Source: an uncultured Acidobacteriota bacterium (GTDB taxonomy: Bacteria > Acidobacteriota > Thermoanaerobaculia > UBA5066 > DATFVB01). From it: a stretch of 64,000 nucleotides of DNA. The notes beneath the pieces are model-generated. The model had not been told where the DNA came from and made no database searches. It was given only the letters and a program-made list of their open reading frames with translations. The stretch lies in NCBI GenBank assembly GCA_963813155.1, contig CAWEYG010000001.1:192001-256000 (forward strand), read 5' to 3'. Shown here one piece after another: positions 1-64,000 of this stretch (position 1 is its first letter; each line of letters opens with the position of its first letter). Made by a program: the position numbers and the translations under genes.

Positions 1-1084
1 CGCTTCCATGAATTTCTGCACGCCCTCGGTTTCCGCGAAATTGTCCGTGATGTCGCGGTAGTCAATGCCGAAGTCCGCGAGCGAATCGATCTGGCGGTGC
101 GCCTCCTCGACGTCGCGCGTCAACGTCGCCTCCGGGCGGCCGTGGTCGAGGTAGGCCTCCATCGTCTTGATCGGCATCGTGTTGACGGTGGGGCCCCCGA
201 TCAGTTCCTGGACATAGAGAATGTCGGAATAGGCCTTGTTCTTCGTCGAAGTCGACGCCCAGAGGCAGCGCTGCACGCGCGCGCCGCGATCGGCGAGCTT
301 TTCCCAGCGCGGGCCGGAAAAAACGCGCAGGTACGTCTCGAAGGCGAGCTTCGCGTTCGCGACGGCGATTTTTCCCCGGAGCCCCTCCAGGCGCGCCCGC
401 GCGCCGGCGTCGTCGATCTCCGCGAGCTTCTTTTCGATTCTCCGGTCCGTCTCCGTGTCGATCCGCGACACGAAAAACGAGGCGACGGAATGAACGCCGT
501 GCAGGTCTCCCCCGCGAGCGGCGAGCTCCTCGAGGCCCGAGAGATAGGCTTCCGCGACTTCCGCAGTACCGGCCGACGGAAAAGATCAGCGTGATGTTGA
601 TCGACTTCCCGGCCGCGATCATCCGGCGGATCGCCGGAATTCCCGCCGGCGTCCCGGGGATCTTCACCATCAGGTTCGGCCGCGCGATGTCCCGGTGGTA
701 CCGGGTCGCTTCGCGGACCGTTCCCTCCGTGTCGGACGCGAGGTCCGGCGCGACCTCGATCGAGACGAAGCCGTCTTCGCCCTTCGTCTTCCGGTAGATC
801 GGAAGAAACACGTCGCACGCCTCGCGGATGTCCTGCGTCGCGAGGGCGTCGAAGATTTCCTCCTTCGTCTTCCCCGCCGCCGCCAGCTTCTCGATGTCGG
901 CGTCGTAGGCGTTGCCCTCGGCGAGCGCCTTCTGGAAGATCGACGGGTTCGACGTGACGCCGACGACCGCCTTGTCCTCGGTGAGCTTCTGCAACTCGCC
1001 TCCGCGAATCATGGCGCGGGACAACTCGTCGCACCAGACGGAGACGCCGAAGTCCTTGAGCTGGAACAGAGAATTGCGGCTCAT
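1..1084 (-). CDS. tal: Transaldolase (runs off left edge; frameshift near 570)
   Basis: [55 protein letters not shown]; a shifted frame continues with [11 protein letters not shown] and LWASTSTK. Confidence 0.93.
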
Positions 1085-1566
1085 TCCTTCACCTCCGGAA
1101 AATCGAAACTTCCCGTTCGCGCGTCGATCTCGATCTGCTTCACCTTCTCGAGCCGGCGGCGGTGGCGTTCGGCCCCCGAGAACCGCGCCGACAGGAACGC
1201 CGCGACGACCTCCCTCGCGAGCGCGACCCCGACGACTCTCTCGCCGAGCGTGATGACGTTCGCGTCGTCGTCTTCGACGCCCTGGCGGGCGGAAAACGTG
1301 TCGTGGCACATCGCGCCGCGGACGCCGGGCACCTTGTTCACGGCGACCGACGCGCCGACTCCCGAGCCGCACACGACGATTCCCCGGTCCGCCATCCCCC
1401 GCGCGATCGCGACGGCGACGGCGCGGGCGGAATCGGGATAGTCGTCCGCCGGATCGAGCTCGAGATTGCCGAGGTCGGACACCTTGTGGCCCAGCTGTTC
1501 GACGAACGGCATCAACTCCCTTTTCAACGCGAAGCCCGCATGGTCGCTGCCGAATGCGACTTTCAT
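1081..1566 (-). CDS. rpiB: Ribose-5-phosphate isomerase B
   Basis: [32 protein letters not shown] motifs at the C-terminal end of ORF 1081..5202. Confidence 0.95.
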
Positions 1567-3612
1567 GCCTTCCGCCCTTGCAACAGCGACTCGGCCTGCC
1601 GGACGACGTTCTCGGCGCTGATTCCGAGCTCTTTGAACACCGTCCCCGCCGGCGCCGAGGCGCCGAAACGGTCGATGCCGATCGAAATCCCCTCCGCCCC
1701 GACGTACTTCTCCCAGCCGAAGGTCGCTCCGGCCTCGACGGAGATCCGCGCCCGGACGTCGGCGGGAAGCACCTCGTCCCGGTACTCGCGCGTCTGGCGG
1801 TCGAAGATCTGCGTCGAAGGCATCGAGACGACCCGTGCCGCGACGCTCTTCCCGGCGAGAGTCTCCTGGGCCGCGAGCGCGACCGCAACTTCGGAGCCGC
1901 TCGCGATCAGGATCAGGCGGGGCTTTCCCGACGGGGGATCGGAGAGAACGTAGCCGCCTCTCGCGGCGCCCTTCGCGGACGCGAGCTTCGCCCGGTCGAG
2001 AACGGGAAGCCCCTGGCGCGTGAGCACGAGGCCGACCGGCCCTTCCCGGTGCCCGATCGCCGACCTCCAGGCCTCCGCGGTTTCGTTCGCGTCGGCGGGC
2101 CGAATCAGGGTCATGTTCGGCATGGCGCGGAACGACGCGAGGTGCTCGATCGGCTGATGCGTCGGGCCGTCCTCGCCGAGACCGACCGAGTCGTGCGTCC
2201 AGACGTAGATCACGGGAAGCCGGGAAAGGCACGCGAGCCGCACGGACGGGCGCATGTAGTCGGAGAAGATGAAGAACGTCGCGCCGAACGGCCGCACGCC
2301 GCCGTGCGCGGCCATGCCGTTCAGGGCCGCTCCCATGCCGTGCTCGCGAATCCCCCAGTGGAAGTTTCGCCCGGCCGTCGCCGCTTCGAAGTCTTCTTCG
2401 CCGTCGAGGAGCGTGTCGGTCGAGGGAGCGAGGTCCGCGGAACCTCCCGCGAGCGCGGGGTAGCGCTTCGCGATCTTGTTCAGCACCTTTCCCGACGCCT
2501 TGCGCGTCGCGAGCTTTCCGTCCGCGACGGCGAATTCCGGGATTTCCGAGTCCCACCCGTCCGGGAGCCCGCCCTCGAGGTCCCGGCGGAATTCCGCCGC
2601 AAGGTCCGGGATACCGCCGGGCGTATTCGTCGAACGCGGCCTGCCAATCCTGTTGCGCCTGTCCCGCGCGCTTCCCGGCGTCGCGCCAGCGGGCGAGAGC
2701 CTCCGGGGGAACGGCGAAATGCTCGTCCGGGTTCCATCCGAGGACCATCTTCGTCGCGCGGACTTCTTCCTCGCCGAGCGGCGATCCGTGCGCGTCGGCC
2801 GAGTCGGTCTTGTGGGGAGAGGGGTAACCGATGTGCGATCTCATGATGACGAGGGAAGGCCTTCCGGTCTCGGCGGCCGCCTCTCCGTAGGCCTTCTCGA
2901 GCGCGTCCACGTCGTTCGCGTCGGGAACCCGCAGGACGTGCCAGCCGTATCCCTCGAATCGCTTCTGCACGTCCTCGTCGAAGGCGAGCTTCGTGTCCCC
3001 CTCGATCGTGATGTGATTGTCGTCGTAGAGAAGATTCAGCTTTCCGAGCCGCAGATGACCCGCGAGCGACGCCGCTTCCGAGGCGACTCCCTCCATGAGG
3101 TCGCCGTCGCTGCAAAACCCCCACACCCGGTGATTCACGATCTCCTGGCCGGGCCGGTTGAAGCGTTTCGCGAGCAGCCGTTCCGCGATCGCCATGCCGA
3201 CGGCGTTTCCGAATCCCTGGCCGAGCGGTCCGGTCGTGACCTCCACGCCCGGCGTGTGCCCGCGCTCCGGGTGTCCCGGCGTGGACGAGCCCCACTGCCG
3301 GAAATTCTTGATGTCGTCGAGCGAAACACCGTAGCCGGTCAGAAACAGAACCGAGTAGAGCAGCATCGAGGCGTGACCGTTGGACAGGATGAAGCGGTCG
3401 CGGTCCGGCCAGTTCGGATCGGCCGGGTTGTATCGAAGCCGGCGCGTCCACAGCGCGTAGGCCGCGGGCGCAAGCGCCATCGGCGTCCCCGGGTGGCCCG
3501 ATTCCGCTTTCTGAACCGCGTCCATGGAAAGCGTCCGAATCGTGTCGATGCAGAGCTGGTCGAGCTGGAGATCCGCGCTCGACGGCGCGGCTTCGTTCCG
3601 GACTGAGCTCAC
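1563..3612 (-). CDS. tkt: Transketolase (frameshift near 2610)
   Basis: [35 protein letters not shown]...YDDN in one frame; [28 protein letters not shown] in ORF 1563..2486. Confidence 0.95.
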
Positions 3613-3693
3613 TCGGACCTCTCTTTCCCTCAAGATGTAATCACATGCGAAATCAATTCCAAAACCGGGCCGAATCGGAATATTCTCACGAAA

Positions 3694-5245
3694 ATGCCCG
3701 ACCGCGGCGCCCCGCCCTCCCGGCCCGTCGTCCTCGTCATCTGCGACGGCTGGGGCGTTCGCGACGAAACGCCGGGAAATGCGATCGCTCTCGCGAGAAC
3801 TCCGAACTATCGGCGAATGCTCGCGGAATACCCGTCGACGACGCTGCGGGCGTCCGGCGAGGACGTGGGCCTGCCGGCCGGCCAGATGGGAAATTCCGAG
3901 GTGGGGCACCTGAATCTCGGCGCGGGGAGGATGGTTCCCCAGGACATCCTGCGGATCGATCTCGGGATCCGCGACGGGTCCTTCTTCCGAAACCCGGCGC
4001 TTCTCGGCGCCTGCGAGGCGGCGAAGGCCCGCGGGACCGCGCTCCACCTGATGGGCCTCGTTTCCGACGGCGGCGTTCACTCCCACGAGAACCATCTCTT
4101 CGCGCTGCTCGAGCTCGCTTCCCGGCACGGCCCTCCGGACGTGTTCGTGCACGCCTTCCTGGACGGCCGGGACACTCCTCCGCAATCGGCCCCGCTCTAC
4201 ATCAAAAGGCTCGAGGACGCGATTTCCCGCGTCGGGACGGGCCGAATCTCGACGATCTCGGGCCGCTACTACGCGATGGACCGCGACAACCGCTGGGATC
4301 GAACCGAGAAGGCCTACGCGGCAATCGCCCTCGGAATCGGAATGCGGGCCGTGAGCCCGGCCGAAGCGCTCGCGAACGCGGCCCTCCGCGGCGAGACCGA
4401 CGAGTTCGTCGCCCCGACGGTCGTTCTGGACGGCGACGACCCGGTCGGGAGCCTCGCGGCGGGAGATGCGGCCGTCTTCTTCAACTTTCGGGCGGATCGC
4501 GCCCGACAGCTGACCGAAGCCGTCACGCAGGAGGACTTCTCGCGCTTTCCGCGCGAGGCCCTCCCCGGCGTCGACTTCGTGTGCATGACCCGGTACAAGA
4601 AGGAATTCGCGCTGCCGGTCGCGTTTCCGCCCCAGCGGCTCGTCAACATTCTCGCGCAGGTCTGGGAATCGGCGCAGGTCCTGAATCTCCGGCTCGCGGA
4701 GACCGAGAAATACGCCCACGTGACGTACTTCTTCAACGGCGGGGTCGAGAAGGAGTTCGCGGGAGAGTCGCGCCTGCTCGTTCCCTCCCCGAAGGTCGCG
4801 ACGTACGACCTCGCGCCCCGCATGGCCGCTCCCGAAATCACCGAGAAAGCGCTCGAGGCGGTCTCCTCGGGCGTCTACGACGCGATCGTGATGAATTTCG
4901 CGAACGCGGACATGGTCGGCCACACGGGCAAGCTCGAGCCGACCGTCGAAGCGGTGGAATGCCTCGACGCCTGTCTCGGGCAACTTCTCGACGCGGTCCT
5001 CGCCCGAGGCGGAGCGCTCCTGATGACCGGAGACCACGGAAACGCGGAGCAGATGATCGACCCGGAGACGGGGGCGCCGCAGACCGCCCACACGACGAAT
5101 CCCGTTCCGCTCATCGTCGCGACGAACGACGATCGCCGCCCTCTCGCCGACCGGAGGCGCCCTGAAGGACGTCGCGCCGACGATTCTCGGCCTGATGGGC
5201 ATTCCCGTTCCGAAGGAGATGACCGGGCGAGATCTGCGGCGATGA
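3694..5245 (+). CDS. gpmI: 2,3-bisphosphoglycerate-independent phosphoglycerate mutase (frameshift near 5150)
   Basis: [54 protein letters not shown]; C-terminus [13 protein letters not shown] in a shifted frame. Confidence 0.95.
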
Positions 5246-7074
5246 CCTCCCTTCGCGTCGCGTCGCCGCCCGACCGGCCCACGATGCTCTTCGACGGAGA
5301 CTGCGGCTTCTGCCGGTTCTGGGTCGAGCGATGGAAGCCGAAGCTCGAGGGCAGGGTCGACTTTCGCCCGTTTCAGGAGGAGGGCGGCCGGTTTCCCGAG
5401 ATTCCCCGTCGAACAATTCCGGAAAGCCGTGCACCTCGTCCAGCCCTCCGGGGAAGTGACGCGCGGCGCGGAGGCCGTCTTCCAGGCGCTCTCGGAGCGA
5501 GGACGGCGCTGGCCGCTCGCGCTCTACCGCCATCTTCCCGGCTTCGCCGCCGTCACGGAGCTCGCCTACCGCGCGATCGCGGATCACCGAATCTCGCGGC
5601 GAAGCTGACGACGCTCTCGTGGGGACGAGATCCTTCGCCCGCCGACGTACGCGCGCTCGACCTGGCTCTTCTTGCGGATTCTGGGCGCGATCTCCCTCGC
5701 CGCGTTCCTGTCTCTCGCCGTCCAGATCGACGGTCTCGTCGGAGAAAACGGGATTCTCCCCGCGCGGCGATTCCTGCAGGCCGTCTCGGACCAGGTCGGG
5801 ACTGCGGAAGCTCTGGCTCGCTCCGACGCTCTGCTGGATCTCCGGCTCGAACGGATTTCTCCACGCCCTGTGCCTCGCCGGGGCGATCGGCTCCATCCTG
5901 CTGATGCTCGACTTCGCGCCGGCGCTGTGCGCGTTCCTCCTCTGGGCCCTCTACCTCTCGCTCGGCGTCGTGTGCCAGGACTTCCTGGCCTTCCAGTGGG
6001 ACACGCTGCTCCTGGAGGCGCTGTTTCTCGCGATCTTTCTCGCTCCGCTGCGCCTCCGCCGGGGCGGGCCCGAGGAGCCTCCCGGCATCGCGCACGGACT
6101 CGCCCGCTGGCTGCTCTTCCGCCTGATGTTCTTCTCCGGCGTCGTCAAGCTCGGCAGCGGCGACCGGACGTGGCGCGGCCTCACGGCTCTTCGCCACCAC
6201 TACGAGACGCAGCCGCTTCCGACGGGGATCGGCTGGTACGCGCACCACCTTCCCGCGAAAGCCCAGAGCGCCTCCGCCGCGGTCCTGTTCGCCGTCGAGC
6301 TCGCCGCGCCGTTCCTGATCTTCGCGCCGCGCCGGCTTCGCAATCTCGGGCTCGCCCTGCTCGTGGCGCTCCAGGTCGCGATCGGCCTGACGGGCAACTA
6401 CGCGTTCTTCAACCTGCTCGCGATCGCGCTCTGCGTGCTCGCGTGCGACGACCAGACGCTGCCCGGCCGCTTCCCCGCCGGGCGCGAGCGCGCGCCCGGG
6501 CGCGCCGCAGATGGCCCCGGCCCGTGCTCGCCGCTCTTGCGGTCGTCATCGTCGCCGTCAGCGGCATCGAGGCCGAAGAGGCTCTCTTCCACCGCGCGTG
6601 GCCGCAGCCGGCCGTCTGGCTCGCGCGAGGCCGCCGAGCCGTTTCGAACGATCAACAGCTACGGCCTCTTCGCCGTGATGACGACGACGCGCCCGGAGAT
6701 CGTCGTCGAGGGAAGCGCCGACGGGGAGACCTGGAAGCCCTACGAGTTCCGCTGGAAGCCGGGGAATCTCGCGCGCCGGCCCGCGTTCGTCGAACCGCAC
6801 CAGCCGCGCCTGGACTGGCAGATGTGGTTCGCGGCGCTCGGCTCGCTCGAGCAGAACCCGTGGCTCGAGGGATTTCCTGTCGCGGCTCCTCGAAGGCTCC
6901 CCCGACGTGCTGCGCCTCCTGAAGACCAACCCCTTTCCCGGCGCTCCGCCGCGCTACGTCCGCGCGCTCCTGTACGACTACAAGTTCACGACCCTGGAGG
7001 AAAAACGGCGGACGGGGAACTGGTGGAAGCGCGAGCTCCTCGGGGCCTATTCGCCGGTGTTCTCGAAACGCTAG
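5242..7074 (+). CDS. DCC1-like thiol-disulfide oxidoreductase fused to lipase maturation factor (LMF) family membrane protein; several frameshifts
   Basis: N-terminal FDGDCGFC; LMF motifs [63 protein letters not shown]. Confidence 0.85.
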
Positions 7075-8483
7075 ACCGTCGCGACCTTCATCAGGTTCGT
7101 CGCGCCCCGGCCGCGCGTGGAGCCGGAGACGATCGACGATGCGGTCCCCGGGTCTTCAGAGTAGCCGCCCCGCCGCAGCTTCGCCTTCGCATTCTCGACC
7201 ATCCGGTCGGTGTTCGACGGCATCGCGAGAGACACGCCGGTGACGCCCGCGTACAGCGTCACTTTCCGGCACGCTTCCTTCTTCCGCGCGATCGCGTAGA
7301 TCGGCCTCCCCCGGACGAATTTCGACAGGAGCAGCGCCGTCCGACCGGTCTCGGTGAAGCAGACGATCGCGCGCGCTCCCACTTCGGAGGCCGTCTGGCA
7401 GGCGGCCTTCGTCACCGCGTGCGCGACCGACGTGTCGCTGCGGGACAGGAACGTGCTCTTCAGGAATTCCGACTCCTCCGCGACGCGCGCGATCGTCGCC
7501 ATCATCCGCACGGATTCCCGCGGATACCGCCCCGCCGCCGTCTCGGCCGAGAGCATGACGGCGTCGGTGCCGTCGAAGATCGCGTTCGCGACGTCGGAAG
7601 CCTCCGCACGGGTCGGCCTCGCGTGCTCGATCATCGATTCGAGCATCTGGGTCGCCGTGATCACGGGGATCTCCCGTTCGTTCGCCCGGTTGATGAGACG
7701 CTTCTGGATCTCGGGCACGTCCTGCGCCGGCAGCTCGACGCCGAGGTCGCCCCGGGCGACCATGAGCCCGTCCGCGACGTCCAGGATCCGGTCGAGATCC
7801 TCCAGCGCCTCCGGCTTTTCGATCTTCGCGATGACGGGAAGATCGGCGGAGCTGCGGCGAAGGAGCTTCTTCAGCAACTCGATGTCGCGGGCGGACCTCA
7901 CGAAGGATTGGGCCAGGAAATCGACGCCGGCGGCCGACGCGAACGCCAGGTCCCGCCGGTCCTTCCGCGTGAGGGGCCCGATGGAAAGCCTCACGCCGGG
8001 AAAATTCAGCCCTTTGTGCTCGTGAAGAAGTCCCCCGATCCGCACGCGGCATTCCACTCTCGACCGCCTCACCTTTTCGACGACCCATTCGAGCAGGCCG
8101 TCGTCGACGAGAATGCGGTCTCCCGCCGACACGTCGCGCGCGAGACGGGGGTAATTCGTCGGGATGTCGGAGCCGGCGGCTTCCGAAGCGGGAACGAGAA
8201 CCACCCGCTCTCCCGCTCGGACCTCCCGGGGACCGCCGGCGAGCGTTCCCGTGCGGATTTTCGGTCCCGACAGGTCGAAGATGATCGGAATCGGCCGGCC
8301 GAGGCGCCGCTCCATTCCGCGAACGGCGTCGATCCGTCTCCGATGGTCGCGGGCCTCGCCGTGCGAGGCGTTCAGGCGAACGATGTCGACGCCGGCCTCG
8401 AGGATCGCGGCCAGGATCCCCGGCGGGTCCGTCGCGGGCCCCAGCGTCGCGATGATCTTGGTCCGGCGAAACGGTCTGGCCAT
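7071..8483 (-). CDS. pyk: Pyruvate kinase
   Basis: RRTKIIATLGPA, RLNASHG, DLSGPKIR, IAKIE, MVARGDLGVE, TRAEASDVANA, MLSAETA. Confidence 0.97.
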   Translation of the reverse strand: MARPFRRTKIIATLGPATDPPGILAAILEAGVDIVRLNASHGEARDHRRRIDAVRGMERRLGRPIPIIFDLSGPKIRTGTLAGGPREVRAGERVVLVPASEAAGSDIPTNYPRLARDVSAGDRILVDDGLLEWVVEKVRRSRVECRVRIGGLLHEHKGLNFPGVRLSIGPLTRKDRRDLAFASAAGVDFLAQSFVRSARDIELLKKLLRRSSADLPVIAKIEKPEALEDLDRILDVADGLMVARGDLGVELPAQDVPEIQKRLINRANEREIPVITATQMLESMIEHARPTRAEASDVANAIFDGTDAVMLSAETAAGRYPRESVRMMATIARVAEESEFLKSTFLSRSDTSVAHAVTKAACQTASEVGARAIVCFTETGRTALLLSKFVRGRPIYAIARKKEACRKVTLYAGVTGVSLAMPSNTDRMVENAKAKLRRGGYSEDPGTASSIVSGSTRGRGATNLMKVATV

Positions 8484-8491
8484 CTCGAGCG

Positions 8492-9841
8492 TCAGGCCCG
8501 CGTTTTTCGAAACCGGGCGAGCCGTTGCCGGAGGGGACGCAGGCGGGCCTTCACGCCGTGGTACACGCGAAACGCAAGCACTTCCGCCGCGCGCGCCATC
8601 TGCCGGGGCGTGCCGATCCACCGGACCTCCCGGCGGCGGAGCTTGTCCATCTCCGCCCTCAGCTCGGCATAGAACGCTTCGTCGCCCCGAAAGAACATGT
8701 TTTTCAAGCCGCAAAGCGACGGCTCGACGCACTGGCGCTTGAGGGTTTCGAACCGGCCCTCGCGATAGAACATCCGCCCGCCCCTCAGCATGACCTCGCG
8801 CTGCTCTTCCCGCATCTTCGTGAATTTCGGGCCCTGCCAGTGGCTCTGGAACGTGCCCTCGAGCGCGTTGCCGAGGGGCTTGTACTCCGGGTTCAGCAGC
8901 ATGCAACAGGGGTACAGCTCCCCGTTGCCGCGAACCGTCGCCGTGTACCAGCCGAAAAAGCACTGCCCGTCGATCTCCCGAAAGGACGGCGCCGTCGGAA
9001 ATACCTCGCGCGGAGGCTCCGCAATCTGCCTTCGAATTTCGTCGGCCATGACGTTCCATGCCTGGAACGGAAAGAAGATCTGGAGCCGACCGGCCTCGCG
9101 GTCCTCCCGCAGGACCTCTTCGAGATAGGGTCGGAGCGCCTCGCCGTCGGCGATTTCGTCGAACAGGAGATTTCCGTCGATGCGCTCGAGTGGAATTTCG
9201 AGCACCGGGTTGACGGCGATCCGGTCGACGCCGAGCGAGCGCCCGAGGCGGTACATCGCCGGGAGATCGGAGAAATTCTTCCGGTCGATCAGGAACTGGA
9301 CCACGACATTCGGAAAGGCCCCGCTGCCGCGAGCGGCGAGGAGCCCTCGAACGTTCTCGAGAACCCTGTCGAACGTCGCCTCCGGCACCTGCATCATGCG
9401 CCGGTAGTCGGCCGCGTCGGCCGCGTTCAGCGAAAAGAGGACTTCGCGGCAACGGTTCTCGACGAGCCGCCGCGCGATGTCGGGCCCGAGCAGGGCGCCG
9501 TTGGTCGTCAGGTTGTCCACGACGACGCCGCGCGACTGCAGGTGGTCGAAGACTTCGACGATCTCGCGGTGATAGAGGGGATCGCCTCCTCCGGAGAGGC
9601 GCACCGACTTCAGCCCGCCTTCGACGAGCTCGTCGACCAGACGGCGCACGTGCTCGATCGACAGTTGCTCTTTCGTGCGGACATCCTGCTGGTTGCAGAA
9701 GTAGCAGGCGACGTTGCAGCGGTCCGTGACGTCGAGCTCCGCGTGCACGGGACCGCGCGTCGAAGCGCCGCCGGCGATCGCCGCGATGATCTCGCGCTTT
9801 CTCTCCGTCTCGATCTCGGCCCAGCCGTGCGAACCCGCCAT
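8492..9841 (-). CDS. Radical SAM protein with C-terminal SPASM/twitch-like domain
   Basis: CNVACYFC (CxxxCxxC), SGGGDP, TTNG; C-terminal CFFGW...GELYPCC...C...C. Confidence 0.9.
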   Translation of the reverse strand: MAGSHGWAEIETERKREIIAAIAGGASTRGPVHAELDVTDRCNVACYFCNQQDVRTKEQLSIEHVRRLVDELVEGGLKSVRLSGGGDPLYHREIVEVFDHLQSRGVVVDNLTTNGALLGPDIARRLVENRCREVLFSLNAADAADYRRMMQVPEATFDRVLENVRGLLAARGSGAFPNVVVQFLIDRKNFSDLPAMYRLGRSLGVDRIAVNPVLEIPLERIDGNLLFDEIADGEALRPYLEEVLREDREAGRLQIFFPFQAWNVMADEIRRQIAEPPREVFPTAPSFREIDGQCFFGWYTATVRGNGELYPCCMLLNPEYKPLGNALEGTFQSHWQGPKFTKMREEQREVMLRGGRMFYREGRFETLKRQCVEPSLCGLKNMFFRGDEAFYAELRAEMDKLRRREVRWIGTPRQMARAAEVLAFRVYHGVKARLRPLRQRLARFRKTRA

Positions 9842-9872
9842 CGGTTCGAGTATACCTTCCGAAGAAAATCTC

Positions 9873-10724
9873 TCAGGCCGAGGCTGCGACGGTCTTCTCC
9901 ATCCGCTCCAGCACCGAAACGGGCGCCCGCTCCGGAACGACGAGGGCCGTCCGCGGAACGATGAACGTCTGTTCCAGCGCGAAGCGGCCCGACAGGACGG
10001 CATGGGCGACGGTGTCCGTGAATACCATCCATCCGGAACCGGGCGGGAAGGACGTCTCCACTTTCGGGCAAGTCGCCTGGTACCGGTCGTTCTCCTTCAG
10101 GAAATGGTGGAAGCGAAGCATGAAATCGTCGTATCGGGGCCGTCCCAGGAGGCGGCGCCAGCTCGCGCGGCCGAGGATCCCCGACGAAACGGCGTACTTC
10201 TTCGCGAGAGCCTCGAATCGCTCGCGCCCGGTGACCCACCGGCGGGGGTCTTTCTCGTTCAGGTTCGCGAAGACGCGCAGGATCCTTCCGCCGCGTGTCG
10301 GACGGGTGGGAAAAGAGTCGACGTGCAGCAGGTCGTTGCGTGAACGCAGGGCGAGCGGCCGGCCCGCCTCCTCGATCGGACGAAAGCTCGCGTAGTCGAG
10401 CTCCGCGGCGACGTAGGAGGGAAAGAGGAAGGAGAGGAATCGCCGGGCGCCGTCGGAGTATCGGGAAAGAATCGACCGCAGCCGCTCGGCCTGGGCCGGG
10501 TCCTTCGAGGAGAACCCCGTCAACCGGCCCTCCTCCGGCCGGAAGGCGATGTTCTTGTGGAAGCTGGAATCGGTCGCGTCGAGGCCGAGCAGGAAGGCCC
10601 GATCTTCGGCAGGCACCGCGATCGGCGACGCGGGGAACAGGAGAATTCCCCCCATCTCGAGGGCTCGCTGGCAGCGACTCCGACGGAGGGGATCGAGAGC
10701 CGCGGCGTTCGAAATGGAAATCAT
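9873..10724 (-). CDS. kdoO: Kdo hydroxylase family protein (KdoO-like); true start may be ATG at 10744 with a frameshift
   Basis: HKNIAF, SFRPIEE, NDLLHVDSFPTRPTRGGRILRVFAN, YDDFMLRFHHFLK, HAVLSGRFALEQTF match the Kdo_hydroxy family pattern. Confidence 0.8.
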   Translation of the reverse strand: MISISNAAALDPLRRSRCQRALEMGGILLFPASPIAVPAEDRAFLLGLDATDSSFHKNIAFRPEEGRLTGFSSKDPAQAERLRSILSRYSDGARRFLSFLFPSYVAAELDYASFRPIEEAGRPLALRSRNDLLHVDSFPTRPTRGGRILRVFANLNEKDPRRWVTGRERFEALAKKYAVSSGILGRASWRRLLGRPRYDDFMLRFHHFLKENDRYQATCPKVETSFPPGSGWMVFTDTVAHAVLSGRFALEQTFIVPRTALVVPERAPVSVLERMEKTVAASA

Positions 10725-10765
10725 ACGGCCGCCGAATCCGACATCCCGGGGAGTTTAACCCGGCG

Positions 10766-11080
10766 CTACTTCCAGTGACCGTCGACCCAGTACCAGCCTT
10801 CGCGGGTGTGGCGCCAGTGGCCGGCCACCCAGCGGGCGCCGCGGCGGGGCCTCACGGCCCAGTGGCCTCCGACCCACACGTAAGCGTTGCCGCGCCACTC
10901 GTGGTGCCCGCCGATCCAGACGTGCTCGGGCCCGGGCGCCGTGCCGATGACTTCCACCTCGGCGGGCGGGGGGGCGATCCGCGCGTACACGACCCCGCGC
11001 GGCGGAGGCGGAGGACAGCCGACGAGCAGCGGAAGGACGAGGACGGCGGCAACGAGGAGAGCAGGAATGCGAATCTTCAT
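10766..11080 (-). CDS. YXWGXW (WxxGxW) repeat lipoprotein
   Basis: Signal peptide with lipobox LVGC; repeats WIGGHHEW, WVGGHW, WVAGHW, WVDGHW; GGAG SD. Confidence 0.88.
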   Translation of the reverse strand: MKIRIPALLVAAVLVLPLLVGCPPPPPRGVVYARIAPPPAEVEVIGTAPGPEHVWIGGHHEWRGNAYVWVGGHWAVRPRRGARWVAGHWRHTREGWYWVDGHWK

Positions 11081-11131
11081 GGCGAGCTCCCTCCTATCGG
11101 GCAAGGATAGCAATTCCCGGATCGGGCGGAC

Positions 11132-11440
11132 CTATTTCCAGCTGCCGTCCCGGTAGCGCCATCCCCGGTCGGAGTGGTCCCAGCTGCCCTTCTCCCAGTG
11201 GGCGCCGGCGCGGGGCGGCTTCTGCCAGCTCCCCTTCTGCCACGTGTACCCGCCTCCCCGCCAGATGTGATGCCCGCCCACCCAGATGAAGTCGGGGCCC
11301 GGCGCGACGCCGTAGACCTCGACCTCCTCGGCGGGAGGCCCGTAGGACGCGTACCCGTAGGTCGCGCAGCCCGCGAGAAGGGGAAAAGCCGCAGCCGCGG
11401 CGAGCAGAAGAACTTTCTGACGTATCTTCTTCGTAAACAT
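11132..11440 (-). CDS. YXWGXW repeat lipoprotein (paralog)
   Basis: Lipobox LAGC; WVGGHHIW, WQKGSW, WEKGSW repeats. Confidence 0.88.
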   Translation of the reverse strand: MFTKKIRQKVLLLAAAAAFPLLAGCATYGYASYGPPAEEVEVYGVAPGPDFIWVGGHHIWRGGGYTWQKGSWQKPPRAGAHWEKGSWDHSDRGWRYRDGSWK

Positions 11441-11468
11441 CACGAACTCCTTCGAGATGTAGGAAAGT

Positions 11469-11483
11469 GCAATTTTCGGGCCG
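11469..11483 (-). promoter_or_regulatory. Candidate sigma54 (-24/-12) promoter for the WxxGxW lipoprotein pair
   Basis: Minus strand CGGCCCGAAAATTGC = GG-N10-GC with TTGC, about 30 bp upstream of ATG 11440. Confidence 0.6.
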
Positions 11484-11495
11484 GGAGACGGGGTA

Positions 11496-12218
11496 CTAAG
11501 GCTTCTCCGCCTCGCCCGTCATCGGGACGAAGCGGACCGGGAGGACCGATCTTTCCGTCACGGTTCCGTCGGCCGCCTTCGCGAAGACTTTCAGCTCCTG
11601 GTAGAAATCGCCGACGGGAATGACCATGCGGCCGTTGGGGGCGAGCTGGTCGAGCAGCGGCTCCGGAATCTTCCGCGGCGCGGCCGTCACGATGATCGCG
11701 TCGAACGGCGCCGCCTCGGGCCACCCGCGGTAGCCGTCGCCGACTCGGAACTCGATGTTCTCGCAATGCAGGGCGCGAAGCTTTTCCTCCGCCTTTCGCG
11801 CGATCTCCGGAAGGATCTCGATCGAATACACGCGGCTCGCGATCCGCGACAGGATCGCCGATTCGTAGCCGGAGCCCGTGCCGATCTCGAGCACCCGGTC
11901 CGCCGGCTGAATGTCGAGGAGCTCCGTCATCAGCGCGGCAACGTAGGGCTGCGTGACAGTCTGCCCGTCCCCGATCGGCAGCGGGTGATCCGCGTAAGCC
12001 TCGTGGCGGTACCGCGCGTCCACGAAGAGCTCTCGCGGGATCTGCCCCATCGCTTCGAGAACCCGGGCGTCCCGAACGCCCCGCGCGGAAATCTGCGTGC
12101 GGACCATGCGGGTCCGAGCTTCGGCTTCCGGGTCGCCGGCCATTTTCTTTTCGCCTCCGCAGGCCGCGCAGGCCAACGCCGCCGTCAGCAGCAGCGTGGC
12201 TTCGCGACGTGCCGTCAT
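11496..12218 (-). CDS. pcm: Protein-L-isoaspartate O-methyltransferase with N-terminal signal/lipoprotein-like extension
   Basis: AYADHPLPIGDGQTVTQPY, VLEIGTGSGY, GDGYRGWPEAAPFDAIIVTAA, VRFVPM. Confidence 0.93.
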   Translation of the reverse strand: MTARREATLLLTAALACAACGGEKKMAGDPEAEARTRMVRTQISARGVRDARVLEAMGQIPRELFVDARYRHEAYADHPLPIGDGQTVTQPYVAALMTELLDIQPADRVLEIGTGSGYESAILSRIASRVYSIEILPEIARKAEEKLRALHCENIEFRVGDGYRGWPEAAPFDAIIVTAAPRKIPEPLLDQLAPNGRMVIPVGDFYQELKVFAKAADGTVTERSVLPVRFVPMTGEAEKP

Positions 12219-13855
12219 GGCGCTCGGAAAGCCACTTTCCCCGCGACCATCGTCAGGACGACGCGCGCCGCCGGAATTTCCGCGGGCGGGCAGCGGACGA
12301 GGTCGCGGTCGAAGACGGAGAAGTCGGCGCTCATCCCCGCGGCAATCGAGCCGTTCGTCGGATCCTCGAAAAGCGCGTAGGCCGCCCACCGGGTATAGAG
12401 ATCGATCGCCTCGTCGCGGGAAAGGGCCTCCTCCGGCCGCCAGCCGCCGGGAGGATCCCCGTGAAGGTCCTGACGCGTCACCGCGGCGTAGAGCCCGAGA
12501 CGCGGATCGTTCGATTCCACCGGAAAGTCGCTGCCGCCGGCCAGGCGCGCGCCGGCCTTTTCGAGGCTCTTCCACGCGTACGATTCGCCGATCCGGCCCT
12601 TCGAGAGACGCGCCTCCGCCCAGGGCATGTCGGAGGTCGCGTGTGTCGGCTGGATCGACGCGATGACGCCGAGCTTCGCAAAGCGGGGCCGGTCCTCCGG
12701 CTCGACGACCTGCGCGTGCTCGATTCGAGGGCGAGGATCGCGGGGCTGCACTTTCCTCTCCGCGTTTTCGATCGCGTCGAGGGCAACGCGGTTGGCCCGA
12801 TCCCCGATCGCATGGATCCAAACCTGGAACCCGGAGCGAAAACACCGCTCGGTCACCGACTCGATCGTCTCCGCCGGGGTGACCATCAGGCCTCGGTTCC
12901 CGGGATCGTCCGAATAGTCGGCGAGAAGCGCCGCCCCGCGGCTGCCGAGAGCGCCGTCCGCGTAGATCTTGACCGCGCGAACCGTCAGGAGCCCGGCCGA
13001 AATCGGCCCGCGGGCAAGGAACCCCTTCAGATCGGGGTCGGCCGCGCCGACGGTCGCGGAGACGCGGATCGGCAGCTCGCCGCGGCTCGCCATTTCGCGC
13101 AGGACCGCGATCTCTTTCGGCCCGTAACCCGAGGCGTCGCCCACGCCCGTCAGGCCGAGCGACGCGCACGAGGCGAGAGCCTTCTGGAAATAGCGGCGAG
13201 CGTCCTCCGGCGAGACGGCCGGCCTCGCCCGCAGCACGACCTCCATCGCGTTGTCGACGAAAACGCCCGACGGGGATCCGTCGGCGCGGCGCACGATCCT
13301 GCCGCCCGCGGGATCCGGAGTCTCGCGCGCCACGCCCGCGGCCTTCATGGCGGCGCTGTTGACCCACACGGCGTGGCCGTCGATGCGGATCGCAAAGGCG
13401 GGCCGGTCGGGAACGACGGCGTCGAGCTCGGAGGCGTCCGGAAACTGCTTCGGCGTCCAGAGATTCTGGTCCCAGCCGTGGGCCGCGGCCCAGACGCCCG
13501 CGGGAGCCGGATGCCCCCCCATGCGCGCGGCGCACGCCTTCGCGGAAGCCACGCCCTTCATGTCGACGGACTCTAGCGACAGGCCGAGCTCGGCGAGATG
13601 CCCGTGCGCGTCGGTAAAGCCCGGATAGACGACGGCGCCCGACAGGTCCATTTCCGGGGCGCCCCGGTACCGGCGCGCGGCCTCGCCGGGCGGCCCGACG
13701 AACGCGATCTTCTCCCCTTCCACGACAACGTCGAGCGGAACGGCCGCCGCGCCCGCATGGACGACGACGCGCGCGTTCTTCAGGATCGTGGCAGCGGGGG
13801 CGAGGCGGGACCCGGCCAGCGCGGCCGCCAGGGCGCAGACGAATAGCAGCTTCAT
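12215..13855 (-). CDS. Secreted amidohydrolase 3 family protein (YtcJ-like)
   Basis: Signal peptide; PGFTDAHGH, DGHAVWVNS, KIYADGALGSRGA, HAIGDRAN, RIEHAQ, GSDFPVE. Confidence 0.9.
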   Translation of the reverse strand: MKLLFVCALAAALAGSRLAPAATILKNARVVVHAGAAAVPLDVVVEGEKIAFVGPPGEAARRYRGAPEMDLSGAVVYPGFTDAHGHLAELGLSLESVDMKGVASAKACAARMGGHPAPAGVWAAAHGWDQNLWTPKQFPDASELDAVVPDRPAFAIRIDGHAVWVNSAAMKAAGVARETPDPAGGRIVRRADGSPSGVFVDNAMEVVLRARPAVSPEDARRYFQKALASCASLGLTGVGDASGYGPKEIAVLREMASRGELPIRVSATVGAADPDLKGFLARGPISAGLLTVRAVKIYADGALGSRGAALLADYSDDPGNRGLMVTPAETIESVTERCFRSGFQVWIHAIGDRANRVALDAIENAERKVQPRDPRPRIEHAQVVEPEDRPRFAKLGVIASIQPTHATSDMPWAEARLSKGRIGESYAWKSLEKAGARLAGGSDFPVESNDPRLGLYAAVTRQDLHGDPPGGWRPEEALSRDEAIDLYTRWAAYALFEDPTNGSIAAGMSADFSVFDRDLVRCPPAEIPAARVVLTMVAGKVAFRAP

Positions 13856-13866
13856 CGAAAGCAAAC

Positions 13867-15285
13867 TTATAACGTTTCGCGGCGGGCGAGAACGACGAGC
13901 GTCTGGTCGTCGTACTGGGGCGTGGCCCCCGCGAACGCGAGGACCTCTTCCAGGATCCGGCGGGCCGTGTCGGCGACCGGCTCTTCTCCGGCGCTCCCGA
14001 GCACGTCTCGCAGCCGGGGAACGCCGAAGTCCTCGCCGGCTTCGTTTTGCGCTTCCGTGATTCCGTCCGTGTAGACGCAGAGACGGTCGCCCGGGGCGAG
14101 CTGAACGCTCTCCTCCGTCCAGGTCGATTCCCAGAACATCCCCACGGGCCGCCCGGTCGCGCCGAGCATCTCCACGCGGCCCGAAGGGCGCATGAGCAGG
14201 GCAGGGTTGTGCCCCGCCGAAACGTAGGTCATCCGGCCCGAAGCCGTTTCCACGAGGCCGAAGAAAAGCGTCGCAAATTTTCGCGCCCGGGAGAACCGGT
14301 AGAGATGGCGGTGCACGCGCAGGATCAGGTCCGCCGGCGTCCTCGCGTCTTCGATCTGCAGATGAATGGCGGAAGCAAGCGTCGACACGAGGAGCGCCGC
14401 CGGCACTCCTTTTCCCGACACGTCCGCGACGACGAAGGCAAACCGGTCGCCGGAAAGGGGAAAGAAATCGAAATAGTCGCCTCCCACCTGCCGCGTCGAC
14501 AGGCTCTCGGCGGCGACCGCGAAACCGGGAAATTGCGGGATCTCCCGGGGAAGGATCTCCCGCTGGATCGCCGCGGCGAGCTCGAGCTCCCGCTCCAGCC
14601 GCTCCTTCTCCACCGCCTCGCGGTGAAGGCGCGCCGTCTCGACGGCGGTCGCCGCCTGGCTCGCGAACAGCATCAGGAGGCGGGCGTCGGAGAGAGAGAA
14701 ATCCGCGATCGTCCCGTCGCGGGTTTCCTTGTCCGCAACCGCAAGCACCCCGAGCCGCCTTCCCTCGTGCTGGATCGGAACGACGATGCACTTTTCGCAG
14801 TCCGAGAGATAGACGCCGGCCGTCGGGAAAGCCCGGGCGTCGTTGTTGATCGCCCCGTCGGAATCGAGCTCGATCCGAACCGCCGCCTCCTCGCTCAGGA
14901 GCGTCCCCCCGAAGGAGCGCGACAGCGCCGCGCGCTGCCCGTCGAAGAGATGGAGCGATCCGGAACGGGAATTCGTGAGGGAGATCGACCGCAGAAGGAT
15001 TTCATCCGCCAGCCGGTCGAGCTCCAGCCGCCCCCCGACCGAGAGCCCGACATCGTAGAGAGATTCCAGCTCGACGGCGCGCTCCCGAAGCTCGAAGCGC
15101 ACTTCCTTGAGCGACCTCGCGAGGACCCTCGCGGCGACCCAGGCCGCGCCGCCGTCGGACTCGCCGGAATGGGCTGCGCTGTCTTCCACTCGCGCGAGCG
15201 CGAGATCGAGGTTTTCTCCCGGTTCTTCCCCGAGCGCGAGAAGCGCTTCCCGGACGCGGTCCGCGAGCGTGGTCGGCGGGGTCAT
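13867..15285 (-). CDS. GAF + SpoIIE/PP2C phosphatase (RsbU-like)
   Basis: GAF (ADKE motif); VGGDYFDF, VADVSGKG, SAGHNP, YTDGITEA, DDQT. Confidence 0.92.
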   Translation of the reverse strand: MTPPTTLADRVREALLALGEEPGENLDLALARVEDSAAHSGESDGGAAWVAARVLARSLKEVRFELRERAVELESLYDVGLSVGGRLELDRLADEILLRSISLTNSRSGSLHLFDGQRAALSRSFGGTLLSEEAAVRIELDSDGAINNDARAFPTAGVYLSDCEKCIVVPIQHEGRRLGVLAVADKETRDGTIADFSLSDARLLMLFASQAATAVETARLHREAVEKERLERELELAAAIQREILPREIPQFPGFAVAAESLSTRQVGGDYFDFFPLSGDRFAFVVADVSGKGVPAALLVSTLASAIHLQIEDARTPADLILRVHRHLYRFSRARKFATLFFGLVETASGRMTYVSAGHNPALLMRPSGRVEMLGATGRPVGMFWESTWTEESVQLAPGDRLCVYTDGITEAQNEAGEDFGVPRLRDVLGSAGEEPVADTARRILEEVLAFAGATPQYDDQTLVVLARRETL

Positions 15286-15638
15286 CGGGCCGGGGCGAGA
15301 GCCGCGCGCGCTTCCTGTTCGGAACCGTAGATGCCGGCGTACTGGGCGAGGCCCATAATCCGGAACGTCTTGTCGATCGTGGGGGTCAGGTGGCAGAACG
15401 CGAGCGTTCCCTTGCGATCCATCATCTTCTCGAGCACCTCGATGAGAATGGAGATCCCGATCGAGTTGACGATCTTCGTCTTTTCGAGGTTCAGGATGAT
15501 CTGGGAAACGCCGCCTTCGAGCAGTGTCTGGATGCAGCGCTCGATTTCCTCGCCGCCCTCCCGGTTGATGTACCCGTCGGTCCGAAGAACCGCGACCGAT
15601 CCGTCGCGAACGGATTCCACTCTGCAGGACTCGTTCAT
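15282..15638 (-). CDS. STAS anti-sigma factor antagonist (RsbV-like)
   Basis: GYIN, IILNLEKTKIVNSIGISILI (phosphorylatable Ser retained), FRIMGL. Confidence 0.88.
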   Translation of the reverse strand: MNESCRVESVRDGSVAVLRTDGYINREGGEEIERCIQTLLEGGVSQIILNLEKTKIVNSIGISILIEVLEKMMDRKGTLAFCHLTPTIDKTFRIMGLAQYAGIYGSEQEARAALAPAR

Positions 15639-16060
15639 TTGTACTTCCGCATCACGATGGTGGTCCCCTTCTCGCTCGATCGGATCTCTTCTTCGTCCAT
15701 CAGGCTCTGAATGATCTTCAGGCCCCAGCCCCGCTTGCTGTCCCCGCGGAGCTTCTTCTCCAGCGACGGCGGCTCGACCCGCGAGGGGTCGAATCCCCGG
15801 CCGCGGTCGGAAACCGTCACCTCGAACATCTCCCCGCCGCCGGGGGCCGAGGAAATTCGAAAGAACACGTCCACACGGTGACCTCCCCGGCCGGCGTGCT
15901 CGAAAGCATTGATGCACGCCTCCACGAGCGCGAGCTTCACTTCGTCAATCTTATCCCGAGAGAGGCGCATCGACTCGGCGAGAACCTCGGCGAGCGCGGT
16001 CGCGGCGAGCTCCATGCCCGGCGAGGCCGGGATCGAAAGAGAAACCTCTTTCGCGGTCAT
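15635..16060 (-). CDS. Anti-sigma factor / Ser kinase (RsbW-like HATPase_c_2)
   Basis: KLALVEACINAFEH (N box), SDRGRGFD (G1), RGWGLKIIQSLMD (G2), GTTIVM. Confidence 0.9.
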   Translation of the reverse strand: MTAKEVSLSIPASPGMELAATALAEVLAESMRLSRDKIDEVKLALVEACINAFEHAGRGGHRVDVFFRISSAPGGGEMFEVTVSDRGRGFDPSRVEPPSLEKKLRGDSKRGWGLKIIQSLMDEEEIRSSEKGTTIVMRKYK

Positions 16061-16070
16061 CCGGACATCC

Positions 16071-16229
16071 TCAGAATTGGAGGAACGCCCGAAGGGCCGT
16101 CCATCCCCACCCCGGGATCGGCAGAACGAGAAGCGCCGCACCGGCGAGGCTCGAGAGGAGAATCGAAAGAGCGCTCGAGAGCGGCGCGCTGAGGGAGAGG
16201 CTTCGGGCTTGGGGGATCATGGCGAACAT
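16071..16229 (-). CDS. Putative small hydrophobic protein (49-52 aa), absent from the ORF track
   Basis: MFAMIPQARSLSLSAPLSSALSILLSSLAGAALLVLPIPGWGWTALRAFLQF* fills the gap between the sigma54 promoter and the rsbW-like start; alternative ATG at 16220. Confidence 0.5.
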   Translation of the reverse strand: MFAMIPQARSLSLSAPLSSALSILLSSLAGAALLVLPIPGWGWTALRAFLQF

Positions 16230-16237
16230 CATCCATC

Positions 16238-16252
16238 GCAAGGAGGCTGCCA
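16238..16252 (-). promoter_or_regulatory. sigma54 promoter for the small ORF-rsbW-STAS-PP2C operon
   Basis: Minus strand TGGCAGCCTCCTTGC, near-consensus TGGCAC-N5-TTGC. Confidence 0.8.
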
Positions 16253-16349
16253 GAATTCCGGAACGGCCCGAAAGCCATCAACCCTTTCTTTTGCAAAGAC
16301 TTCAACAATTTTCTTCTCGTTGCAATGACAGCCCGTCTCTGCTGCATTC

Positions 16350-16443
16350 TGTCACATATGGCGATCTTAGCACTTGCGCATTTATATGCATATAATTCAA
16401 AGACAGATGTTTAGCTACAGTATCGTGGCTATATGCCACAGTA
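16350..16443. promoter_or_regulatory. Candidate enhancer (UAS) sites in an AT-rich island
   Basis: GTGGC-TATAT-GCCAC (16425-16439), related TGTCACATATGGCGA (16350-16364), perfect palindrome TTATATGCATATAA (16382-16395), GC(T/C)ACAGTA repeated 20 bp apart. Confidence 0.55.
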
Positions 16444-16453
16444 CTATAAAGTC

Positions 16454-17971
16454 TCATATCTTCTTCCGGTAGAGCGTCCGGCGATCGATCCCGAGGATTC
16501 GCGCCGCACGGCTCTTGTTTCCGTTCGCCAGGCGAAGCACGCGCTGGATGTGGCGCGACTCGAGCTGGCGAAGAGAAACAGCGTCGCCTTCCGCCGGGGA
16601 CGGGGGCGCGCCCTCGTTCGAGCGCGATTCGATCCACTGCAGGTCGCCCCGGTGAATCGCGCCGCCCCGCGCCAGGGCCGCCGCGCCTTCGAGAACGTTT
16701 TCCAACTCCCGCACGTTGCCGCGAAACGAGTGCGAGAGCAGGGCCGCCATCGCCTCGCGGTCCAGCGTGGCCGGCGACTTCCCTTCCCGCGCGGCAAACT
16801 TCGCGAGAAAGTACCGAATGAGCCGGGGCAGGTCCTCCCGGCGGTCCCGGAGCGCGGGCAACGAGACCTCGACGACCCGGAGGCGGTAGTAAAGGTCCTC
16901 CCGAAACTTCTTCTCCGTGATCATTCGGGGAAGGTTCTGATGCGTCGCGGAAAGCACCCGCACGTCGAGCGGGATCCGTTTGCGGCCCCCGACCCGCTCG
17001 CACTCTTTTTCCTGGAGGACACGGAGGATCTTGGCCTGCAGGGCGAGCGGCATGTCCCCGATCTCGTCCAGGAGGATCGTGCCTCCCTGCGCGGTCTCGA
17101 ACTTCCCCGCCCGCGCCTCGACTCCGGTGGCCACTCCCCGCTCGATGCCGAACAGCTCGGCCTCGAGAAGCGACTCGGGAAGCGCCGCGCAATTGATCGC
17201 CACGAACGGGCCCTGCCGCCTCGGGCTCTTTTCGTGAATGAGGCGCGCGACCAGTTCTTTGCCGGTGCCGCTCTCACCGGTGATGAGCACCGAAACGGAC
17301 GACGCCGCGACACGGGAGACGACGTCCAGGACGCGACGCATCGGAACGGACTCGCCGACGAGAAACGAATCGGCGGCCGACCTCCCCGACTCGTCCCGGA
17401 GCCTTCGGTTCTCCTCCTCGAGCCGGTTTCGCTCTCGCTCGAGCCGCGACAGGCGGCGGCGGCGCTCGAGCGCGACGCCGGAGAGCGCGGCGAGCGAGGA
17501 CAGAAACCGCTCGTCCTCGAGCCCGAACGGGAGCGCTCCCCTCCGCGACTCCTTGTCGGCGAGAACGAGCCAGCCGAGACTCCGGTCATCGCCGCCGACC
17601 GCCACGCCGAGCGCGTTCGCGACCGGCGTCTTCAGGAGAACCATCCTGCCCCGGGACAACGGCTGGCGGGCCTGTTCGAGCTCGGCCAGGAAAGGCTCCT
17701 CGAGCAGGATCGAGTCGGAAGTCTTCCTGGGAAACCCGAGAAGCGCCCGCGACGACACCTGCCCGTCCTCCGAGAGCGAAAGGAAGAATCCCCGCGCGGC
17801 GTCCAGGACCGAGACGGCCCGGGACAGCACTTCTTCGGCGAGCTCCCGGTCCGATTCGAGCCCGGTCAGAGTGAGCGCGGCGTCATAAATCGTCTCGAGG
17901 AGGAGCAGCCGGTGCTGGACCTCGAAATCGCGGCCCAGCTCGGCTTTCATTCCTCCCTCGTCGGTCTTCAC
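16454..17971 (-). CDS. GAF-containing sigma54-dependent Fis-family activator (bEBP)
   Basis: GESGTGKE, NCAA, ELFGIERGVATGV (GAFTGA variant), LDEIG, FREDLYYRL, GNVRELEN, C-terminal HTH; alternative ATG at 17950. Confidence 0.93.
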   Translation of the reverse strand: MKTDEGGMKAELGRDFEVQHRLLLLETIYDAALTLTGLESDRELAEEVLSRAVSVLDAARGFFLSLSEDGQVSSRALLGFPRKTSDSILLEEPFLAELEQARQPLSRGRMVLLKTPVANALGVAVGGDDRSLGWLVLADKESRRGALPFGLEDERFLSSLAALSGVALERRRRLSRLERERNRLEEENRRLRDESGRSAADSFLVGESVPMRRVLDVVSRVAASSVSVLITGESGTGKELVARLIHEKSPRRQGPFVAINCAALPESLLEAELFGIERGVATGVEARAGKFETAQGGTILLDEIGDMPLALQAKILRVLQEKECERVGGRKRIPLDVRVLSATHQNLPRMITEKKFREDLYYRLRVVEVSLPALRDRREDLPRLIRYFLAKFAAREGKSPATLDREAMAALLSHSFRGNVRELENVLEGAAALARGGAIHRGDLQWIESRSNEGAPPSPAEGDAVSLRQLESRHIQRVLRLANGNKSRAARILGIDRRTLYRKKI

Positions 17972-19332
17972 GCCGTTTTCTTCAGCTTCCCGATCTCGGA
18001 TTCCGCCGCGATCGTGTCGAGGTCGCGGGGATTGAATTTGCGATTGACGGCGAGGGTCTTTTCCGCCCCTTCGAAATCGCCCAGGCGAGCCTGAGCCTCC
18101 GCGAGCAGGGCGCGGTAGCGGATGGCGCTCGCCTGTTTGTCCAGGTCGCCCGCCTCGCCCGGAGAAGGCAGCGCGCTCTCCCAGAGCCGGATGGCGTCGC
18201 GGAATCGACGGTCGCGAAACGCGATTCGCCCGCGAGTCACGCGCAGCTGGCGCTCGATTTCCGCCTGCATGACCGGATCCGGGTCTTTCCAGGACACCGA
18301 GTCGAGAACGGCGTCGGCTTCTTTCGTCCGGCCCTCGTCGCTCAACAGCACGGCTTCGAAGATCTGGTCGGCCCCGCCGAGTTTCGGGGGAATTTTCGCG
18401 CTCCGCATCGTCTCGATCGCCTCGCGCGCCCGGTCGAAGTCCCTTTCGCGCAGAGAGAGGAAGAAGAGCTTCTGCGCCACGACGAATTTTTCGATCGGCA
18501 TCTGGGCGAGCCGAAACGAAAGGTCGAAGTTCGCGCGGGCGAGAGCGAAATCCCCGCGCCTCTCCTGGGCGACTCCGAGGCGGTAGAGGTAGCCGTAGAA
18601 ATTCGGCTTCAATTCGTGGGCCTTCTGAAAATCGCGGATCGCGGCTTCGTAATCGCCATGGGCGGTCTCGACCTCGCCGAGCGTCTCCAGCGGATCTGCC
18701 GAGTCCGGCGCGATGAACGCGTAGCGCTTCAGGTCGGCGAGGGCCTCGGGAATGTTTCCGCGCGTCGCCTCGAGGTATCCGAGGTAGTTGTACGCCTGAG
18801 CGCAGTTCGGATCGTGCGCCAGCCGCTCGCGAAACAGGGCGGCCGCGTCTTCGGTCCGGTTCAGGCGCATCGCGTCTTCGGCCAGGCACTGATAGCCGAC
18901 TTCGTCCTGATAGTCCTGTTTCAGGATCCGGGCGATCCGGGTGGCTTCGCCGTTGCGGTGGTACACCCAGGCTCGCGCGAGATCCAGCACGAGACGCTCC
19001 CGTCGCGTCACGCGGCCGCGCAGCCGGTTCGCGGCTTCCAGGACTTCCTGGGCTCGCGACGTGTTCCCGTAGCCTTCGTAGAACTCGATCAATCCGACCC
19101 TCACCATGGCCATGACGAATTTCGGATCGTCGGAAAGCGCCTTTTCGTAGTGCCGCCGGGCGTCGGCGAAGTACATCCGATCGTAGTCTTCGTTTCCCTC
19201 GGTGTACTCGCGGTAAGCGAGGTCCGACGACGTCGTCACCTGCCGCCGCGGAAGAAGGAAGAGGGCCGCCGAGACGGCCGCCACCGCGAGGCTCGCGGCC
19301 GCGATTCCCCAGCTCTTGTGCGTGCTCGCCAT
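17968..19332 (-). CDS. Membrane-anchored TPR protein
   Basis: N-terminal TM/signal; TTSSDLAYREY; multiple TPR-like helices (AYNYLGYL, PLETLGE, LYRLG). Confidence 0.8.
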   Translation of the reverse strand: MASTHKSWGIAAASLAVAAVSAALFLLPRRQVTTSSDLAYREYTEGNEDYDRMYFADARRHYEKALSDDPKFVMAMVRVGLIEFYEGYGNTSRAQEVLEAANRLRGRVTRRERLVLDLARAWVYHRNGEATRIARILKQDYQDEVGYQCLAEDAMRLNRTEDAAALFRERLAHDPNCAQAYNYLGYLEATRGNIPEALADLKRYAFIAPDSADPLETLGEVETAHGDYEAAIRDFQKAHELKPNFYGYLYRLGVAQERRGDFALARANFDLSFRLAQMPIEKFVVAQKLFFLSLRERDFDRAREAIETMRSAKIPPKLGGADQIFEAVLLSDEGRTKEADAVLDSVSWKDPDPVMQAEIERQLRVTRGRIAFRDRRFRDAIRLWESALPSPGEAGDLDKQASAIRYRALLAEAQARLGDFEGAEKTLAVNRKFNPRDLDTIAAESEIGKLKKTA

Positions 19333-19336
19333 CCTG

Positions 19337-21859
19337 TCATCCTTTCGAAATGCTCATCAGCATGAAGGTCATGTCGTCGTATTGCTCGGCATCCGCCACG
19401 TGCGCGCGCACGTCCGCAAGGATACCGCGGGCCGTCTCCTCCAGGTTCGGGGAGGAGTGCTTCGCGAAGGACTGCATCAGGCGATCCTCCCCGTACGGAT
19501 TCATCTCCGCGTCCATGGCCTCGGTAAACCCGTCCGTGTAGAAGAAGAGGACGTCCCCGTGCCTCAGGTAGACCTCGCGCGTGTCGTAGGGAACCTCCCG
19601 AAGCGCGCCCAGGGGAAGGCGAAATTCGGGCGGCTCGAGCTGCCGGGGGCCGCCGTCTCCCGTTCGCAGCAGAAACGGCAGGGGTTGCCCGCCGATCGCG
19701 TACTTGAGCGTCAGCGATTCGATGTCGAGCAGGAAGTATCCAAGCGCGACGAACATCTTCCTCTTGATGTCGTAGATGCGCCGGTTCGACTCGCGGAACA
19801 GGGCCCCGGGGTCCTCGGTGTTGCGCGATCCCGCGTAGATGATCTCCCGCGAGGCGACCATGAGCAGCGAGGCCGGGATCGACTTCCCCGACACGTCGCC
19901 CATGACGAATCCGAGGCGCGCGCCGTTCTGAAACGGGAAAAAATCGTAGAAATCGCCCCCGACGACCTTCGCCGGCAGGCTCCCTCCCGAGAACCTCACT
20001 CCCGGGATCTTCGGAAACTCCTTGGGAAAGAGGCTCGTCTGGATGTCCCGGGCGATTTCCAGGTCGCGCCGGAATTCCGCCTGCTGGGTCATCTCGTCGT
20101 GGAGCGAGGCCGTCTCGATCGCCGTCGCCGCGTGATTGGCCAGAGTCTCCAGCACGAGAAAATCGTCCGGGTCGAAGGCTTCCTCGGAGAGCTTGCCTTT
20201 CAGGGCGAAAAAGCCCATCAGGCGATCGCGATAGATGATCGGAACGAGGAGCGTCACTCCCCGGCGCGCGATCGAGTCGAGAAACGCGACGCTGTCGGGC
20301 TCTCCCCAGCACCCCGATTTCAGCTCCGGGATGCCGCGGGGTCTCGCCGAACCCTGAAGAAAACGCGAGACGAGCGAACGGGCCGGCACTCTCTGGTCCC
20401 GGTCCTCCCTTCCGAAAAAATGCCCGTCGCGGTCGCGAAGAAAGAGCTCGACGCCGGATAGCCGCAGAAGCGAAAGGATCCGAGCGGTCAGGTAATCCGA
20501 GACGCGCGCGAGGTCGAGCTCGCCGGCGACCGCTTCCGAGATTTCGAGCATCGCTTTCTGGTAGTCGTACTTCTCGCGGAAGAAAAGCCGGTCGATGGGA
20601 TTCTGCAGCCTGCGCCGGAGGAACTCGAACGTCGGGATGACGACGAGGAACACCCCGAAGAGAAAAAGCCGGGACGAAGCCAGGCGCGAATTCGCGAACA
20701 GCGCGTTGGCGGCGGAAAGGGCGCCGGCGTAGAAAGCGAAAAGAATTGCGGTCGAAAACGTGTAGAGCAGGGACTTCCGGACGATCACGCGAACGTTGAG
20801 AATCTGGAATCGGACGATCGCGTACGCAAAAGTCAGCGGGATCAGGACCATCGGGGCGATCCCGTAGAACACGTAGGCGTCGTTGTGCAGCGCCGTCGGA
20901 AACACGATCCCGAAGAGGACGAACGGCGCGGTGCCGAGAATCGTTCCGACGAAGACCTGCATCACCTGGCGCCGCTCGCGCGGATTCTCGAGCGTGAAAG
21001 CGGAATGGGCGAGGGCCGCGAGGCCGAGGACCAGGTAGTCGCCGAGAAGCACCCAGGAGGCCAGCGGCGCTCCGGAGAGCAGTTTCACCGGACGCCCTTC
21101 CATCTGGCGCTGAACGTCGAAGATGAACACGACGGGAGGAATCGCGTAAATCAGGAAGTACAGGAGCGGACTTCCGTTCAGGAAGTCCTGGAGCCTTCGC
21201 GCGATCGAGCCGGCGCGGTCCTCCTCCGCGAATCGAAACTGGTTCTGTCGCGGGAAAATCAGGAAGAAGTGGAGAAACGCCGCGGGCAGGAGAAACAGGG
21301 AGATCGTGCCCGTGTTCTGGACGAAGAGGTCGACCCACCAGTAGGAGGCGGGCCTCAGCCGGCAAACGAAGAACAGGAGGAAGAGAACGCAAACGACGAA
21401 GAAGACCCGGACGGCTCCGTCGTCCGGCCGTTTCCAGAACACGAACAGCCCGATCGCGAAAAAGAGAAACCCGATGATCGCTTCGTAGAAGTAGGTGGGG
21501 TCCGCGAGGATACGTCCCGTCAGCGCGACGTCCACGACGAACGGCGCGTTGCGTCCGCGTTCCACCATGTAGGAGACCCGGGAGCCGATCCGGGACTTCA
21601 ACAGCTCCCGTCTCGCGTCGGCCGGCCCGCGCACCATCCGGTGGTTGATGCCGAGAATCCGGTCTCCGGCGAGGATGCCCGCCTTCTCGGCGCCCGAACC
21701 CCGAAGGACCTCGCGAACCTCGACGGCATCCTGACCGTACGGGTTCGGGACGACGCCGTCGGCGGGCCGCCGAACGAACATGTCGGCGAGCGAGCCCAGG
21801 GCGATTGCCAAACCCACGAAGCCGAAGATCAGGAGTGCTCGCCGGGACCCAAAGTTCAT
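19337..21859 (-). CDS. PDZ + multi-TM + GAF + SpoIIE/PP2C membrane sensor phosphatase
   Basis: PDZ-like (GSGAEKAGILAGDRIL); many TM helices; VGGDFYDF, GDVSGK, YTDGFTEA, DDMT. Confidence 0.88.
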   Translation of the reverse strand: MNFGSRRALLIFGFVGLAIALGSLADMFVRRPADGVVPNPYGQDAVEVREVLRGSGAEKAGILAGDRILGINHRMVRGPADARRELLKSRIGSRVSYMVERGRNAPFVVDVALTGRILADPTYFYEAIIGFLFFAIGLFVFWKRPDDGAVRVFFVVCVLFLLFFVCRLRPASYWWVDLFVQNTGTISLFLLPAAFLHFFLIFPRQNQFRFAEEDRAGSIARRLQDFLNGSPLLYFLIYAIPPVVFIFDVQRQMEGRPVKLLSGAPLASWVLLGDYLVLGLAALAHSAFTLENPRERRQVMQVFVGTILGTAPFVLFGIVFPTALHNDAYVFYGIAPMVLIPLTFAYAIVRFQILNVRVIVRKSLLYTFSTAILFAFYAGALSAANALFANSRLASSRLFLFGVFLVVIPTFEFLRRRLQNPIDRLFFREKYDYQKAMLEISEAVAGELDLARVSDYLTARILSLLRLSGVELFLRDRDGHFFGREDRDQRVPARSLVSRFLQGSARPRGIPELKSGCWGEPDSVAFLDSIARRGVTLLVPIIYRDRLMGFFALKGKLSEEAFDPDDFLVLETLANHAATAIETASLHDEMTQQAEFRRDLEIARDIQTSLFPKEFPKIPGVRFSGGSLPAKVVGGDFYDFFPFQNGARLGFVMGDVSGKSIPASLLMVASREIIYAGSRNTEDPGALFRESNRRIYDIKRKMFVALGYFLLDIESLTLKYAIGGQPLPFLLRTGDGGPRQLEPPEFRLPLGALREVPYDTREVYLRHGDVLFFYTDGFTEAMDAEMNPYGEDRLMQSFAKHSSPNLEETARGILADVRAHVADAEQYDDMTFMLMSISKG

Positions 21860-21950
21860 CAAACTGAATGAATTATACGGATCGTCCGAGAAATGGTTCA
21901 AACCCTTGTGGGTGCCGGAGGGTGCGGATAGAGTCCCGGGCGGGAGACCG

Positions 21951-22572
21951 ATGCCGCTCATCACGTTCGAAGGAATCGAAGGCTCCGGAAAGTCGACGCA
22001 GTCCCGGCGCGCGGCGTCGCTCTTTCGAAGCCGGGCCGCGGAAGTGCTGCTGGAGAGAGAGCCCGGAGGAACGCGGATCGGCTCCGCGATCCGGGAAATC
22101 CTTCTCGATCCGGCGAACCGTCACCTCGATCCGATCGCGGAGTTGATGCTCCTGGAAGCCGACCGCCGCCAGCACGTCGCCGAGACTCTCGCTCCCGCCC
22201 TCGCCCGGGGAGCGCTCGTTCTCTGCGACCGCTTCAGCGACGCGACGTTCGCGTACCAGGGAGGAGGCCGCGGAATCGATCCCGCCCTGCTTTCCCGAAT
22301 CGACGGGTGGAGCGTCGGAAATCTCCGCCCGGACCGGACTCTCCTTTTCGACTGCCCCGCGGAGGTGGGTCTCGCTCGCGCCCGGGAGCGCGACGGCGGC
22401 CGGAGCGGATCGGTTCGAAGCCGAGGAGGAGGATTTCCACCGGCGGGTGCGGGATGCCTACCTCGAAATCGCGCGGCGGGAACCCCTCCGGGTCCGCGTC
22501 CTGGATTCGACCCGGTCTCCCGAAGAAGTCTTCGGGGACGTGGAGCGCGAGATCTCCGGACTGCTCGGCTGA
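21951..22572 (+). CDS. tmk: Thymidylate kinase (frameshift near 22410)
   Basis: ITFEGIEGSGKSTQ, REPGGT, LCDRF, AYQGGGRG. Confidence 0.93.
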
Positions 22573-22573
22573 C

Positions 22574-23446
22574 GTGCGCACCCTCCTGATCTCCGGCGAT
22601 TCTCCCGCCCTGCTGCGCCAGGAGGCTCTCGCGACCGCAAGACGCCTTCTCTGCCCCGAACATCGGGAAGACTCCTGCTCCGTCTGCCGGCGCATCGCGG
22701 ACGGTTCGCATCCGGACTTTCTTCGGGTGGGCCCCGACGGCCCGCAGATCAAGGTCGAAGACGTGCGCGATGCCGTTCGATTTGCGTCGGGGCGCCCCTA
22801 CGAAGGCCCCGCGCGGATGATCTGGATCGACGGGGCCGACGCGCTCCGGGACGCCGGCGCGAACGCCCTCTTGAAATCGCTCGAAGAACCGGGGGAGTCG
22901 GTCCAGTGGCTGCTCACGGCGACGGCGCCCGAATCGATCCTTGCGACGATCCGTTCCCGCTGCGTGCACCGCCGGCTCTCGCCCCGAAGACCTTCGGATC
23001 TCGCGGCGGCTTTCGAAGCGGACGGCCTCGCGCCGTCCGACGCGCGCGACGCGGTCGCCTTCGGGCTCGAACCGGGGGAGCCCGCCGACCTCGACGCGGC
23101 GAGGGAGCGCCGCCGCCTCGTCCTGGGCGCTCTCGGGAACGGGTCCGTGACCGCGCTGCTCTCGCTCGCGGCCGCGTCCGCGGAAGACGATTTCGCCCCC
23201 GGCCTCGTCGCCTCGGTCCTCCGGGACGCGGCCATTCTCGCCTCGGGGGCCTCTTCCGACCGGCTTCGCCACGTCGGCGCCGCCTCCGAGCTCGCCCGAG
23301 TCGCGGCGCTCTACCGTCCCGAAGCGCTCCAGGAAGCCGCTCGGGAGGCGGACGCCCTTCCGGACGCCTTCCAGCGCAGCCGCCAGAAGAGGCTGGGCTT
23401 CGAAAAATTGTTTCTCAGGCTGAGCGAAGGAAAGGCCGAGAAATAA
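22574..23446 (+). CDS. holB: DNA polymerase III delta' subunit (divergent)
   Basis: CSVC...HPDF, IKVEDVR, ANALLKSLEEP, TIRSRC; follows tmk. Confidence 0.85.
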   Translation: MRTLLISGDSPALLRQEALATARRLLCPEHREDSCSVCRRIADGSHPDFLRVGPDGPQIKVEDVRDAVRFASGRPYEGPARMIWIDGADALRDAGANALLKSLEEPGESVQWLLTATAPESILATIRSRCVHRRLSPRRPSDLAAAFEADGLAPSDARDAVAFGLEPGEPADLDAARERRRLVLGALGNGSVTALLSLAAASAEDDFAPGLVASVLRDAAILASGASSDRLRHVGAASELARVAALYRPEALQEAAREADALPDAFQRSRQKRLGFEKLFLRLSEGKAEK

Positions 23447-23588
23447 TCGGGGGGAGGAGGCGAACACGGGGTTGAGAAGGAGGATGTCGGAAGAGCGCGG
23501 AACTTAGAACGCTAAGAGCGAATCGGTGACAGCTTGGATGCATCGGACGCCCGCCTTCACAACCTCCCCCCGAAACCATTTCTCGGAC
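23436..23588 (-). ncRNA. Candidate ~150 nt rod-shaped structured RNA (6S-like or unknown)
   Basis: Ends pair: CCGAGAAAU..UCGGGGGGAGG with CCUCCCCCCGA..AUUUCUCGG; inner stems; extended -10 promoter just upstream. Confidence 0.55.
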
Positions 23589-23594
23589 TCGGGG

Positions 23595-23603
23595 ATTATA
23601 CCA
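23595..23603 (-). promoter_or_regulatory. Extended -10 sigma70 promoter
   Basis: Minus strand TGGTATAAT (TGnTATAAT), about 8 nt before the start of the paired RNA. Confidence 0.65.
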
Positions 23604-23606
23604 CGA

Positions 23607-24620
23607 TTATTTTCTCAATCGCACCCTCACCCGGGCGCTTCTCCGGGCGGGCGCCATGATCTCCACCGTCGTCTCGCGGTATCCCGGGCACGTCACGGTG
23701 ACGCGGTGCTCGCCGGCCTCCACCGCGAAGCCTTCGGACATCGCGTCGAGCTCCCTTGCTCCTCCGGCAAACCGGCCGTCGACGTAGACCGCCGCCTCTT
23801 CGGGATCGATTTCGAAGGAAAGCCGCGAGTCGGAAACCGCCGGACTCTCGGTGGGCGGCTCGGGAGCGGTCGCCCCGGGAGCGTCTTCGTCGGTCTCCAC
23901 TTCCTCGCTGTCACCCCGATACGGTTCCGGCTGGCGCGCGCGAGGAGGGGCATCCCTGTCCGGAGAATTCGGGGACGCCACTTCCAGGCGATCGCCCCGT
24001 TTTCGGAAGAAGCGGACCACGCCCCCTTCCGGCCGCGCGGGCTCGTAGGTGCCGTGATGTTTCGCTCCCGGAATCTTCTTCAAGTGCTCGTTGATCCGAA
24101 ACGACAGGCCCGGCTCGGCCTCGACCTCGGTCGTATAGGTCTCGTACCCGTCGAGCCGGAATTCGAGCCGGTAATGACCGCGCCCGAGATAGAGCTTGTC
24201 GGGATAGCCGTCGAAATCGTCCGCGGTCCCGATCAGCCTTCCGTCCAGGTACAAGGCCGCCTCGTCCGGCTCGACGTCGGTCTTCACGGCCGTCCACCGC
24301 GAGGGGGCCGCATATCGGTAGGGGTATGGGTTTGGATACGGATAGGCGTAGGGGTAATAGCCGTATCCTCCCCACCACGGGGAATACCAGCCCCACCCTC
24401 CCCCGACGAACACGCGACCGCCTCCGCCGTGAAATCCGCCGCCTCCATGCGATCCGCCCGAATGATCGGCCCGGGCCACGCGGCCCGACGAATGAGACCC
24501 GTGAGACGCGCTCGACCTCGACGTCGCCGCCGAGGCCGGGCGGGAAGCGATCAGGACCGCAAAGGCGACGCCAAGAGCGAGGCGCGAAATCGAACGAAAG
24601 GAAACTCGCATTCTCGACAT
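23607..24620 (-). CDS. Secreted PEGA-domain protein with Gly/Tyr/Pro-rich low-complexity region
   Basis: Signal peptide; two PEGA-like units (VEPDEAALYLDG; IDPEEAAVYVDG...GEHRVTV); GGAGG SD. Confidence 0.82.
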   Translation of the reverse strand: MSRMRVSFRSISRLALGVAFAVLIASRPASAATSRSSASHGSHSSGRVARADHSGGSHGGGGFHGGGGRVFVGGGWGWYSPWWGGYGYYPYAYPYPNPYPYRYAAPSRWTAVKTDVEPDEAALYLDGRLIGTADDFDGYPDKLYLGRGHYRLEFRLDGYETYTTEVEAEPGLSFRINEHLKKIPGAKHHGTYEPARPEGGVVRFFRKRGDRLEVASPNSPDRDAPPRARQPEPYRGDSEEVETDEDAPGATAPEPPTESPAVSDSRLSFEIDPEEAAVYVDGRFAGGARELDAMSEGFAVEAGEHRVTVTCPGYRETTVEIMAPARRSARVRVRLRK

Positions 24621-24645
24621 TTCAAACCTCCGTGGAAACAACAGA

Positions 24646-24660
24646 GCAATTTCGCGACCA
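24646..24660 (-). promoter_or_regulatory. Candidate sigma54 promoter for the PEGA gene
   Basis: Minus strand TGGTCGCGAAATTGC (GG-N10-GC, TTGC). Confidence 0.65.
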
Positions 24661-24769
24661 CCTGCCTTCCGACCGAGTCTCGAAAAGCCCCAAATGATTG
24701 AGCGGCTTGGCGCTGCGGGTCCGCAGGGGGGTGGATGCGATGACCTCCGTTTGGGTCAACTCGTCCCCT

Positions 24770-25678
24770 TCATGGGGCATCGGCAAGGGCGCCCTTGAGG
24801 CCCCGCAGGTAGTCCGCCCGCAGCACCCGATCGATCGCGCGGCGGCCGCCCGGGATCTCCCAGCGCTCGCACATGCCGGCCCAGAAGCGCAGGGGCAGAG
24901 AGACGCCCGTACTCTCGACCCGGGCGGAGCTCACTCCGAGAAAGTCCGCGAGCTCGGGGTGCTTACGATAGAAGATCGCCGCCGCGCGGCCGGAGCGCTC
25001 CTGCCGCCGACGGAAGGAATCGAACGTGATCGCGTGGTGGTGCCGGACGACGGCGCCCGGCCGATAGACGATCACGTACCCGCTCTGCGACAGGCGATAG
25101 GAGAGCTCGATGTCTTCCCAGGCGGCGTCGGGAAACGTCGTGTCGAAGAGCCCGACCTCCAGAAGGGCCCGGCGGGGCAGCGAAATGTTCGACGTGTAGA
25201 AGAAATTGAAGGGAACGGAGTCGGGATCCTCGATCAGCTCGTAGCCGAACTGAAGGCCGTATTCGTTGATGTGATGGAGAAACGGCGTCACGCGCCGCTC
25301 CCGCGGCCAACCCGTGTACCCGAGGACCGCGACTTTTCTGCCGCCTGCCTCGCGGTGCGACCGCAGGTGCACGGCGAGGAATTCGGATTCCGGAACGGTG
25401 TCGTCTCCCAGGAAAACGACGACCTCTCCGTTCGCCGCGCGCACGCCGCGGTTCCGCGCTCCGGCCGGCCCCGTGTTCCCCTGCCTCATCACGGTGAGAT
25501 CGAAGGGCGCCGAATAGTGTTCCAGGATCTCCGGCGTTCCGTCGTTGGACCCGTCGTCGACGACGAGGACTTCGAAATCGTCCCGGGGCAGCGTCTGGCG
25601 CCCGAGCGCGTCGAGCACCCGCGAGACGGTATCCTTTCGGTTGAACGTCGGGATGACGACGGAAAGCTCCGCGCTCAC
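24770..25678 (-). CDS. Glycosyltransferase family 2
   Basis: SVVIPTFNR, VVDDGSNDGT, ARNRG, FLGDD, EDIELSYRL. Confidence 0.92.
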   Translation of the reverse strand: MSAELSVVIPTFNRKDTVSRVLDALGRQTLPRDDFEVLVVDDGSNDGTPEILEHYSAPFDLTVMRQGNTGPAGARNRGVRAANGEVVVFLGDDTVPESEFLAVHLRSHREAGGRKVAVLGYTGWPRERRVTPFLHHINEYGLQFGYELIEDPDSVPFNFFYTSNISLPRRALLEVGLFDTTFPDAAWEDIELSYRLSQSGYVIVYRPGAVVRHHHAITFDSFRRRQERSGRAAAIFYRKHPELADFLGVSSARVESTGVSLPLRFWAGMCERWEIPGGRRAIDRVLRADYLRGLKGALADAP

Positions 25679-26862
25679 CCGAGCCCCACGAAGATGTCGG
25701 CCAGGGTTCGAGGCTTCAACGACAGGAGCCGGGGACGAATCTCCTCGAAGAACCGCGAGGCGAGAAGGTCGTCCCCCGGGTACGTGGGGACGACCGCGGC
25801 CGGAAATTGCGAAAAAATCTCGCGATCCCCGCGCCGCCGGCGGGACTGGACCCATTCGCGCTTGCGTTGAAGCGCGTCGCGGCCGGCGACGATCCAGCGG
25901 AGGGCGCGCAGCTGGGCGATGGCGAGGGGGTCTTTCACGACAACGCTCTCGCCCGGCCGAATCCCGAACAGGCGCGACAGCGAAGAAGCCCACCGCTTCC
26001 TTCCCGCAGGTTCGTCGTACGGATCGCGGGACAGCTCTCCCGCGCCGGGGTCCCGCGACACCATCGCCGAGATCCGGGCGAGAAACGTCGCGAGCAGCGC
26101 CGGCAGGGCGTCCCGGAGGTGATCGGCTTCGAAATTCTTGTAGGCCGTGGCGAAGGCGTTTTTCTCGATCAGGAAGCCGCGCTTGAACACCCCGAGAGCC
26201 TCGCCCGTCGCGCCGCCCTCGTGCCGGGCCGACGCCCCGGGCTCGAAAAGGATCCGGCTTCCAAAAATCCACTGGCGCCACCCGAAGTCCACGTCCTCCA
26301 GGTAGGCGAAATAGTCGTCGTCGAATCCGCCCGTCTCCAGGAAGGCCTCGCGATCCGCCAGCATGTTCCCGCCGCACGCGAAGAGACGCTCTTCTCCGGC
26401 GGCGCCGGGAATGGCCGGAGCGCCCACGAGATCGGAAAATGCATGCCCGTCGAACGTCAGGAAACCGTCGGAGAAATCGTTTCGCTGCCCCGAAGAGTCG
26501 GTGAGACGCCCGGCGATGGCCGTCACGTCGCCCGGTTTCCGGTCCGCGGCGGAGAGGAAGCTCGGAAGCCAGCCGTCCTCGGGAACGGCGTCGTCGTTCA
26601 GAAAGATGACGCGGGGTCCCGAAGCCGCTTCGGCGCCCACCCGGCATGCCCGGGCGAAACCCAGGTTTCGATCCTGGGACAGGATACGAACCCGGGGAAA
26701 ACGCCGGGCGACTTCCGCGGAGGCCCCTTCGCGGGAGGCGTTGTCCACGAGAATCACTTCCGCGCCTTCCTTCCCGGCCTGCAGGTCGACGGGCGCCAGC
26801 GTCCGAAAGAGACGTTCCCGCCCCCGGTGGTGGACGATGACGATCGTCGCTCGCGGCGTCAG
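25675..26862 (-). CDS. Glycosyltransferase family 2 (rhamnosyltransferase-like); start uncertain
   Basis: VDNAS, NLGFA, FLNDD, GGFDDDYFAYLEDVDFGWR. Confidence 0.88.
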   Translation of the reverse strand: MTPRATIVIVHHRGRERLFRTLAPVDLQAGKEGAEVILVDNASREGASAEVARRFPRVRILSQDRNLGFARACRVGAEAASGPRVIFLNDDAVPEDGWLPSFLSAADRKPGDVTAIAGRLTDSSGQRNDFSDGFLTFDGHAFSDLVGAPAIPGAAGEERLFACGGNMLADREAFLETGGFDDDYFAYLEDVDFGWRQWIFGSRILFEPGASARHEGGATGEALGVFKRGFLIEKNAFATAYKNFEADHLRDALPALLATFLARISAMVSRDPGAGELSRDPYDEPAGRKRWASSLSRLFGIRPGESVVVKDPLAIAQLRALRWIVAGRDALQRKREWVQSRRRRGDREIFSQFPAAVVPTYPGDDLLASRFFEEIRPRLLSLKPRTLADIFVGLG

Positions 26863-28091
26863 CGCCCCCTCCGAAGAAGCCGAAACGCGGGACGAGGCCG
26901 CCGCTCGGGAAAATCGAGCCGGCTGGAGATCGACGGATGCTCGAAGAACTCGGCGAGCGGGAGCGTGACCCGGCTCCACGAGAACCCGCCCGCGAATTCG
27001 CGAGCGCGGCGGGACGCTTCCTTCCGGCGCGCCCCGTCCCGAAGGTAAGCCCGGATTGCCTCGCGAAGACCGTCCGCATCCTCAACGCAGGCGCCCGCGC
27101 CCGCCGCGGAGAGATCGCGGGCCAATCCGCCGCCTTCCAGCGAAACGGACGGAAGCCCGTAGGCGGCGGCGTCCAGAAGTCGCGTTCGAAAAGAAAGTTG
27201 CGTCTCGAGCCCCGGGCGGCAGAGACACACGGAAAGGGTCGAGGCCCCGTAGAGCTCGCCGCGACGATCGTACGGCGTCCACGGCAGGAAGAAGACCGAG
27301 CGCTCCGCCCAGCCGCGCCGCCGGGCGGCCGAAACCGCAGAATCGTAGACGCTCTGGGGCGTGCTCTCGCGATTGGGGTTCTCGCAGAAAATCAGTCGAA
27401 TCGACGGGAACTCCTCGAGAAGCGCCGGCCAGATCTGAAAGAGCGGCTCGGGGTCGTGCCAGTCGTAGAGGCCGCCGAAATAGAGCACGGGATCGCCGTC
27501 GTTCGCGCCGATTCTCGTTCGGATCGCGTCCGGGGCCGCGAAGGGAGCGGCTTCGACCCCGAAAGGAACGACGCGAACGAGGGAGCTTGCCTCCCGGTCC
27601 TGTTGAAAAGTCGCCCCGTTGACCCGGCCTCCCTGCAGAAGCATCCCGAGATAGAAGAGCCGCTGCTCTTCCGACGCGCAGAGGAACAGGTCCGCCCGGC
27701 AGAGGGCGAGGGCCCACGCGGCCCGATCGTTGGCCTCGACACCGTCGCCAAGCGACTCCCGGTACTGAAAATTCTCGACGAGGAAGGGATCGTACCAGTC
27801 GACGGCAACCGGCACATGGGGCGCGGCCAGGAAGAAGTAGTTCGCCGCGTGTCCCGAGACGAGCGCGGCGCGGCAATCGCGGATCTCCGAATGGAACGCC
27901 TCCGACCCGGGAGGCGCTCCGACGATCGCGACGCCTTTCGCGGCCGGAGCCTCCGCGGGATCGTTCGGAACGAGGAGGCGAACTTCGAAGCTCGCGGCTA
28001 GCGTTCGGGCGAGCTCGAGGGCGCGAATGCCCATCCCGGCCATCCGCGGGCGGATCGGCTCGGGGGCCAGCACGACGACTCTCCGATTCAC
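26859..28091 (-). CDS. Glycosyltransferase (GT-B, GT4-like)
   Basis: MAGMGIRALELA, DWYDP, GGLYDWHDP, SFRTRLLD, FSWSRV. Confidence 0.82.
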   Translation of the reverse strand: MNRRVVVLAPEPIRPRMAGMGIRALELARTLAASFEVRLLVPNDPAEAPAAKGVAIVGAPPGSEAFHSEIRDCRAALVSGHAANYFFLAAPHVPVAVDWYDPFLVENFQYRESLGDGVEANDRAAWALALCRADLFLCASEEQRLFYLGMLLQGGRVNGATFQQDREASSLVRVVPFGVEAAPFAAPDAIRTRIGANDGDPVLYFGGLYDWHDPEPLFQIWPALLEEFPSIRLIFCENPNRESTPQSVYDSAVSAARRRGWAERSVFFLPWTPYDRRGELYGASTLSVCLCRPGLETQLSFRTRLLDAAAYGLPSVSLEGGGLARDLSAAGAGACVEDADGLREAIRAYLRDGARRKEASRRAREFAGGFSWSRVTLPLAEFFEHPSISSRLDFPERRPRPAFRLLRRGR

Positions 28092-29929
28092 TTCCGTCCC
28101 CGCAGTTTCCCGGCCCAGAGGTGGATACGCCACGCCTTCGTTGCTTCCATCGCGCGGACCAGAGACGTCAGGCGATCGATCTCCACGTAGAGCGACTGTC
28201 CCAGGCGGGAAGCGTCGAGCACCTCCGCCGTGAGCCGCCGGGTCTCCGACTCCAGCGCCTGGACCGCTCCGAACCGCCGGTCCGACTCCGCGCGAATCTC
28301 CTCCAGGCACTCGCGGAGGCTCTGCGTCTCCCCCGCCAGACGGCGATGGCTCGCCCGCTGGTAGGCGAGCTCTCCCGCCGACCGATATTCCTTCTCGGAG
28401 ACCTCCCAGAGTCGCTTCGAAACGCGGTCGAGCACCCGGGCGGGCGTCTCGTCGTCGCGGAAGCCGCGGTACCGCTCCAGGATCTTCCGGCGAGCCGCGA
28501 GAAACGGCTCCCCCCCGGATTCCACGTGCCCCTCTTCTCCCTCGAAAACTCGGTAATAGGCCGTCACCGCCCGCAAGTGACGAAACGGCGCCTCTCGCGA
28601 AAGGCGGATCAGGAGATCCCAGTCCTCCGAGAATTCCAGGCCCGTGTCGAAACCTCCCGCCTTGCGGACGAGGGCCGCGTCGAAGAGAACGCACGGAAGC
28701 GGAATGTAGTTCGCGTAAAGGAGAAATTCTCGGTCGAAATCCATCGAGTACTGGAGCTCGCGATGACGCTCCTTCCACCCCTCGCCTTCGCGCTCCAGAA
28801 GCACGACGACCGAGTCGGAATAGACGATCGGTTCGGGACCGGCGGCGCGCGCGGCGAGCAGCCGCTCGAAGTGGTCGGGGGAGACGAGGTCGTCGTCGTC
28901 CAGATAGACGACCGCGTCTTCGCGGGTCTTCGCAAGGCCCTCGTTGGCCGCGGCCGACCTCCCGAGCGACTTTTCATGCGTCACCGGAAGCACGGAGAAC
29001 GCCGTTTCGAAACGGGACAGGAGCGGTTCGACGGCCACGCCGCCGTCGTTGACCACGACGACGCTTCGGGGCCTCGCCGTCTGGGCGGCCAGGCTCTCGA
29101 GAGCCTCGACGAGCAGGGCGGGGCGATTCTTCGTCCGGACGATGGCGGCGGCGGGCGCCGTCTGGTACGACCCCGCGGCGATCGATGCCGGCCCGATCGC
29201 CCGGCGAAGCTCCGCCAGGGGCGTGACCGAGGCATCCCGGGCGGAAATGACGTGAAAAGCTTCCACGGGTCCTGCGCCCGAGAGAGTCAGCGAGCGAAAA
29301 GCGTTCAACCCCGCGACCGCTCCCCCGTAGTCGCGGACCGCCGCCTGCGAAACGAACTTGCCGACGGCGCGATTCTTCTTCTCGCCGCGGTCGCCGAGCG
29401 GAACGAGCGCATTCGGCAGGATCGGCTGGGTCACCTCGTAGAACACGAGCCGAACAAGGCGGTACGTCTCGAAGCCGGCGTCTCCGGCCCGCATTCCGGC
29501 GACGAGGCCGTAGCCGGCTTCCGCGACGGCCCGGTGGTCGGGATGGATTTCGCACGGCGACGGAAGGACGATGACGTCGGGACGAAACGCCGTCACATGA
29601 TCGCGAAGCAGTTTCGCGAGGTCGCGCTTCCGCGCGGAGAGCGCGCGATCGGGCAGGCCCTCGAAGGCATAGTCCGAAATCCCGAGCTCGGCGCCAGCCT
29701 CCCTCGCCTCGCGCCGCCGGATCTCCGGATCGGACGAGCCTTCGCCCCGGTCCTCCTGCGCCTCGCCGCCCGTGAGAACGACGACGCGGACCGCCTCGGC
29801 GGTCTCCGCGAAGAAGGCGAGAAGGCCTCCGGCCCCGAAGACTTCGTCGTCGGGATGCGCGGCCAGCGCGAGAACCCTCTCGGCCCGGATCTCCGCGGCC
29901 TCGTAGGGAATCAAGTCTTTCTCTTCCAT
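28088..29929 (-). CDS. PIG-L/LmbE deacetylase + GT2 + C-terminal coiled coil fusion
   Basis: AHPDDE, RRREA, HPDH; VRTKNRP, VNDGG, YLDDDD, EDWDL; heptad-rich tail ending MEATKAWRI. Confidence 0.88.
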   Translation of the reverse strand: MEEKDLIPYEAAEIRAERVLALAAHPDDEVFGAGGLLAFFAETAEAVRVVVLTGGEAQEDRGEGSSDPEIRRREAREAGAELGISDYAFEGLPDRALSARKRDLAKLLRDHVTAFRPDVIVLPSPCEIHPDHRAVAEAGYGLVAGMRAGDAGFETYRLVRLVFYEVTQPILPNALVPLGDRGEKKNRAVGKFVSQAAVRDYGGAVAGLNAFRSLTLSGAGPVEAFHVISARDASVTPLAELRRAIGPASIAAGSYQTAPAAAIVRTKNRPALLVEALESLAAQTARPRSVVVVNDGGVAVEPLLSRFETAFSVLPVTHEKSLGRSAAANEGLAKTREDAVVYLDDDDLVSPDHFERLLAARAAGPEPIVYSDSVVVLLEREGEGWKERHRELQYSMDFDREFLLYANYIPLPCVLFDAALVRKAGGFDTGLEFSEDWDLLIRLSREAPFRHLRAVTAYYRVFEGEEGHVESGGEPFLAARRKILERYRGFRDDETPARVLDRVSKRLWEVSEKEYRSAGELAYQRASHRRLAGETQSLRECLEEIRAESDRRFGAVQALESETRRLTAEVLDASRLGQSLYVEIDRLTSLVRAMEATKAWRIHLWAGKLRGRK

Positions 29930-29948
29930 CGGTTTTCCGATTCTAACC

Positions 29949-30917
29949 TCAGCGGTCATCGTACACGCCGGCCGCCAGGTACGCGTGGTGAACGAACGTC
30001 TGCAGGGTCTCCTCGTCGAACACGACCGCGGTCACGAAGGAAAACCCCGCATCGCGGACCTGCCGCGGCCACTCGCGCCGACCGATCGCCGTTTCCATCG
30101 CGTTCCCGGCCGCGCCGCCGGGCGGCTGCCAGAAGACGAGATTTCGGCACCCCATCGCTCGAGCCTCGGCGCCCAGGTCTCCGAGAAGCGCTCCGGCCAG
30201 GCCGGGGTCGGGCCGTTCCAGCAGGTAGTCCATGACCAACGCCGTCTCTCCGACGGCGGAGAGAACGCCCCAGGCGCAGTCCCCCGACTCACCCGGAATC
30301 GTGATCATCCGGTAATACCGATCGGGCCGCGCGTGGTATCTCCAGTTCGCTCGCGCGCGGTCGCGAACGAGGCAGGCGGCGTCCACCGACGTCCGGGCCC
30401 GCGCCCAGAGCGCGTCGAAACCCGGCCCGACCGAATCCGATGCCACGGCCACTCCGGACGATTCACCCGGTGCCGAGATGTCGAGCCCGACCTCGCGGAT
30501 CGGGAAATGAGACCGATACCCGAGCAGGCGGCGGCCGATCTCATAGGCCCGCGAATTCGGAAACCCGAAGCCGAAGGGAATGCCGCGGTTCTTCAAGGCT
30601 TCGAACATCGCTTCCGCGATGGTTCGGAAGACGTTCCGGCGGCCGCCGAGATGCCGAACCGCGGGGTCGGTCGCGACGTCCCCGAGCGAGACGATCGTCG
30701 TCGGCCTTCCTCCGATCCAGGCGCCCATCAGCCATCCGCCGTAGTGGCCGACGATCCTCTCGTTCCATTCGGCGACGACCGAAATCCAGCCGTCGGGATT
30801 GGAGGGGTACTTCCAGCGCCACTCCTCCTCCGACATCGCCCTCGGAAAGACCAGGCCAAAGAGCTCGCGGATTCCGGCCGAATCGGAAACCGAGGCCATC
30901 CGCACGGAAAAACTCAC
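29949..30917 (-). CDS. GNAT family N-acyltransferase
   Basis: WRWKY, IVGHYGG, DVATDPAVR, FGFPN, WRY. Confidence 0.8.
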   Translation of the reverse strand: MSFSVRMASVSDSAGIRELFGLVFPRAMSEEEWRWKYPSNPDGWISVVAEWNERIVGHYGGWLMGAWIGGRPTTIVSLGDVATDPAVRHLGGRRNVFRTIAEAMFEALKNRGIPFGFGFPNSRAYEIGRRLLGYRSHFPIREVGLDISAPGESSGVAVASDSVGPGFDALWARARTSVDAACLVRDRARANWRYHARPDRYYRMITIPGESGDCAWGVLSAVGETALVMDYLLERPDPGLAGALLGDLGAEARAMGCRNLVFWQPPGGAAGNAMETAIGRREWPRQVRDAGFSFVTAVVFDEETLQTFVHHAYLAAGVYDDR

Positions 30918-31957
30918 GACCGGACCGCGTGAAAGATTTGTCCCGCCTCTCCGGTCGCCGTGTCGAAAATCCGCAGGTACAGGGAAGGGCCGATCGCGGC
31001 GAAGAGATCCGACAGCTCCACCTGGCCGTCGAGCGTCGCCGAGGCGAATGGCCGGGCGCTGGGGTTCAGCGAAACGGCGACGGCCGCCCCGGATCTCGCC
31101 TCGAGCGGCCGCGAGGCGTCCCACGCCGGCGGCGAGAACGAACGCGCGCGCTTCTCGGCCCAACCGAGAATCCCGCCGCCCAGCGCTCCCCAACGGCGCC
31201 GGCGATAGAGGCTCCTCGACGCCTGCCGCCTTCTCTCCGAATCGGGGTTCCGCGACGACGAGGACCCGGGGAAATGACATGCCCGGGACTCCGCGACGAC
31301 CCTCAGCCGGAGCCCGGCCGACCGCAGCCGATCCTCCCATTCCGTCTCTTCGTACTCGAAGGAGAACCGCTCGTCGAATCGTCCGACGCGGTCGAGAACG
31401 TCTTTTCGCGTCATCACGATCGAACCGGTCAGATGATCCGCGTCTCCGCCTCGCTGCCACAGGCGCCATTGCCGGGTCGCGGCGGAGGCGAACCGTCTCC
31501 GCTCCCACAGGCCGGGCGAGGCGCCCCGGAACTGAAGGAGGTCTCTCGCGAATCCGGGCGCGAAGCCGGTGGGAAGGAAAATGCGCGCCGTTCGGTCCGC
31601 GAACTGAACCGGAGCCGCCGCGCCCACCAGCTCCCGACTCGCCGCCTCGATCAAGGACCCGAGACAGCCGGGAAGGAACTCGATGTCCGCGTTGCAGAGG
31701 AGCAGCAGTTTCGACTCCCCCGCCGCGATCCCGGCATTCAGGCCGCCGGAGTAACCGCGATTCTCGCGCAGAAGAACGAGGCGGTCCGCCTCCACCGCCG
31801 GCAGCCGCCCGGCGTCGTCCGCGCCGGAATCGCAATCGACGACGACGACGAACGGCCGAACACCCTCCTCGCCGGCGGTCCGGCGCAAAGAGCGGACCGC
31901 CTCGAGGCAGAGATCGGCGGTTCGGTGGTTGACGAAGATCGCGGTGAAATCAAACAT
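30914..31957 (-). CDS. Glycosyltransferase family 2
   Basis: VVDCDS, NRGYSGGLNAG, CNAD, FDERFSFEYEETEW. Confidence 0.85.
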   Translation of the reverse strand: MFDFTAIFVNHRTADLCLEAVRSLRRTAGEEGVRPFVVVVDCDSGADDAGRLPAVEADRLVLLRENRGYSGGLNAGIAAGESKLLLLCNADIEFLPGCLGSLIEAASRELVGAAAPVQFADRTARIFLPTGFAPGFARDLLQFRGASPGLWERRRFASAATRQWRLWQRGGDADHLTGSIVMTRKDVLDRVGRFDERFSFEYEETEWEDRLRSAGLRLRVVAESRACHFPGSSSSRNPDSERRRQASRSLYRRRRWGALGGGILGWAEKRARSFSPPAWDASRPLEARSGAAVAVSLNPSARPFASATLDGQVELSDLFAAIGPSLYLRIFDTATGEAGQIFHAVRS

Positions 31958-32954
31958 CGACCGCTCTCCGAAACGCCTCCTCGAGCCGGTCGCCGACGTC
32001 CGCCGTTCGAAAGCGCCCGGCTCGCACGGGACCCTCGGCGGACAGCCTCCGGCGCGTCTCTTCCTCTCCGAGGAGCCGCAAGATCGCGAGTCGGATTCCC
32101 GCGACATCGCGAGGCGGAAAAAAGATCGCCGAGGCGCCGGCAATCGACCGGTGCGACGGCGTGTCGGAGAGCGCAGCCGGAAGCCCGGCCGCGAGCGCCT
32201 CGAGCGTCGGCAGTCCGAAACCCTCGTTCTCGTGGTTCGGGCCGAGAAAAATATCGGCGTCGGCGAGCAGCGCGGGCATCCGTCGCGGGGGAAGAGCGCG
32301 GTGGTAGTCGTCGACGACCCTCCATTGCCCCTCGCCGTCCGACATCGGTTCCGGCGACACGCGGACGAGCCGAAAGGGCCATCCCTGATCGCGCAGACCG
32401 CGAAGAGCCTCGAGGGCCTCGCGGACCCCCTTGAGATCGATCTCGAAGATTCCGGGCAGGAGGATCTTCAGGGGTCCCCTCGGGTCGGCCCGCGCGGCGC
32501 CGAGGAATTCCCCGGGTTCGAAGGCCTGGCCGACGTCCTGAACGTCCGAATAACCGAGACGATTGAGGGAATCGCGCAGGTGCGGCGAGACCACGACCTT
32601 TCGAGGGATGAGGCGATACGCGCCCTCGATCGCCTCACTCTGCGCAGCGTAGAAGGCGCTCTCGGTTTCGAGCCCCTGGCAGAGGTGAAACAGCGCCCCC
32701 GACGCCGTCGCCGCAGCCGGCTCGATCGTCGTCCAGAATGTCGCGACCGCGACGTCCGCGTCGCGAAGGCGTTCCGAGGAAGCGAAGAGCGATCTTTCGT
32801 ATCGCGCGTGCCGCAAGGAATACCAGCCGGGAGCGTCCTCGGGTCCGATCACCGTGACGGCGTGGCCCCGCCGCGCAAGCTCGTCGGCCTGCTGCAGGAT
32901 GACCTTCCCTCCCCCCGAAATCATGCTCGACGCCAGCAGGTAGACGATCTTCAT
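31950..32954 (-). CDS. Glycosyltransferase family 4
   Basis: SGGGKVI, ATFWTT, EGFGLPTLEALAAG. Confidence 0.9.
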   Translation of the reverse strand: MKIVYLLASSMISGGGKVILQQADELARRGHAVTVIGPEDAPGWYSLRHARYERSLFASSERLRDADVAVATFWTTIEPAAATASGALFHLCQGLETESAFYAAQSEAIEGAYRLIPRKVVVSPHLRDSLNRLGYSDVQDVGQAFEPGEFLGAARADPRGPLKILLPGIFEIDLKGVREALEALRGLRDQGWPFRLVRVSPEPMSDGEGQWRVVDDYHRALPPRRMPALLADADIFLGPNHENEGFGLPTLEALAAGLPAALSDTPSHRSIAGASAIFFPPRDVAGIRLAILRLLGEEETRRRLSAEGPVRAGRFRTADVGDRLEEAFRRAVDV

Positions 32955-34123
32955 TCGGCCAGGCCGCCGTCCGCGCGAGCGACGATCAGGAGCTCCGTCA
33001 CCGCGAGATCGCCCGCGCCCCCGCCGAGCTTCGCGAGGCGTTCCTGCCAGGCGAGAACGCGAGGCGCGGGCCGGGATTCGACGCCCGAAATCTCGACCGG
33101 CACGTACCCGCTCGACTCGAAGAGATCGGCGAGGGATTGCCGCGTGAAGAACCGCACGTGGGTGCCGGAGAGGATCGAATACGGGATGTAGTCGAACCGG
33201 CCTTCGAGCAGATCCGCGATGACCGCCGCATTCCCGACGTTCGGAACCGACGCGACGACGCGCCCGCGGGGCGAAAGCCACGGCAGCACCTGTTCGAGGG
33301 CCTGCCCAGGGTCCTCGAGGTGCTCGAGGACGTCGCCGAACAGGATCGCGTCGAACCGGCCACGCCACTCTTCGCCGCGCACGCCTTCGAGGAGGCTGCA
33401 GACGATACGGTCGTAGCGCGACTCCGCAAAGCGCGCGTCTCCGGCGTCCGGCTCCACTCCGACGATTTCCTCCACCCCGCGGGCTCTCAGGAGACCGGCC
33501 GAGGCTCCCCGCGCGCATCCCACGTCCAGAACCGATCGTGCTCCCGCCGGAACGCGCTCCGCGAGGTCGGACCGCTCGGAGGCGGCGAGATCACCGTAGC
33601 GGTGAACATAAGCCCCCCGGTCGACGGCGATTCGGGCGCCCCGCGCCGAACGCGGAACGTCGGCGAGGGGAAGCTCCGCGGGCATGCCGGCGAGAAGCGA
33701 CCGCCGAATCGCGAACACCGGAAAATCCGCCCGTTCGATCGCCGACCGACCGGCTCCGCTCTCCGCGACCAGCGCGGCGATTTCCGCGAGCCCGGAAGGC
33801 GTCGCGTAGTCGAAGCCGGGAGGAGATTTCAGGGCCGGGTCCGGCGATTCGTTCGAGACCGGCACGGCGAGATCGGCGTAACTCTCCGCAATCGCCGACG
33901 CGAGACGCCGCTGGCTGATCTCGGGCACCAGGGCCTCCGGGTCCGCGCAGACGAAAACCACGTCCGCCGATCCGCCGGCCGAGCCGACGGTCGGAGTCCT
34001 CCCGAACGCGACGGTTTCCACCCTTGCCGGCACGCGGCGCAGGAGGCGCAGCGCCAACCGCCGAGACCACTGCGCCTCCTGGGCAAACCGGGGGACGCCG
34101 CCGTAAACGCGATCGAGATCCAC
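32951..34123 (-). CDS. Class I SAM methyltransferase with N-terminal GT-like remnant
   Basis: VLDVGCARG, GVEPD, DVLEHLEDP, SVPNV, THVRFFT. Confidence 0.87.
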   Translation of the reverse strand: MDLDRVYGGVPRFAQEAQWSRRLALRLLRRVPARVETVAFGRTPTVGSAGGSADVVFVCADPEALVPEISQRRLASAIAESYADLAVPVSNESPDPALKSPPGFDYATPSGLAEIAALVAESGAGRSAIERADFPVFAIRRSLLAGMPAELPLADVPRSARGARIAVDRGAYVHRYGDLAASERSDLAERVPAGARSVLDVGCARGASAGLLRARGVEEIVGVEPDAGDARFAESRYDRIVCSLLEGVRGEEWRGRFDAILFGDVLEHLEDPGQALEQVLPWLSPRGRVVASVPNVGNAAVIADLLEGRFDYIPYSILSGTHVRFFTRQSLADLFESSGYVPVEISGVESRPAPRVLAWQERLAKLGGGAGDLAVTELLIVARADGGLAE

Positions 34124-34129
34124 TGAGGA

Positions 34130-35362
34130 TTACCGTTGGCCGGCCGCGGACTCGGCGGCCTCGCGCACGGGGGCACCCGCCTCCTCGAGCGTCCAGCGAC
34201 TCGGCACCTTCAGAAGCCCCACCACGTACTCCGCCGAATGGACCGTGAAGCCGGGGTCGAGCCTCCGAAAGTCATGAGGATAAAGGGCTTTTTCGTCAGC
34301 AACGAAGGCGGAAACCGTGAAATTGCCGTGCGAGAGCGGCAGGTCGGGGATCGTCAGGCGGACCCGGAATCGATCGCTCCCGGACAGCGGCGCAAGATTC
34401 CAGGTCGACGTGTCGCACCCGAAGACCTGGACTCCGTCCTCGCGGTCGATGCCGACGCGAACCTGGAAGGAAAGCGAAGGCTCCGTCGTCCGGAATTCCA
34501 CGTCGACCGCGACGGTCTCGCCCGCCGCGAATTCCGAACGCGGAAATCCGGAACCGTCGTGCACGACGATCTCGGTGATCTGCGCCGGGATCCTGCCGGA
34601 AAACGCGGTCGTCGCCGGAGAGGACGCGCGGCGCTCCTTCTGCTCGAGGAAGGATTCGTATTTCGCGATTACCGGAACGGCCGGGCCCAGTTCCCGGGCC
34701 TTCCCGTGGTCGATCCACATCGCCTCGTCGCAGATCATGGCGATGTAGTACATGGCATGAGAACAGAACAGCAGCGTCCCGCCGCGCTTCTTGAACTCGA
34801 CGATCCGGTCGATCGACTTCTTCTGGAAATACCCGTCGCCGACCGCGAGAGCCTCGTCGATGATCAGGACGTCCGCATCCACGTGCGTCGCGACCGAAAA
34901 AGCGAGCCGCAGCGCCATTCCCGAGGAATACGTCTTGACCGGCCGGTCGAAGAACTCCCCGAGCTCGGAAAATTCGCGGATCTCCGGAAGGCGCCGCTTC
35001 ATTTCGGCGGAGGACAGCCCGAGCAGGGCGGCGTTGATCCGCGCGTTCTCCTGGCCGGAAAACTCCGGATGAAATCCCATCCCGAGCTCGAGAATGGAGG
35101 CGACGGTTCCCGAAGTGGCGATCGTTCCCTCCGAAGGCGTCGTCGTTCCCGCCACGATTTTGAGCAGCGTGGACTTTCCGGCTCCGTTCTCGCCGATCAG
35201 CCCGAGACTGGCGCCTCGCGGCAGGTCGAAAGAGACTCCCGCCAGGGACGGAAAGTCCCGGTGCCGGGAGGATCGCGTGATCGCCTCGATCAGCCGGTCG
35301 GCCGGCCGCTCATAGAGCTTGTACGTCTTCCCGAGGTTGCGCGCCCTGACTGCGACGTCCAT
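34130..35362 (-). CDS. wzt: Polysaccharide ABC exporter ATPase with C-terminal carbohydrate-binding domain (Wzt_C)
   Basis: GENGAGKST, LGMGFHPEFSG, YSSGM, IDEALAVGD, SH; beta-rich C-terminal extension. Confidence 0.93.
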   Translation of the reverse strand: MDVAVRARNLGKTYKLYERPADRLIEAITRSSRHRDFPSLAGVSFDLPRGASLGLIGENGAGKSTLLKIVAGTTTPSEGTIATSGTVASILELGMGFHPEFSGQENARINAALLGLSSAEMKRRLPEIREFSELGEFFDRPVKTYSSGMALRLAFSVATHVDADVLIIDEALAVGDGYFQKKSIDRIVEFKKRGGTLLFCSHAMYYIAMICDEAMWIDHGKARELGPAVPVIAKYESFLEQKERRASSPATTAFSGRIPAQITEIVVHDGSGFPRSEFAAGETVAVDVEFRTTEPSLSFQVRVGIDREDGVQVFGCDTSTWNLAPLSGSDRFRVRLTIPDLPLSHGNFTVSAFVADEKALYPHDFRRLDPGFTVHSAEYVVGLLKVPSRWTLEEAGAPVREAAESAAGQR

Positions 35363-35420
35363 TCTTCGTGCCATTCTACCGGTTGTACGGAGCGCGGCCC
35401 ACCCGGCGCGGCCGGGCCTC

Positions 35421-35451
35421 AAAAAGAGCGGCCCGGGTCGCCCCGGGCCGC
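35421..35451 (-). terminator. Rho-independent terminator after the PKD-domain gene
   Basis: Minus strand GCGGCCCGGG-GCGA-CCCGGGCCGC followed by TCTTTTT. Confidence 0.8.
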
Positions 35452-35473
35452 AAAGACTCCCGATACCGGAGAC

Positions 35474-38400
35474 CTAGTTCGAAGGCTTCTTTCCCGGCAC
35501 GAAGACGAGGTCCTTGCTGTGCTGGTCCTGAACGGTCGCAAATGCGGCCACGGGCGTGTTTCCCGTGCCGGTGGCGCTGATGATCAGGTTGAAGGCCTTC
35601 CCTGCGAGTGCCGCCGTCGAGGCGTCGCCCGTCGTCGGCTGGTACACGAAATGGCCGATCCCGGCGCTGTTCAAGGTGTAGTCGCGGCTGAAGAGGGGCG
35701 CGCCCCCGGTGACGTCGTAGGCGTCGACGTGAACCGTGACCGGAGCATCGCCCATCGCCAGAAAGCCGAACTTCGAAATGAAATTGAAGTTGCCGGGCGT
35801 CGTCGAGTCCGGATCATTGTGAAGGCCGGCCAGGAAGATCTGCGAGTTCGAGCCGGGAAGCAGCCCGTCCGAAAGCGCATACGCCGGCAACTGCATCCCG
35901 TACGAACCGCCGTTGCTGTCGAGGTTGTAGTTTCGACCCTCGATGATGAGCGGCTGGTCGTCGTTCGGAACGTACTGAATCACGAGATCGCCGATGACGG
36001 TTCCCTGAACGGACGGGAAGAGCGTCGTCACGACGTCGTTGATCGAAAGGGCTTCTCCCCCCGGGATCGTCAGGAGCTCCACGAGTTGATAAGTCCTCTC
36101 CACCGCGGGCGTCACGCTCGCGTCCATGTAGTGCAATTGCACGTTCACGTTCGTCAGCGGGAAAGGCGACGTGTTCAGCATGTAGAGGTCCGTTCGGGTC
36201 CCTCCGTCGACCCGGCCCACGCCGGCAACGAAGTACTTGAGGGTCGCGCCCGGCGAGCCCACCTGGCGCGGCGTGTCGTCCGTCAGGAGCAACGAATCCT
36301 TCGTTCGGTTGTCGACGACCGTCCCGATCGCGATCGACGTGGCCCCTGCGCTGTTCGGATCCGGAGTGACCTTCGCGTAGAGGACGTTGTTCGGGTCCGG
36401 GTCGACGAGGAAGCAGGGACCGCCGCACGCCGTCGTGCTCGAGTCGACGAGGCCGATCTTCGCCTGCTGATATTGCCCCAGGGAGATCGCGAGCGACTGC
36501 CCCTCGGGCGTTCCGTCCGACTTGAAGAGCGAGACGTCGAAGACCCCGCCGGTCGAAGCCGTGTCGACGAGCGTGATCCCGCTGGAGAAGTTGTTGTCAA
36601 ACTTCAGCCCGACGAGGTTCTGGGTGGAAGACACGACGCCCTGGATCACCGGGCCGCTCCCGTTGATCTGGTACGACGGCAGATACGTTCCGTAGGTCGA
36701 GGCTCCCGCCCCGCCGGAGGAGTAGTAAATTCTCGCGAGAACCGTCGGAGCCTGGCCGGTGTACTTGATGAAGAGCGTGCCATAACCGGCTCCGCCGAGG
36801 AACGTCGTGATGTCACTGCTGTAGAACGACGCATGGCTCGCGAGCGGCTGCAACTGCGTGATCGACGTGTTGTAGCTCAACTTCGTGGGATCGGTCGTCT
36901 TCGTCGGATCGACCGCTTCGAAATCGAGCCCGACCGAGATCGGATTGCTGCTCGTGTTGAAAATCGAGAGCTCCGTCGCGAACGCGCCGACCTTGTTGCC
37001 GTTGCCGTCGTTCTTCGCGAGGTACCCTGCGCCCGGGACCACGAGCGCATTGAAGGCCTGGCCGGAGATCTTGAGGCTGGCAGAGGTCGTCGCGGACAGC
37101 GAGAGGCTGTTCGTCACCGTGAGACTGGCCTGGAACGTTCCGGGACCGCTGTACGCATGCGTCACCGCGGTGCCCGTGGCGGAGGAGCCGTCGCCAAACG
37201 CCCAATTGAAGACCGGGCTGTTCTGCGTCTCCTGGCCCTGGAACGAAATGACGTCCCCGGCCTTCGCAGAATACGTTCCGCCGAACTGGCTGAACTGCGC
37301 GCCGGTGATCGTGAATGCGGCCGACGGCGCCCCGGTGGGCGGCGGCGGCGGGGGCGGAGTCCCCCCCCGACCGAAACCTGTTTCGTCGCCGAGTACGACT
37401 GCCCGGAGACCGTAACGGTGAGGCTCAGTGTCGCGGTCTGGTTCGGCGTGTTGAACGTCCGGGTGATCGACGTGACCGTCGGGCCTCCCGTGGGGTTCAG
37501 CGTATTGTCGGACCAGATCCAGCCGTAAGAGCTGGGTGTGCCGCCCGACACGGTCGCCGTCCACGTATTTGCAGTCCCCGCGCTGACCGAGGTCGGTCCC
37601 GAAATCGAAGCCGACACTCCCCCCGGCGGTGGTGGCGGAGGCGGCGGAGGCGGCGGAGGCGGCGGAGGCGGCGGAGGCGGCGCCGACGACTGAATGGTGA
37701 TCGCCTGATTCATGACGATGCCTCCCACGGTCAGCTTCACCGTACGGGTCGCTGCCGAGGAGAACGTATGACTGACGGTCAGGTTCGTGGAAGAGTTCAC
37801 AACCGCGCTGCCGTCGCCGAAGTCCCAGGAGTCCGCGGTCGCCGGCTTGCTGCTGTCTCCCGAATCGTTCATCGGGATCGACTGGTTCATCGGCGCGCTC
37901 CAGGCACCGTTGAATTGGTTGAACGTCGCGGGGCTGCCGAAATTGATCGCGGGCGCGTAGGTGACGTTTGTCCCGATGATCGCTCCCGAATCCCAGTTGA
38001 TCGTCTTCGCGGAGCCGTCGTTGTAGGCGACCTGGAAGTGGACGTAGTAAGTGCCCGAGCTCGACGGGCCGGGCAGCGCCGTCGTCGCGTTGATCGCGTC
38101 GAATGCGCTCGGAAGCGCGGTCGCCCCCGTCCCGGTCGGGTTCGAGTCCCTCGTGTATGAGATGCCGGTGATCGACACTCCCGACGCCAGCTGACACAGG
38201 TTCTGAACGTTGAAATTCTGATTGAGCTGCACGGTCGTAGGCACCGAAAAGTTCGGAATGATCGACGTGACGTGCACGGTCCCGCTGACGGCCGCGGCCT
38301 TGTATCCCCCGGCGTAATTCGCGGCGACCGAGAACGTGTTTCCGTCGGAGACCGACGACCACGTGCACGGCTTGGCCGACTGGGTGGAACCGTTCTGGAT

Positions 38401-40105
38401 GACCCAGTCGCAGCTCACCGGCGAGCCCTGCGAAACGGTCGCGTCGAGCGACTGGCCGGTGAAGAGGTTGACGACTCCGGACGTGAAGTTCTTCACTTTC
38501 GTCAGGGGCTTCGTCAACGAAATCGGCTGGCTCCCGACGTTCGCCGAGACACCGTACGTGTTCTCTGATTGATTCGCGATCGTCTCGGACGTGTCGGGCG
38601 AGCTCGCGTTGTAACAGCCGCTTCCCGTCGTGATATCGCCGCTCGAGGACTTGCACGGCAGGATCGCGTTGAACGTGCCATTCACGAGAGTCTGGTCTTT
38701 CCCGCTGCTCGAGAACGTGCCCGTGAAGTCCATGTCCCAGAAATATCCGGTAATCGGGGGGGTCGTCGGCACCGAAGCGTCAGTGATATTGAACATGTCG
38801 CCGACATAGTTTGTCGGATCAGCCCCAACGTGCTTCGAGATATTTTGCACGCCAAGACCCGCAGTCGGAGGAGAGGTCTGTGCCGCCTGAAGGCACGAAA
38901 CGTTGATCGTGTCGGTCTGAGGAGGATTGGGTTGTTCGTCGAATCGGGACCGATCAAGCGATAGAGATAGGCGTTATTTCCCTGGATGTAGGCTTCAAAC
39001 AGCCCTTGTTCACTCGCAGCCTGAGGGACATTGATCTTCGCGGGCGTGCCACCCGAAGCGATCGATCCGACCCCAATAAGGTCGTAACCGAGGATCGCGA
39101 GCGACGAGGTGTTGATCGCCGAACCAACCAGCACCAAAGAGGAGCCGCTTCCTCGGACGATGATGTTCGTGTAGGCCCTGTAGACGCCACTGGAGATCAC
39201 ATCCGAGGGGACGTCCACCAGATGGGTAATCGAGCTGAGGGCCGGGTCGAATTTCATCACCTCGATTTTTGTCGGATATTCATTGAGAAAAATCCAGTAG
39301 ACGCCTCCTTGATAGCTGACGTCGAGTGATTTGAGGCTCGAAGGAGCATAAGAGCCAACGTCGGTAATCGTTCCGTTGCTCGACACCTGGCCGATCTTCA
39401 GCGACTGCGGGTTCCTCCCCACGCTGGCAAAGAGATAGGTCGAGCCTGACTGCCCATCAGAAACCAGGTTTTTCGCGAGCGGCCAGGTATTTGCCTGAAA
39501 CCCGGGTAGTGTCGTCGAAACGCCTCCGTCCACGGACGTGATGTTGACGCCAAACAGACCGGTCCCGCTCGTGTAGTAGGCATAAGTCGAGCTTCCGGCC
39601 TTCAACACCGTGACGAGCGCGCCTCTCGTGTTGGAGCCCCCGCCAAACGGGTCGAGCTGAGTGCCAAAGGCGATGTTGCCGCTCGTCGCCACCTTCAGGG
39701 CCTGGCCCGGCTCCGCGCCGGCAACTGTATTGAAACAGACCGCGATCCGGCCGCCGGAGCTATCGAAGTACCCGGCCCGTCAACGCCCTGGTAATCCGCC
39801 AGAAGCGGAAGCGGCCCCCCGTCGTTGCTGTCCAGCGGAACAAACGTCAACGAAGGCGTCGCGGGTGAGCTTGAAACGTCGAGCCGGGTGATTCCAGCGA
39901 GGTTCGTGACGATCGACCCATTGCCCGACCCCGCTTCCTTCTCGATGCCCGATGTCAGATAGGCCTTACTCGGAAAGTGCTGAATCGAAGTGCTCGTGAT
40001 CGTTCCACAGGACTGCGCCAGGAGCGGCGGCGAGAAACCGGCGGCGCCCAAAACGACCCCGACGACGACCAGGGCTGTGAGGAAAGATCGGGACAGAAAA
40101 CGCAT
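35474..40105 (-). CDS. Large secreted PKD-domain surface protein (~1500 aa; several frameshifts)
   Basis: Signal peptide MRFLSRSFLTALVVVG; S/T/G/N-rich; PKD motifs WDFGDGS...HTFS and WAFGDGS...HAYSGPGTF; poly-Pro linkers; reconstructed from ORFs 39695..40237, 38682..39692, 37162..38850 and 35474..38656. Confidence 0.78.
37624..37682 (-). repeat. 9-bp tandem repeat (CCGCCGCCT)n encoding about 19 consecutive prolines
   Basis: Plus strand ggcggaggc repeated about 5 times; translation APPPPPPPPPPPPPPPPPPPGG. Confidence 0.9.
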
Positions 40106-40208
40106 GGAATACTCCCCTTGAGTTTGGATGCGAGTTTTTCCCGGTGGCAGAAGGAGAACTTCCCTTTCAGGGCTCAACGGAACCTTTCCTTCTCGCATCG
40201 GCCCGGAC

Positions 40209-40242
40209 AAAAAAGGGGTGGGTGGGAAGTTCCCCACCCACC
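40209..40242 (-). terminator. Rho-independent terminator after the S-layer-like gene
   Basis: Minus strand GGTGGGTGGG-GAACTT-CCCACCCACC then CCTTTTTT. Confidence 0.85.
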
Positions 40243-40255
40243 GAGACCGAAGAGC

Positions 40256-41815
40256 TTAGTTCGTGGCCCAGTCCAACCGGCCAGGGGTAACGCAATGAGA
40301 AGTCAGACTCCGTGGGGTCGTCAAGATCAGTGAGACCCTCCGGGTGGCAGGTGCTCGGATCGAGCTGAGCGCCCGGAATGCTCGCGTTGACGAACGCGAC
40401 GCCCGAGGACATTTCGTAGTCGACCCACGCCTGGTCGAAGATCCTGATCGTCCGGGCAACGATTGGTCTCTGCCGAGGAAGTTCAGATACGCCCATCCGT
40501 TCGTCGAAGAGCGCCGATCGTGTCCACGCCGGTGCGCTGCGTCTCGTAGGGGAAGTTCAGCGAGGTCCTCGGGCAGGGAGACGGGCAGCCGTTGATCTGC
40601 TGCGTTCCTTCGTCCGAGTCGAACAATACCGTCGCCAGGATCGTGGGCTTCCGTCGCGGGATGCAGGAGTGCCCCGTGAGATCCGACAGGTCTCCGCAGA
40701 GGCGCGCCACACGCGCAGGTTCGAGGAGCGTCGCCGCTGTTCAGGTAGCGGGCTCCGTAACGAACGCCGAGCGGCTCACGCTGATCGCCGAGGTCGCGGT
40801 GACAAACGGGAACACCGCCGCCATGTAACGGCTACCGAGTCGCGTCGTCCGTTGTTGATCGTACCGGGGTCTCCAGTCGGCGACAGTCGTGTTCCCATTG
40901 GTCGTTTTCGACCAGTAGCGGGCATAGAACGTCCGAACCGGAATCCATCTGAGTCGTTGAACGGCTGGTTACCAAATCGGAACGGTAGCTCCGCGCTCGT
41001 CGCCGCCGTGTCGAGCGCCGCTTCGATCTGGACCGTCGAGGCGCCGAGCGTCGGGATGCCGCTGTTCGTCACGATGATGTAGTCGCCGAACAGGTTGTTC
41101 TCCCAGCCGGCCGCGTCGAACTCCCAGTAGGACGGCGGTGGAGGGATCGGAAAGTCGACAGAAGTTCGCCATGTCGATCGTGACATAGCCCGAGAGGTTT
41201 CCGTTGCCGGCAACCGAGCTGCCCGTGATGATCGCCTGTCTCATCGCCGTCGCCGTCGCAATCCCAGTTGGAATCGTAGTCCAGCGCGTCCGCCAGGTCG
41301 GCCGCAAAGTCCGGCCCGAACGCCGGGCGAGCTGTACTGGGTCGATCGCCTGTCGATTGTCCTGCCCCGTCGGGGGATCGTCGGACGGAAACGCAGGAAT
41401 CCTTCGCGTTCGGATACACTGTCACTCCCGCGCCGCGCTGGCAGACGTCCACGCCCTGAAGGAACCGTTGTCCGGCGTGCTCGGGATGTTCCCGTCAGCA
41501 CGTCTTCCATCGAGAAGCCGACGATGTCGAAGCCGGTCAGCGCGATGTTGAAGTCGAGAAGTGGACAGAACGGCGGTTCCACATCACGACGTGAGCCAGC
41601 GTCGGCGCGCTCGAAGCATTGACGACCGTGATCAGCGTGTCGGTTCGCGTGGAGCTCGTGTCCACCGAACCGTCGGCATTGAGATGCACCTGGAAATAGG
41701 GAACCAGGAGCGTCGCAGCCGGCCGCTGGTCGATCGTGCAGGTCACGGCCATCGCGGAGGACGCCACAGCGACCAACGCGACGACCACCAGCAGATAGGT
41801 CAACGTCTTTTTCAT
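40256..41815 (-). CDS. Secreted hypothetical protein, S-layer/major surface protein candidate (multiple frameshifts; 3' end approximate)
   Basis: Signal peptide MKKTLTYLLVVVALVAVASSAMA; CTIDQRPAATLLVPYF, DFNIALTGFD, GYVTID, NNLFGDY, VQIEA, QAWV fragments across frames; own promoter and terminator. Confidence 0.65.
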
Positions 41816-41981
41816 TAAGATCTCCTCATTTAGTTTCTTTACAATTTCCGAGAACATTCCCTGGAAAAAGTCGAGATCCCGCCTGCGATGCCATCACCTC
41901 CTAGAGTTTCGTTCCAAGCAATTCCAAAAAATCCCAAAACCTCGTTCCGATGTTCTTTTGCCCTCATGGGCCTGCGGACGG

Positions 41982-42011
41982 ATCATGCGCGACTCGCCAG
42001 CGGGATGTCAA
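41982..42011 (-). promoter_or_regulatory. sigma70 promoter with AT-rich upstream element for the S-layer-like gene
   Basis: TTGACA-N18-CATGAT, preceded by an A/T tract; gives a 5'UTR of about 160 nt. Confidence 0.7.
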
Positions 42012-42072
42012 GGGGAAAATGACAAAAATATGCTTTTTGAGCATGGAACCCAGGGCCCCCCGGTGAGGCCCC

Positions 42073-43719
42073 TCATTTACCCTGGTTCAGAAATATCTCG
42101 AATCCTCCCCGATCCTCTTTCCGGTCGTCGTACGTCGTTTCGGCCAAAATGACATCCAGCTTGCCATCGCCGTTCAAATCGGCGAGTCGGACGTCGGCAA
42201 CGGCCGAGCGGAGCTCCGGCTCGAGCTTCTCGGGGGATTCGACGAACTTTCCCTCGGGCGTCTGGTAGAAAATTCGCAGCCTCTTCGCAATGAAATCGGG
42301 AAAGACCACGTCGTCGAGCCCGTCGCCGTCGATATCCCCCATGGCGACCGACACCAGATGGCTCGACTTGTAGTCCTTTTCGCGCCAGACGGGGACCTTG
42401 CTCCAGATCCCGTTCCGGTCGACATAGACAGTCACGCCGGCCGCCAACAGCGGGCTCCCGATCTCGCGCCGATAGAACACATCCGCGAACGCCGGAAATT
42501 TCTCCTTACCGAAACGCCCCGATGCCAGCCCGAGGTGATAAGCGCTCAATTCCTCATCCTCGAAGGAGAAGCCCGTGAAAGTTCCCTTCCCGTTATTTCG
42601 CCAGACAAGGTCCATCGCGCCGAGATTGATCGCTCCCATCACGAGGCTCGGCGCAGGGTCTCCGTCGAGCGAGATCGCCGCGACGTGGTTCGACGGGTAG
42701 CCACCCCCGCCGACGAACGCGGACTGTTCGTACTCCCATCCTTCCGGAAGATGGTTTCGAAACACGCGAACGGGATGCTTGTCGACGTTGCCTCGCTCGG
42801 CCGAATCTCCGGGCGCGTCTCGGGAAACGACGAGATCGATCTTTCCATCGCCGTCCACGTCGAAGGCGGCGATTCCCTGCGAGGAGAACTTCGCGGGAAG
42901 GCCCTTGTCCATTGGAGTGAAATGAAAGTTCTGGCGCTGCAGAAAAACGTGGACTCCGCCGCCGTGCGACGCGATCGCGATGTCGGATTTCCCGTCCCCG
43001 TCGAAATCGGCGACCGCGACGCCGCCGTACCCCGTGTCAGTCTTCACGGGGTTCCCCGATTTGTCGACGAACTCCGGCGTCTGCTCCCGGAAGTTCCCGT
43101 GCCCGTCGCCGAGAAAGAGATAGAACGTCGCTCCGGAGCTGACCCGGTTCGGCGAAGTCACGATATCCGGAAATCCATCGCCGTTGATATCGGCGACCGC
43201 GATGTTTTGCCTCCACTGGCCGCCTTCCGGGAGGCCGGCACCGGCCTTGACGAAGTGGACTCCGCTGTTTCCGCGGGTCGGGACGATCGATTCGAAATCC
43301 TCGGGCTTCAGCGCGGGTCCGCTTTCCTCCGGCGGTTTGGCCGCAACCTTTTCCTTCTGCTTCTCGTCCCGTTCCTTCCGCGCCGCATCGATCTCTTCTG
43401 GCGACCACTTCTCCGTCCGAATGTAGTAATAGGTATCGTCTTCGCGATAGATGGGAAGCGACGCCTTCTCGCCGAGCCGTACAGGACGGACACGGTTTGC
43501 GCCGATCCGGATCATCTCGGATTTCTTGTACCGCCGGATGTAGTAGGAGTCGGTCTCTTCCACCACGTCCGGGTCAGTCTTGGATTTCGGCTGGACGTAG
43601 TGGAACCCGACCGGGACTGCCGGGGCATCCTGCTTCGGGGAGGAGGAACAGGCGCCGATCAGGAGGACGGCGCCGGAAATCACGACTGCCCAGGGAAACC
43701 GCCAGAATCGAACCTTCAT
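42073..43719 (-). CDS. FG-GAP/VCBS repeat lipoprotein (beta-propeller)
   Basis: Lipobox IGAC; repeats ADINGDGFPDI, ADFDGDGKSDI, DVDGDGKIDL, GDIDGDGLDDV, ADLNGDGKLDV. Confidence 0.9.
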   Translation of the reverse strand: MKVRFWRFPWAVVISGAVLLIGACSSSPKQDAPAVPVGFHYVQPKSKTDPDVVEETDSYYIRRYKKSEMIRIGANRVRPVRLGEKASLPIYREDDTYYYIRTEKWSPEEIDAARKERDEKQKEKVAAKPPEESGPALKPEDFESIVPTRGNSGVHFVKAGAGLPEGGQWRQNIAVADINGDGFPDIVTSPNRVSSGATFYLFLGDGHGNFREQTPEFVDKSGNPVKTDTGYGGVAVADFDGDGKSDIAIASHGGGVHVFLQRQNFHFTPMDKGLPAKFSSQGIAAFDVDGDGKIDLVVSRDAPGDSAERGNVDKHPVRVFRNHLPEGWEYEQSAFVGGGGYPSNHVAAISLDGDPAPSLVMGAINLGAMDLVWRNNGKGTFTGFSFEDEELSAYHLGLASGRFGKEKFPAFADVFYRREIGSPLLAAGVTVYVDRNGIWSKVPVWREKDYKSSHLVSVAMGDIDGDGLDDVVFPDFIAKRLRIFYQTPEGKFVESPEKLEPELRSAVADVRLADLNGDGKLDVILAETTYDDRKEDRGGFEIFLNQGK

Positions 43720-43754
43720 GAAAACTCCTTGTTCGGCCGTTCGGCCAGAATCTG

Positions 43755-44564
43755 TCACAACAAATCGGCGAAATGCGGCTCCGTCTTCGTAAAGAGAAAC
43801 GAGCCGAGCGTCGCCGCGGAAATCGCGAAGAGCGCAAGATACGCGAGAGAGCCGGCGCCCGGCAAGCGGTGCCGAAAGAACGCGTCGCGAAACGCTTCGA
43901 TCAGCTGAGCGAAGGGATTGATCTGAACGACCCACCGAAGCCGCCTCGGGACCAGGCTGGCCGAGTAGAAGATCGGGGTCAGAAACGACAGCATTCCGAG
44001 GCCGAGAGCCACGACCTGCGAGGTGTCCCGCAGGAAGACGTGCAGGCCGGCCAGGAAGCACCCGAGCCCGTAGGTCATGACGACTTGCACGAGGAGCAGC
44101 AGGGCGACGACCGGAATCCATTTCAGCGACAGGTGCCCTCTCCACGCCAGGTAACCGCAATAAAGAGCGAAACCGATCATTTCGTTGAAAACGGCGGAGA
44201 GCACGACGGTCGCGACGAGCGACTCCTTGAGAAAAACCGTCTTCTTCACCATCGAGGCGTTGTCGGAGAGGCAGGTCGACGCGCGGGAGATTCCTTCTTG
44301 CACCGCGAGCCAGGGGAGAAACCCCGCCAGAAGGTATTCCGGAAAATTCACGCCCGGAGGCTCTCCGGAGAGAGGGATTTTCAGGACCACGGAAAACACG
44401 AAAGAGTAGATGAGAACCCAGGCGAGCGGCACGAAGAACGCCCACGCCGGCCCGAACGTCGAGCCGACATACCGGGATTTCAAATCACGATTAACGAGCT
44501 CCGAAAGGAGGTAAACAGATTGAAGTTTTCTGCCTCGAAACGTACCTGACGTCTTGACTTTCAC
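43755..44564 (-). CDS. wzm: Polysaccharide ABC exporter permease
   Basis: RDLKSRYVGSTFG, GFLPW, VKKTVF, FLRD, TPIFY, INPF, FADLL. Confidence 0.92.
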   Translation of the reverse strand: MKVKTSGTFRGRKLQSVYLLSELVNRDLKSRYVGSTFGPAWAFFVPLAWVLIYSFVFSVVLKIPLSGEPPGVNFPEYLLAGFLPWLAVQEGISRASTCLSDNASMVKKTVFLKESLVATVVLSAVFNEMIGFALYCGYLAWRGHLSLKWIPVVALLLLVQVVMTYGLGCFLAGLHVFLRDTSQVVALGLGMLSFLTPIFYSASLVPRRLRWVVQINPFAQLIEAFRDAFFRHRLPGAGSLAYLALFAISAATLGSFLFTKTEPHFADLL

Positions 44565-44602
44565 GGAGGCGGGATTATATTAGGCGAGAGATTATGGCGC
44601 AA
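44554..44602. promoter_or_regulatory. Overlapping divergent sigma70 promoters for wzm and the XRE gene
   Basis: Plus: TTGACT-N16-TATATT (44554-44581); minus: TTGCGC-N17-TATAAT (44602-44574). Confidence 0.6.
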
Positions 44603-44962
44603 CAGCATTTTTCGAGTAACCGTCCGAACCTGGTTGGGGCGAGGATTCGCGCCCTCCGCAAGGGACGCAATCTCACCCAAACCGAGCTGTCCGAAAGAAT
44701 CGGCGTTCTCCAATCGGATCTGTCGCGAATGGAGAAAGGCGAATACAAGGTCGGGCTCGACACCCTTTTCAAGATCCTTGCCGTTTTCGACCTCGACATG
44801 GCGTCGTTCTTCGACGAGGGAGACCCGCCGTCGCCCGGCGACGAAGACGCCTTGGCATGGCAGGAGTTTCTCTCGCTCGACGAGGAATCGCGCCGGGAGG
44901 TCAGGGACTTCATCCGGTTCAAAAAGGCGCAGCAGGAAGCGCCGATCAAGACCGAGAGCTGA
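44594..44962 (+). CDS. XRE-family HTH transcriptional regulator
   Basis: VGARIRALRKGRNLTQTELSERIGVLQSDLSRMEKG. Confidence 0.92.
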   Translation: MAQQHFSSNRPNLVGARIRALRKGRNLTQTELSERIGVLQSDLSRMEKGEYKVGLDTLFKILAVFDLDMASFFDEGDPPSPGDEDALAWQEFLSLDEESRREVRDFIRFKKAQQEAPIKTES

Positions 44963-45031
44963 AGACACGGAAAAATCGGGAAAATGAATTGATTTCGGAG
45001 CCAGGAGTGCTACAGTCAAACTGAACGATCC

Positions 45032-45931
45032 ATGAGCGAACGCAGCAAGCACCTCGAATTCCTTCGCCGGACGGCGAGGGAAGCTCTGTGGCAGGGCGAT
45101 TCCGATCGTGCGCTGCTCCTGCTCGACGAAGGGCTCGCGCTTTCCCGAGCGTGGAAGCAAAAAGAAAGCGAAGACATTTTCCTCTGCAATCGCGTCGCGA
45201 CGCTCGTCGAGATGGAGCGCAACGACTTCGACCTCTCGTCTCTCAAAGAGGTGATGCTCCGCCACCCCTACGGCAAGCTCGGCGCGTTCGCCGCCTACAC
45301 GGCGGCCTGCGCGCATGAGCTCCGGCGCGAATTCCCGAAGGCGAGAACGTACGCGCAGATGGCGATCGGCCGGTGCGAAGATCCGGCGGATTTCCTTCGC
45401 GGCGTCTCGTTCAGTCTTCTCGGCGACCTGAGCCTTTCGGAGAGCGACTTCGACGGCGCCATGCCTCTCTGCTCCGAAGCGATCTCGATCTTTCAGGAGT
45501 GCGGGCAGGACGCGAGCCGCGACATCGCGGTGGCGGAAGACAACATCGGCTACATCCACATCTCGCGCGACGAAGTCTCCGTCGGGCTCCCGATGGTCGA
45601 ACGCGCGCTGAGCCAGTTCGAGGTGCTCGGCGCGCGGGCGCGCATGGCATACCCGTATCTCGATCTGTGCCTCGGGCACCTCAAGACCGAGAACTTCTTC
45701 GAAGCTGAACGGTGCGGCGTTCGCGCGCTCGCGCTCGGTCAGGAGCTGCGCCAGCAGCGCGTCGTCAAGAATTCGCACTACCTGCTCGGGGAAATCTACT
45801 CGGAGATCGGCCGCCGCGACGACGCAGAGCTGCACTTTGAAGCGCTTGCGGACTTTTACCCCGAGTTCCCGGCCCTCAAGAATTTTCTCCACCAGGTCAA
45901 TGTAGTCGGGATGATCAACCTGCGCGCATGA
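45032..45931 (+). CDS. Cytoplasmic TPR-like helical repeat protein
   Basis: TPR-like helices (SLLGDL, EDNIGY, YLDLCLG, SHYLLGEIY); no signal peptide. Confidence 0.75.
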   Translation: MSERSKHLEFLRRTAREALWQGDSDRALLLLDEGLALSRAWKQKESEDIFLCNRVATLVEMERNDFDLSSLKEVMLRHPYGKLGAFAAYTAACAHELRREFPKARTYAQMAIGRCEDPADFLRGVSFSLLGDLSLSESDFDGAMPLCSEAISIFQECGQDASRDIAVAEDNIGYIHISRDEVSVGLPMVERALSQFEVLGARARMAYPYLDLCLGHLKTENFFEAERCGVRALALGQELRQQRVVKNSHYLLGEIYSEIGRRDDAELHFEALADFYPEFPALKNFLHQVNVVGMINLRA

Positions 45932-47014
45932 AGAGCTTCGCGAGAGTCCGCCGCTTTTTGCGTATCCTGGTTCCGGCGGTGGTGGCGGCGGCGTTCGCCT
46001 TCTCTGCTGCAGCGGAAGAGAAGTCTCTTCTCACGCCTGACGGCGTCCTGTACCACGTGCAAGCTGGGCGTCTACAGCTCTTTCGAGCCGTCGGGGACCG
46101 CCGCCGCGCCGAGCGACTACGTGATTCACTGGAACTCCCAGTCCCAATCGGGGGAGACCTGGCCTCGGGAATCATTCCGGGAACCGACAACGCCGGATCG
46201 TGAAGGATCAGTTCGACATCGCGTACGACTGCGCTCTCCCAGTCCCTTTTCCTGGTCTGGAACGACCGGGTGTCGATGATCAACTCCGTGCAGTTCGCCG
46301 TTTACCAGAAGGGAATCTGGACGCAATCGCAGCTCCTCCCGTCGGGAGTCTTCAGCTTCGCGAATCGTCCTCAGATCGTGATCACGCACCAGACCGTGCA
46401 GGATCTCGATTCTGAGGGCGCGGAAGTCGACACCGCCCGTTCCGTCATCTCCGTCATCTGGTGGGAGGCTTCCGGTCGAAGCCGCACGCACGCTTTGCGC
46501 CGATTTTCCTCGAAAACGGGAGCATCGATCTGGCTCGACGATCCAGATCTACGACCTGCCGGAGCTCGTCGGAAGCAACAGCGTCGTCGTCTCCACGATC
46601 CTGCAGAATCCACTGTACAAGAACCCGGCCATTCAGCAGGACGGCTTTTCCGCGGGAATCGTCGCGGCCTTCGGAGACGCCGCGAGCGGCAATCTTCAGG
46701 TCGTTCGAATCGGCTTTCCGTCCGATTTCCGGGGCAAGCCAGACCCGCTCGGAGGCCGCCACTCGATCGTGATCCTCGGGCCAGAATTCCCGTCCGATGC
46801 CCTCGGCTCGGTTCCGGCTTCGCCGACGCGCCTCGGCGCGATCGTCGGCGGCGGGTACCGGCCCACCGTCTACTGGCAGCCGGACGACGGCAGCGTGAGC
46901 TACAGCGTCGCCGCGAACGGTTCGTGGAGCGATGTTCGGTCCGTTGCGCTGACCCCTTCCCTCGGCGTCGACGCCGCGCTGGTTCTCATCAGCCAGATGG
47001 CCACCCAGAACTGA
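45928..47014 (+). CDS. Secreted hypothetical protein (several frameshifts)
   Basis: Signal peptide MKSFARVRRFLRILVPAVVAAAFAFSAAA; coding-like fragments in ORFs 45928, 46200, 46270 and 46769. Confidence 0.6.
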
Positions 47015-47022
47015 CGCCGGCT

Positions 47023-48025
47023 TCAGTCGAGCGAGACGGGCAGGTTCGCCCGCGGATCCCCGTCGTACAACGAATCGAAAAGCGCCGCCGCTTCCCGCCC
47101 CGCGGGTGAGGTCTTCCGCGGAACGACGATTCGGACGGTGTAGACGTGGTCCCCGGTCGTGCCCGAGCGGGGATCGTGGACCCCTTTTCCGCGGAGCCGG
47201 AACTTCTGTCCTCCCTGCGTGCCGGCGGGAACTTTCGCGCGAATCGGCCCGTGAATCGTCGGAACGGTGATGTCGGCCCCCGAGTACGCCTCGCGAATCG
47301 TGATCGGGAGGGTCGCGTGGATATCGCCGTTGCGGCGTTCGAAGTAGGGGTGCGGAGAAACGCGAATCGTGACGTAGAGGTCCCCGGAGGAACCGTCGGC
47401 TCCCATGTCGCCCTTACCGGGAATCCGGATCGCGCCGCCGTCGTGAATTCCCGCCGGAATATTGACCTTCAGCTTCTCCAGGGAAGCGACTCTCCCCTGC
47501 CCGTGGCAGGTCGGACAGGGAACCTTCCCCTTCTGGCCCCGCCCCTGGCAGGTCGGGCAAACGACGCGCCGTGTCGTCTGCAGCTGGAGAGTGCCTCCGA
47601 ACAGCGCGACCCGAAAAGGAATCTCCATCGAAGCGCGCGCATCGGCAGCCATCGGCCCCGGCGCCGCGAAATGCGCCTTCGGCGCCACCGCCCCGGAACA
47701 GGTCCCCGAACAGGCTCGCGAAGTCGGGGTAGCCGGAGCTTCCCGCGGAGCGCGAAAAATCCCCGAAGTCGAACGACGCGCCCTCCGGGCCTTCCTCCGG
47801 TCGCGGACCCGCGTGCCCGAAGCGGTCGTACGCCTTTCGCTTCTCCGCGTCCTGAAGCACTTCGTAGGCCTCCTGGACCTCCTGAAATTTCTTCTGCGCG
47901 GTCGCGTCGCCCGGGTTGACGTCGGGGTGCAGTTTCCTCGCGAGCTTTCGGTAGGCCTTCTTGATTTCGGCTTCCGGCGCGCTGCGGGCGACGCCCAGAA
48001 CGTCGTAGTAATCCCTCTTCGCCAT
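47023..48025 (-). CDS. DnaJ-class chaperone with short Zn finger (frameshift near 47680)
   Basis: J domain DYYDVLGV...HPDVNPGD; two CPTCxGxG; DnaJ_C (GDLYV, VPTIHG, FRLRGKG). Confidence 0.88.
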
Positions 48026-48036
48026 CGAAAATCGGA

Positions 48037-48639
48037 TCAGAATCGGTAGAGGAGGCCCGCGCCCGCGGTGAGAATTCGGCGCTGCGGCTTCGACTGCGGA
48101 ATGTGCAGCGTCAGGCGGCCGATCACCGAGATGCCCCGCCAGACGCGAACGTCAGCGTCGAGGCCGAGGTGAATTCCCCAGACGGTTTCCTTCTTGTCGC
48201 GAAAGCTCTCGACGGCCGGATCGGCCGACTCGGGGTCGATTCCGTAGGCTCCGAGGCCCGCGAACAGGCCGGACGTCCAGCCCCGTTCCCGAAATTCGTA
48301 CGCGGCGGAGATGAGGCCGTATCGAATTCGATCCTGCAGGTCGGGAAGGGTCGTGACGGTGCCGTCCGTCAGCGTCGCGGACTCTCCGCCGTTGTAGCCT
48401 CGGACCTTCATGCTTCCGTAGGTTCCTCGGAGAGCGACTCCCGTCTCGAGCTGGTACTGTGCCCAGGCGCTCCAGTCGACGGTGTCGAAATGATCGAGGT
48501 GAAAACCGTGGTTCAGGGAATCGACGGCCGAGACCGTCGCCCCGACACCGAACGTTTCGGAAGTCTGAGCTCCGGCGAAAGCGGACACCCCGAGGACCAG
48601 ACAGGCAAGAGCGACTCCGGAGATCGTGCGACGGACCAC
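48037..48639 (-). CDS. Small outer-membrane beta-barrel protein
   Basis: Signal peptide; alternating beta strands; C-terminal AGLLYRF. Confidence 0.72.
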
Positions 48640-48708
48640 AGGCCCTCCTTCCATTGACCTCGAAGACTCTAGCAGCCCGTGGTCCGCGGTACAATCTCGC
48701 CCGCTGAC

Positions 48709-49449
48709 ATGACGACTTCTTTCCCCGCTCGCTCCCTTCTGCGCCGGGTCGAGGATTTTTTCTTTCCGCCGGGCTGTCTCTCCTGCGAGTCCGGACGGAG
48801 CGAAACCTTCGAGGGGGGAATCTGCCGCTCCTGCTGGGACGCTCTGCCGGCGCCCGCGCCCGTGAGGTGCGAGGGCTGCGACCTGCCATTGAATCCGGCC
48901 GCCTTCGAATCGATTCCCTCGCCCCGTTGCGGACGTTGCCTGACGAATCCGCTTCCGTTCGAAGCGCTGCGGAGCGTCGCCCCGTACGCCGGGGTCGCCC
49001 GGGCGATCGTCAAGGCGTTCAAATACGAGGGCGCGGACTATCTCGCTCCCCATCTGGCGGCCCGAATGCTCGAAGCGTGCGGAGGGCTCCCGGAGTTCGA
49101 CGCCGTTCTCCCCGTTCCGGCCACGAGGAGGGAGCGCCGGGCGCACGGATTCTTCCCGGCCGGCGAGCTGGCCCGGGAGGTGGCGCGTCTCTCCGGAAAG
49201 CCGATGCGGGAGCGGGCGATCCGAAAGGTCCGCGAGACGGAGCGCCAGGCGCAGCTTCCGCTCGAGCGCCGGGGAGAAAACGTGCGCGGGGCGTTCCGGG
49301 CGGCGAAGGTCGCCGGGGCGCTCCTCCTCGTCGACGACGTCGCAACTTCCGGGGCAACGCTGGCCGCGTGCGCGCGCGAGCTCCGGAAAAAGGGCGCGCA
49401 GCGCGTGCTCGCCGTCGCGTTCGGGCGCGCCCTTCCGGAGGACAATTGA
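48709..49449 (+). CDS. comF: ComF family amidophosphoribosyltransferase-like protein
   Basis: Double Zn ribbon CxxC x4; FKY; VPATR; LLVDDVATSGAT. Confidence 0.9.
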   Translation: MTTSFPARSLLRRVEDFFFPPGCLSCESGRSETFEGGICRSCWDALPAPAPVRCEGCDLPLNPAAFESIPSPRCGRCLTNPLPFEALRSVAPYAGVARAIVKAFKYEGADYLAPHLAARMLEACGGLPEFDAVLPVPATRRERRAHGFFPAGELAREVARLSGKPMRERAIRKVRETERQAQLPLERRGENVRGAFRAAKVAGALLLVDDVATSGATLAACARELRKKGAQRVLAVAFGRALPEDN

Positions 49450-50354
49450 GCCTTTTCGGCCGCGCGATCGCCACCGTGCTTCCCCTCGTCCCGTCGCCGA
49501 TCGTTCGCAAAGTGGCCTCCCGGTACGTGGCGGGCGACGACCTCGGATCGGCTCTCGACGCGGTCGCGAGGCTCAACGCGGAAGGCGCTTCGGCAACGCT
49601 CGACGTTCTCGGAGAAGACGTCGCGCGGCCGGACGAAACGAGTTTTTTCGTCGACGAATACAAGCGAGCCCTCGCGCAGATCGCCGAACGAAAACTCGAC
49701 TCCAACGTCTCGGTCAAGCTCTCCGCGATGGGCCTGCGGTTCGACCCCGCTCTCGCGCTCGAGAATTTCCGCCAGATCGCCGCGGAGGCGAAGCGCCGGG
49801 GAAATTTCGTCCGGATCGACATGGAAGACTCGGCGCTCACCCAGGCGACGCTCGACCTGTTCCAGACGGCGCGACGCGAGTTCGACAACGTCGGAATCGT
49901 GCTGCAGGCGTACCTGCGGCGGACGCAGGGCGACGTCGCCCGGGCGATCGCGGAAAAATGGAGCGTCCGGATCTGCAAGGGCATTTACGTCGAATCCCCG
50001 ACCCTGGCGTTTCGCGACCCGGACCTGATTCGGCGAAACTACGCGTACGTGACCGACCGGATGCTCGCGGCGCGAATCCCCGTGGGAATCGCGACCCACG
50101 ACGAGGCGATGGTGCTCGAGGCGCTCCATTCGATCGAGCTGCGCGGAGCTCCCCGCGAAACCTACGAGTTTCAGATGCTCATGGGAGTCACGCCCGGGCT
50201 TCGGCGGCTGATCCTGGCCCAGGGGCACCGGCTGAGGGTGTACGTCCCCTATGGAAAGTCCTGGAAAGGCTATTCTTTGAGACGTTTGAAGGAAAATCCC
50301 GCGATCGTGAGCCACATCCTGAAAGCGGCCCTGAGGCGTCGCGACGCCCTTTGA
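49446..50354 (+). CDS. Monofunctional proline dehydrogenase
   Basis: RYVAG, DVLGE, SVKLS, RIDMED, LQAYLRR, CKGIY, ATHD, EFQMLMG, YVPYG, RRLKENP. Confidence 0.92.
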   Translation: MSLFGRAIATVLPLVPSPIVRKVASRYVAGDDLGSALDAVARLNAEGASATLDVLGEDVARPDETSFFVDEYKRALAQIAERKLDSNVSVKLSAMGLRFDPALALENFRQIAAEAKRRGNFVRIDMEDSALTQATLDLFQTARREFDNVGIVLQAYLRRTQGDVARAIAEKWSVRICKGIYVESPTLAFRDPDLIRRNYAYVTDRMLAARIPVGIATHDEAMVLEALHSIELRGAPRETYEFQMLMGVTPGLRRLILAQGHRLRVYVPYGKSWKGYSLRRLKENPAIVSHILKAALRRRDAL

Positions 50355-50384
50355 CACGGGGGGTCCCGAAGTATACGATTTCCG

Positions 50385-52241
50385 TTGAATCGGGGTGCCG
50401 TGAGCCGAGCTTTTGGCTTTGTCTTCGCTTTTCTGTTTTTCGCGACTTCGTTCGCGTTCGGCGCGGACGCTCCGGTCGCGGGTATCGTCAAACACATGCA
50501 GGCGCCGATCCCGGGTGCGCTCGTTTTCGTGTACGGCGTCTCCGACTCGACGCTGAACCGCGCCCGGACGGCCCGCGACGGCTCGTTCAACGTGGAAAGC
50601 ATCCCCGTGGGCGTCTACGACGTGATCGCCTACAAGGCGGGCTTCTATCCCTCTCTCGTGCGCCTCTGGCACCAGAGCAACCCGGCCGTTTCGGTTCTCG
50701 CGATCGATCTCGTTCCGGCCTCGGCCGGCCCGATCCGGCGGTCGGCGGACATCTGGACGTGGCGTGACCGCCTCCCCGCGGACGTTCTGCGGGAGATCAC
50801 CGGCGAATCCGCCGAACCCTCCCACTCCGCGCCGGCCGCGGGGACCCTCCCCCTCGGGAAGGTGGTGAGCGGCGACCTCTCGACCTCGACCGGACTCGGA
50901 GCGGGAGATTCCAAGCTCACGCGCACGGAATTGAACTTCTTCGGCCTGCTTCCGGATTCTCTCCAATATGCGTTCCGCGGCTCGTACGACTCGCTCGGGA
51001 GCTCCAACGAGGGCGCGCTCTCGCAAGGAACGGCCAGCGACGCGAGCGTGATCGTCGCCGGTTCTCCGGAATCGGGCGTGGCGCTGTCGTATTCGGCGCG
51101 CGCGTTTCTCTCGCCACAGGGCGGGGCGGATCCCCGGCTGGACCGCGAGTCGGCCACCTACAACCGGCAGACCGACGGCGGCGACCGGTTCGCGGTTTCG
51201 GTCGCGCGGCGGGCCGAGACGGGGTTCGAGCGCGCGACCTCGGTGCTGGGGCAGCAACTGTCCGGGACGTCGAACGACTACGAAGTCTCCGCGAGCTGGG
51301 CCCGCACGGGAGAAGAAACGAATGCCGGGGCGTCGATCGACGTGATCCGCCGGGAAATTTCGGAATTGCCGGTAGAAGGCGGGATCTCGAGCTCGCTCGA
51401 GGCCAACCTGACCGCATCGGCCGATCGATCGATCGAAGACTGGATTTCCGTGGGCGGGACGATCCATTCCCGCACGGGCGGAAGCGGAAGCACGCTCTCC
51501 CCCGGCGCGACGGTGCGGTTGCGCCTTTCGCCACATTCCTCGCTCCTCGTGACGGCGTACCACCGGGTGGCGGGCAATTCGGCGGGCGGCGATCTCCCCA
51601 GCACGAGAGCCGTCTCGGCCGCGGGGTGGGACTCGATCGCAGCGTCCGAACAATCCGCACAGGTGGCCTGGAGCCCGGCCGAAGGCTCGTCTCTCCAATT
51701 GAAGGCAAGCTCGCAGGATGCGAACGAGCCGGTCCGCATTTTCTTCAACGGCGATCTCCTTCTCGACCTCGGCAGCCTGTACGTCTTCGATGGAAATCGC
51801 CTGGAGAGGTTGAGCGGCTCGGCGTCCGGGAGATTGTTCGACGTCGTCGACGCTTCGTTCACGGCCGAGCGCGGCAGGGTGAGCGGTCGGGTGTCGGCCG
51901 ACAACTCTCGCGCGTTCGCGGTGCTCCAGAACGGCGGCGACTACTACGGCGGCGAGGCGTCGGTCACGGTTCGCCAGACGAAAACGGGCATTTCCTGCGG
52001 GCTCCGCCGCATCCGCCAATTGCTCGTGACCGACACCGCGCGCCTCGAGAACTATTCCGACATGCTCCGGGTTTCCCTGGGCCAGGATCTGACGGTTCTG
52101 GGATTCGATCCGTTCGGCGCGGCATGGAAGCTGGTCGTTGCCTACGAGACCGACCGAAATCCGGCAGCCTCCGATCCGAACGGCGAGGAGAACCCGACGA
52201 CGAAGCGGCGCCTCATGGGCGGGGTCTCCATCTCCTTCTAG
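50385..52241 (+). CDS. Secreted/outer-membrane protein with N-terminal carboxypeptidase-regulatory-like domain
   Basis: Signal peptide; PIPGALV...TARDGSFNVESIPVGVYDVIAYKAGF; beta-rich body ending GVSISF. Confidence 0.7.
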   Translation: MNRGAVSRAFGFVFAFLFFATSFAFGADAPVAGIVKHMQAPIPGALVFVYGVSDSTLNRARTARDGSFNVESIPVGVYDVIAYKAGFYPSLVRLWHQSNPAVSVLAIDLVPASAGPIRRSADIWTWRDRLPADVLREITGESAEPSHSAPAAGTLPLGKVVSGDLSTSTGLGAGDSKLTRTELNFFGLLPDSLQYAFRGSYDSLGSSNEGALSQGTASDASVIVAGSPESGVALSYSARAFLSPQGGADPRLDRESATYNRQTDGGDRFAVSVARRAETGFERATSVLGQQLSGTSNDYEVSASWARTGEETNAGASIDVIRREISELPVEGGISSSLEANLTASADRSIEDWISVGGTIHSRTGGSGSTLSPGATVRLRLSPHSSLLVTAYHRVAGNSAGGDLPSTRAVSAAGWDSIAASEQSAQVAWSPAEGSSLQLKASSQDANEPVRIFFNGDLLLDLGSLYVFDGNRLERLSGSASGRLFDVVDASFTAERGRVSGRVSADNSRAFAVLQNGGDYYGGEASVTVRQTKTGISCGLRRIRQLLVTDTARLENYSDMLRVSLGQDLTVLGFDPFGAAWKLVVAYETDRNPAASDPNGEENPTTKRRLMGGVSISF

Positions 52242-52273
52242 CCAAAAGGGCCGATCCTCGCCTGAAATCCCGT

Positions 52274-52307
52274 TCCGGAAAATTGAATTCCCTCCGAAAA
52301 ATTGAAT
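52274..52307. promoter_or_regulatory. Tandem 15-bp direct repeat, candidate enhancer sites
   Basis: TCCGGAAAATTGAAT (52274-52288) and TCCGAAAAATTGAAT (52293-52307). Confidence 0.6.
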
Positions 52308-52388
52308 AAACCAACAGCCACAGCTCTTTCGGTGGTCGCTAACCTATTTGTTTTCTTTTGAATGCATTGATCCAAATTTCAGTGCGCA

Positions 52389-52403
52389 TGGCACTCGCGT
52401 TGC
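52389..52403 (+). promoter_or_regulatory. sigma54 promoter for the histidine kinase-response regulator operon
   Basis: TGGCACTCGCGTTGC, consensus TGGCAC-N5-TTGC. Confidence 0.85.
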
Positions 52404-52419
52404 TCATCGATAAAAACCG

Positions 52420-55110
52420 ATGAATCGGGCAAAGAGAATCATCGCTGGCGCGGCGTTCGCCATTTTTCTTTGCGGAGCGCTCGTCTTTTCCTTTCTCTCT
52501 TTCCAGCGAAAGATCGAGACTTTCACCCAGGCGGACTTCAACTCGCGCATCTTCCGCGGCTACATCGAGGTGATCACACCGCCCGATGCTCAGCTGGAAC
52601 CGGAGCTGCGTTCCGGCGACCGCATCGTTCTCGTGGACGGCCAGCCCGTCGCGGCCCTCGACAACCCGATTCGGACGATCTCCCGCCCGCCTTTCCCGCA
52701 CAAACTCGCCGTCGTGCGCGGAAACGACGTCGTCGAGGCGTCGCTCGGGGCGCCGCCCACCCGCATCGACCTCCCGTACCTGTTCCTGGCTTTCGTCGGC
52801 ATCCTTTCCCTCTTGATCGGCCTCGCGACGCTCGTTCGCGACCGGGCTTCCACCACCCTCCTCTTTGCATCCTTCTGCGTGAGCTCCTTCGCAATCTACG
52901 TTTTGACTCCGTCCGGACCCATCGACGGGCTCTGGAAGACGATCTGGCTGTCGGAAGACGTCTTTCGCGCGCTCGCGCCGGCGTTCCTCCTCCATTTCTT
53001 TCTGAGATTCCCGACGCCCGTCCGGCGGCGCGTGGCGGCAATCTACATCGCGCCCGCCCTCTACCTCGCGGGTGAAGCGATCGTTTCGTTTTCGCTGATT
53101 CCGATTCCGGCGGCGCGGCTTCCGTTTCTCGTGGAGCTGGTCGAGAGATTCTGGCTCGTCTACTTCGCGGTTTACGGCGCTGCCTCGGTGGCCCGGATCG
53201 CGGCCGCCGCGCGGAACGGAGCCGATGCGTCCTCGCAGAGGCAGGCCCGGTGGATCGCGCTCGGGACGGGGTTCGGGCTCTCGCCGTTCATTCTCCTGTA
53301 CGTCCTGCCGCGTCTCTTCGGGTATTCCGCCACCTGGGCTTCCTGCATCGGGGTGGTTCCGCTCGTCTTCCTCCCCCTCGGGTTTTCCTACGCGATTCTC
53401 AAGTGGCGGCTCTGGGACGTCGACGTGTTCGCGCGGGAAGCTGTCGCGACCACCGCCTCGGTGTTTCTCGGCGCGGCGTCGTTCGTCCTCGTCAATTCTC
53501 TGTTGAATCGCGTTCTCACCGGCTTCGCCTCGGGCGCCAAGAATTTCCTCGCTTTCGGTTCGGGAATCTTTCTCGCTTCGCTTCTCGTGCCGGTCAAGAG
53601 ACGTTTCTCGAACGCGATCGAGAGGTTCCAGTACGGCGAGACCTACCGCGCGAGGCGCGCGCTGCTCGATTTCGCCCGGGAGTGGAGAGGGGTGCGGGAA
53701 GCCGACATCCTCGCCGAGGCGCTCGCCTCGAGCGTCGGCGAAGCCCTGAAGATCTCCCCGTGTCGGATGTTTCTTCTCGACCGGCCACTCCCGCCGGGCA
53801 TATCGCGCGAGGCGCTCGTCGAGAGACTCTCCGCGGAAGACGGGCTGCGAATCCGCTCGGCGACCTTCCCGTCGGGAGAAGATCTCACCTTCCTCCGGCT
53901 TTTCGAGGACGGATTCCGATATCTCTTCGCTCTCAAATCGGGAGGCCGGATCGCCGGCGCTCTCGCCGCAGGCCTCAAAGAGGGGCGCGTGCCGCTGTCG
54001 ACCGAAGATCGCGCCCTCCTCGTCACGGTCCTCTCCCAGGCCTCTCTCGCGTTCGAAAATGCGGAGCTGTACCGGACGCTCGAGAAGCGGATGGAGGAGA
54101 TCCGCACGCTCCAGGAATTTCAGCAGGAAGTCATCCGCTCCTCGTCGGCGGGAATCGTCGTCTGCGCGGAGGACGGCAAGCTCGTCTCCGCGAACCCCGC
54201 CTTCGAGAAACTCGCCGGCCGGGCGGAAACGGACCTCGTCGGCCGGCCCCTCTCGGAGCTCTTTCCCGCCACGCCGGAGTTCACCGCCGACGCGGCGGAA
54301 CAGTCCTTCGAGACCCGCGCCCCGGGCTCCGACGGATCGGACCGAATCTACCGCGTCGCGATCTCCCCCCTTCGCGGTTCGGTAAGCTCGCGGGTCGTCC
54401 TGTTCGACGACATCAGCGAGCGCGTCGCGATCGAGAAAGGCCTCTCGGAGCGGGAGCGCCTCGCCTCGCTTGGAGTGCTCGCCGCCGGGGTCGCGCATGA
54501 GGTCAACACGCCGCTCGCGGGGATTTCGTCCTACGCGCAGATGCTCCTCGCCGACACCGACCGAAACGATCCGCGGTACGACATCCTCAAGAAGATGGAA
54601 CGGCAGACGTTTCGCGCCTCGCGGCTCGTCGGGAATCTCCTGGAATTCGCGCGCGGGCGGCACGGAGCGCACAGCGAGATCGACCTCTCGAAGGTGATCG
54701 CCGACGCGATCGAGTCGAGCGAGCCGGCCCTCTCGCCGCGGCAGATTCGCATCGAAACGAGCGGGCTGGAGAGGACGCGGCCCGCGAATGGAAACGCGAG
54801 GGAGCTCGAGCAGGTCTTCGTCAACCTTCTGATCAACGCGCGCGACGTCTCCCCGGATGGCGCGGCCGTTTCTGTGTCCGTCGAGGAGAACGGCTCCGGC
54901 TACGTCGTGGAGGTGGCGGACCGCGGAAAGGGACTGACCGAGGAGGAAGCTCGCCGGGCATTCGAGCCGTTCTTCACGACGCGCCAATCCGGCGGCACGG
55001 GCCTGGGACTCGCCATCGCGCGCGAGATCGTCGAGCGTCACTCGGGGCAGATCCGCCTCGATCCGCGGGTGGGGGGCGGCGCCGTGGCCCGCGTCTCCCT
55101 TCCCGGGTAA
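52420..55110 (+). CDS. PDZ-like + multi-TM + GAF + PAS sensor histidine kinase
   Basis: AHEVNTPL H-box, QVFVNLLINA, DRGKG, FEPFFTT, GTGLGL; PAS (SANPAF). Confidence 0.92.
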   Translation: MNRAKRIIAGAAFAIFLCGALVFSFLSFQRKIETFTQADFNSRIFRGYIEVITPPDAQLEPELRSGDRIVLVDGQPVAALDNPIRTISRPPFPHKLAVVRGNDVVEASLGAPPTRIDLPYLFLAFVGILSLLIGLATLVRDRASTTLLFASFCVSSFAIYVLTPSGPIDGLWKTIWLSEDVFRALAPAFLLHFFLRFPTPVRRRVAAIYIAPALYLAGEAIVSFSLIPIPAARLPFLVELVERFWLVYFAVYGAASVARIAAAARNGADASSQRQARWIALGTGFGLSPFILLYVLPRLFGYSATWASCIGVVPLVFLPLGFSYAILKWRLWDVDVFAREAVATTASVFLGAASFVLVNSLLNRVLTGFASGAKNFLAFGSGIFLASLLVPVKRRFSNAIERFQYGETYRARRALLDFAREWRGVREADILAEALASSVGEALKISPCRMFLLDRPLPPGISREALVERLSAEDGLRIRSATFPSGEDLTFLRLFEDGFRYLFALKSGGRIAGALAAGLKEGRVPLSTEDRALLVTVLSQASLAFENAELYRTLEKRMEEIRTLQEFQQEVIRSSSAGIVVCAEDGKLVSANPAFEKLAGRAETDLVGRPLSELFPATPEFTADAAEQSFETRAPGSDGSDRIYRVAISPLRGSVSSRVVLFDDISERVAIEKGLSERERLASLGVLAAGVAHEVNTPLAGISSYAQMLLADTDRNDPRYDILKKMERQTFRASRLVGNLLEFARGRHGAHSEIDLSKVIADAIESSEPALSPRQIRIETSGLERTRPANGNARELEQVFVNLLINARDVSPDGAAVSVSVEENGSGYVVEVADRGKGLTEEEARRAFEPFFTTRQSGGTGLGLAIAREIVERHSGQIRLDPRVGGGAVARVSLPG

Positions 55111-55119
55111 GATCGATCC

Positions 55120-56541
55120 ATGCACGTTCTCGTCGTCGACGATGAAGAGGTCCTTCGGGACGTCCTCTCTTCGCTCCTGAAACGGGAGGGACACAAAGTG
55201 CGGGCGACGGCGACCGCCGCCGCGGCGCTCGCGGCTTTCGAGGAAGAGACCTTCGACGTCGTTCTCCTCGACCTGATGCTCCCCGACCGTCCCGGCCTCG
55301 AAGTCCTGCGGGAGATGCGCCGGCGCGATCCGGCGGCCGTCGTCGTCGTGATCACCGCGTACTCGTCGATCGAAAACGCGATCCTCGCCATGCGGGAGGG
55401 AGCTTTCCACTACCTTCCGAAGCCCTTTCAAAACGAGGAAGTCGTGCTCACGGTCCGGAAGGGCGGCGAGCAGCGGCGCCTCGCGGACGAGAACCGGCGC
55501 CTCCAGGCGGAGCTCTCACAACGCCGCGGGCTCGACCGTATCGTGGGCAAGTCCGCCCCGATGCAGAAGGTGTTCGAGTTGATCCGAATGGCGGCGCCCT
55601 CGAAATCGACGATTCTGATCGAGGGCGAATCGGGCACGGGCAAGGAGCTCGTGGCCAAGGCGATCCACCAGCTCAGCGCGCGCGCATCGAGCCCGTTCGT
55701 GACGGTGAATTCCGGCTCGATGCCGGCCGACCTGCTGGAGTCCAACCTCTTCGGCCACGTGCGGGGGGCCTTTACCGGAGCGATCAACCACAAGAAAGGT
55801 CTCTTCGAAGTCGCGGACAGCGGCACGCTCTTCTTCGACGAGATCGGGACGGTTTCCATGGACACGCAGGCGAAGCTCCTGCGGGTGATCCAGGAACGCG
55901 AGTTCATGCGCGTCGGCGCGACCGAAACCCAGAAGTCCGACGTCCGCATCCTCGCGGCCACCAACAGCGACTTGAAGCGCCTCGTGGCCGAAGGCCGTTT
56001 CCGGGAAGACCTCTATTATCGCCTTTGCGTGATCCGGGTCGCGCTCCCCTCGCTGCGCGAAAGGAAAGAAGACCTTCCGCTCCTCATCGACCACTTCCTG
56101 CGGCTCTACGCGAACGAGAACCACAAACCCATTTCGGGAATCGAGCCGGACGCGCTGAAGGCGCTCTACAACCACCACTGGCCCGGAAACGTCCGGGAGC
56201 TCGAGAACGCGATCGAGAGGTCCGTCGTGCTGTGCGCGGGCTCGACCATCGGGATCGATCTCCTGCCCGAAGGCGTTTTCGCGCCCGAGGATTCTTCCGC
56301 CGGCATCGCGATTCCCGCGGAAGGCCTTTCCTACCGGGAAGCGGTCGAGCACTTCGAGAAGCGGCTCGTGGTTTCCGCGCTGAAGCGGGCGGGCGGCGTC
56401 CAGAAGAAAGCGGCGGAGCTCCTCAAGACGCGCCCCACGACATTGCACGAAATCATCAAGCGCCTCGGTCTGGGCAGCCGCGAGCTTCCGGCTCCCGCGA
56501 ACGAGTCGGTCGCGGATACTCCAGTCGGCGCGCCGGAATAG
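55120..56541 (+). CDS. NtrC-family sigma54-dependent response regulator
   Basis: VVDDE, LDLMLP, KPF; GESGTGKE, GAFTGA, WPGNVRELEN, HTH. Confidence 0.95.
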   Translation: MHVLVVDDEEVLRDVLSSLLKREGHKVRATATAAAALAAFEEETFDVVLLDLMLPDRPGLEVLREMRRRDPAAVVVVITAYSSIENAILAMREGAFHYLPKPFQNEEVVLTVRKGGEQRRLADENRRLQAELSQRRGLDRIVGKSAPMQKVFELIRMAAPSKSTILIEGESGTGKELVAKAIHQLSARASSPFVTVNSGSMPADLLESNLFGHVRGAFTGAINHKKGLFEVADSGTLFFDEIGTVSMDTQAKLLRVIQEREFMRVGATETQKSDVRILAATNSDLKRLVAEGRFREDLYYRLCVIRVALPSLRERKEDLPLLIDHFLRLYANENHKPISGIEPDALKALYNHHWPGNVRELENAIERSVVLCAGSTIGIDLLPEGVFAPEDSSAGIAIPAEGLSYREAVEHFEKRLVVSALKRAGGVQKKAAELLKTRPTTLHEIIKRLGLGSRELPAPANESVADTPVGAPE

Positions 56542-56562
56542 GCCGAGGCGGGACGAACCCGC

Positions 56563-58212
56563 TCAGCCGGTTCGGCGAACGAGCACGATCGTTCGGTCGT
56601 CGCCGAACGGTGTGTCCTTCGCGAAGCGGTCGAGCTCGCGAAACAGTTCGGTATCGATTTCTTCGAGGCCGCCCTTCAGGTTCTTGCCGGCGAACTGCCG
56701 CAACCGCTCGACGCCGAACTCCTCGTCCTCGGGACTCGCGGCCTCGGTGATCCCGTCGGTGTACAGCATGAGAAGGTCGCCTGTTTCCATCGAGATTTTC
56801 GAGGACGGGTACGGCTGAGGGAACAGGGCGAGCGGGCGCCCGTGCGTCGGAAGGAGTTGGATCTCCCCGTTCGCCTTGGTCCAGAGCGGCGGATTGTGGC
56901 CGGCGTTGACGTATTCGACTTCCCCGGTGACGCCGTCGCAAAGCAGGAAGAACGCGGTGATGAAACGGCCCTCGGCCGTGCGCGCGGCGAGCCTTTCGGA
57001 GAGCCGCGTCACCATCAGGGGCAGCGGCATCGATTCGTCGGTCCACGCCGAGAACGTCGCCTGCAGCCACGCCATCAGGAGAGCGGGGCCGACTCCCTTG
57101 CCGCACACGTCGGCGATCACGACGTAGAGCTTCCCGTCGGGCCCGATCCGGAAATCGTAATAGTCGCCCGACACCTCTTTGGACGGAACGTTCACGCCGA
57201 GCAGCTCGAACCCGGGATACTCCGGCGGCTCGTCGGGAAGGAGCTTCTGCTGGATCTCGCGCGCGAGGTTGAAGTCCCGTTCCATCCTCTTCTTGTCCGC
57301 GGCCTCCAGAGAGAGCGCGGCGTTCTGGATCTTCGCGGCCGCGACGTTCGCGAGCGAGGTCAGGAGGCGCAGGTCGTCTTCGGTGTAGGTCTTCTTTCCG
57401 AGACGGCTGTCGACGTAAATCAGCCCGACGACCTCGCCGCCGTTCTCGAGCGGGGCCGCCAGGATCGACTTGATCCCGGAAAGGCGGATGGACTGCGCCA
57501 TGTTCACGCCTTCCTGCCCCGCGTCCATGATCAGCAGTCCCTGCCGCTTCTCGAGCACGGTCGAAACGAGGGTCTGCGAGAGCCGGATCTCTTCGCCCGA
57601 CTCCCCTTCGGCGGACTTCGCGACCGCCGTCTCGAGAGTGCCCTTGTTCCGAAGCAGGATGACGCCGCGGTCCGGACGCAGGCACTCGAAGACGCGATCC
57701 ATGAGGAACACCATCATGTCGTTGATCGGCACGTCCTTGATCAGCTCGAGCGTCATTTCGTTGACGACTCGCATCGACTCAACGAGCCGGGCCAGCTGGG
57801 TCGCGGGCAGGCTCGGGTCGGTGTAATGGGGCTGCACCCGGAGCAGCGAAGCTTCGGCGCGAAAGACCGTCGCGTCGCCCGGGTCGAACCGCTGGGCCGG
57901 ATCGATTTGAACCTGCGTCGTCGAATTCCGCGAGACCGTCAGGGTACAGCTCCCGATCGTCACGCGGTCCCCTTCGCCGAAAGGGCGCGCGCCGGTCAAC
58001 CGCTCGCCGTTGAAGAACGTTCCGTTTCGGGACTCCAGATCCTCGACCGACAACCCTTCCCCCTCGCGGAGGATTCGAGCGTGCCGGCGGGAGAGGCTCT
58101 TGTCGGCCAGGACCACGTCGTTGAACGACGATCGGCCGAGGGTCGTGACGGGCTTGTCGAGAGCCACGCGCCGGGACTCTTCCCCGGGAACTTCGATCTT
58201 CAGGCTGAACAT
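56563..58212 (-). CDS. FHA + GAF + SpoIIE/PP2C phosphatase
   Basis: FHA: LGRS, SRRHA, DLESRNGTF; PP2C: SGDYYDF, ADVCGKG, NAGHNP, TDGITEA, DDRT. Confidence 0.92.
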   Translation of the reverse strand: MFSLKIEVPGEESRRVALDKPVTTLGRSSFNDVVLADKSLSRRHARILREGEGLSVEDLESRNGTFFNGERLTGARPFGEGDRVTIGSCTLTVSRNSTTQVQIDPAQRFDPGDATVFRAEASLLRVQPHYTDPSLPATQLARLVESMRVVNEMTLELIKDVPINDMMVFLMDRVFECLRPDRGVILLRNKGTLETAVAKSAEGESGEEIRLSQTLVSTVLEKRQGLLIMDAGQEGVNMAQSIRLSGIKSILAAPLENGGEVVGLIYVDSRLGKKTYTEDDLRLLTSLANVAAAKIQNAALSLEAADKKRMERDFNLAREIQQKLLPDEPPEYPGFELLGVNVPSKEVSGDYYDFRIGPDGKLYVVIADVCGKGVGPALLMAWLQATFSAWTDESMPLPLMVTRLSERLAARTAEGRFITAFFLLCDGVTGEVEYVNAGHNPPLWTKANGEIQLLPTHGRPLALFPQPYPSSKISMETGDLLMLYTDGITEAASPEDEEFGVERLRQFAGKNLKGGLEEIDTELFRELDRFAKDTPFGDDRTIVLVRRTG

Positions 58213-58363
58213 CGACGCTATTCTAGCTGTCTCCCGCCCGGGCCGCCCCCGGGAATTCCGGGGGGCGAAAAAACGTTCTTGAGGACCGGCGGCTTTTTGA
58301 TTATTATCATGGTTTTGGTTCAGGGAAGAGACGAACCAGAGAGACGGAAAAGGGACGAACGAG

Positions 58364-58573
58364 ATGAAGAAAAACCTGCACCCCGAATACCACGAGGTCC
58401 TCGTCCACTGCGCGTGCGGCGAGACGTTCAACACCCGGTCGACGAAGAAGGAGCTGCGGCTCGAAATCTGCAGCAAATGCCACCCCTTCTTCACGGGGAA
58501 GCAAAAGCTGGTCGATTCCGCGGGACGCGTCGAACGGTTCCAGAAGCGTTACCAGAAGCGCGCGAACGCCTGA
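58364..58573 (+). CDS. rpmE: 50S ribosomal protein L31 (Zn-binding type)
   Basis: [32 protein letters not shown]. Confidence 0.98.
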
Positions 58574-58576
58574 TCC

Positions 58577-59527
58577 ATGCCCTCTGACGCTTACACTCTC
58601 AATCCCGACATGCTGGTCGGGGGCCAGGCCGTTCTGGAGGGAGTGATGATGCGCTCGGCGCGCGGGTACGCCGTGGCCGTGCGGCGTCCGGACGGGACCC
58701 TCGTTTTCGACCGGGACGAGATCCATGCCCCCTCGGCGAAGTTTCGGCCCCTCAGGTGGCCGGTGCTTCGCGGCTCGACGATCCTGATTCAATCCCTGCT
58801 GCTCGGCTTCCGGGCCCTTTCGTTCGCGGCGCACCATTCGGTCCCCGAATCGTCCCGTCCGGAGGGGTCGGCGGACCGGGCGAGCCGCGCCGCGATCGCC
58901 GCCAGCCTGGCCGTGGCCGTCCTCTTCGGGCTCGGCCTCTTTCTGTTCCTCCCGCTCCTCCTGACGAACCTCGTCAAGGCCCGTTTTTCCCCGGGCCTCG
59001 GCACGCTCGCCTTCAACGCCGTCGACGGCGGAATCCGGGTTCTTTTCTTCTTCGGGTACCTCGCCGCGATCTCGAAGCTGGCCGACATCCGCCGGGTGTT
59101 CGAATACCACGGAGCCGAGCACAAGGTGGTCTACACGTTCGAGGCGGGAGAGGACCTGACGGTGGAAAACGCTTCCCGCAAATCGCGCCTGCACCCGCGC
59201 TGCGGAACGTCGTTTCTCCTGTTCGTGCTCGCGATCTCGATCGCGGTCTTCGCGCTCATTCCGTCGTCCGCGCCGTTCCTGGTGAAGCTCGCTTCGAGAA
59301 TCGTGTTCATCCCCGTCATCGCCGGCCTCGCGTACGAAACCATCCGGTTCTCGTCGAAGCACGTCGATTCCCCCGTCTTTCGGTTCCTGATCACGCCGGG
59401 CCTGTGGCTTCAGCGGATCACGACGCGCGAGCCGTCCGCCGACCAGATCGAAGTCGCGATCGCGGCCCTCCGGGAGGCCCTGACGTTCGACCTCGCTTCG
59501 GCCACCCCGCAAGCCGCCGTCCTCTAG
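58577..59527 (+). CDS. DUF1385 (YqhQ-like) membrane protein
   Basis: GGQAVLEGVMM, YHGAEHK, HPRCGTSF, LQRITTREP; conserved rpmE-prfA context. Confidence 0.92.
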   Translation: MPSDAYTLNPDMLVGGQAVLEGVMMRSARGYAVAVRRPDGTLVFDRDEIHAPSAKFRPLRWPVLRGSTILIQSLLLGFRALSFAAHHSVPESSRPEGSADRASRAAIAASLAVAVLFGLGLFLFLPLLLTNLVKARFSPGLGTLAFNAVDGGIRVLFFFGYLAAISKLADIRRVFEYHGAEHKVVYTFEAGEDLTVENASRKSRLHPRCGTSFLLFVLAISIAVFALIPSSAPFLVKLASRIVFIPVIAGLAYETIRFSSKHVDSPVFRFLITPGLWLQRITTREPSADQIEVAIAALREALTFDLASATPQAAVL

Positions 59528-59573
59528 CGCGTTCCGCGGCCGAGGGCGCGGAACGAGGAAAAGAGGAATCGGA

Positions 59574-60653
59574 ATGATCGACAAGCTCCAGGAAATCGAA
59601 AAAAAATACACGAGCCTCCAGGCGCGGCTCGAAGATCCGGCTGTCGCCCAGGATTACGCCGCGGTGCGCGACACCCAGAAGGCGCTGACCGAGTTCCAGC
59701 CCATCGTCGAGAAGTATCGCGAATACCGCAAAACGAAGGCCGACTGGGACGGGGCCCAGGAGCTCCTTTCGTCGACCGGCGCCGGCGAGGAGCTCCACGC
59801 CCTCGCGGAGTCGGAATCGTCCGAGCTCCGCCAGAAATTGGCCGCGATCGAGGAAGATCTGCGGCTCCTTCTGGTTCCCCGGGACCCGAACGATTCGAAG
59901 AACGTCATCCTCGAAATCCGCGGCGGCACGGGCGGCGAGGAAGCCTCACTGTTCGCTGGCGACCTCCTGCGCATGTACCAGAGATACGCGGAGAACAACC
60001 GGTGGAAGTTCGAAATGATCGATCTCGAGGAGACCGGCCTTCGCGGCGTGAAGTCCGCGACGGCCATCGTCGAGGGCGCGGGGGCTTACTCCCGCCTGAA
60101 GTACGAGGGAGGGGTTCATCGGGTTCAGCGGGTGCCCCAGACGGAGGCTTCCGGCCGGATCCACACCTCGGCCGCGACCGTCGCCGTCCTGCCCGAAGCG
60201 GAGGACGTCGACATCGAAGTCAGCGATAAGGACATCCGCGTCGACCGCTTCTGCGCGTCCGGCCCCGGAGGCCAGGGCGTGAACACGACCTACTCGGCGG
60301 TCCGCCTGACTCACCTGCCGACGGGGATCGTCGTCCAGTGCCAGGACGAGCGATCGCAGATCAAGAACAAGGCGAAGGCCATGCGCGTGCTCAAGGCGCG
60401 GCTTCTCGAAGCCGAACAGGAAAAACAGCAGGGCTCGATCGCCGCGGAGCGCAAGAAGATGGTCGGCTCGGGAGACCGGTCGGAGAAGATTCGAACCTAC
60501 AACTTCCCCCAGTCGCGCGTCACGGACCATCGAATCGGAGTCACTTCGCATCGCCTCCAGGAAATCCTCGACGGCCGGCTCGACGAGCTCATCGAGCCGC
60601 TCACGTCCCACTTCCGCGCGGAAAAACTCAAAGAGCAGCTCGCGTCGGCCTAA
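59574..60653 (+). CDS. prfA: Peptide chain release factor 1
   Basis: GGEEA, VQRVPQTE (PxT), GPGGQGVN, DRSEKIRTYN. Confidence 0.97.
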   Translation: MIDKLQEIEKKYTSLQARLEDPAVAQDYAAVRDTQKALTEFQPIVEKYREYRKTKADWDGAQELLSSTGAGEELHALAESESSELRQKLAAIEEDLRLLLVPRDPNDSKNVILEIRGGTGGEEASLFAGDLLRMYQRYAENNRWKFEMIDLEETGLRGVKSATAIVEGAGAYSRLKYEGGVHRVQRVPQTEASGRIHTSAATVAVLPEAEDVDIEVSDKDIRVDRFCASGPGGQGVNTTYSAVRLTHLPTGIVVQCQDERSQIKNKAKAMRVLKARLLEAEQEKQQGSIAAERKKMVGSGDRSEKIRTYNFPQSRVTDHRIGVTSHRLQEILDGRLDELIEPLTSHFRAEKLKEQLASA

Positions 60654-60660
60654 GCGCGCC

Positions 60661-61497
60661 ATGGGCACCGTCGGCCGGCTCCTCGAGACGATCGCGGCGG
60701 CGGATCCCGACGCGAAGCGGGATGCGCGCATCCTCCTTTCGCATGTCCTCGGAAGGGGGCCGCTGGCGTTCTCCCCCGACGAGGTTCTGTCCGGCGCCCA
60801 GGAATCCCTTTTCGGCGAGCTCTGGGCGCGCCGCCGTTCCGGCGAGCCCGCCCAGTACATCCTCGGCGAGTGGGACTTCTTCGGCCGGACTTTTCGGGTC
60901 GATTCCCGGGCGCTGATCCCGCGCCCCGAAACCGAGCACCTGGTCGAAGAGGCGCTTCGCGAAGCGCCGGACGCGGAATCGATTCTCGACCTCGGGTGCG
61001 GAAGCGGAATCGTCGCCGTGACCCTCGCGCTGGAACGGCCGCGAGCGACCGTCGTCGCGATCGACCTCTCGCCGGAAGCGCTCGCGCTTTCCCGCGAGAA
61101 CGCGCGCCGGCACGGGGTTCTCGGCCGGGTGCATCTCGCCGGCTCCGACTGGCTCGCGGCCGTGGGCTCCGCGCGATTCGAGCTCGCCGTCTCGAATCCG
61201 CCTTACGTCTCGCTCGACGAGCGCGAAAGCCTTCCGGAGAGCGTGCGGAGCTTCGAGCCCCACCGCGCGCTTTTCGCGCGGGACGGCGGTCTCTCCGAGA
61301 TTCGGGCGATTCTCGACGGTCTTCCCCGATCCGTCGTCCCCGGCGGCGCGTTCCTGTTCGAATTCGGATTCGGCCAGGAGAACGCGGTCTCGAGAGAAAT
61401 CCTCTCGCGCAACGCCTGGGAGCTTCGCCGAATCGTGCCCGACCTTTCCTCGATTCCCCGCGTCGCCGTCCTGCGCCGGGCTGAACCCGCGGGATAA
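60661..61497 (+). CDS. prmC: Release factor glutamine methyltransferase
   Basis: LIPRPETE, DLGCGSG, SNPPY. Confidence 0.95.
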   Translation: MGTVGRLLETIAAADPDAKRDARILLSHVLGRGPLAFSPDEVLSGAQESLFGELWARRRSGEPAQYILGEWDFFGRTFRVDSRALIPRPETEHLVEEALREAPDAESILDLGCGSGIVAVTLALERPRATVVAIDLSPEALALSRENARRHGVLGRVHLAGSDWLAAVGSARFELAVSNPPYVSLDERESLPESVRSFEPHRALFARDGGLSEIRAILDGLPRSVVPGGAFLFEFGFGQENAVSREILSRNAWELRRIVPDLSSIPRVAVLRRAEPAG

Positions 61498-61509
61498 GAT
61501 CCGCGAGCC

Positions 61510-63880
61510 ATGCCTCTCTCGCCGGGAGCACGCTTCGGTCCCTACGAAGTCCTTTCTCCACTCGGGACGGGCGGAATGGGAGAGGTGTATCGGGCACACG
61601 ACCCGAAGCTCGAGCGGGACGTCGCCTTGAAAGTTCTCCGGCCCGGAGAGGGAAGCGCGGCCTCGGCCGGAGGGCGCCTTCTGCGCGAGGCAAGGGCCGC
61701 TTCGGTTCTCAACCATCCCAACATCGCCACCATCTACGAGACCGGAGAAGCTCGCATCGACGGCGTGACGGTTCCTTACATCGCGATGGAGCTCGTCGAC
61801 GGGCCGACCCTGCAGGAATGGGCTCGAGACCGGCGGCGCGACACCGCGGAGGTCCTCGAAATCGCGATCCAGGTCGCCGGAGCGCTCGCGTTCGCCCACG
61901 CCCGGGGAGTCGTCCACCGGGACGTGAAGCCCTCAAATATCGTTCTTTCGAGCGACTTTCGCGTCAAGATCCTCGACTTCGGCCTTGCTCAGGTCACGCG
62001 TTCGGTCGATCCGTCGGCAACGACCGAGAGCTCCGGGGATTCCCCCGGCCCTGCGGGGACTCTCTCCTACATGGCGCCGGAACAGCTTCGCGGCCTGCCG
62101 GGCGACCCGCAGAGCGACGTGTTCGCGTCCGGCGTGGTCTTCTACGAGCTTCTCGCGGGACAGGCGCCGTTTTCCGGCCGGACGCCGGCCGAAGTCATCG
62201 ACGCGATCCTCCGGGAGGAGCCTCCTCCGCTCGCGCGGCTGGCCCCGGCGGCGCCGCCCGAGTTCTCGCGAATCGTCCGCAAGATGCTGCAGAAGAGCCG
62301 CGAGAAGAGATACGCGACGATGCAGGAGGTTTCCTTCGACCTCGCGTCGCTGCGCGAGAAGGTCGCGCACCGAGAGGCTTCGGCGCCGGCGGCCGTGGCT
62401 GTCATGACATTTTCCAACATCACCCGGGAACCGGACGACGACTGGCTCGGCACCGGAATCGCGGAAACCGTCTCGGCCGACCTCAAGGCTGTGCCCGGGG
62501 TCACGATCATCGGACGCGAGCGGGTCTCCGAGGTCCTGAGCCGGGCTTCCACGCGCGAACCGGCCGAAGAGATGTTCGTCGAAGCGGGAAGGCTCCTCGG
62601 CGCCCGGTGGATCGTCGCCGGAGGCTTTCAGCGGCAGGGCGACACCCTTCGCGTCACGGCGCGGTTCGTCGAGGTCTCGACCGGCTCGGTCCTTCGCACC
62701 GTCAAAATCGACGGACCTCTCGCAGAGATCTTCGCCCTGCAGGACAGGATCGTCGCCGATCTCTCCCGCGACCTGCGACTCGACCTCGACGACGCGCCCG
62801 AGTCCCGGCCGGCCGACATCGACGACACGCGCGTGATGGCCGCCTACGAAGCGTACAGCCGGGGTCTCATCAATGTCCGGGCCGCCAGCCGCGATTCTCT
62901 CGACCGCGCGATCCTCCTCTTCGAGAAGGCCGTGGAGCTCGACCCGGCCTACGTGAATGCCCTCCTGGCGCTGGGCTCGGCCTATTCCGACAAGGGGGAG
63001 TACCTCGGCGTCACCGAGCTCGGAGCCCGGTCGCTGGAGGTCTTTCGAAAGGCGGCCGAGCTTCGGCCCGATTCGGCGGTAGCCTGGCGGGGCATCGGAT
63101 CGGCGCTGCTGTTTCTCCGGAAGGACGACGAGGCCCTCGCGGCGTCCCGCCGGGCCTCCGAGCTCGCTCCCGACGACGCTCTCGTTCACTCGGGGCTCGC
63201 GCGCGTGTATTTCCTCGGCCAGGCGGATTTTCGCGCGGCGGCCTCCGAATACGAGAAGGCGATCGAGCTGAACCCGAACGCCGGGTGGGCGACCCTTCAG
63301 CTCGCCCACTGCCTCGCCCTCCTGTCGGACCTGGAAGGAGGCCGACGGGCGGCCGCCCGCGCGGTCGAGCTTCAGGCGCAGTTCCTTTCGGGGAAAGACG
63401 GGCTCTTCATCATCGGGGCGCACACCCGCATGGGACACCTGCTCGCGCTCGAAGGTCGGTACGCCGAAGCCGTCGTCGAGTTCGAAAGGGAGCTCGGCTT
63501 CCTGCGCGGGATCGACCACGCGCTCAAGGACCGTGCGCTCGTCGAGCTCGAACGCCCGGCTCGGGAGCGCGGAGCTTCGAAGCGGAAGAAGCCCGGCCGC
63601 GCTCGAGCATCTGTCGGCCGCGGTCGAAGGCTTCGAACGCCGGCTCCGAATCGGCGCCGGCGACCCGTTCACCGGCTATTACGCGGCCTGCGCGCTTGCG
63701 ATGCAGGGAGAGGCCGCGCGGGCGATCGACGCTCTCGAAGCCGCGGCCGCCGCGAGACCGGCGTACACGGTCGCGAGGGCCCGCCTCGACTCGGATTTCG
63801 AAGGGCTTCGCGGAGATCCGCGCTTTCAATCCCTGCTCGGGATGTGGCACGATCCGCGCCGTGGAAAAATTTCGGATTGA
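61510..63880 (+). CDS. Hanks-type Ser/Thr kinase with TolB-N-like and TPR domains (frameshift near 63550)
   Basis: GTGGMGEVY, VALK, HRDVKPSN, DFG, YMAPE; TPRs; C-terminus ARLDSDFEGLRGDPRF in ORF 63533..63880. Confidence 0.9.
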
Positions 63881-64000
63881 AGGACCGACCCGCCTGCAGG
63901 GGTCCGTTCGCGTTTCCGGCGCGAAGAACGCCGCGCTGCCCGCATTCGCCGCCGCCCTTCTGACCAAGAGATCCCGTTCGGCTGACAACGTTCCGAGGGT
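63861..64000 (+). CDS. murA: UDP-N-acetylglucosamine enolpyruvyl transferase (5' fragment)
   Basis: GTG start; EKFRIEGPTRLQGSVRVSGAKNAALP. Confidence 0.88.
   Translation, partial: MEKFRIEGPTRLQGSVRVSGAKNAALPAFAAALLTKRSRSADNVPR

Follow-up and report, generated by a model that had tools for sequence, protein, structure and literature searches.

The DNA considered here is a stretch of 64,000 nucleotides (the window) from an uncultured soil acidobacterium of the class Thermoanaerobaculia. It carries wzm and wzt, both on the minus strand but separated by 8.3 kb, with three genes between them (Pfam, window). Reading from wzm along the minus strand, the order is an FG-GAP lipoprotein, the secreted protein gene sec, a giant PKD/poly-Pro protein, wzt, a methyltransferase, and then glycosyltransferases (GTs). 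This layout, with wzm and wzt split by three secreted-protein genes, had already been noticed in the first-pass annotation, and the observation is confirmed by Pfam matches, signal peptides, and a lipobox.

Gene content of the locus

The unit first delimited, 24770..44564, is real as a core; however, the conserved module is wider, extending from 23607 to 47011 with the addition of the XRE/TPR pair, s353, and the PEGA gene. Its features are as follows.

23607..24641, minus: secreted PEGA-domain protein (Pfam PEGA, 5.2e-12), the final conserved module gene
24770..27085, minus: GT2 glycosyltransferase ORF (Glycos_transf_2, 2.4e-28, residues 475-595)
26859..28778, minus: GT4-like glycosyltransferase (Glyco_trans_1_4, 2.9e-07); order kept in relatives
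28088..29959, minus: PIG-L de-N-acetylase + GT2 fusion (PIG-L, 1.5e-28; Glycos_transf_2, 9.1e-17)
29949..31835, minus: 628-aa ORF with a central GNAT domain (Acetyltransf_9, 6.9e-09)
31950..33518, minus: GT4 glycosyltransferase (Glyco_trans_1_4, 2.3e-12; Glycos_transf_1, 4.9e-12)
32951..34123, minus: SAM methyltransferase, candidate chain-capping enzyme (Methyltransf_23, 1.1e-20)
34130..35422, minus: wzt, ABC ATPase with C-terminal Wzt_C glycan-binding domain (ABC_tran, 2.3e-20; Wzt_C, 1.1e-12)
35428..35451, minus: terminator-like hairpin 3' of the giant gene, just before wzt (10 G-C pairs, then a T-run)
35474..40105, minus: giant secreted protein gene (Pfam PKD, signal peptide)
40217..40242, minus: terminator-like hairpin 3' of sec (11-pair stem, then a T-run)
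40260..41815, minus: sec, secreted acidic protein (signal peptide; start at 41815)
41816..42011, minus: sec promoter and leader (sequence motifs)
42073..43719, minus: FG-GAP beta-propeller lipoprotein (FG-GAP_3, 4.7e-35; lipobox LIGAC)
43755..44564, minus: wzm, ABC-2 permease (ABC2_membrane, 9.5e-18)
44594..44962, plus: XRE-family HTH regulator, divergent from wzm (HTH_3, 2.6e-12); kept in linked loci
45032..45931, plus: TPR protein, 299 aa (TPR_2, TPR_12); conserved in linked loci
45928..47011, plus: fourth secreted protein, s353 (tblastn with the 353-aa protein of the relative G004, three pieces)

The gene list given at first names three stand-alone GT2 genes, of which Pfam misses two even at E 0.1. 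As for the remaining one (24770..27085), its true start is uncertain and probably lies further downstream; relatives align from about residue 200-270, and the N-terminal 467 aa have no Pfam match, nor do the parts flanking the GNAT domain of 29949..31835. The GT4 start is over-extended and runs into the methyltransferase gene, whose slot directly after wzt is conserved in relatives. The FG-GAP ORF spans 42073-44445, with its true ATG at 43719, and the s353 start overlaps the stop codon of the TPR gene. An ORF upstream of wzm (44561-45892, minus) was rejected as an antisense shadow of the plus-strand XRE-HTH and TPR genes.

The reading frame switches at least 10 times in sec, 3 times in the giant gene, and at least twice in s353. 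These frameshifts are probably consensus errors; short-read contigs have 1-nt insertions at 37360/37363, within the giant gene. Were they real in this genome, the three proteins would not be made here.

Several parts of a glycan pathway are missing from the window. A Wzy_C search found none within the window and 5 matches in the genome, all elsewhere, which agrees with the early remark that the window has no oligosaccharyltransferase or ligase. The window also has no Glycos_transf_4 priming transferase, and a crude Pfam pass over it returned no WbaP-type one. The module is without OPX, PCP, or ligase genes and without an outer-membrane secretion system, and the genome has no SLH domain. Lipopolysaccharide has left its marks, namely a Kdo hydroxylase in the window and the Wzy_C proteins elsewhere.

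Conservation and expression signals

The gene order is identical in all 8 relatives for which 40 kb was fetched, and this synteny excludes a chance layout. Across Thermoanaerobaculia/Acidobacteriota, module genes adjoin sec in 53 of 76 sec-family loci; the remaining 23 are paralogues distant from any glycan genes, some of them among housekeeping genes. Synteny of the secreted genes with wzm/wzt had been set beforehand as the test of the first-pass claim, and both surveys speak for it. In the 8 relatives, wzm is 46-93% identical and the PEGA gene directly follows the last GT2 in 7 (the exception is G010); wzt orthologues, from families f1 and f3, have 60-96% identity, and s353 has matches in 56 stored loci (duplicates counted). 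In almost every linked locus a gap of about 250 nt separates the end of the FG-GAP orthologue from sec, and order and spacing stay constant across families although sec identity is only about 30-40%.

In the class genomes tested, sec and the module follow an all-or-none pattern. Five genomes without a sec match (four of family f10, one of f7) gave only partial FG-GAP-repeat matches, of at most 60.8 bits. The Wzt-like ATPase of two f10 genomes was inspected, with no module gene within the fetched stretch; in G263 this ATPase gene adjoins metG.

The strong promoter and the terminator attributed early on to sec were both recovered. The promoter-like site is sigma-70-type, TTGACA-18-CATGAT at 42011-41982 (-35 TTGACA, 42011-42006; -10-like CATGAT, 41987-41982), and the hairpin lies at 40242-40217. 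The leader, about 170 nt long, contains the Shine-Dalgarno (SD) sequence GAGGAGATCT and a 9-nt box, GGAGGTGAT, at 41901-41893 that is complementary to the 3' end of the genome's own 16S. This box occurs in 43 of 45 linked sec loci versus 2 of 19 unlinked paralogues. Between genera, at about 40% sec identity, three further elements are conserved: the SD, the -35 hexamer, and AGCATATTTTT upstream. Because each has its own terminator, sec and the giant gene are separate transcription units, while the FG-GAP gene, which is intact (one HSP against G004), lies 35 nt past the end of wzm, has its own SD, and is on these grounds probably co-transcribed with wzm. Such motifs, together with the composition of the product, support the view of sec as a monocistronic gene with features of strong expression and an extracytoplasmic product. 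No RNA run was found to contain the stretch.

The secreted proteins and the role of the module

The sec product, of about 50 kDa, is predicted to be all-beta and to fold into two beta-sandwich domains, in a model of middling confidence (pLDDT 67.9). It is very acidic and poor in basic residues (pI 4.05-4.36, K+R 2.3-3.9%), as is the giant (pI 4.66, K+R 3.7%); the FG-GAP protein, of ordinary composition, and the cytoplasmic enzymes have K+R of 11-14%. Its 8-14 Cys residues are accompanied by 44 columns invariant over 36 sequences and rich in Asp, Glu, His, Arg, Ser, and Trp. The family, an uncharacterised one, counts 2092 clusters almost confined to Thermoanaerobaculia, with several paralogues per genome in other genera and without a sequence match in Pfam, NCBIfam, or PDB chains. 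In other genomes the complete sec unit also occurs as a terminal fusion on giants with PKD, DUF11, or Big repeats, an arrangement that looks rather like that of a module for binding or anchoring. The giant itself (about 1540 aa and 160 kDa) combines a signal peptide and PKD domains with a variable N-region and a poly-Pro run of 19 codons (37680-37624); its N-terminal half is poorly conserved, and its conserved C-terminal 526 aa form four beta-sandwiches (model pLDDT 84.3).

What might these proteins bind? TM1070 is the best fold match both of the sec N-domain (Z 8.5, 114/116 residues; next row 5.2) and of the giant C-terminal domain 2 (Z 10.2, 107/116 residues), where Z values of 8-10 are moderate and near the typical best score of models without a clear relative. 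Pfam ASRT gave no match, and a profile comparison of sec with the giant C-terminus was not significant (probability 1.8%). The TM1070 superfamily is predicted to be sugar-binding and has cell-surface versions (PMC2739507).

Taken together, the module probably builds an undescribed cell-surface coat. The reading we favor, tentatively and at a little under an even chance, is that of a class-wide envelope module in which abundant glycan-binding surface proteins are coupled to a methyl-capped exported polysaccharide. The GT4, GT2, PIG-L, and GNAT enzymes would assemble a lipid-linked glycan on the cytoplasmic face, and the methyltransferase would cap the chain, by analogy with the O8/O9a and WsaE precedents (PMC2943079). 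The cap would be recognised by Wzt via Wzt_C, the chain exported by Wzm/Wzt, and a ligase encoded elsewhere would fix it to a carrier, probably a lipid. Both sec and the giant would leave by Sec and attach to the glycan via their TM1070/ASRAH-like, putatively sugar-binding beta-sandwiches, sec as the bulk component of the coat and the giant as a stalked one (PKD, poly-Pro). The FG-GAP lipoprotein may have a role in hand-over or assembly, either within the periplasm or on the periplasmic side of the outer membrane.

The first-pass interpretation, which is partly supported, went further: sec would be an S-layer lattice protein, to which the glycan exported by Wzm/Wzt is covalently O-linked as in slg systems, and the FG-GAP lipoprotein its anchor or assembly factor. 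That sec stays linked to wzm/wzt, the methyltransferase, and the GTs suits this, as do its strong promoter, long conserved leader, monocistronic unit with terminator, and acidic, Lys/Arg-poor, all-beta product; S-layer genes are known to occur as several paralogues per genome, as sec does, and one of the five Wzy_C proteins could supply the transferase. However, such a count of Cys and such high conservation are unusual for S-layer proteins, no solved S-layer protein is among the structural matches listed for sec, and its unit also serves as a terminal module of repeat-rich giants. With wzm and wzt non-adjacent, no SLH or other known anchor, and the transferases listed above lacking from the window, we regard a glycosylated lattice as unlikely. 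Since the folds point to sugar binding, non-covalent attachment to the glycan is at least as likely as glycosylation.

Perhaps there is no tie to the glycan at all, and the secreted-protein genes are passengers, adhesins or other, inserted once in the class ancestor into an ordinary O-antigen or lipid-linked polysaccharide cluster and inherited since. The combination of Wzm, Wzt_C, a methyltransferase, and GTs is the usual one for ABC-dependent O-polysaccharides, the lipopolysaccharide marks are present, sec and the giant have transcription units of their own, and some sec paralogues sit among housekeeping genes. Against this stand the order and spacing kept at such low sec identity and the special leader carried by the locus-linked copy only. 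That FG-GAP orthologues, too, are missing from the tested sec-less genomes, and that no module stands beside the Wzt-like gene of the two inspected, is hard to explain otherwise and favors a functional tie, so that simple inheritance appears improbable, somewhat more so than the lattice.

It is quite improbable that the three proteins encoded between wzm and wzt (FG-GAP lipoprotein, sec, giant) serve polysaccharide transport or assembly past the inner membrane in place of the missing PCP/OPX-type or ligase parts. A 160-kDa PKD/poly-Pro protein with a poorly conserved N-terminal half and a 50-kDa protein of extracellular type with signals of strong expression are unlike any known export component, and many sec paralogues are free-standing or fused to adhesin-like repeats, notwithstanding the predicted sugar-binding folds, the closeness of the FG-GAP gene to wzm, and the lack of OPX, PCP, and ligase genes in the module. 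Equally doubtful is that sec is a secreted jelly-roll enzyme (glycan hydrolase, lyase, or transferase) trimming or remodelling the exported polymer: its invariant residues could mark an enzyme instead of a binding protein, and its two beta-sandwich/jelly-roll domains have weak Foldseek rows for PNGase F (probability 0.23) and glycosidase accessory domains, but sequence searches recovered no enzyme family, the structural matches to enzymes are all to non-catalytic beta-sandwich domains (Z at most 5.2), and expression signals and composition better fit a stoichiometric structural protein.

Comparison with known systems

The likeness to slg clusters proposed in the first-pass annotation is only partial. 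As described in PMC2943079, the clusters of Geobacillus stearothermophilus NRS 2004/3a and Paenibacillus alvei share with the module a Wzm/Wzt exporter, a capping-capable methyltransferase, a GT run, a TPR protein nearby, and, close by, a gene whose product is a secreted surface protein made in abundance (abundance being predicted here); exporter, Wzt_C, methyltransferase, and GTs fit both slg and O8/O9a logic. However, their wzm and wzt overlap, instead of lying 8.3 kb apart with three genes between, and their hosts are monoderm, whereas the acidobacterium has outer-membrane marks. Both clusters treated there have a WsaB-type transferase (the Wzy_C oligosaccharyltransferase WsaB/WsfB); glycan synthesis is initiated by WbaP-type enzymes, and the general slg layout has rml genes downstream. 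None of these was found in the window. Unlike there, sec has no Pfam, NCBIfam, or PDB match and no solved S-layer protein among the fold matches listed.

The O8/O9a systems of Escherichia coli resemble the acidobacterial locus in using GT4 and GT2 enzymes and in having a ligase encoded elsewhere in the genome. We know of no O-antigen cluster with conserved secreted-protein genes between wzm and wzt, and a literature text search for the split layout found none. Also in common with Wzm/Wzt and WbdD of O8/O9a are the ABC2_membrane permease, the Wzt_C ATPase, and a methyltransferase adjoining wzt (cited in PMC2943079).

The ASRT/TM1070 (ASRAH) superfamily of predicted sugar-binding beta-sandwiches includes TM1070, the best structural match of the sec N-domain and giant C-terminal domain 2, and extracellular versions occur in cell-surface lipoproteins (PMC2739507). 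A difference is that Pfam shows no match to it at the sequence level; moreover, the N-domain of sec, which is linked to a second beta-sandwich, contains a large insertion (about 80 residues).

A last comparison is with the RsaA S-layer of Caulobacter crescentus, which is attached to the cell by non-covalent binding to smooth-LPS O-antigen. RsaA has RTX-type Ca2+ repeats and leaves the cell through a type I system whose genes lie alongside, whereas the acidobacterial proteins carry Sec signal peptides, differ in fold, and have no type I system. Nevertheless, Caulobacter is likewise a diderm, its RsaA and polysaccharide genes also lie in one region, and the glycan-dependent attachment of its surface protein is what we propose for sec and the giant.

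An ABC exporter parted by secreted proteins

The window belongs to a genome of 3.8 Mb in 23 contigs (66% G+C, 90.8% complete), and its genes were assigned by running Pfam on the long minus-strand ORFs.

Features of the locus and its surroundings (window positions, strand, description)
8495-10754, minus: Kdo hydroxylase (Kdo_hydroxy, 6.3e-80) beside a radical-SAM/SPASM gene
23607-24641, minus: secreted PEGA-domain protein, directly after the last GT2
24770-27085, minus: GT2 (Pfam)
minus: GT4-like gene (Pfam)
minus: PIG-L and GT2 fusion (Pfam)
minus: 628-aa ORF with a GNAT domain (Pfam)
31950-33518, minus: GT4 (Pfam)
32951-34123, minus: methyltransferase (Pfam Methyltransf_23), directly after wzt
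34130-35422, minus: wzt (Pfam ABC_tran and Wzt_C)
35451-35428, minus: hairpin of ten G-C pairs closing giant just before wzt
35474-40105, minus: giant, a PKD/poly-Pro secreted protein (Pfam PKD)
40242-40217, minus: terminator-like hairpin of 11 pairs after sec
40260-41815, minus: sec, an acidic secreted protein (start 41815, signal peptide)
42011-41982, minus: promoter-like site of sec, TTGACA-18-CATGAT
42073-43719, minus: FG-GAP lipoprotein (ATG 43719, 35 nt past the wzm stop; AAGGAG site; lipobox LIGAC after the signal peptide)
43755-44564, minus: wzm (Pfam ABC2_membrane)
44594-44962, plus: XRE HTH gene, a real gene upstream of wzm
45032-45931, plus: TPR gene, a real gene upstream of wzm
45928-47011, plus: secreted protein of ~350 aa, its start overlapping the TPR stop

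The first-pass annotation had placed secreted-protein genes between the two exporter genes, and Pfam matches and ORF positions confirm it: three genes, those of the FG-GAP lipoprotein, sec and giant, separate wzm (ending at 43755) from wzt (starting at 35422). The Wzt_C domain of wzt scores 48.5 bits against a Pfam cut-off of 30.4 (1.1e-12), and FG-GAP_3 matches the lipoprotein in five stretches (4.7e-35). The proposed list of glycosyltransferases holds for the GT4, the PIG-L/GT2 fusion, the GT4-like gene and one GT2; for two of the three stand-alone "GT2" genes there was no Pfam match even at E 0.1. The minus-strand ORF "up443" upstream of wzm is no gene but the antisense of the plus-strand HTH and TPR genes.

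The surroundings deserve a few words. The Kdo hydroxylase gene is a sign of a modified LPS core. On either side of the locus, at 13870-16216, 19340-22120 and 56566-58548, lies a large set of partner-switching signalling genes: three SpoIIE-type phosphatases (with GAF, PDZ or FHA domains) and a HATPase_c_2 kinase.

Several of the secreted-protein genes are broken in frame. Against the nearly intact orthologue from the same genus (genome G001; 80.6% nucleotide identity), sec changes frame at least 10 times from one well-matched segment to the next and has 20 gaps not divisible by three, many of the gaps in the window's copy being single-base deletions outside long homopolymers. Giant has 3 frameshifts, and the 350-aa gene at least 2, since its match falls into three pieces. 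Is this a real joint decay of the secreted-protein genes in this lineage? The distribution is indeed very uneven: sec, giant and the 350-aa gene are hit, and none was seen in the FG-GAP, wzm, wzt and glycosyltransferase genes (42073-43719, 24770-35422); against the relative G004 the FG-GAP gene gives a single HSP, and the wzm, wzt, PIG-L/GT2, GNAT and GT4-like ORFs align over nearly their full length. A housekeeping gene of the window is frameshifted too, since the N- and C-terminal halves of the transketolase gene (1563 to ~3540, minus strand) lie in different frames, with one shift at ~2830. Moreover, in independent short-read contigs from soil metagenomes, from strains ~90-99% alike, a single extra nucleotide is seen at 41564, at 41486/41487 and at 37360/37363, and these coincide with frame-break positions. 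For this reason decay is the less probable reading, and we regard the breaks as probable errors of the consensus that cluster where coexisting strains diverge most.

Conservation of the module across Thermoanaerobaculia

The earlier proposal called for a synteny check across Thermoanaerobaculia. Stretches of 40 kb around the wzt orthologue were compared in eight relatives, and three more (G002, G003, G005) were available as whole short contigs. By tblastn with pieces of the window, gene order is identical in all eight (G001, G004, G010, G016, G018, G020, G022 and G024), which span two families; the short contigs hold parts of the order only. The common arrangement is HTH/TPR, wzm, [FG-GAP], sec, giant, wzt, methyltransferase, GT4, GNAT, PIG-L/GT2, GT4, GT2, where FG-GAP was placed from ORF lists in seven relatives, the window's query exceeding 50 bits in G001 only. 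In those seven, all outside the window's genus, the ORF lists give intact genes of 540-570 aa (FG-GAP), 470-530 aa (sec) and 1430-1700 aa (giant). The methyltransferase keeps its position right after wzt and is a candidate chain terminator.

Two further secreted proteins are conserved. The PEGA protein follows the last GT2 in 7 of the 8 relatives, G010 being the miss, and the ~350-aa protein has matches in 56 stored loci, duplicates included; they extend the conserved unit, hereafter the module, to 23607-47011. The same seven relatives outside the genus also carry a radical-SAM/SPASM gene of ~380 aa between giant and wzt (at 18884-19954 of the stretch L001, and in G010, G016, G018, G020, G022 and G024), which is missing at that place in the window and unmatched in G001. 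It may modify a Cys-containing secreted protein. The radical-SAM gene near the Kdo hydroxylase of the window is not its orthologue.

A wider scan with a sec pattern, one genome per species, yielded 709 sec-encoding stretches, of which 76 loci were kept. Module genes adjoin sec in 53 of them; the other 23 are paralogues, two of these on short contigs, and those looked at sit in tandem arrays or amid unrelated housekeeping genes. One Thermoanaerobaculia MAG, for example, has four tandem paralogues of 459-520 aa (L064, 4956-12891) adjoining typA and a RecA-like/ImuB-type pair. The proposed linkage of the secreted genes to wzm and wzt is thus kept, both in the eight relatives and in these 53 loci.

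What remains in genomes of the class that have no sec? Five were examined, four of family f10 and one of f7. All have a Wzt-like ATPase and lack an FG-GAP orthologue, for which their best match is partial (60.8 bits). Within the stretches fetched, no other module gene lies near the Wzt-like ATPase of the f10 genomes G263 and G213. In G263 the gene (L096, 14081-15391; 44% identity) is isolated, with metG on one side and a 2-hydroxyacid dehydrogenase gene on the other, and no permease or glycosyltransferase gene was found nearby. With this orphan Wzt-like gene, family f10 failed as a natural control for wzm-wzt adjacency. The module behaves as all-or-none in the genomes tested.

The main secreted protein and its leader

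The sec family carries no annotation. The G004 orthologue finds 304 homologues at E <=0.001 among the candidates scored, all "hypothetical" where named, and the organisms named are Thermoanaerobaculia and Holophagales only. A 36-member profile reaches 2092, 1556 and 901 representative clusters at E <=1e-3, 1e-10 and 1e-30, and sec matches no Pfam or NCBIfam family (in Pfam, chance rows only for 36/36 members). The profile has 0 matches in the PDB at E up to 1, and in the ESM Atlas sec meets only unnamed Acidobacteriota clusters, while the N-region of giant scores <=0.77. In an even sample of the phylum, sec occurs in 25 of 301 genomes, 21/27 of the window's class and 4/274 others, the class split being a count over the listed rows and the tallies including the unpublished G008. 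A single sec locus is present in the genome of the window. In other genera a genome may have as many as six matches, and some of these are fragments of the same gene.

The composition of the mature protein is of an extracellular type: 48-54 kDa, pI 4.05-4.36, 2.3-3.9% K+R, 16-20% S+T and 8-14 Cys. Giant follows the same trend (162 kDa, pI 4.66, 3.7% K+R), and in the FG-GAP lipoprotein and the cytoplasmic enzymes K+R lies at the usual 11-14%.

AlphaFold models sec (pLDDT 67.9, pTM 0.77) as a pair of beta-sandwich domains, at ~30-250 and 320-445. With the exhaustive structural aligner VIA-align, the N-domain matches TM1070 (1nc7_A) at Z 8.5, rmsd 3.5, over 114/116 residues, and the next row is at 5.2; Foldseek gives weak rows only. 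For giant, which has no Pfam family besides PKD, the conserved C-terminal 526 aa were modelled from the window's unbroken frame (pLDDT 84.3, pTM 0.85) as four beta-sandwiches, and the best match of the second is also TM1070 (Z 10.2, rmsd 2.6, 107/116 residues). TM1070 and ASRT define a superfamily for which sugar binding is predicted and whose extracellular versions occur in lipoproteins of the cell surface (PMC2739507). The likeness of sec and giant to ASRT/TM1070 (ASRAH) is at fold level, with no sequence-profile match.

Two other relationships were not retained. A double jelly-roll of the PRD1 P3 type gives Foldseek E 7.7e-4 but TM 0.15-0.18 and probability 0.28, and P3 is absent among the 50 VIA-align rows shown. 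Sequence homology between sec and the giant C-terminus gives nothing in BLASTP and 1.8% probability in hhalign; a strand look common to both, "T-D-L-x-h-x-N-x-S", was noted by eye only.

Other genomes carry the complete sec unit joined to one end of bigger proteins: after PKD domains (P0233 and P0282), after twelve DUF11 repeats (P0309), and before Big and cadherin-like repeats (P0319). It therefore looks like a terminal module for binding or anchoring.

As first proposed, sec has a promoter-like site and a terminator-like hairpin of its own (42011-41982 and 40242-40217). The 250-270 nt preceding sec were aligned for 15 loci, whose downstream proteins are just ~40% identical to one another. 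Four features are kept: a conserved AGCATATTTTT element; a -35 hexamer TTGACA/T, followed 17 nt later by a -10-like hexamer; a longer conserved box, ~65 nt before the start codon, with GGAGGTGATG as its invariant core; and an invariant GAGGAGATCT Shine-Dalgarno region. The 9-nt core GGAGGTGAT (41901-41893, minus strand) is perfectly complementary to the 3' terminus of the 16S rRNA encoded in the same genome and lies ~65-75 nt upstream of the true Shine-Dalgarno site. It precedes 43 of 45 module-linked sec copies versus 2 of 19 unlinked paralogues. We presume this box to be a candidate mRNA-stabilising or ribosome stand-by element of the STAB-SD kind.

RNAalifold returned no consensus structure for the leader alignment (8 pairs, no covariation), and Rfam over 39500-45200 gave two chance-level rows (E ~1) and no family. 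When 30 loci are folded singly over the 45 nt that follow the predicted start, most form a hairpin; with a mean z of only -1.1, it is not claimed. The search for RNA runs covering 35400-44600 found none, the matching contigs there being of DNA. Judged by its promoter, leader and terminator and by its composition, sec has the marks of a very highly expressed, acidic, Lys/Arg-poor secreted protein.

A candidate surface coat and its known counterparts

How are the proteins and the glycan related? A functional tie between them is suggested because their genes are stably embedded together, because the special leader is found on the linked sec copy only, because the proteins have an extracellular-type composition, and because sec and giant share a predicted sugar-binding fold. 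The reading we consider most probable, at somewhat short of an even chance, is that an abundant coat protein (sec) and the stalked giant would attach non-covalently to the exported polysaccharide.

The first-pass annotation had proposed a covalently glycosylated S-layer instead. We consider this unlikely. The observation that the window has no oligosaccharyltransferase or ligase is upheld, Wzy_C (PF04932, the WsaB/WsfB type) having 5 matches in the genome and none in the window (C1:192001-256000). PF00953, of WecA/MraY and not WsaP type, has 2 matches in the genome, both outside the window, and the Pfam pass over the window's ORFs, based on crude gene calling, found no WbaP-type primer (PF02397; WsaP/WsfP in slg clusters). 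No SLH domain occurs anywhere in the genome at its 90.8% completeness. A second polysaccharide region, at ~13-49 kb of contig C6, holds a TagH/Wzt-like ATPase (C6:13057), Wzy_C (C6:35144) and Glycos_transf_4 (C6:48336), and might supply the ligase and primer that the module lacks. The parts that would tell the glycan's final place are outside the window.

The secreted-protein genes might also be passengers within an ordinary O-antigen cluster. Outer-membrane marks are at hand (the window has the Kdo hydroxylase, and in other genomes TamA/TamB and an OmpW-like protein are encoded next to paralogues), and with the stable embedding and the linked leader on the other side of the balance we regard this as distinctly doubtful. 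That the secreted proteins are parts of the export machinery, among whose genes they lie, is improbable given their extracellular-type composition and the unlinked sec paralogues, and there is equally little chance that sec is a secreted enzyme.

A fuller picture is offered tentatively as one possibility. Thermoanaerobaculia would possess an undescribed surface coat, in which a very abundant two-beta-sandwich protein (~2000 unannotated clusters) and its stalked giant relative assemble on a methyl-capped polysaccharide; the exporter genes would be split to house the structural genes, and the anti-16S box would drive or stabilise the main transcript.

Acidobacteriota are among the commonest soil bacteria, and their cell surface is almost unknown. 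A class-wide module provides a defined genetic handle on the cell covering, with one large family (sec) and several smaller conserved proteins, all unannotated, and in soil this covering matters for how cells adsorb phages, aggregate, attach to minerals and tolerate desiccation. The conserved anti-16S leader box is in itself a candidate regulatory element that can be tested. The literature searched contained no paper on an S-layer or on this locus in Thermoanaerobaculia; the pathway logic is known, and for the parting of wzm from wzt, the unannotated secreted proteins kept throughout the class and the conserved leader no description was found there.

The proposed likeness to slg clusters is partial. 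Like them, the window has the genes of a Wzm/Wzt ABC transporter (ABC2_membrane; ABC_tran and Wzt_C), and this part stands. In the slg cluster of G. stearothermophilus, wzm, wzt and wsaE overlap (PMC2943079); in the window, by contrast, wzm and wzt neither adjoin nor overlap, and a stable parting of the transporter genes by structural genes is unusual for so well-studied a pathway. Unlike slg clusters, the window also lacks the Wzy_C O-oligosaccharyltransferase (WsaB/WsfB), and sec has no match in Pfam or NCBIfam to SLH or another known anchoring module of S-layer proteins. With the cap-dependent O8/O9a pathway the locus shares a Wzt with a C-terminal carbohydrate-binding domain (Wzt_C). The same source has the cap-dependent ABC pathway serving both O8/O9a antigens and Geobacillus S-layer glycans (PMC2943079), and it is this pathway that the module's predicted enzymes, its Wzt_C and the adjacent methyltransferase appear to fit.
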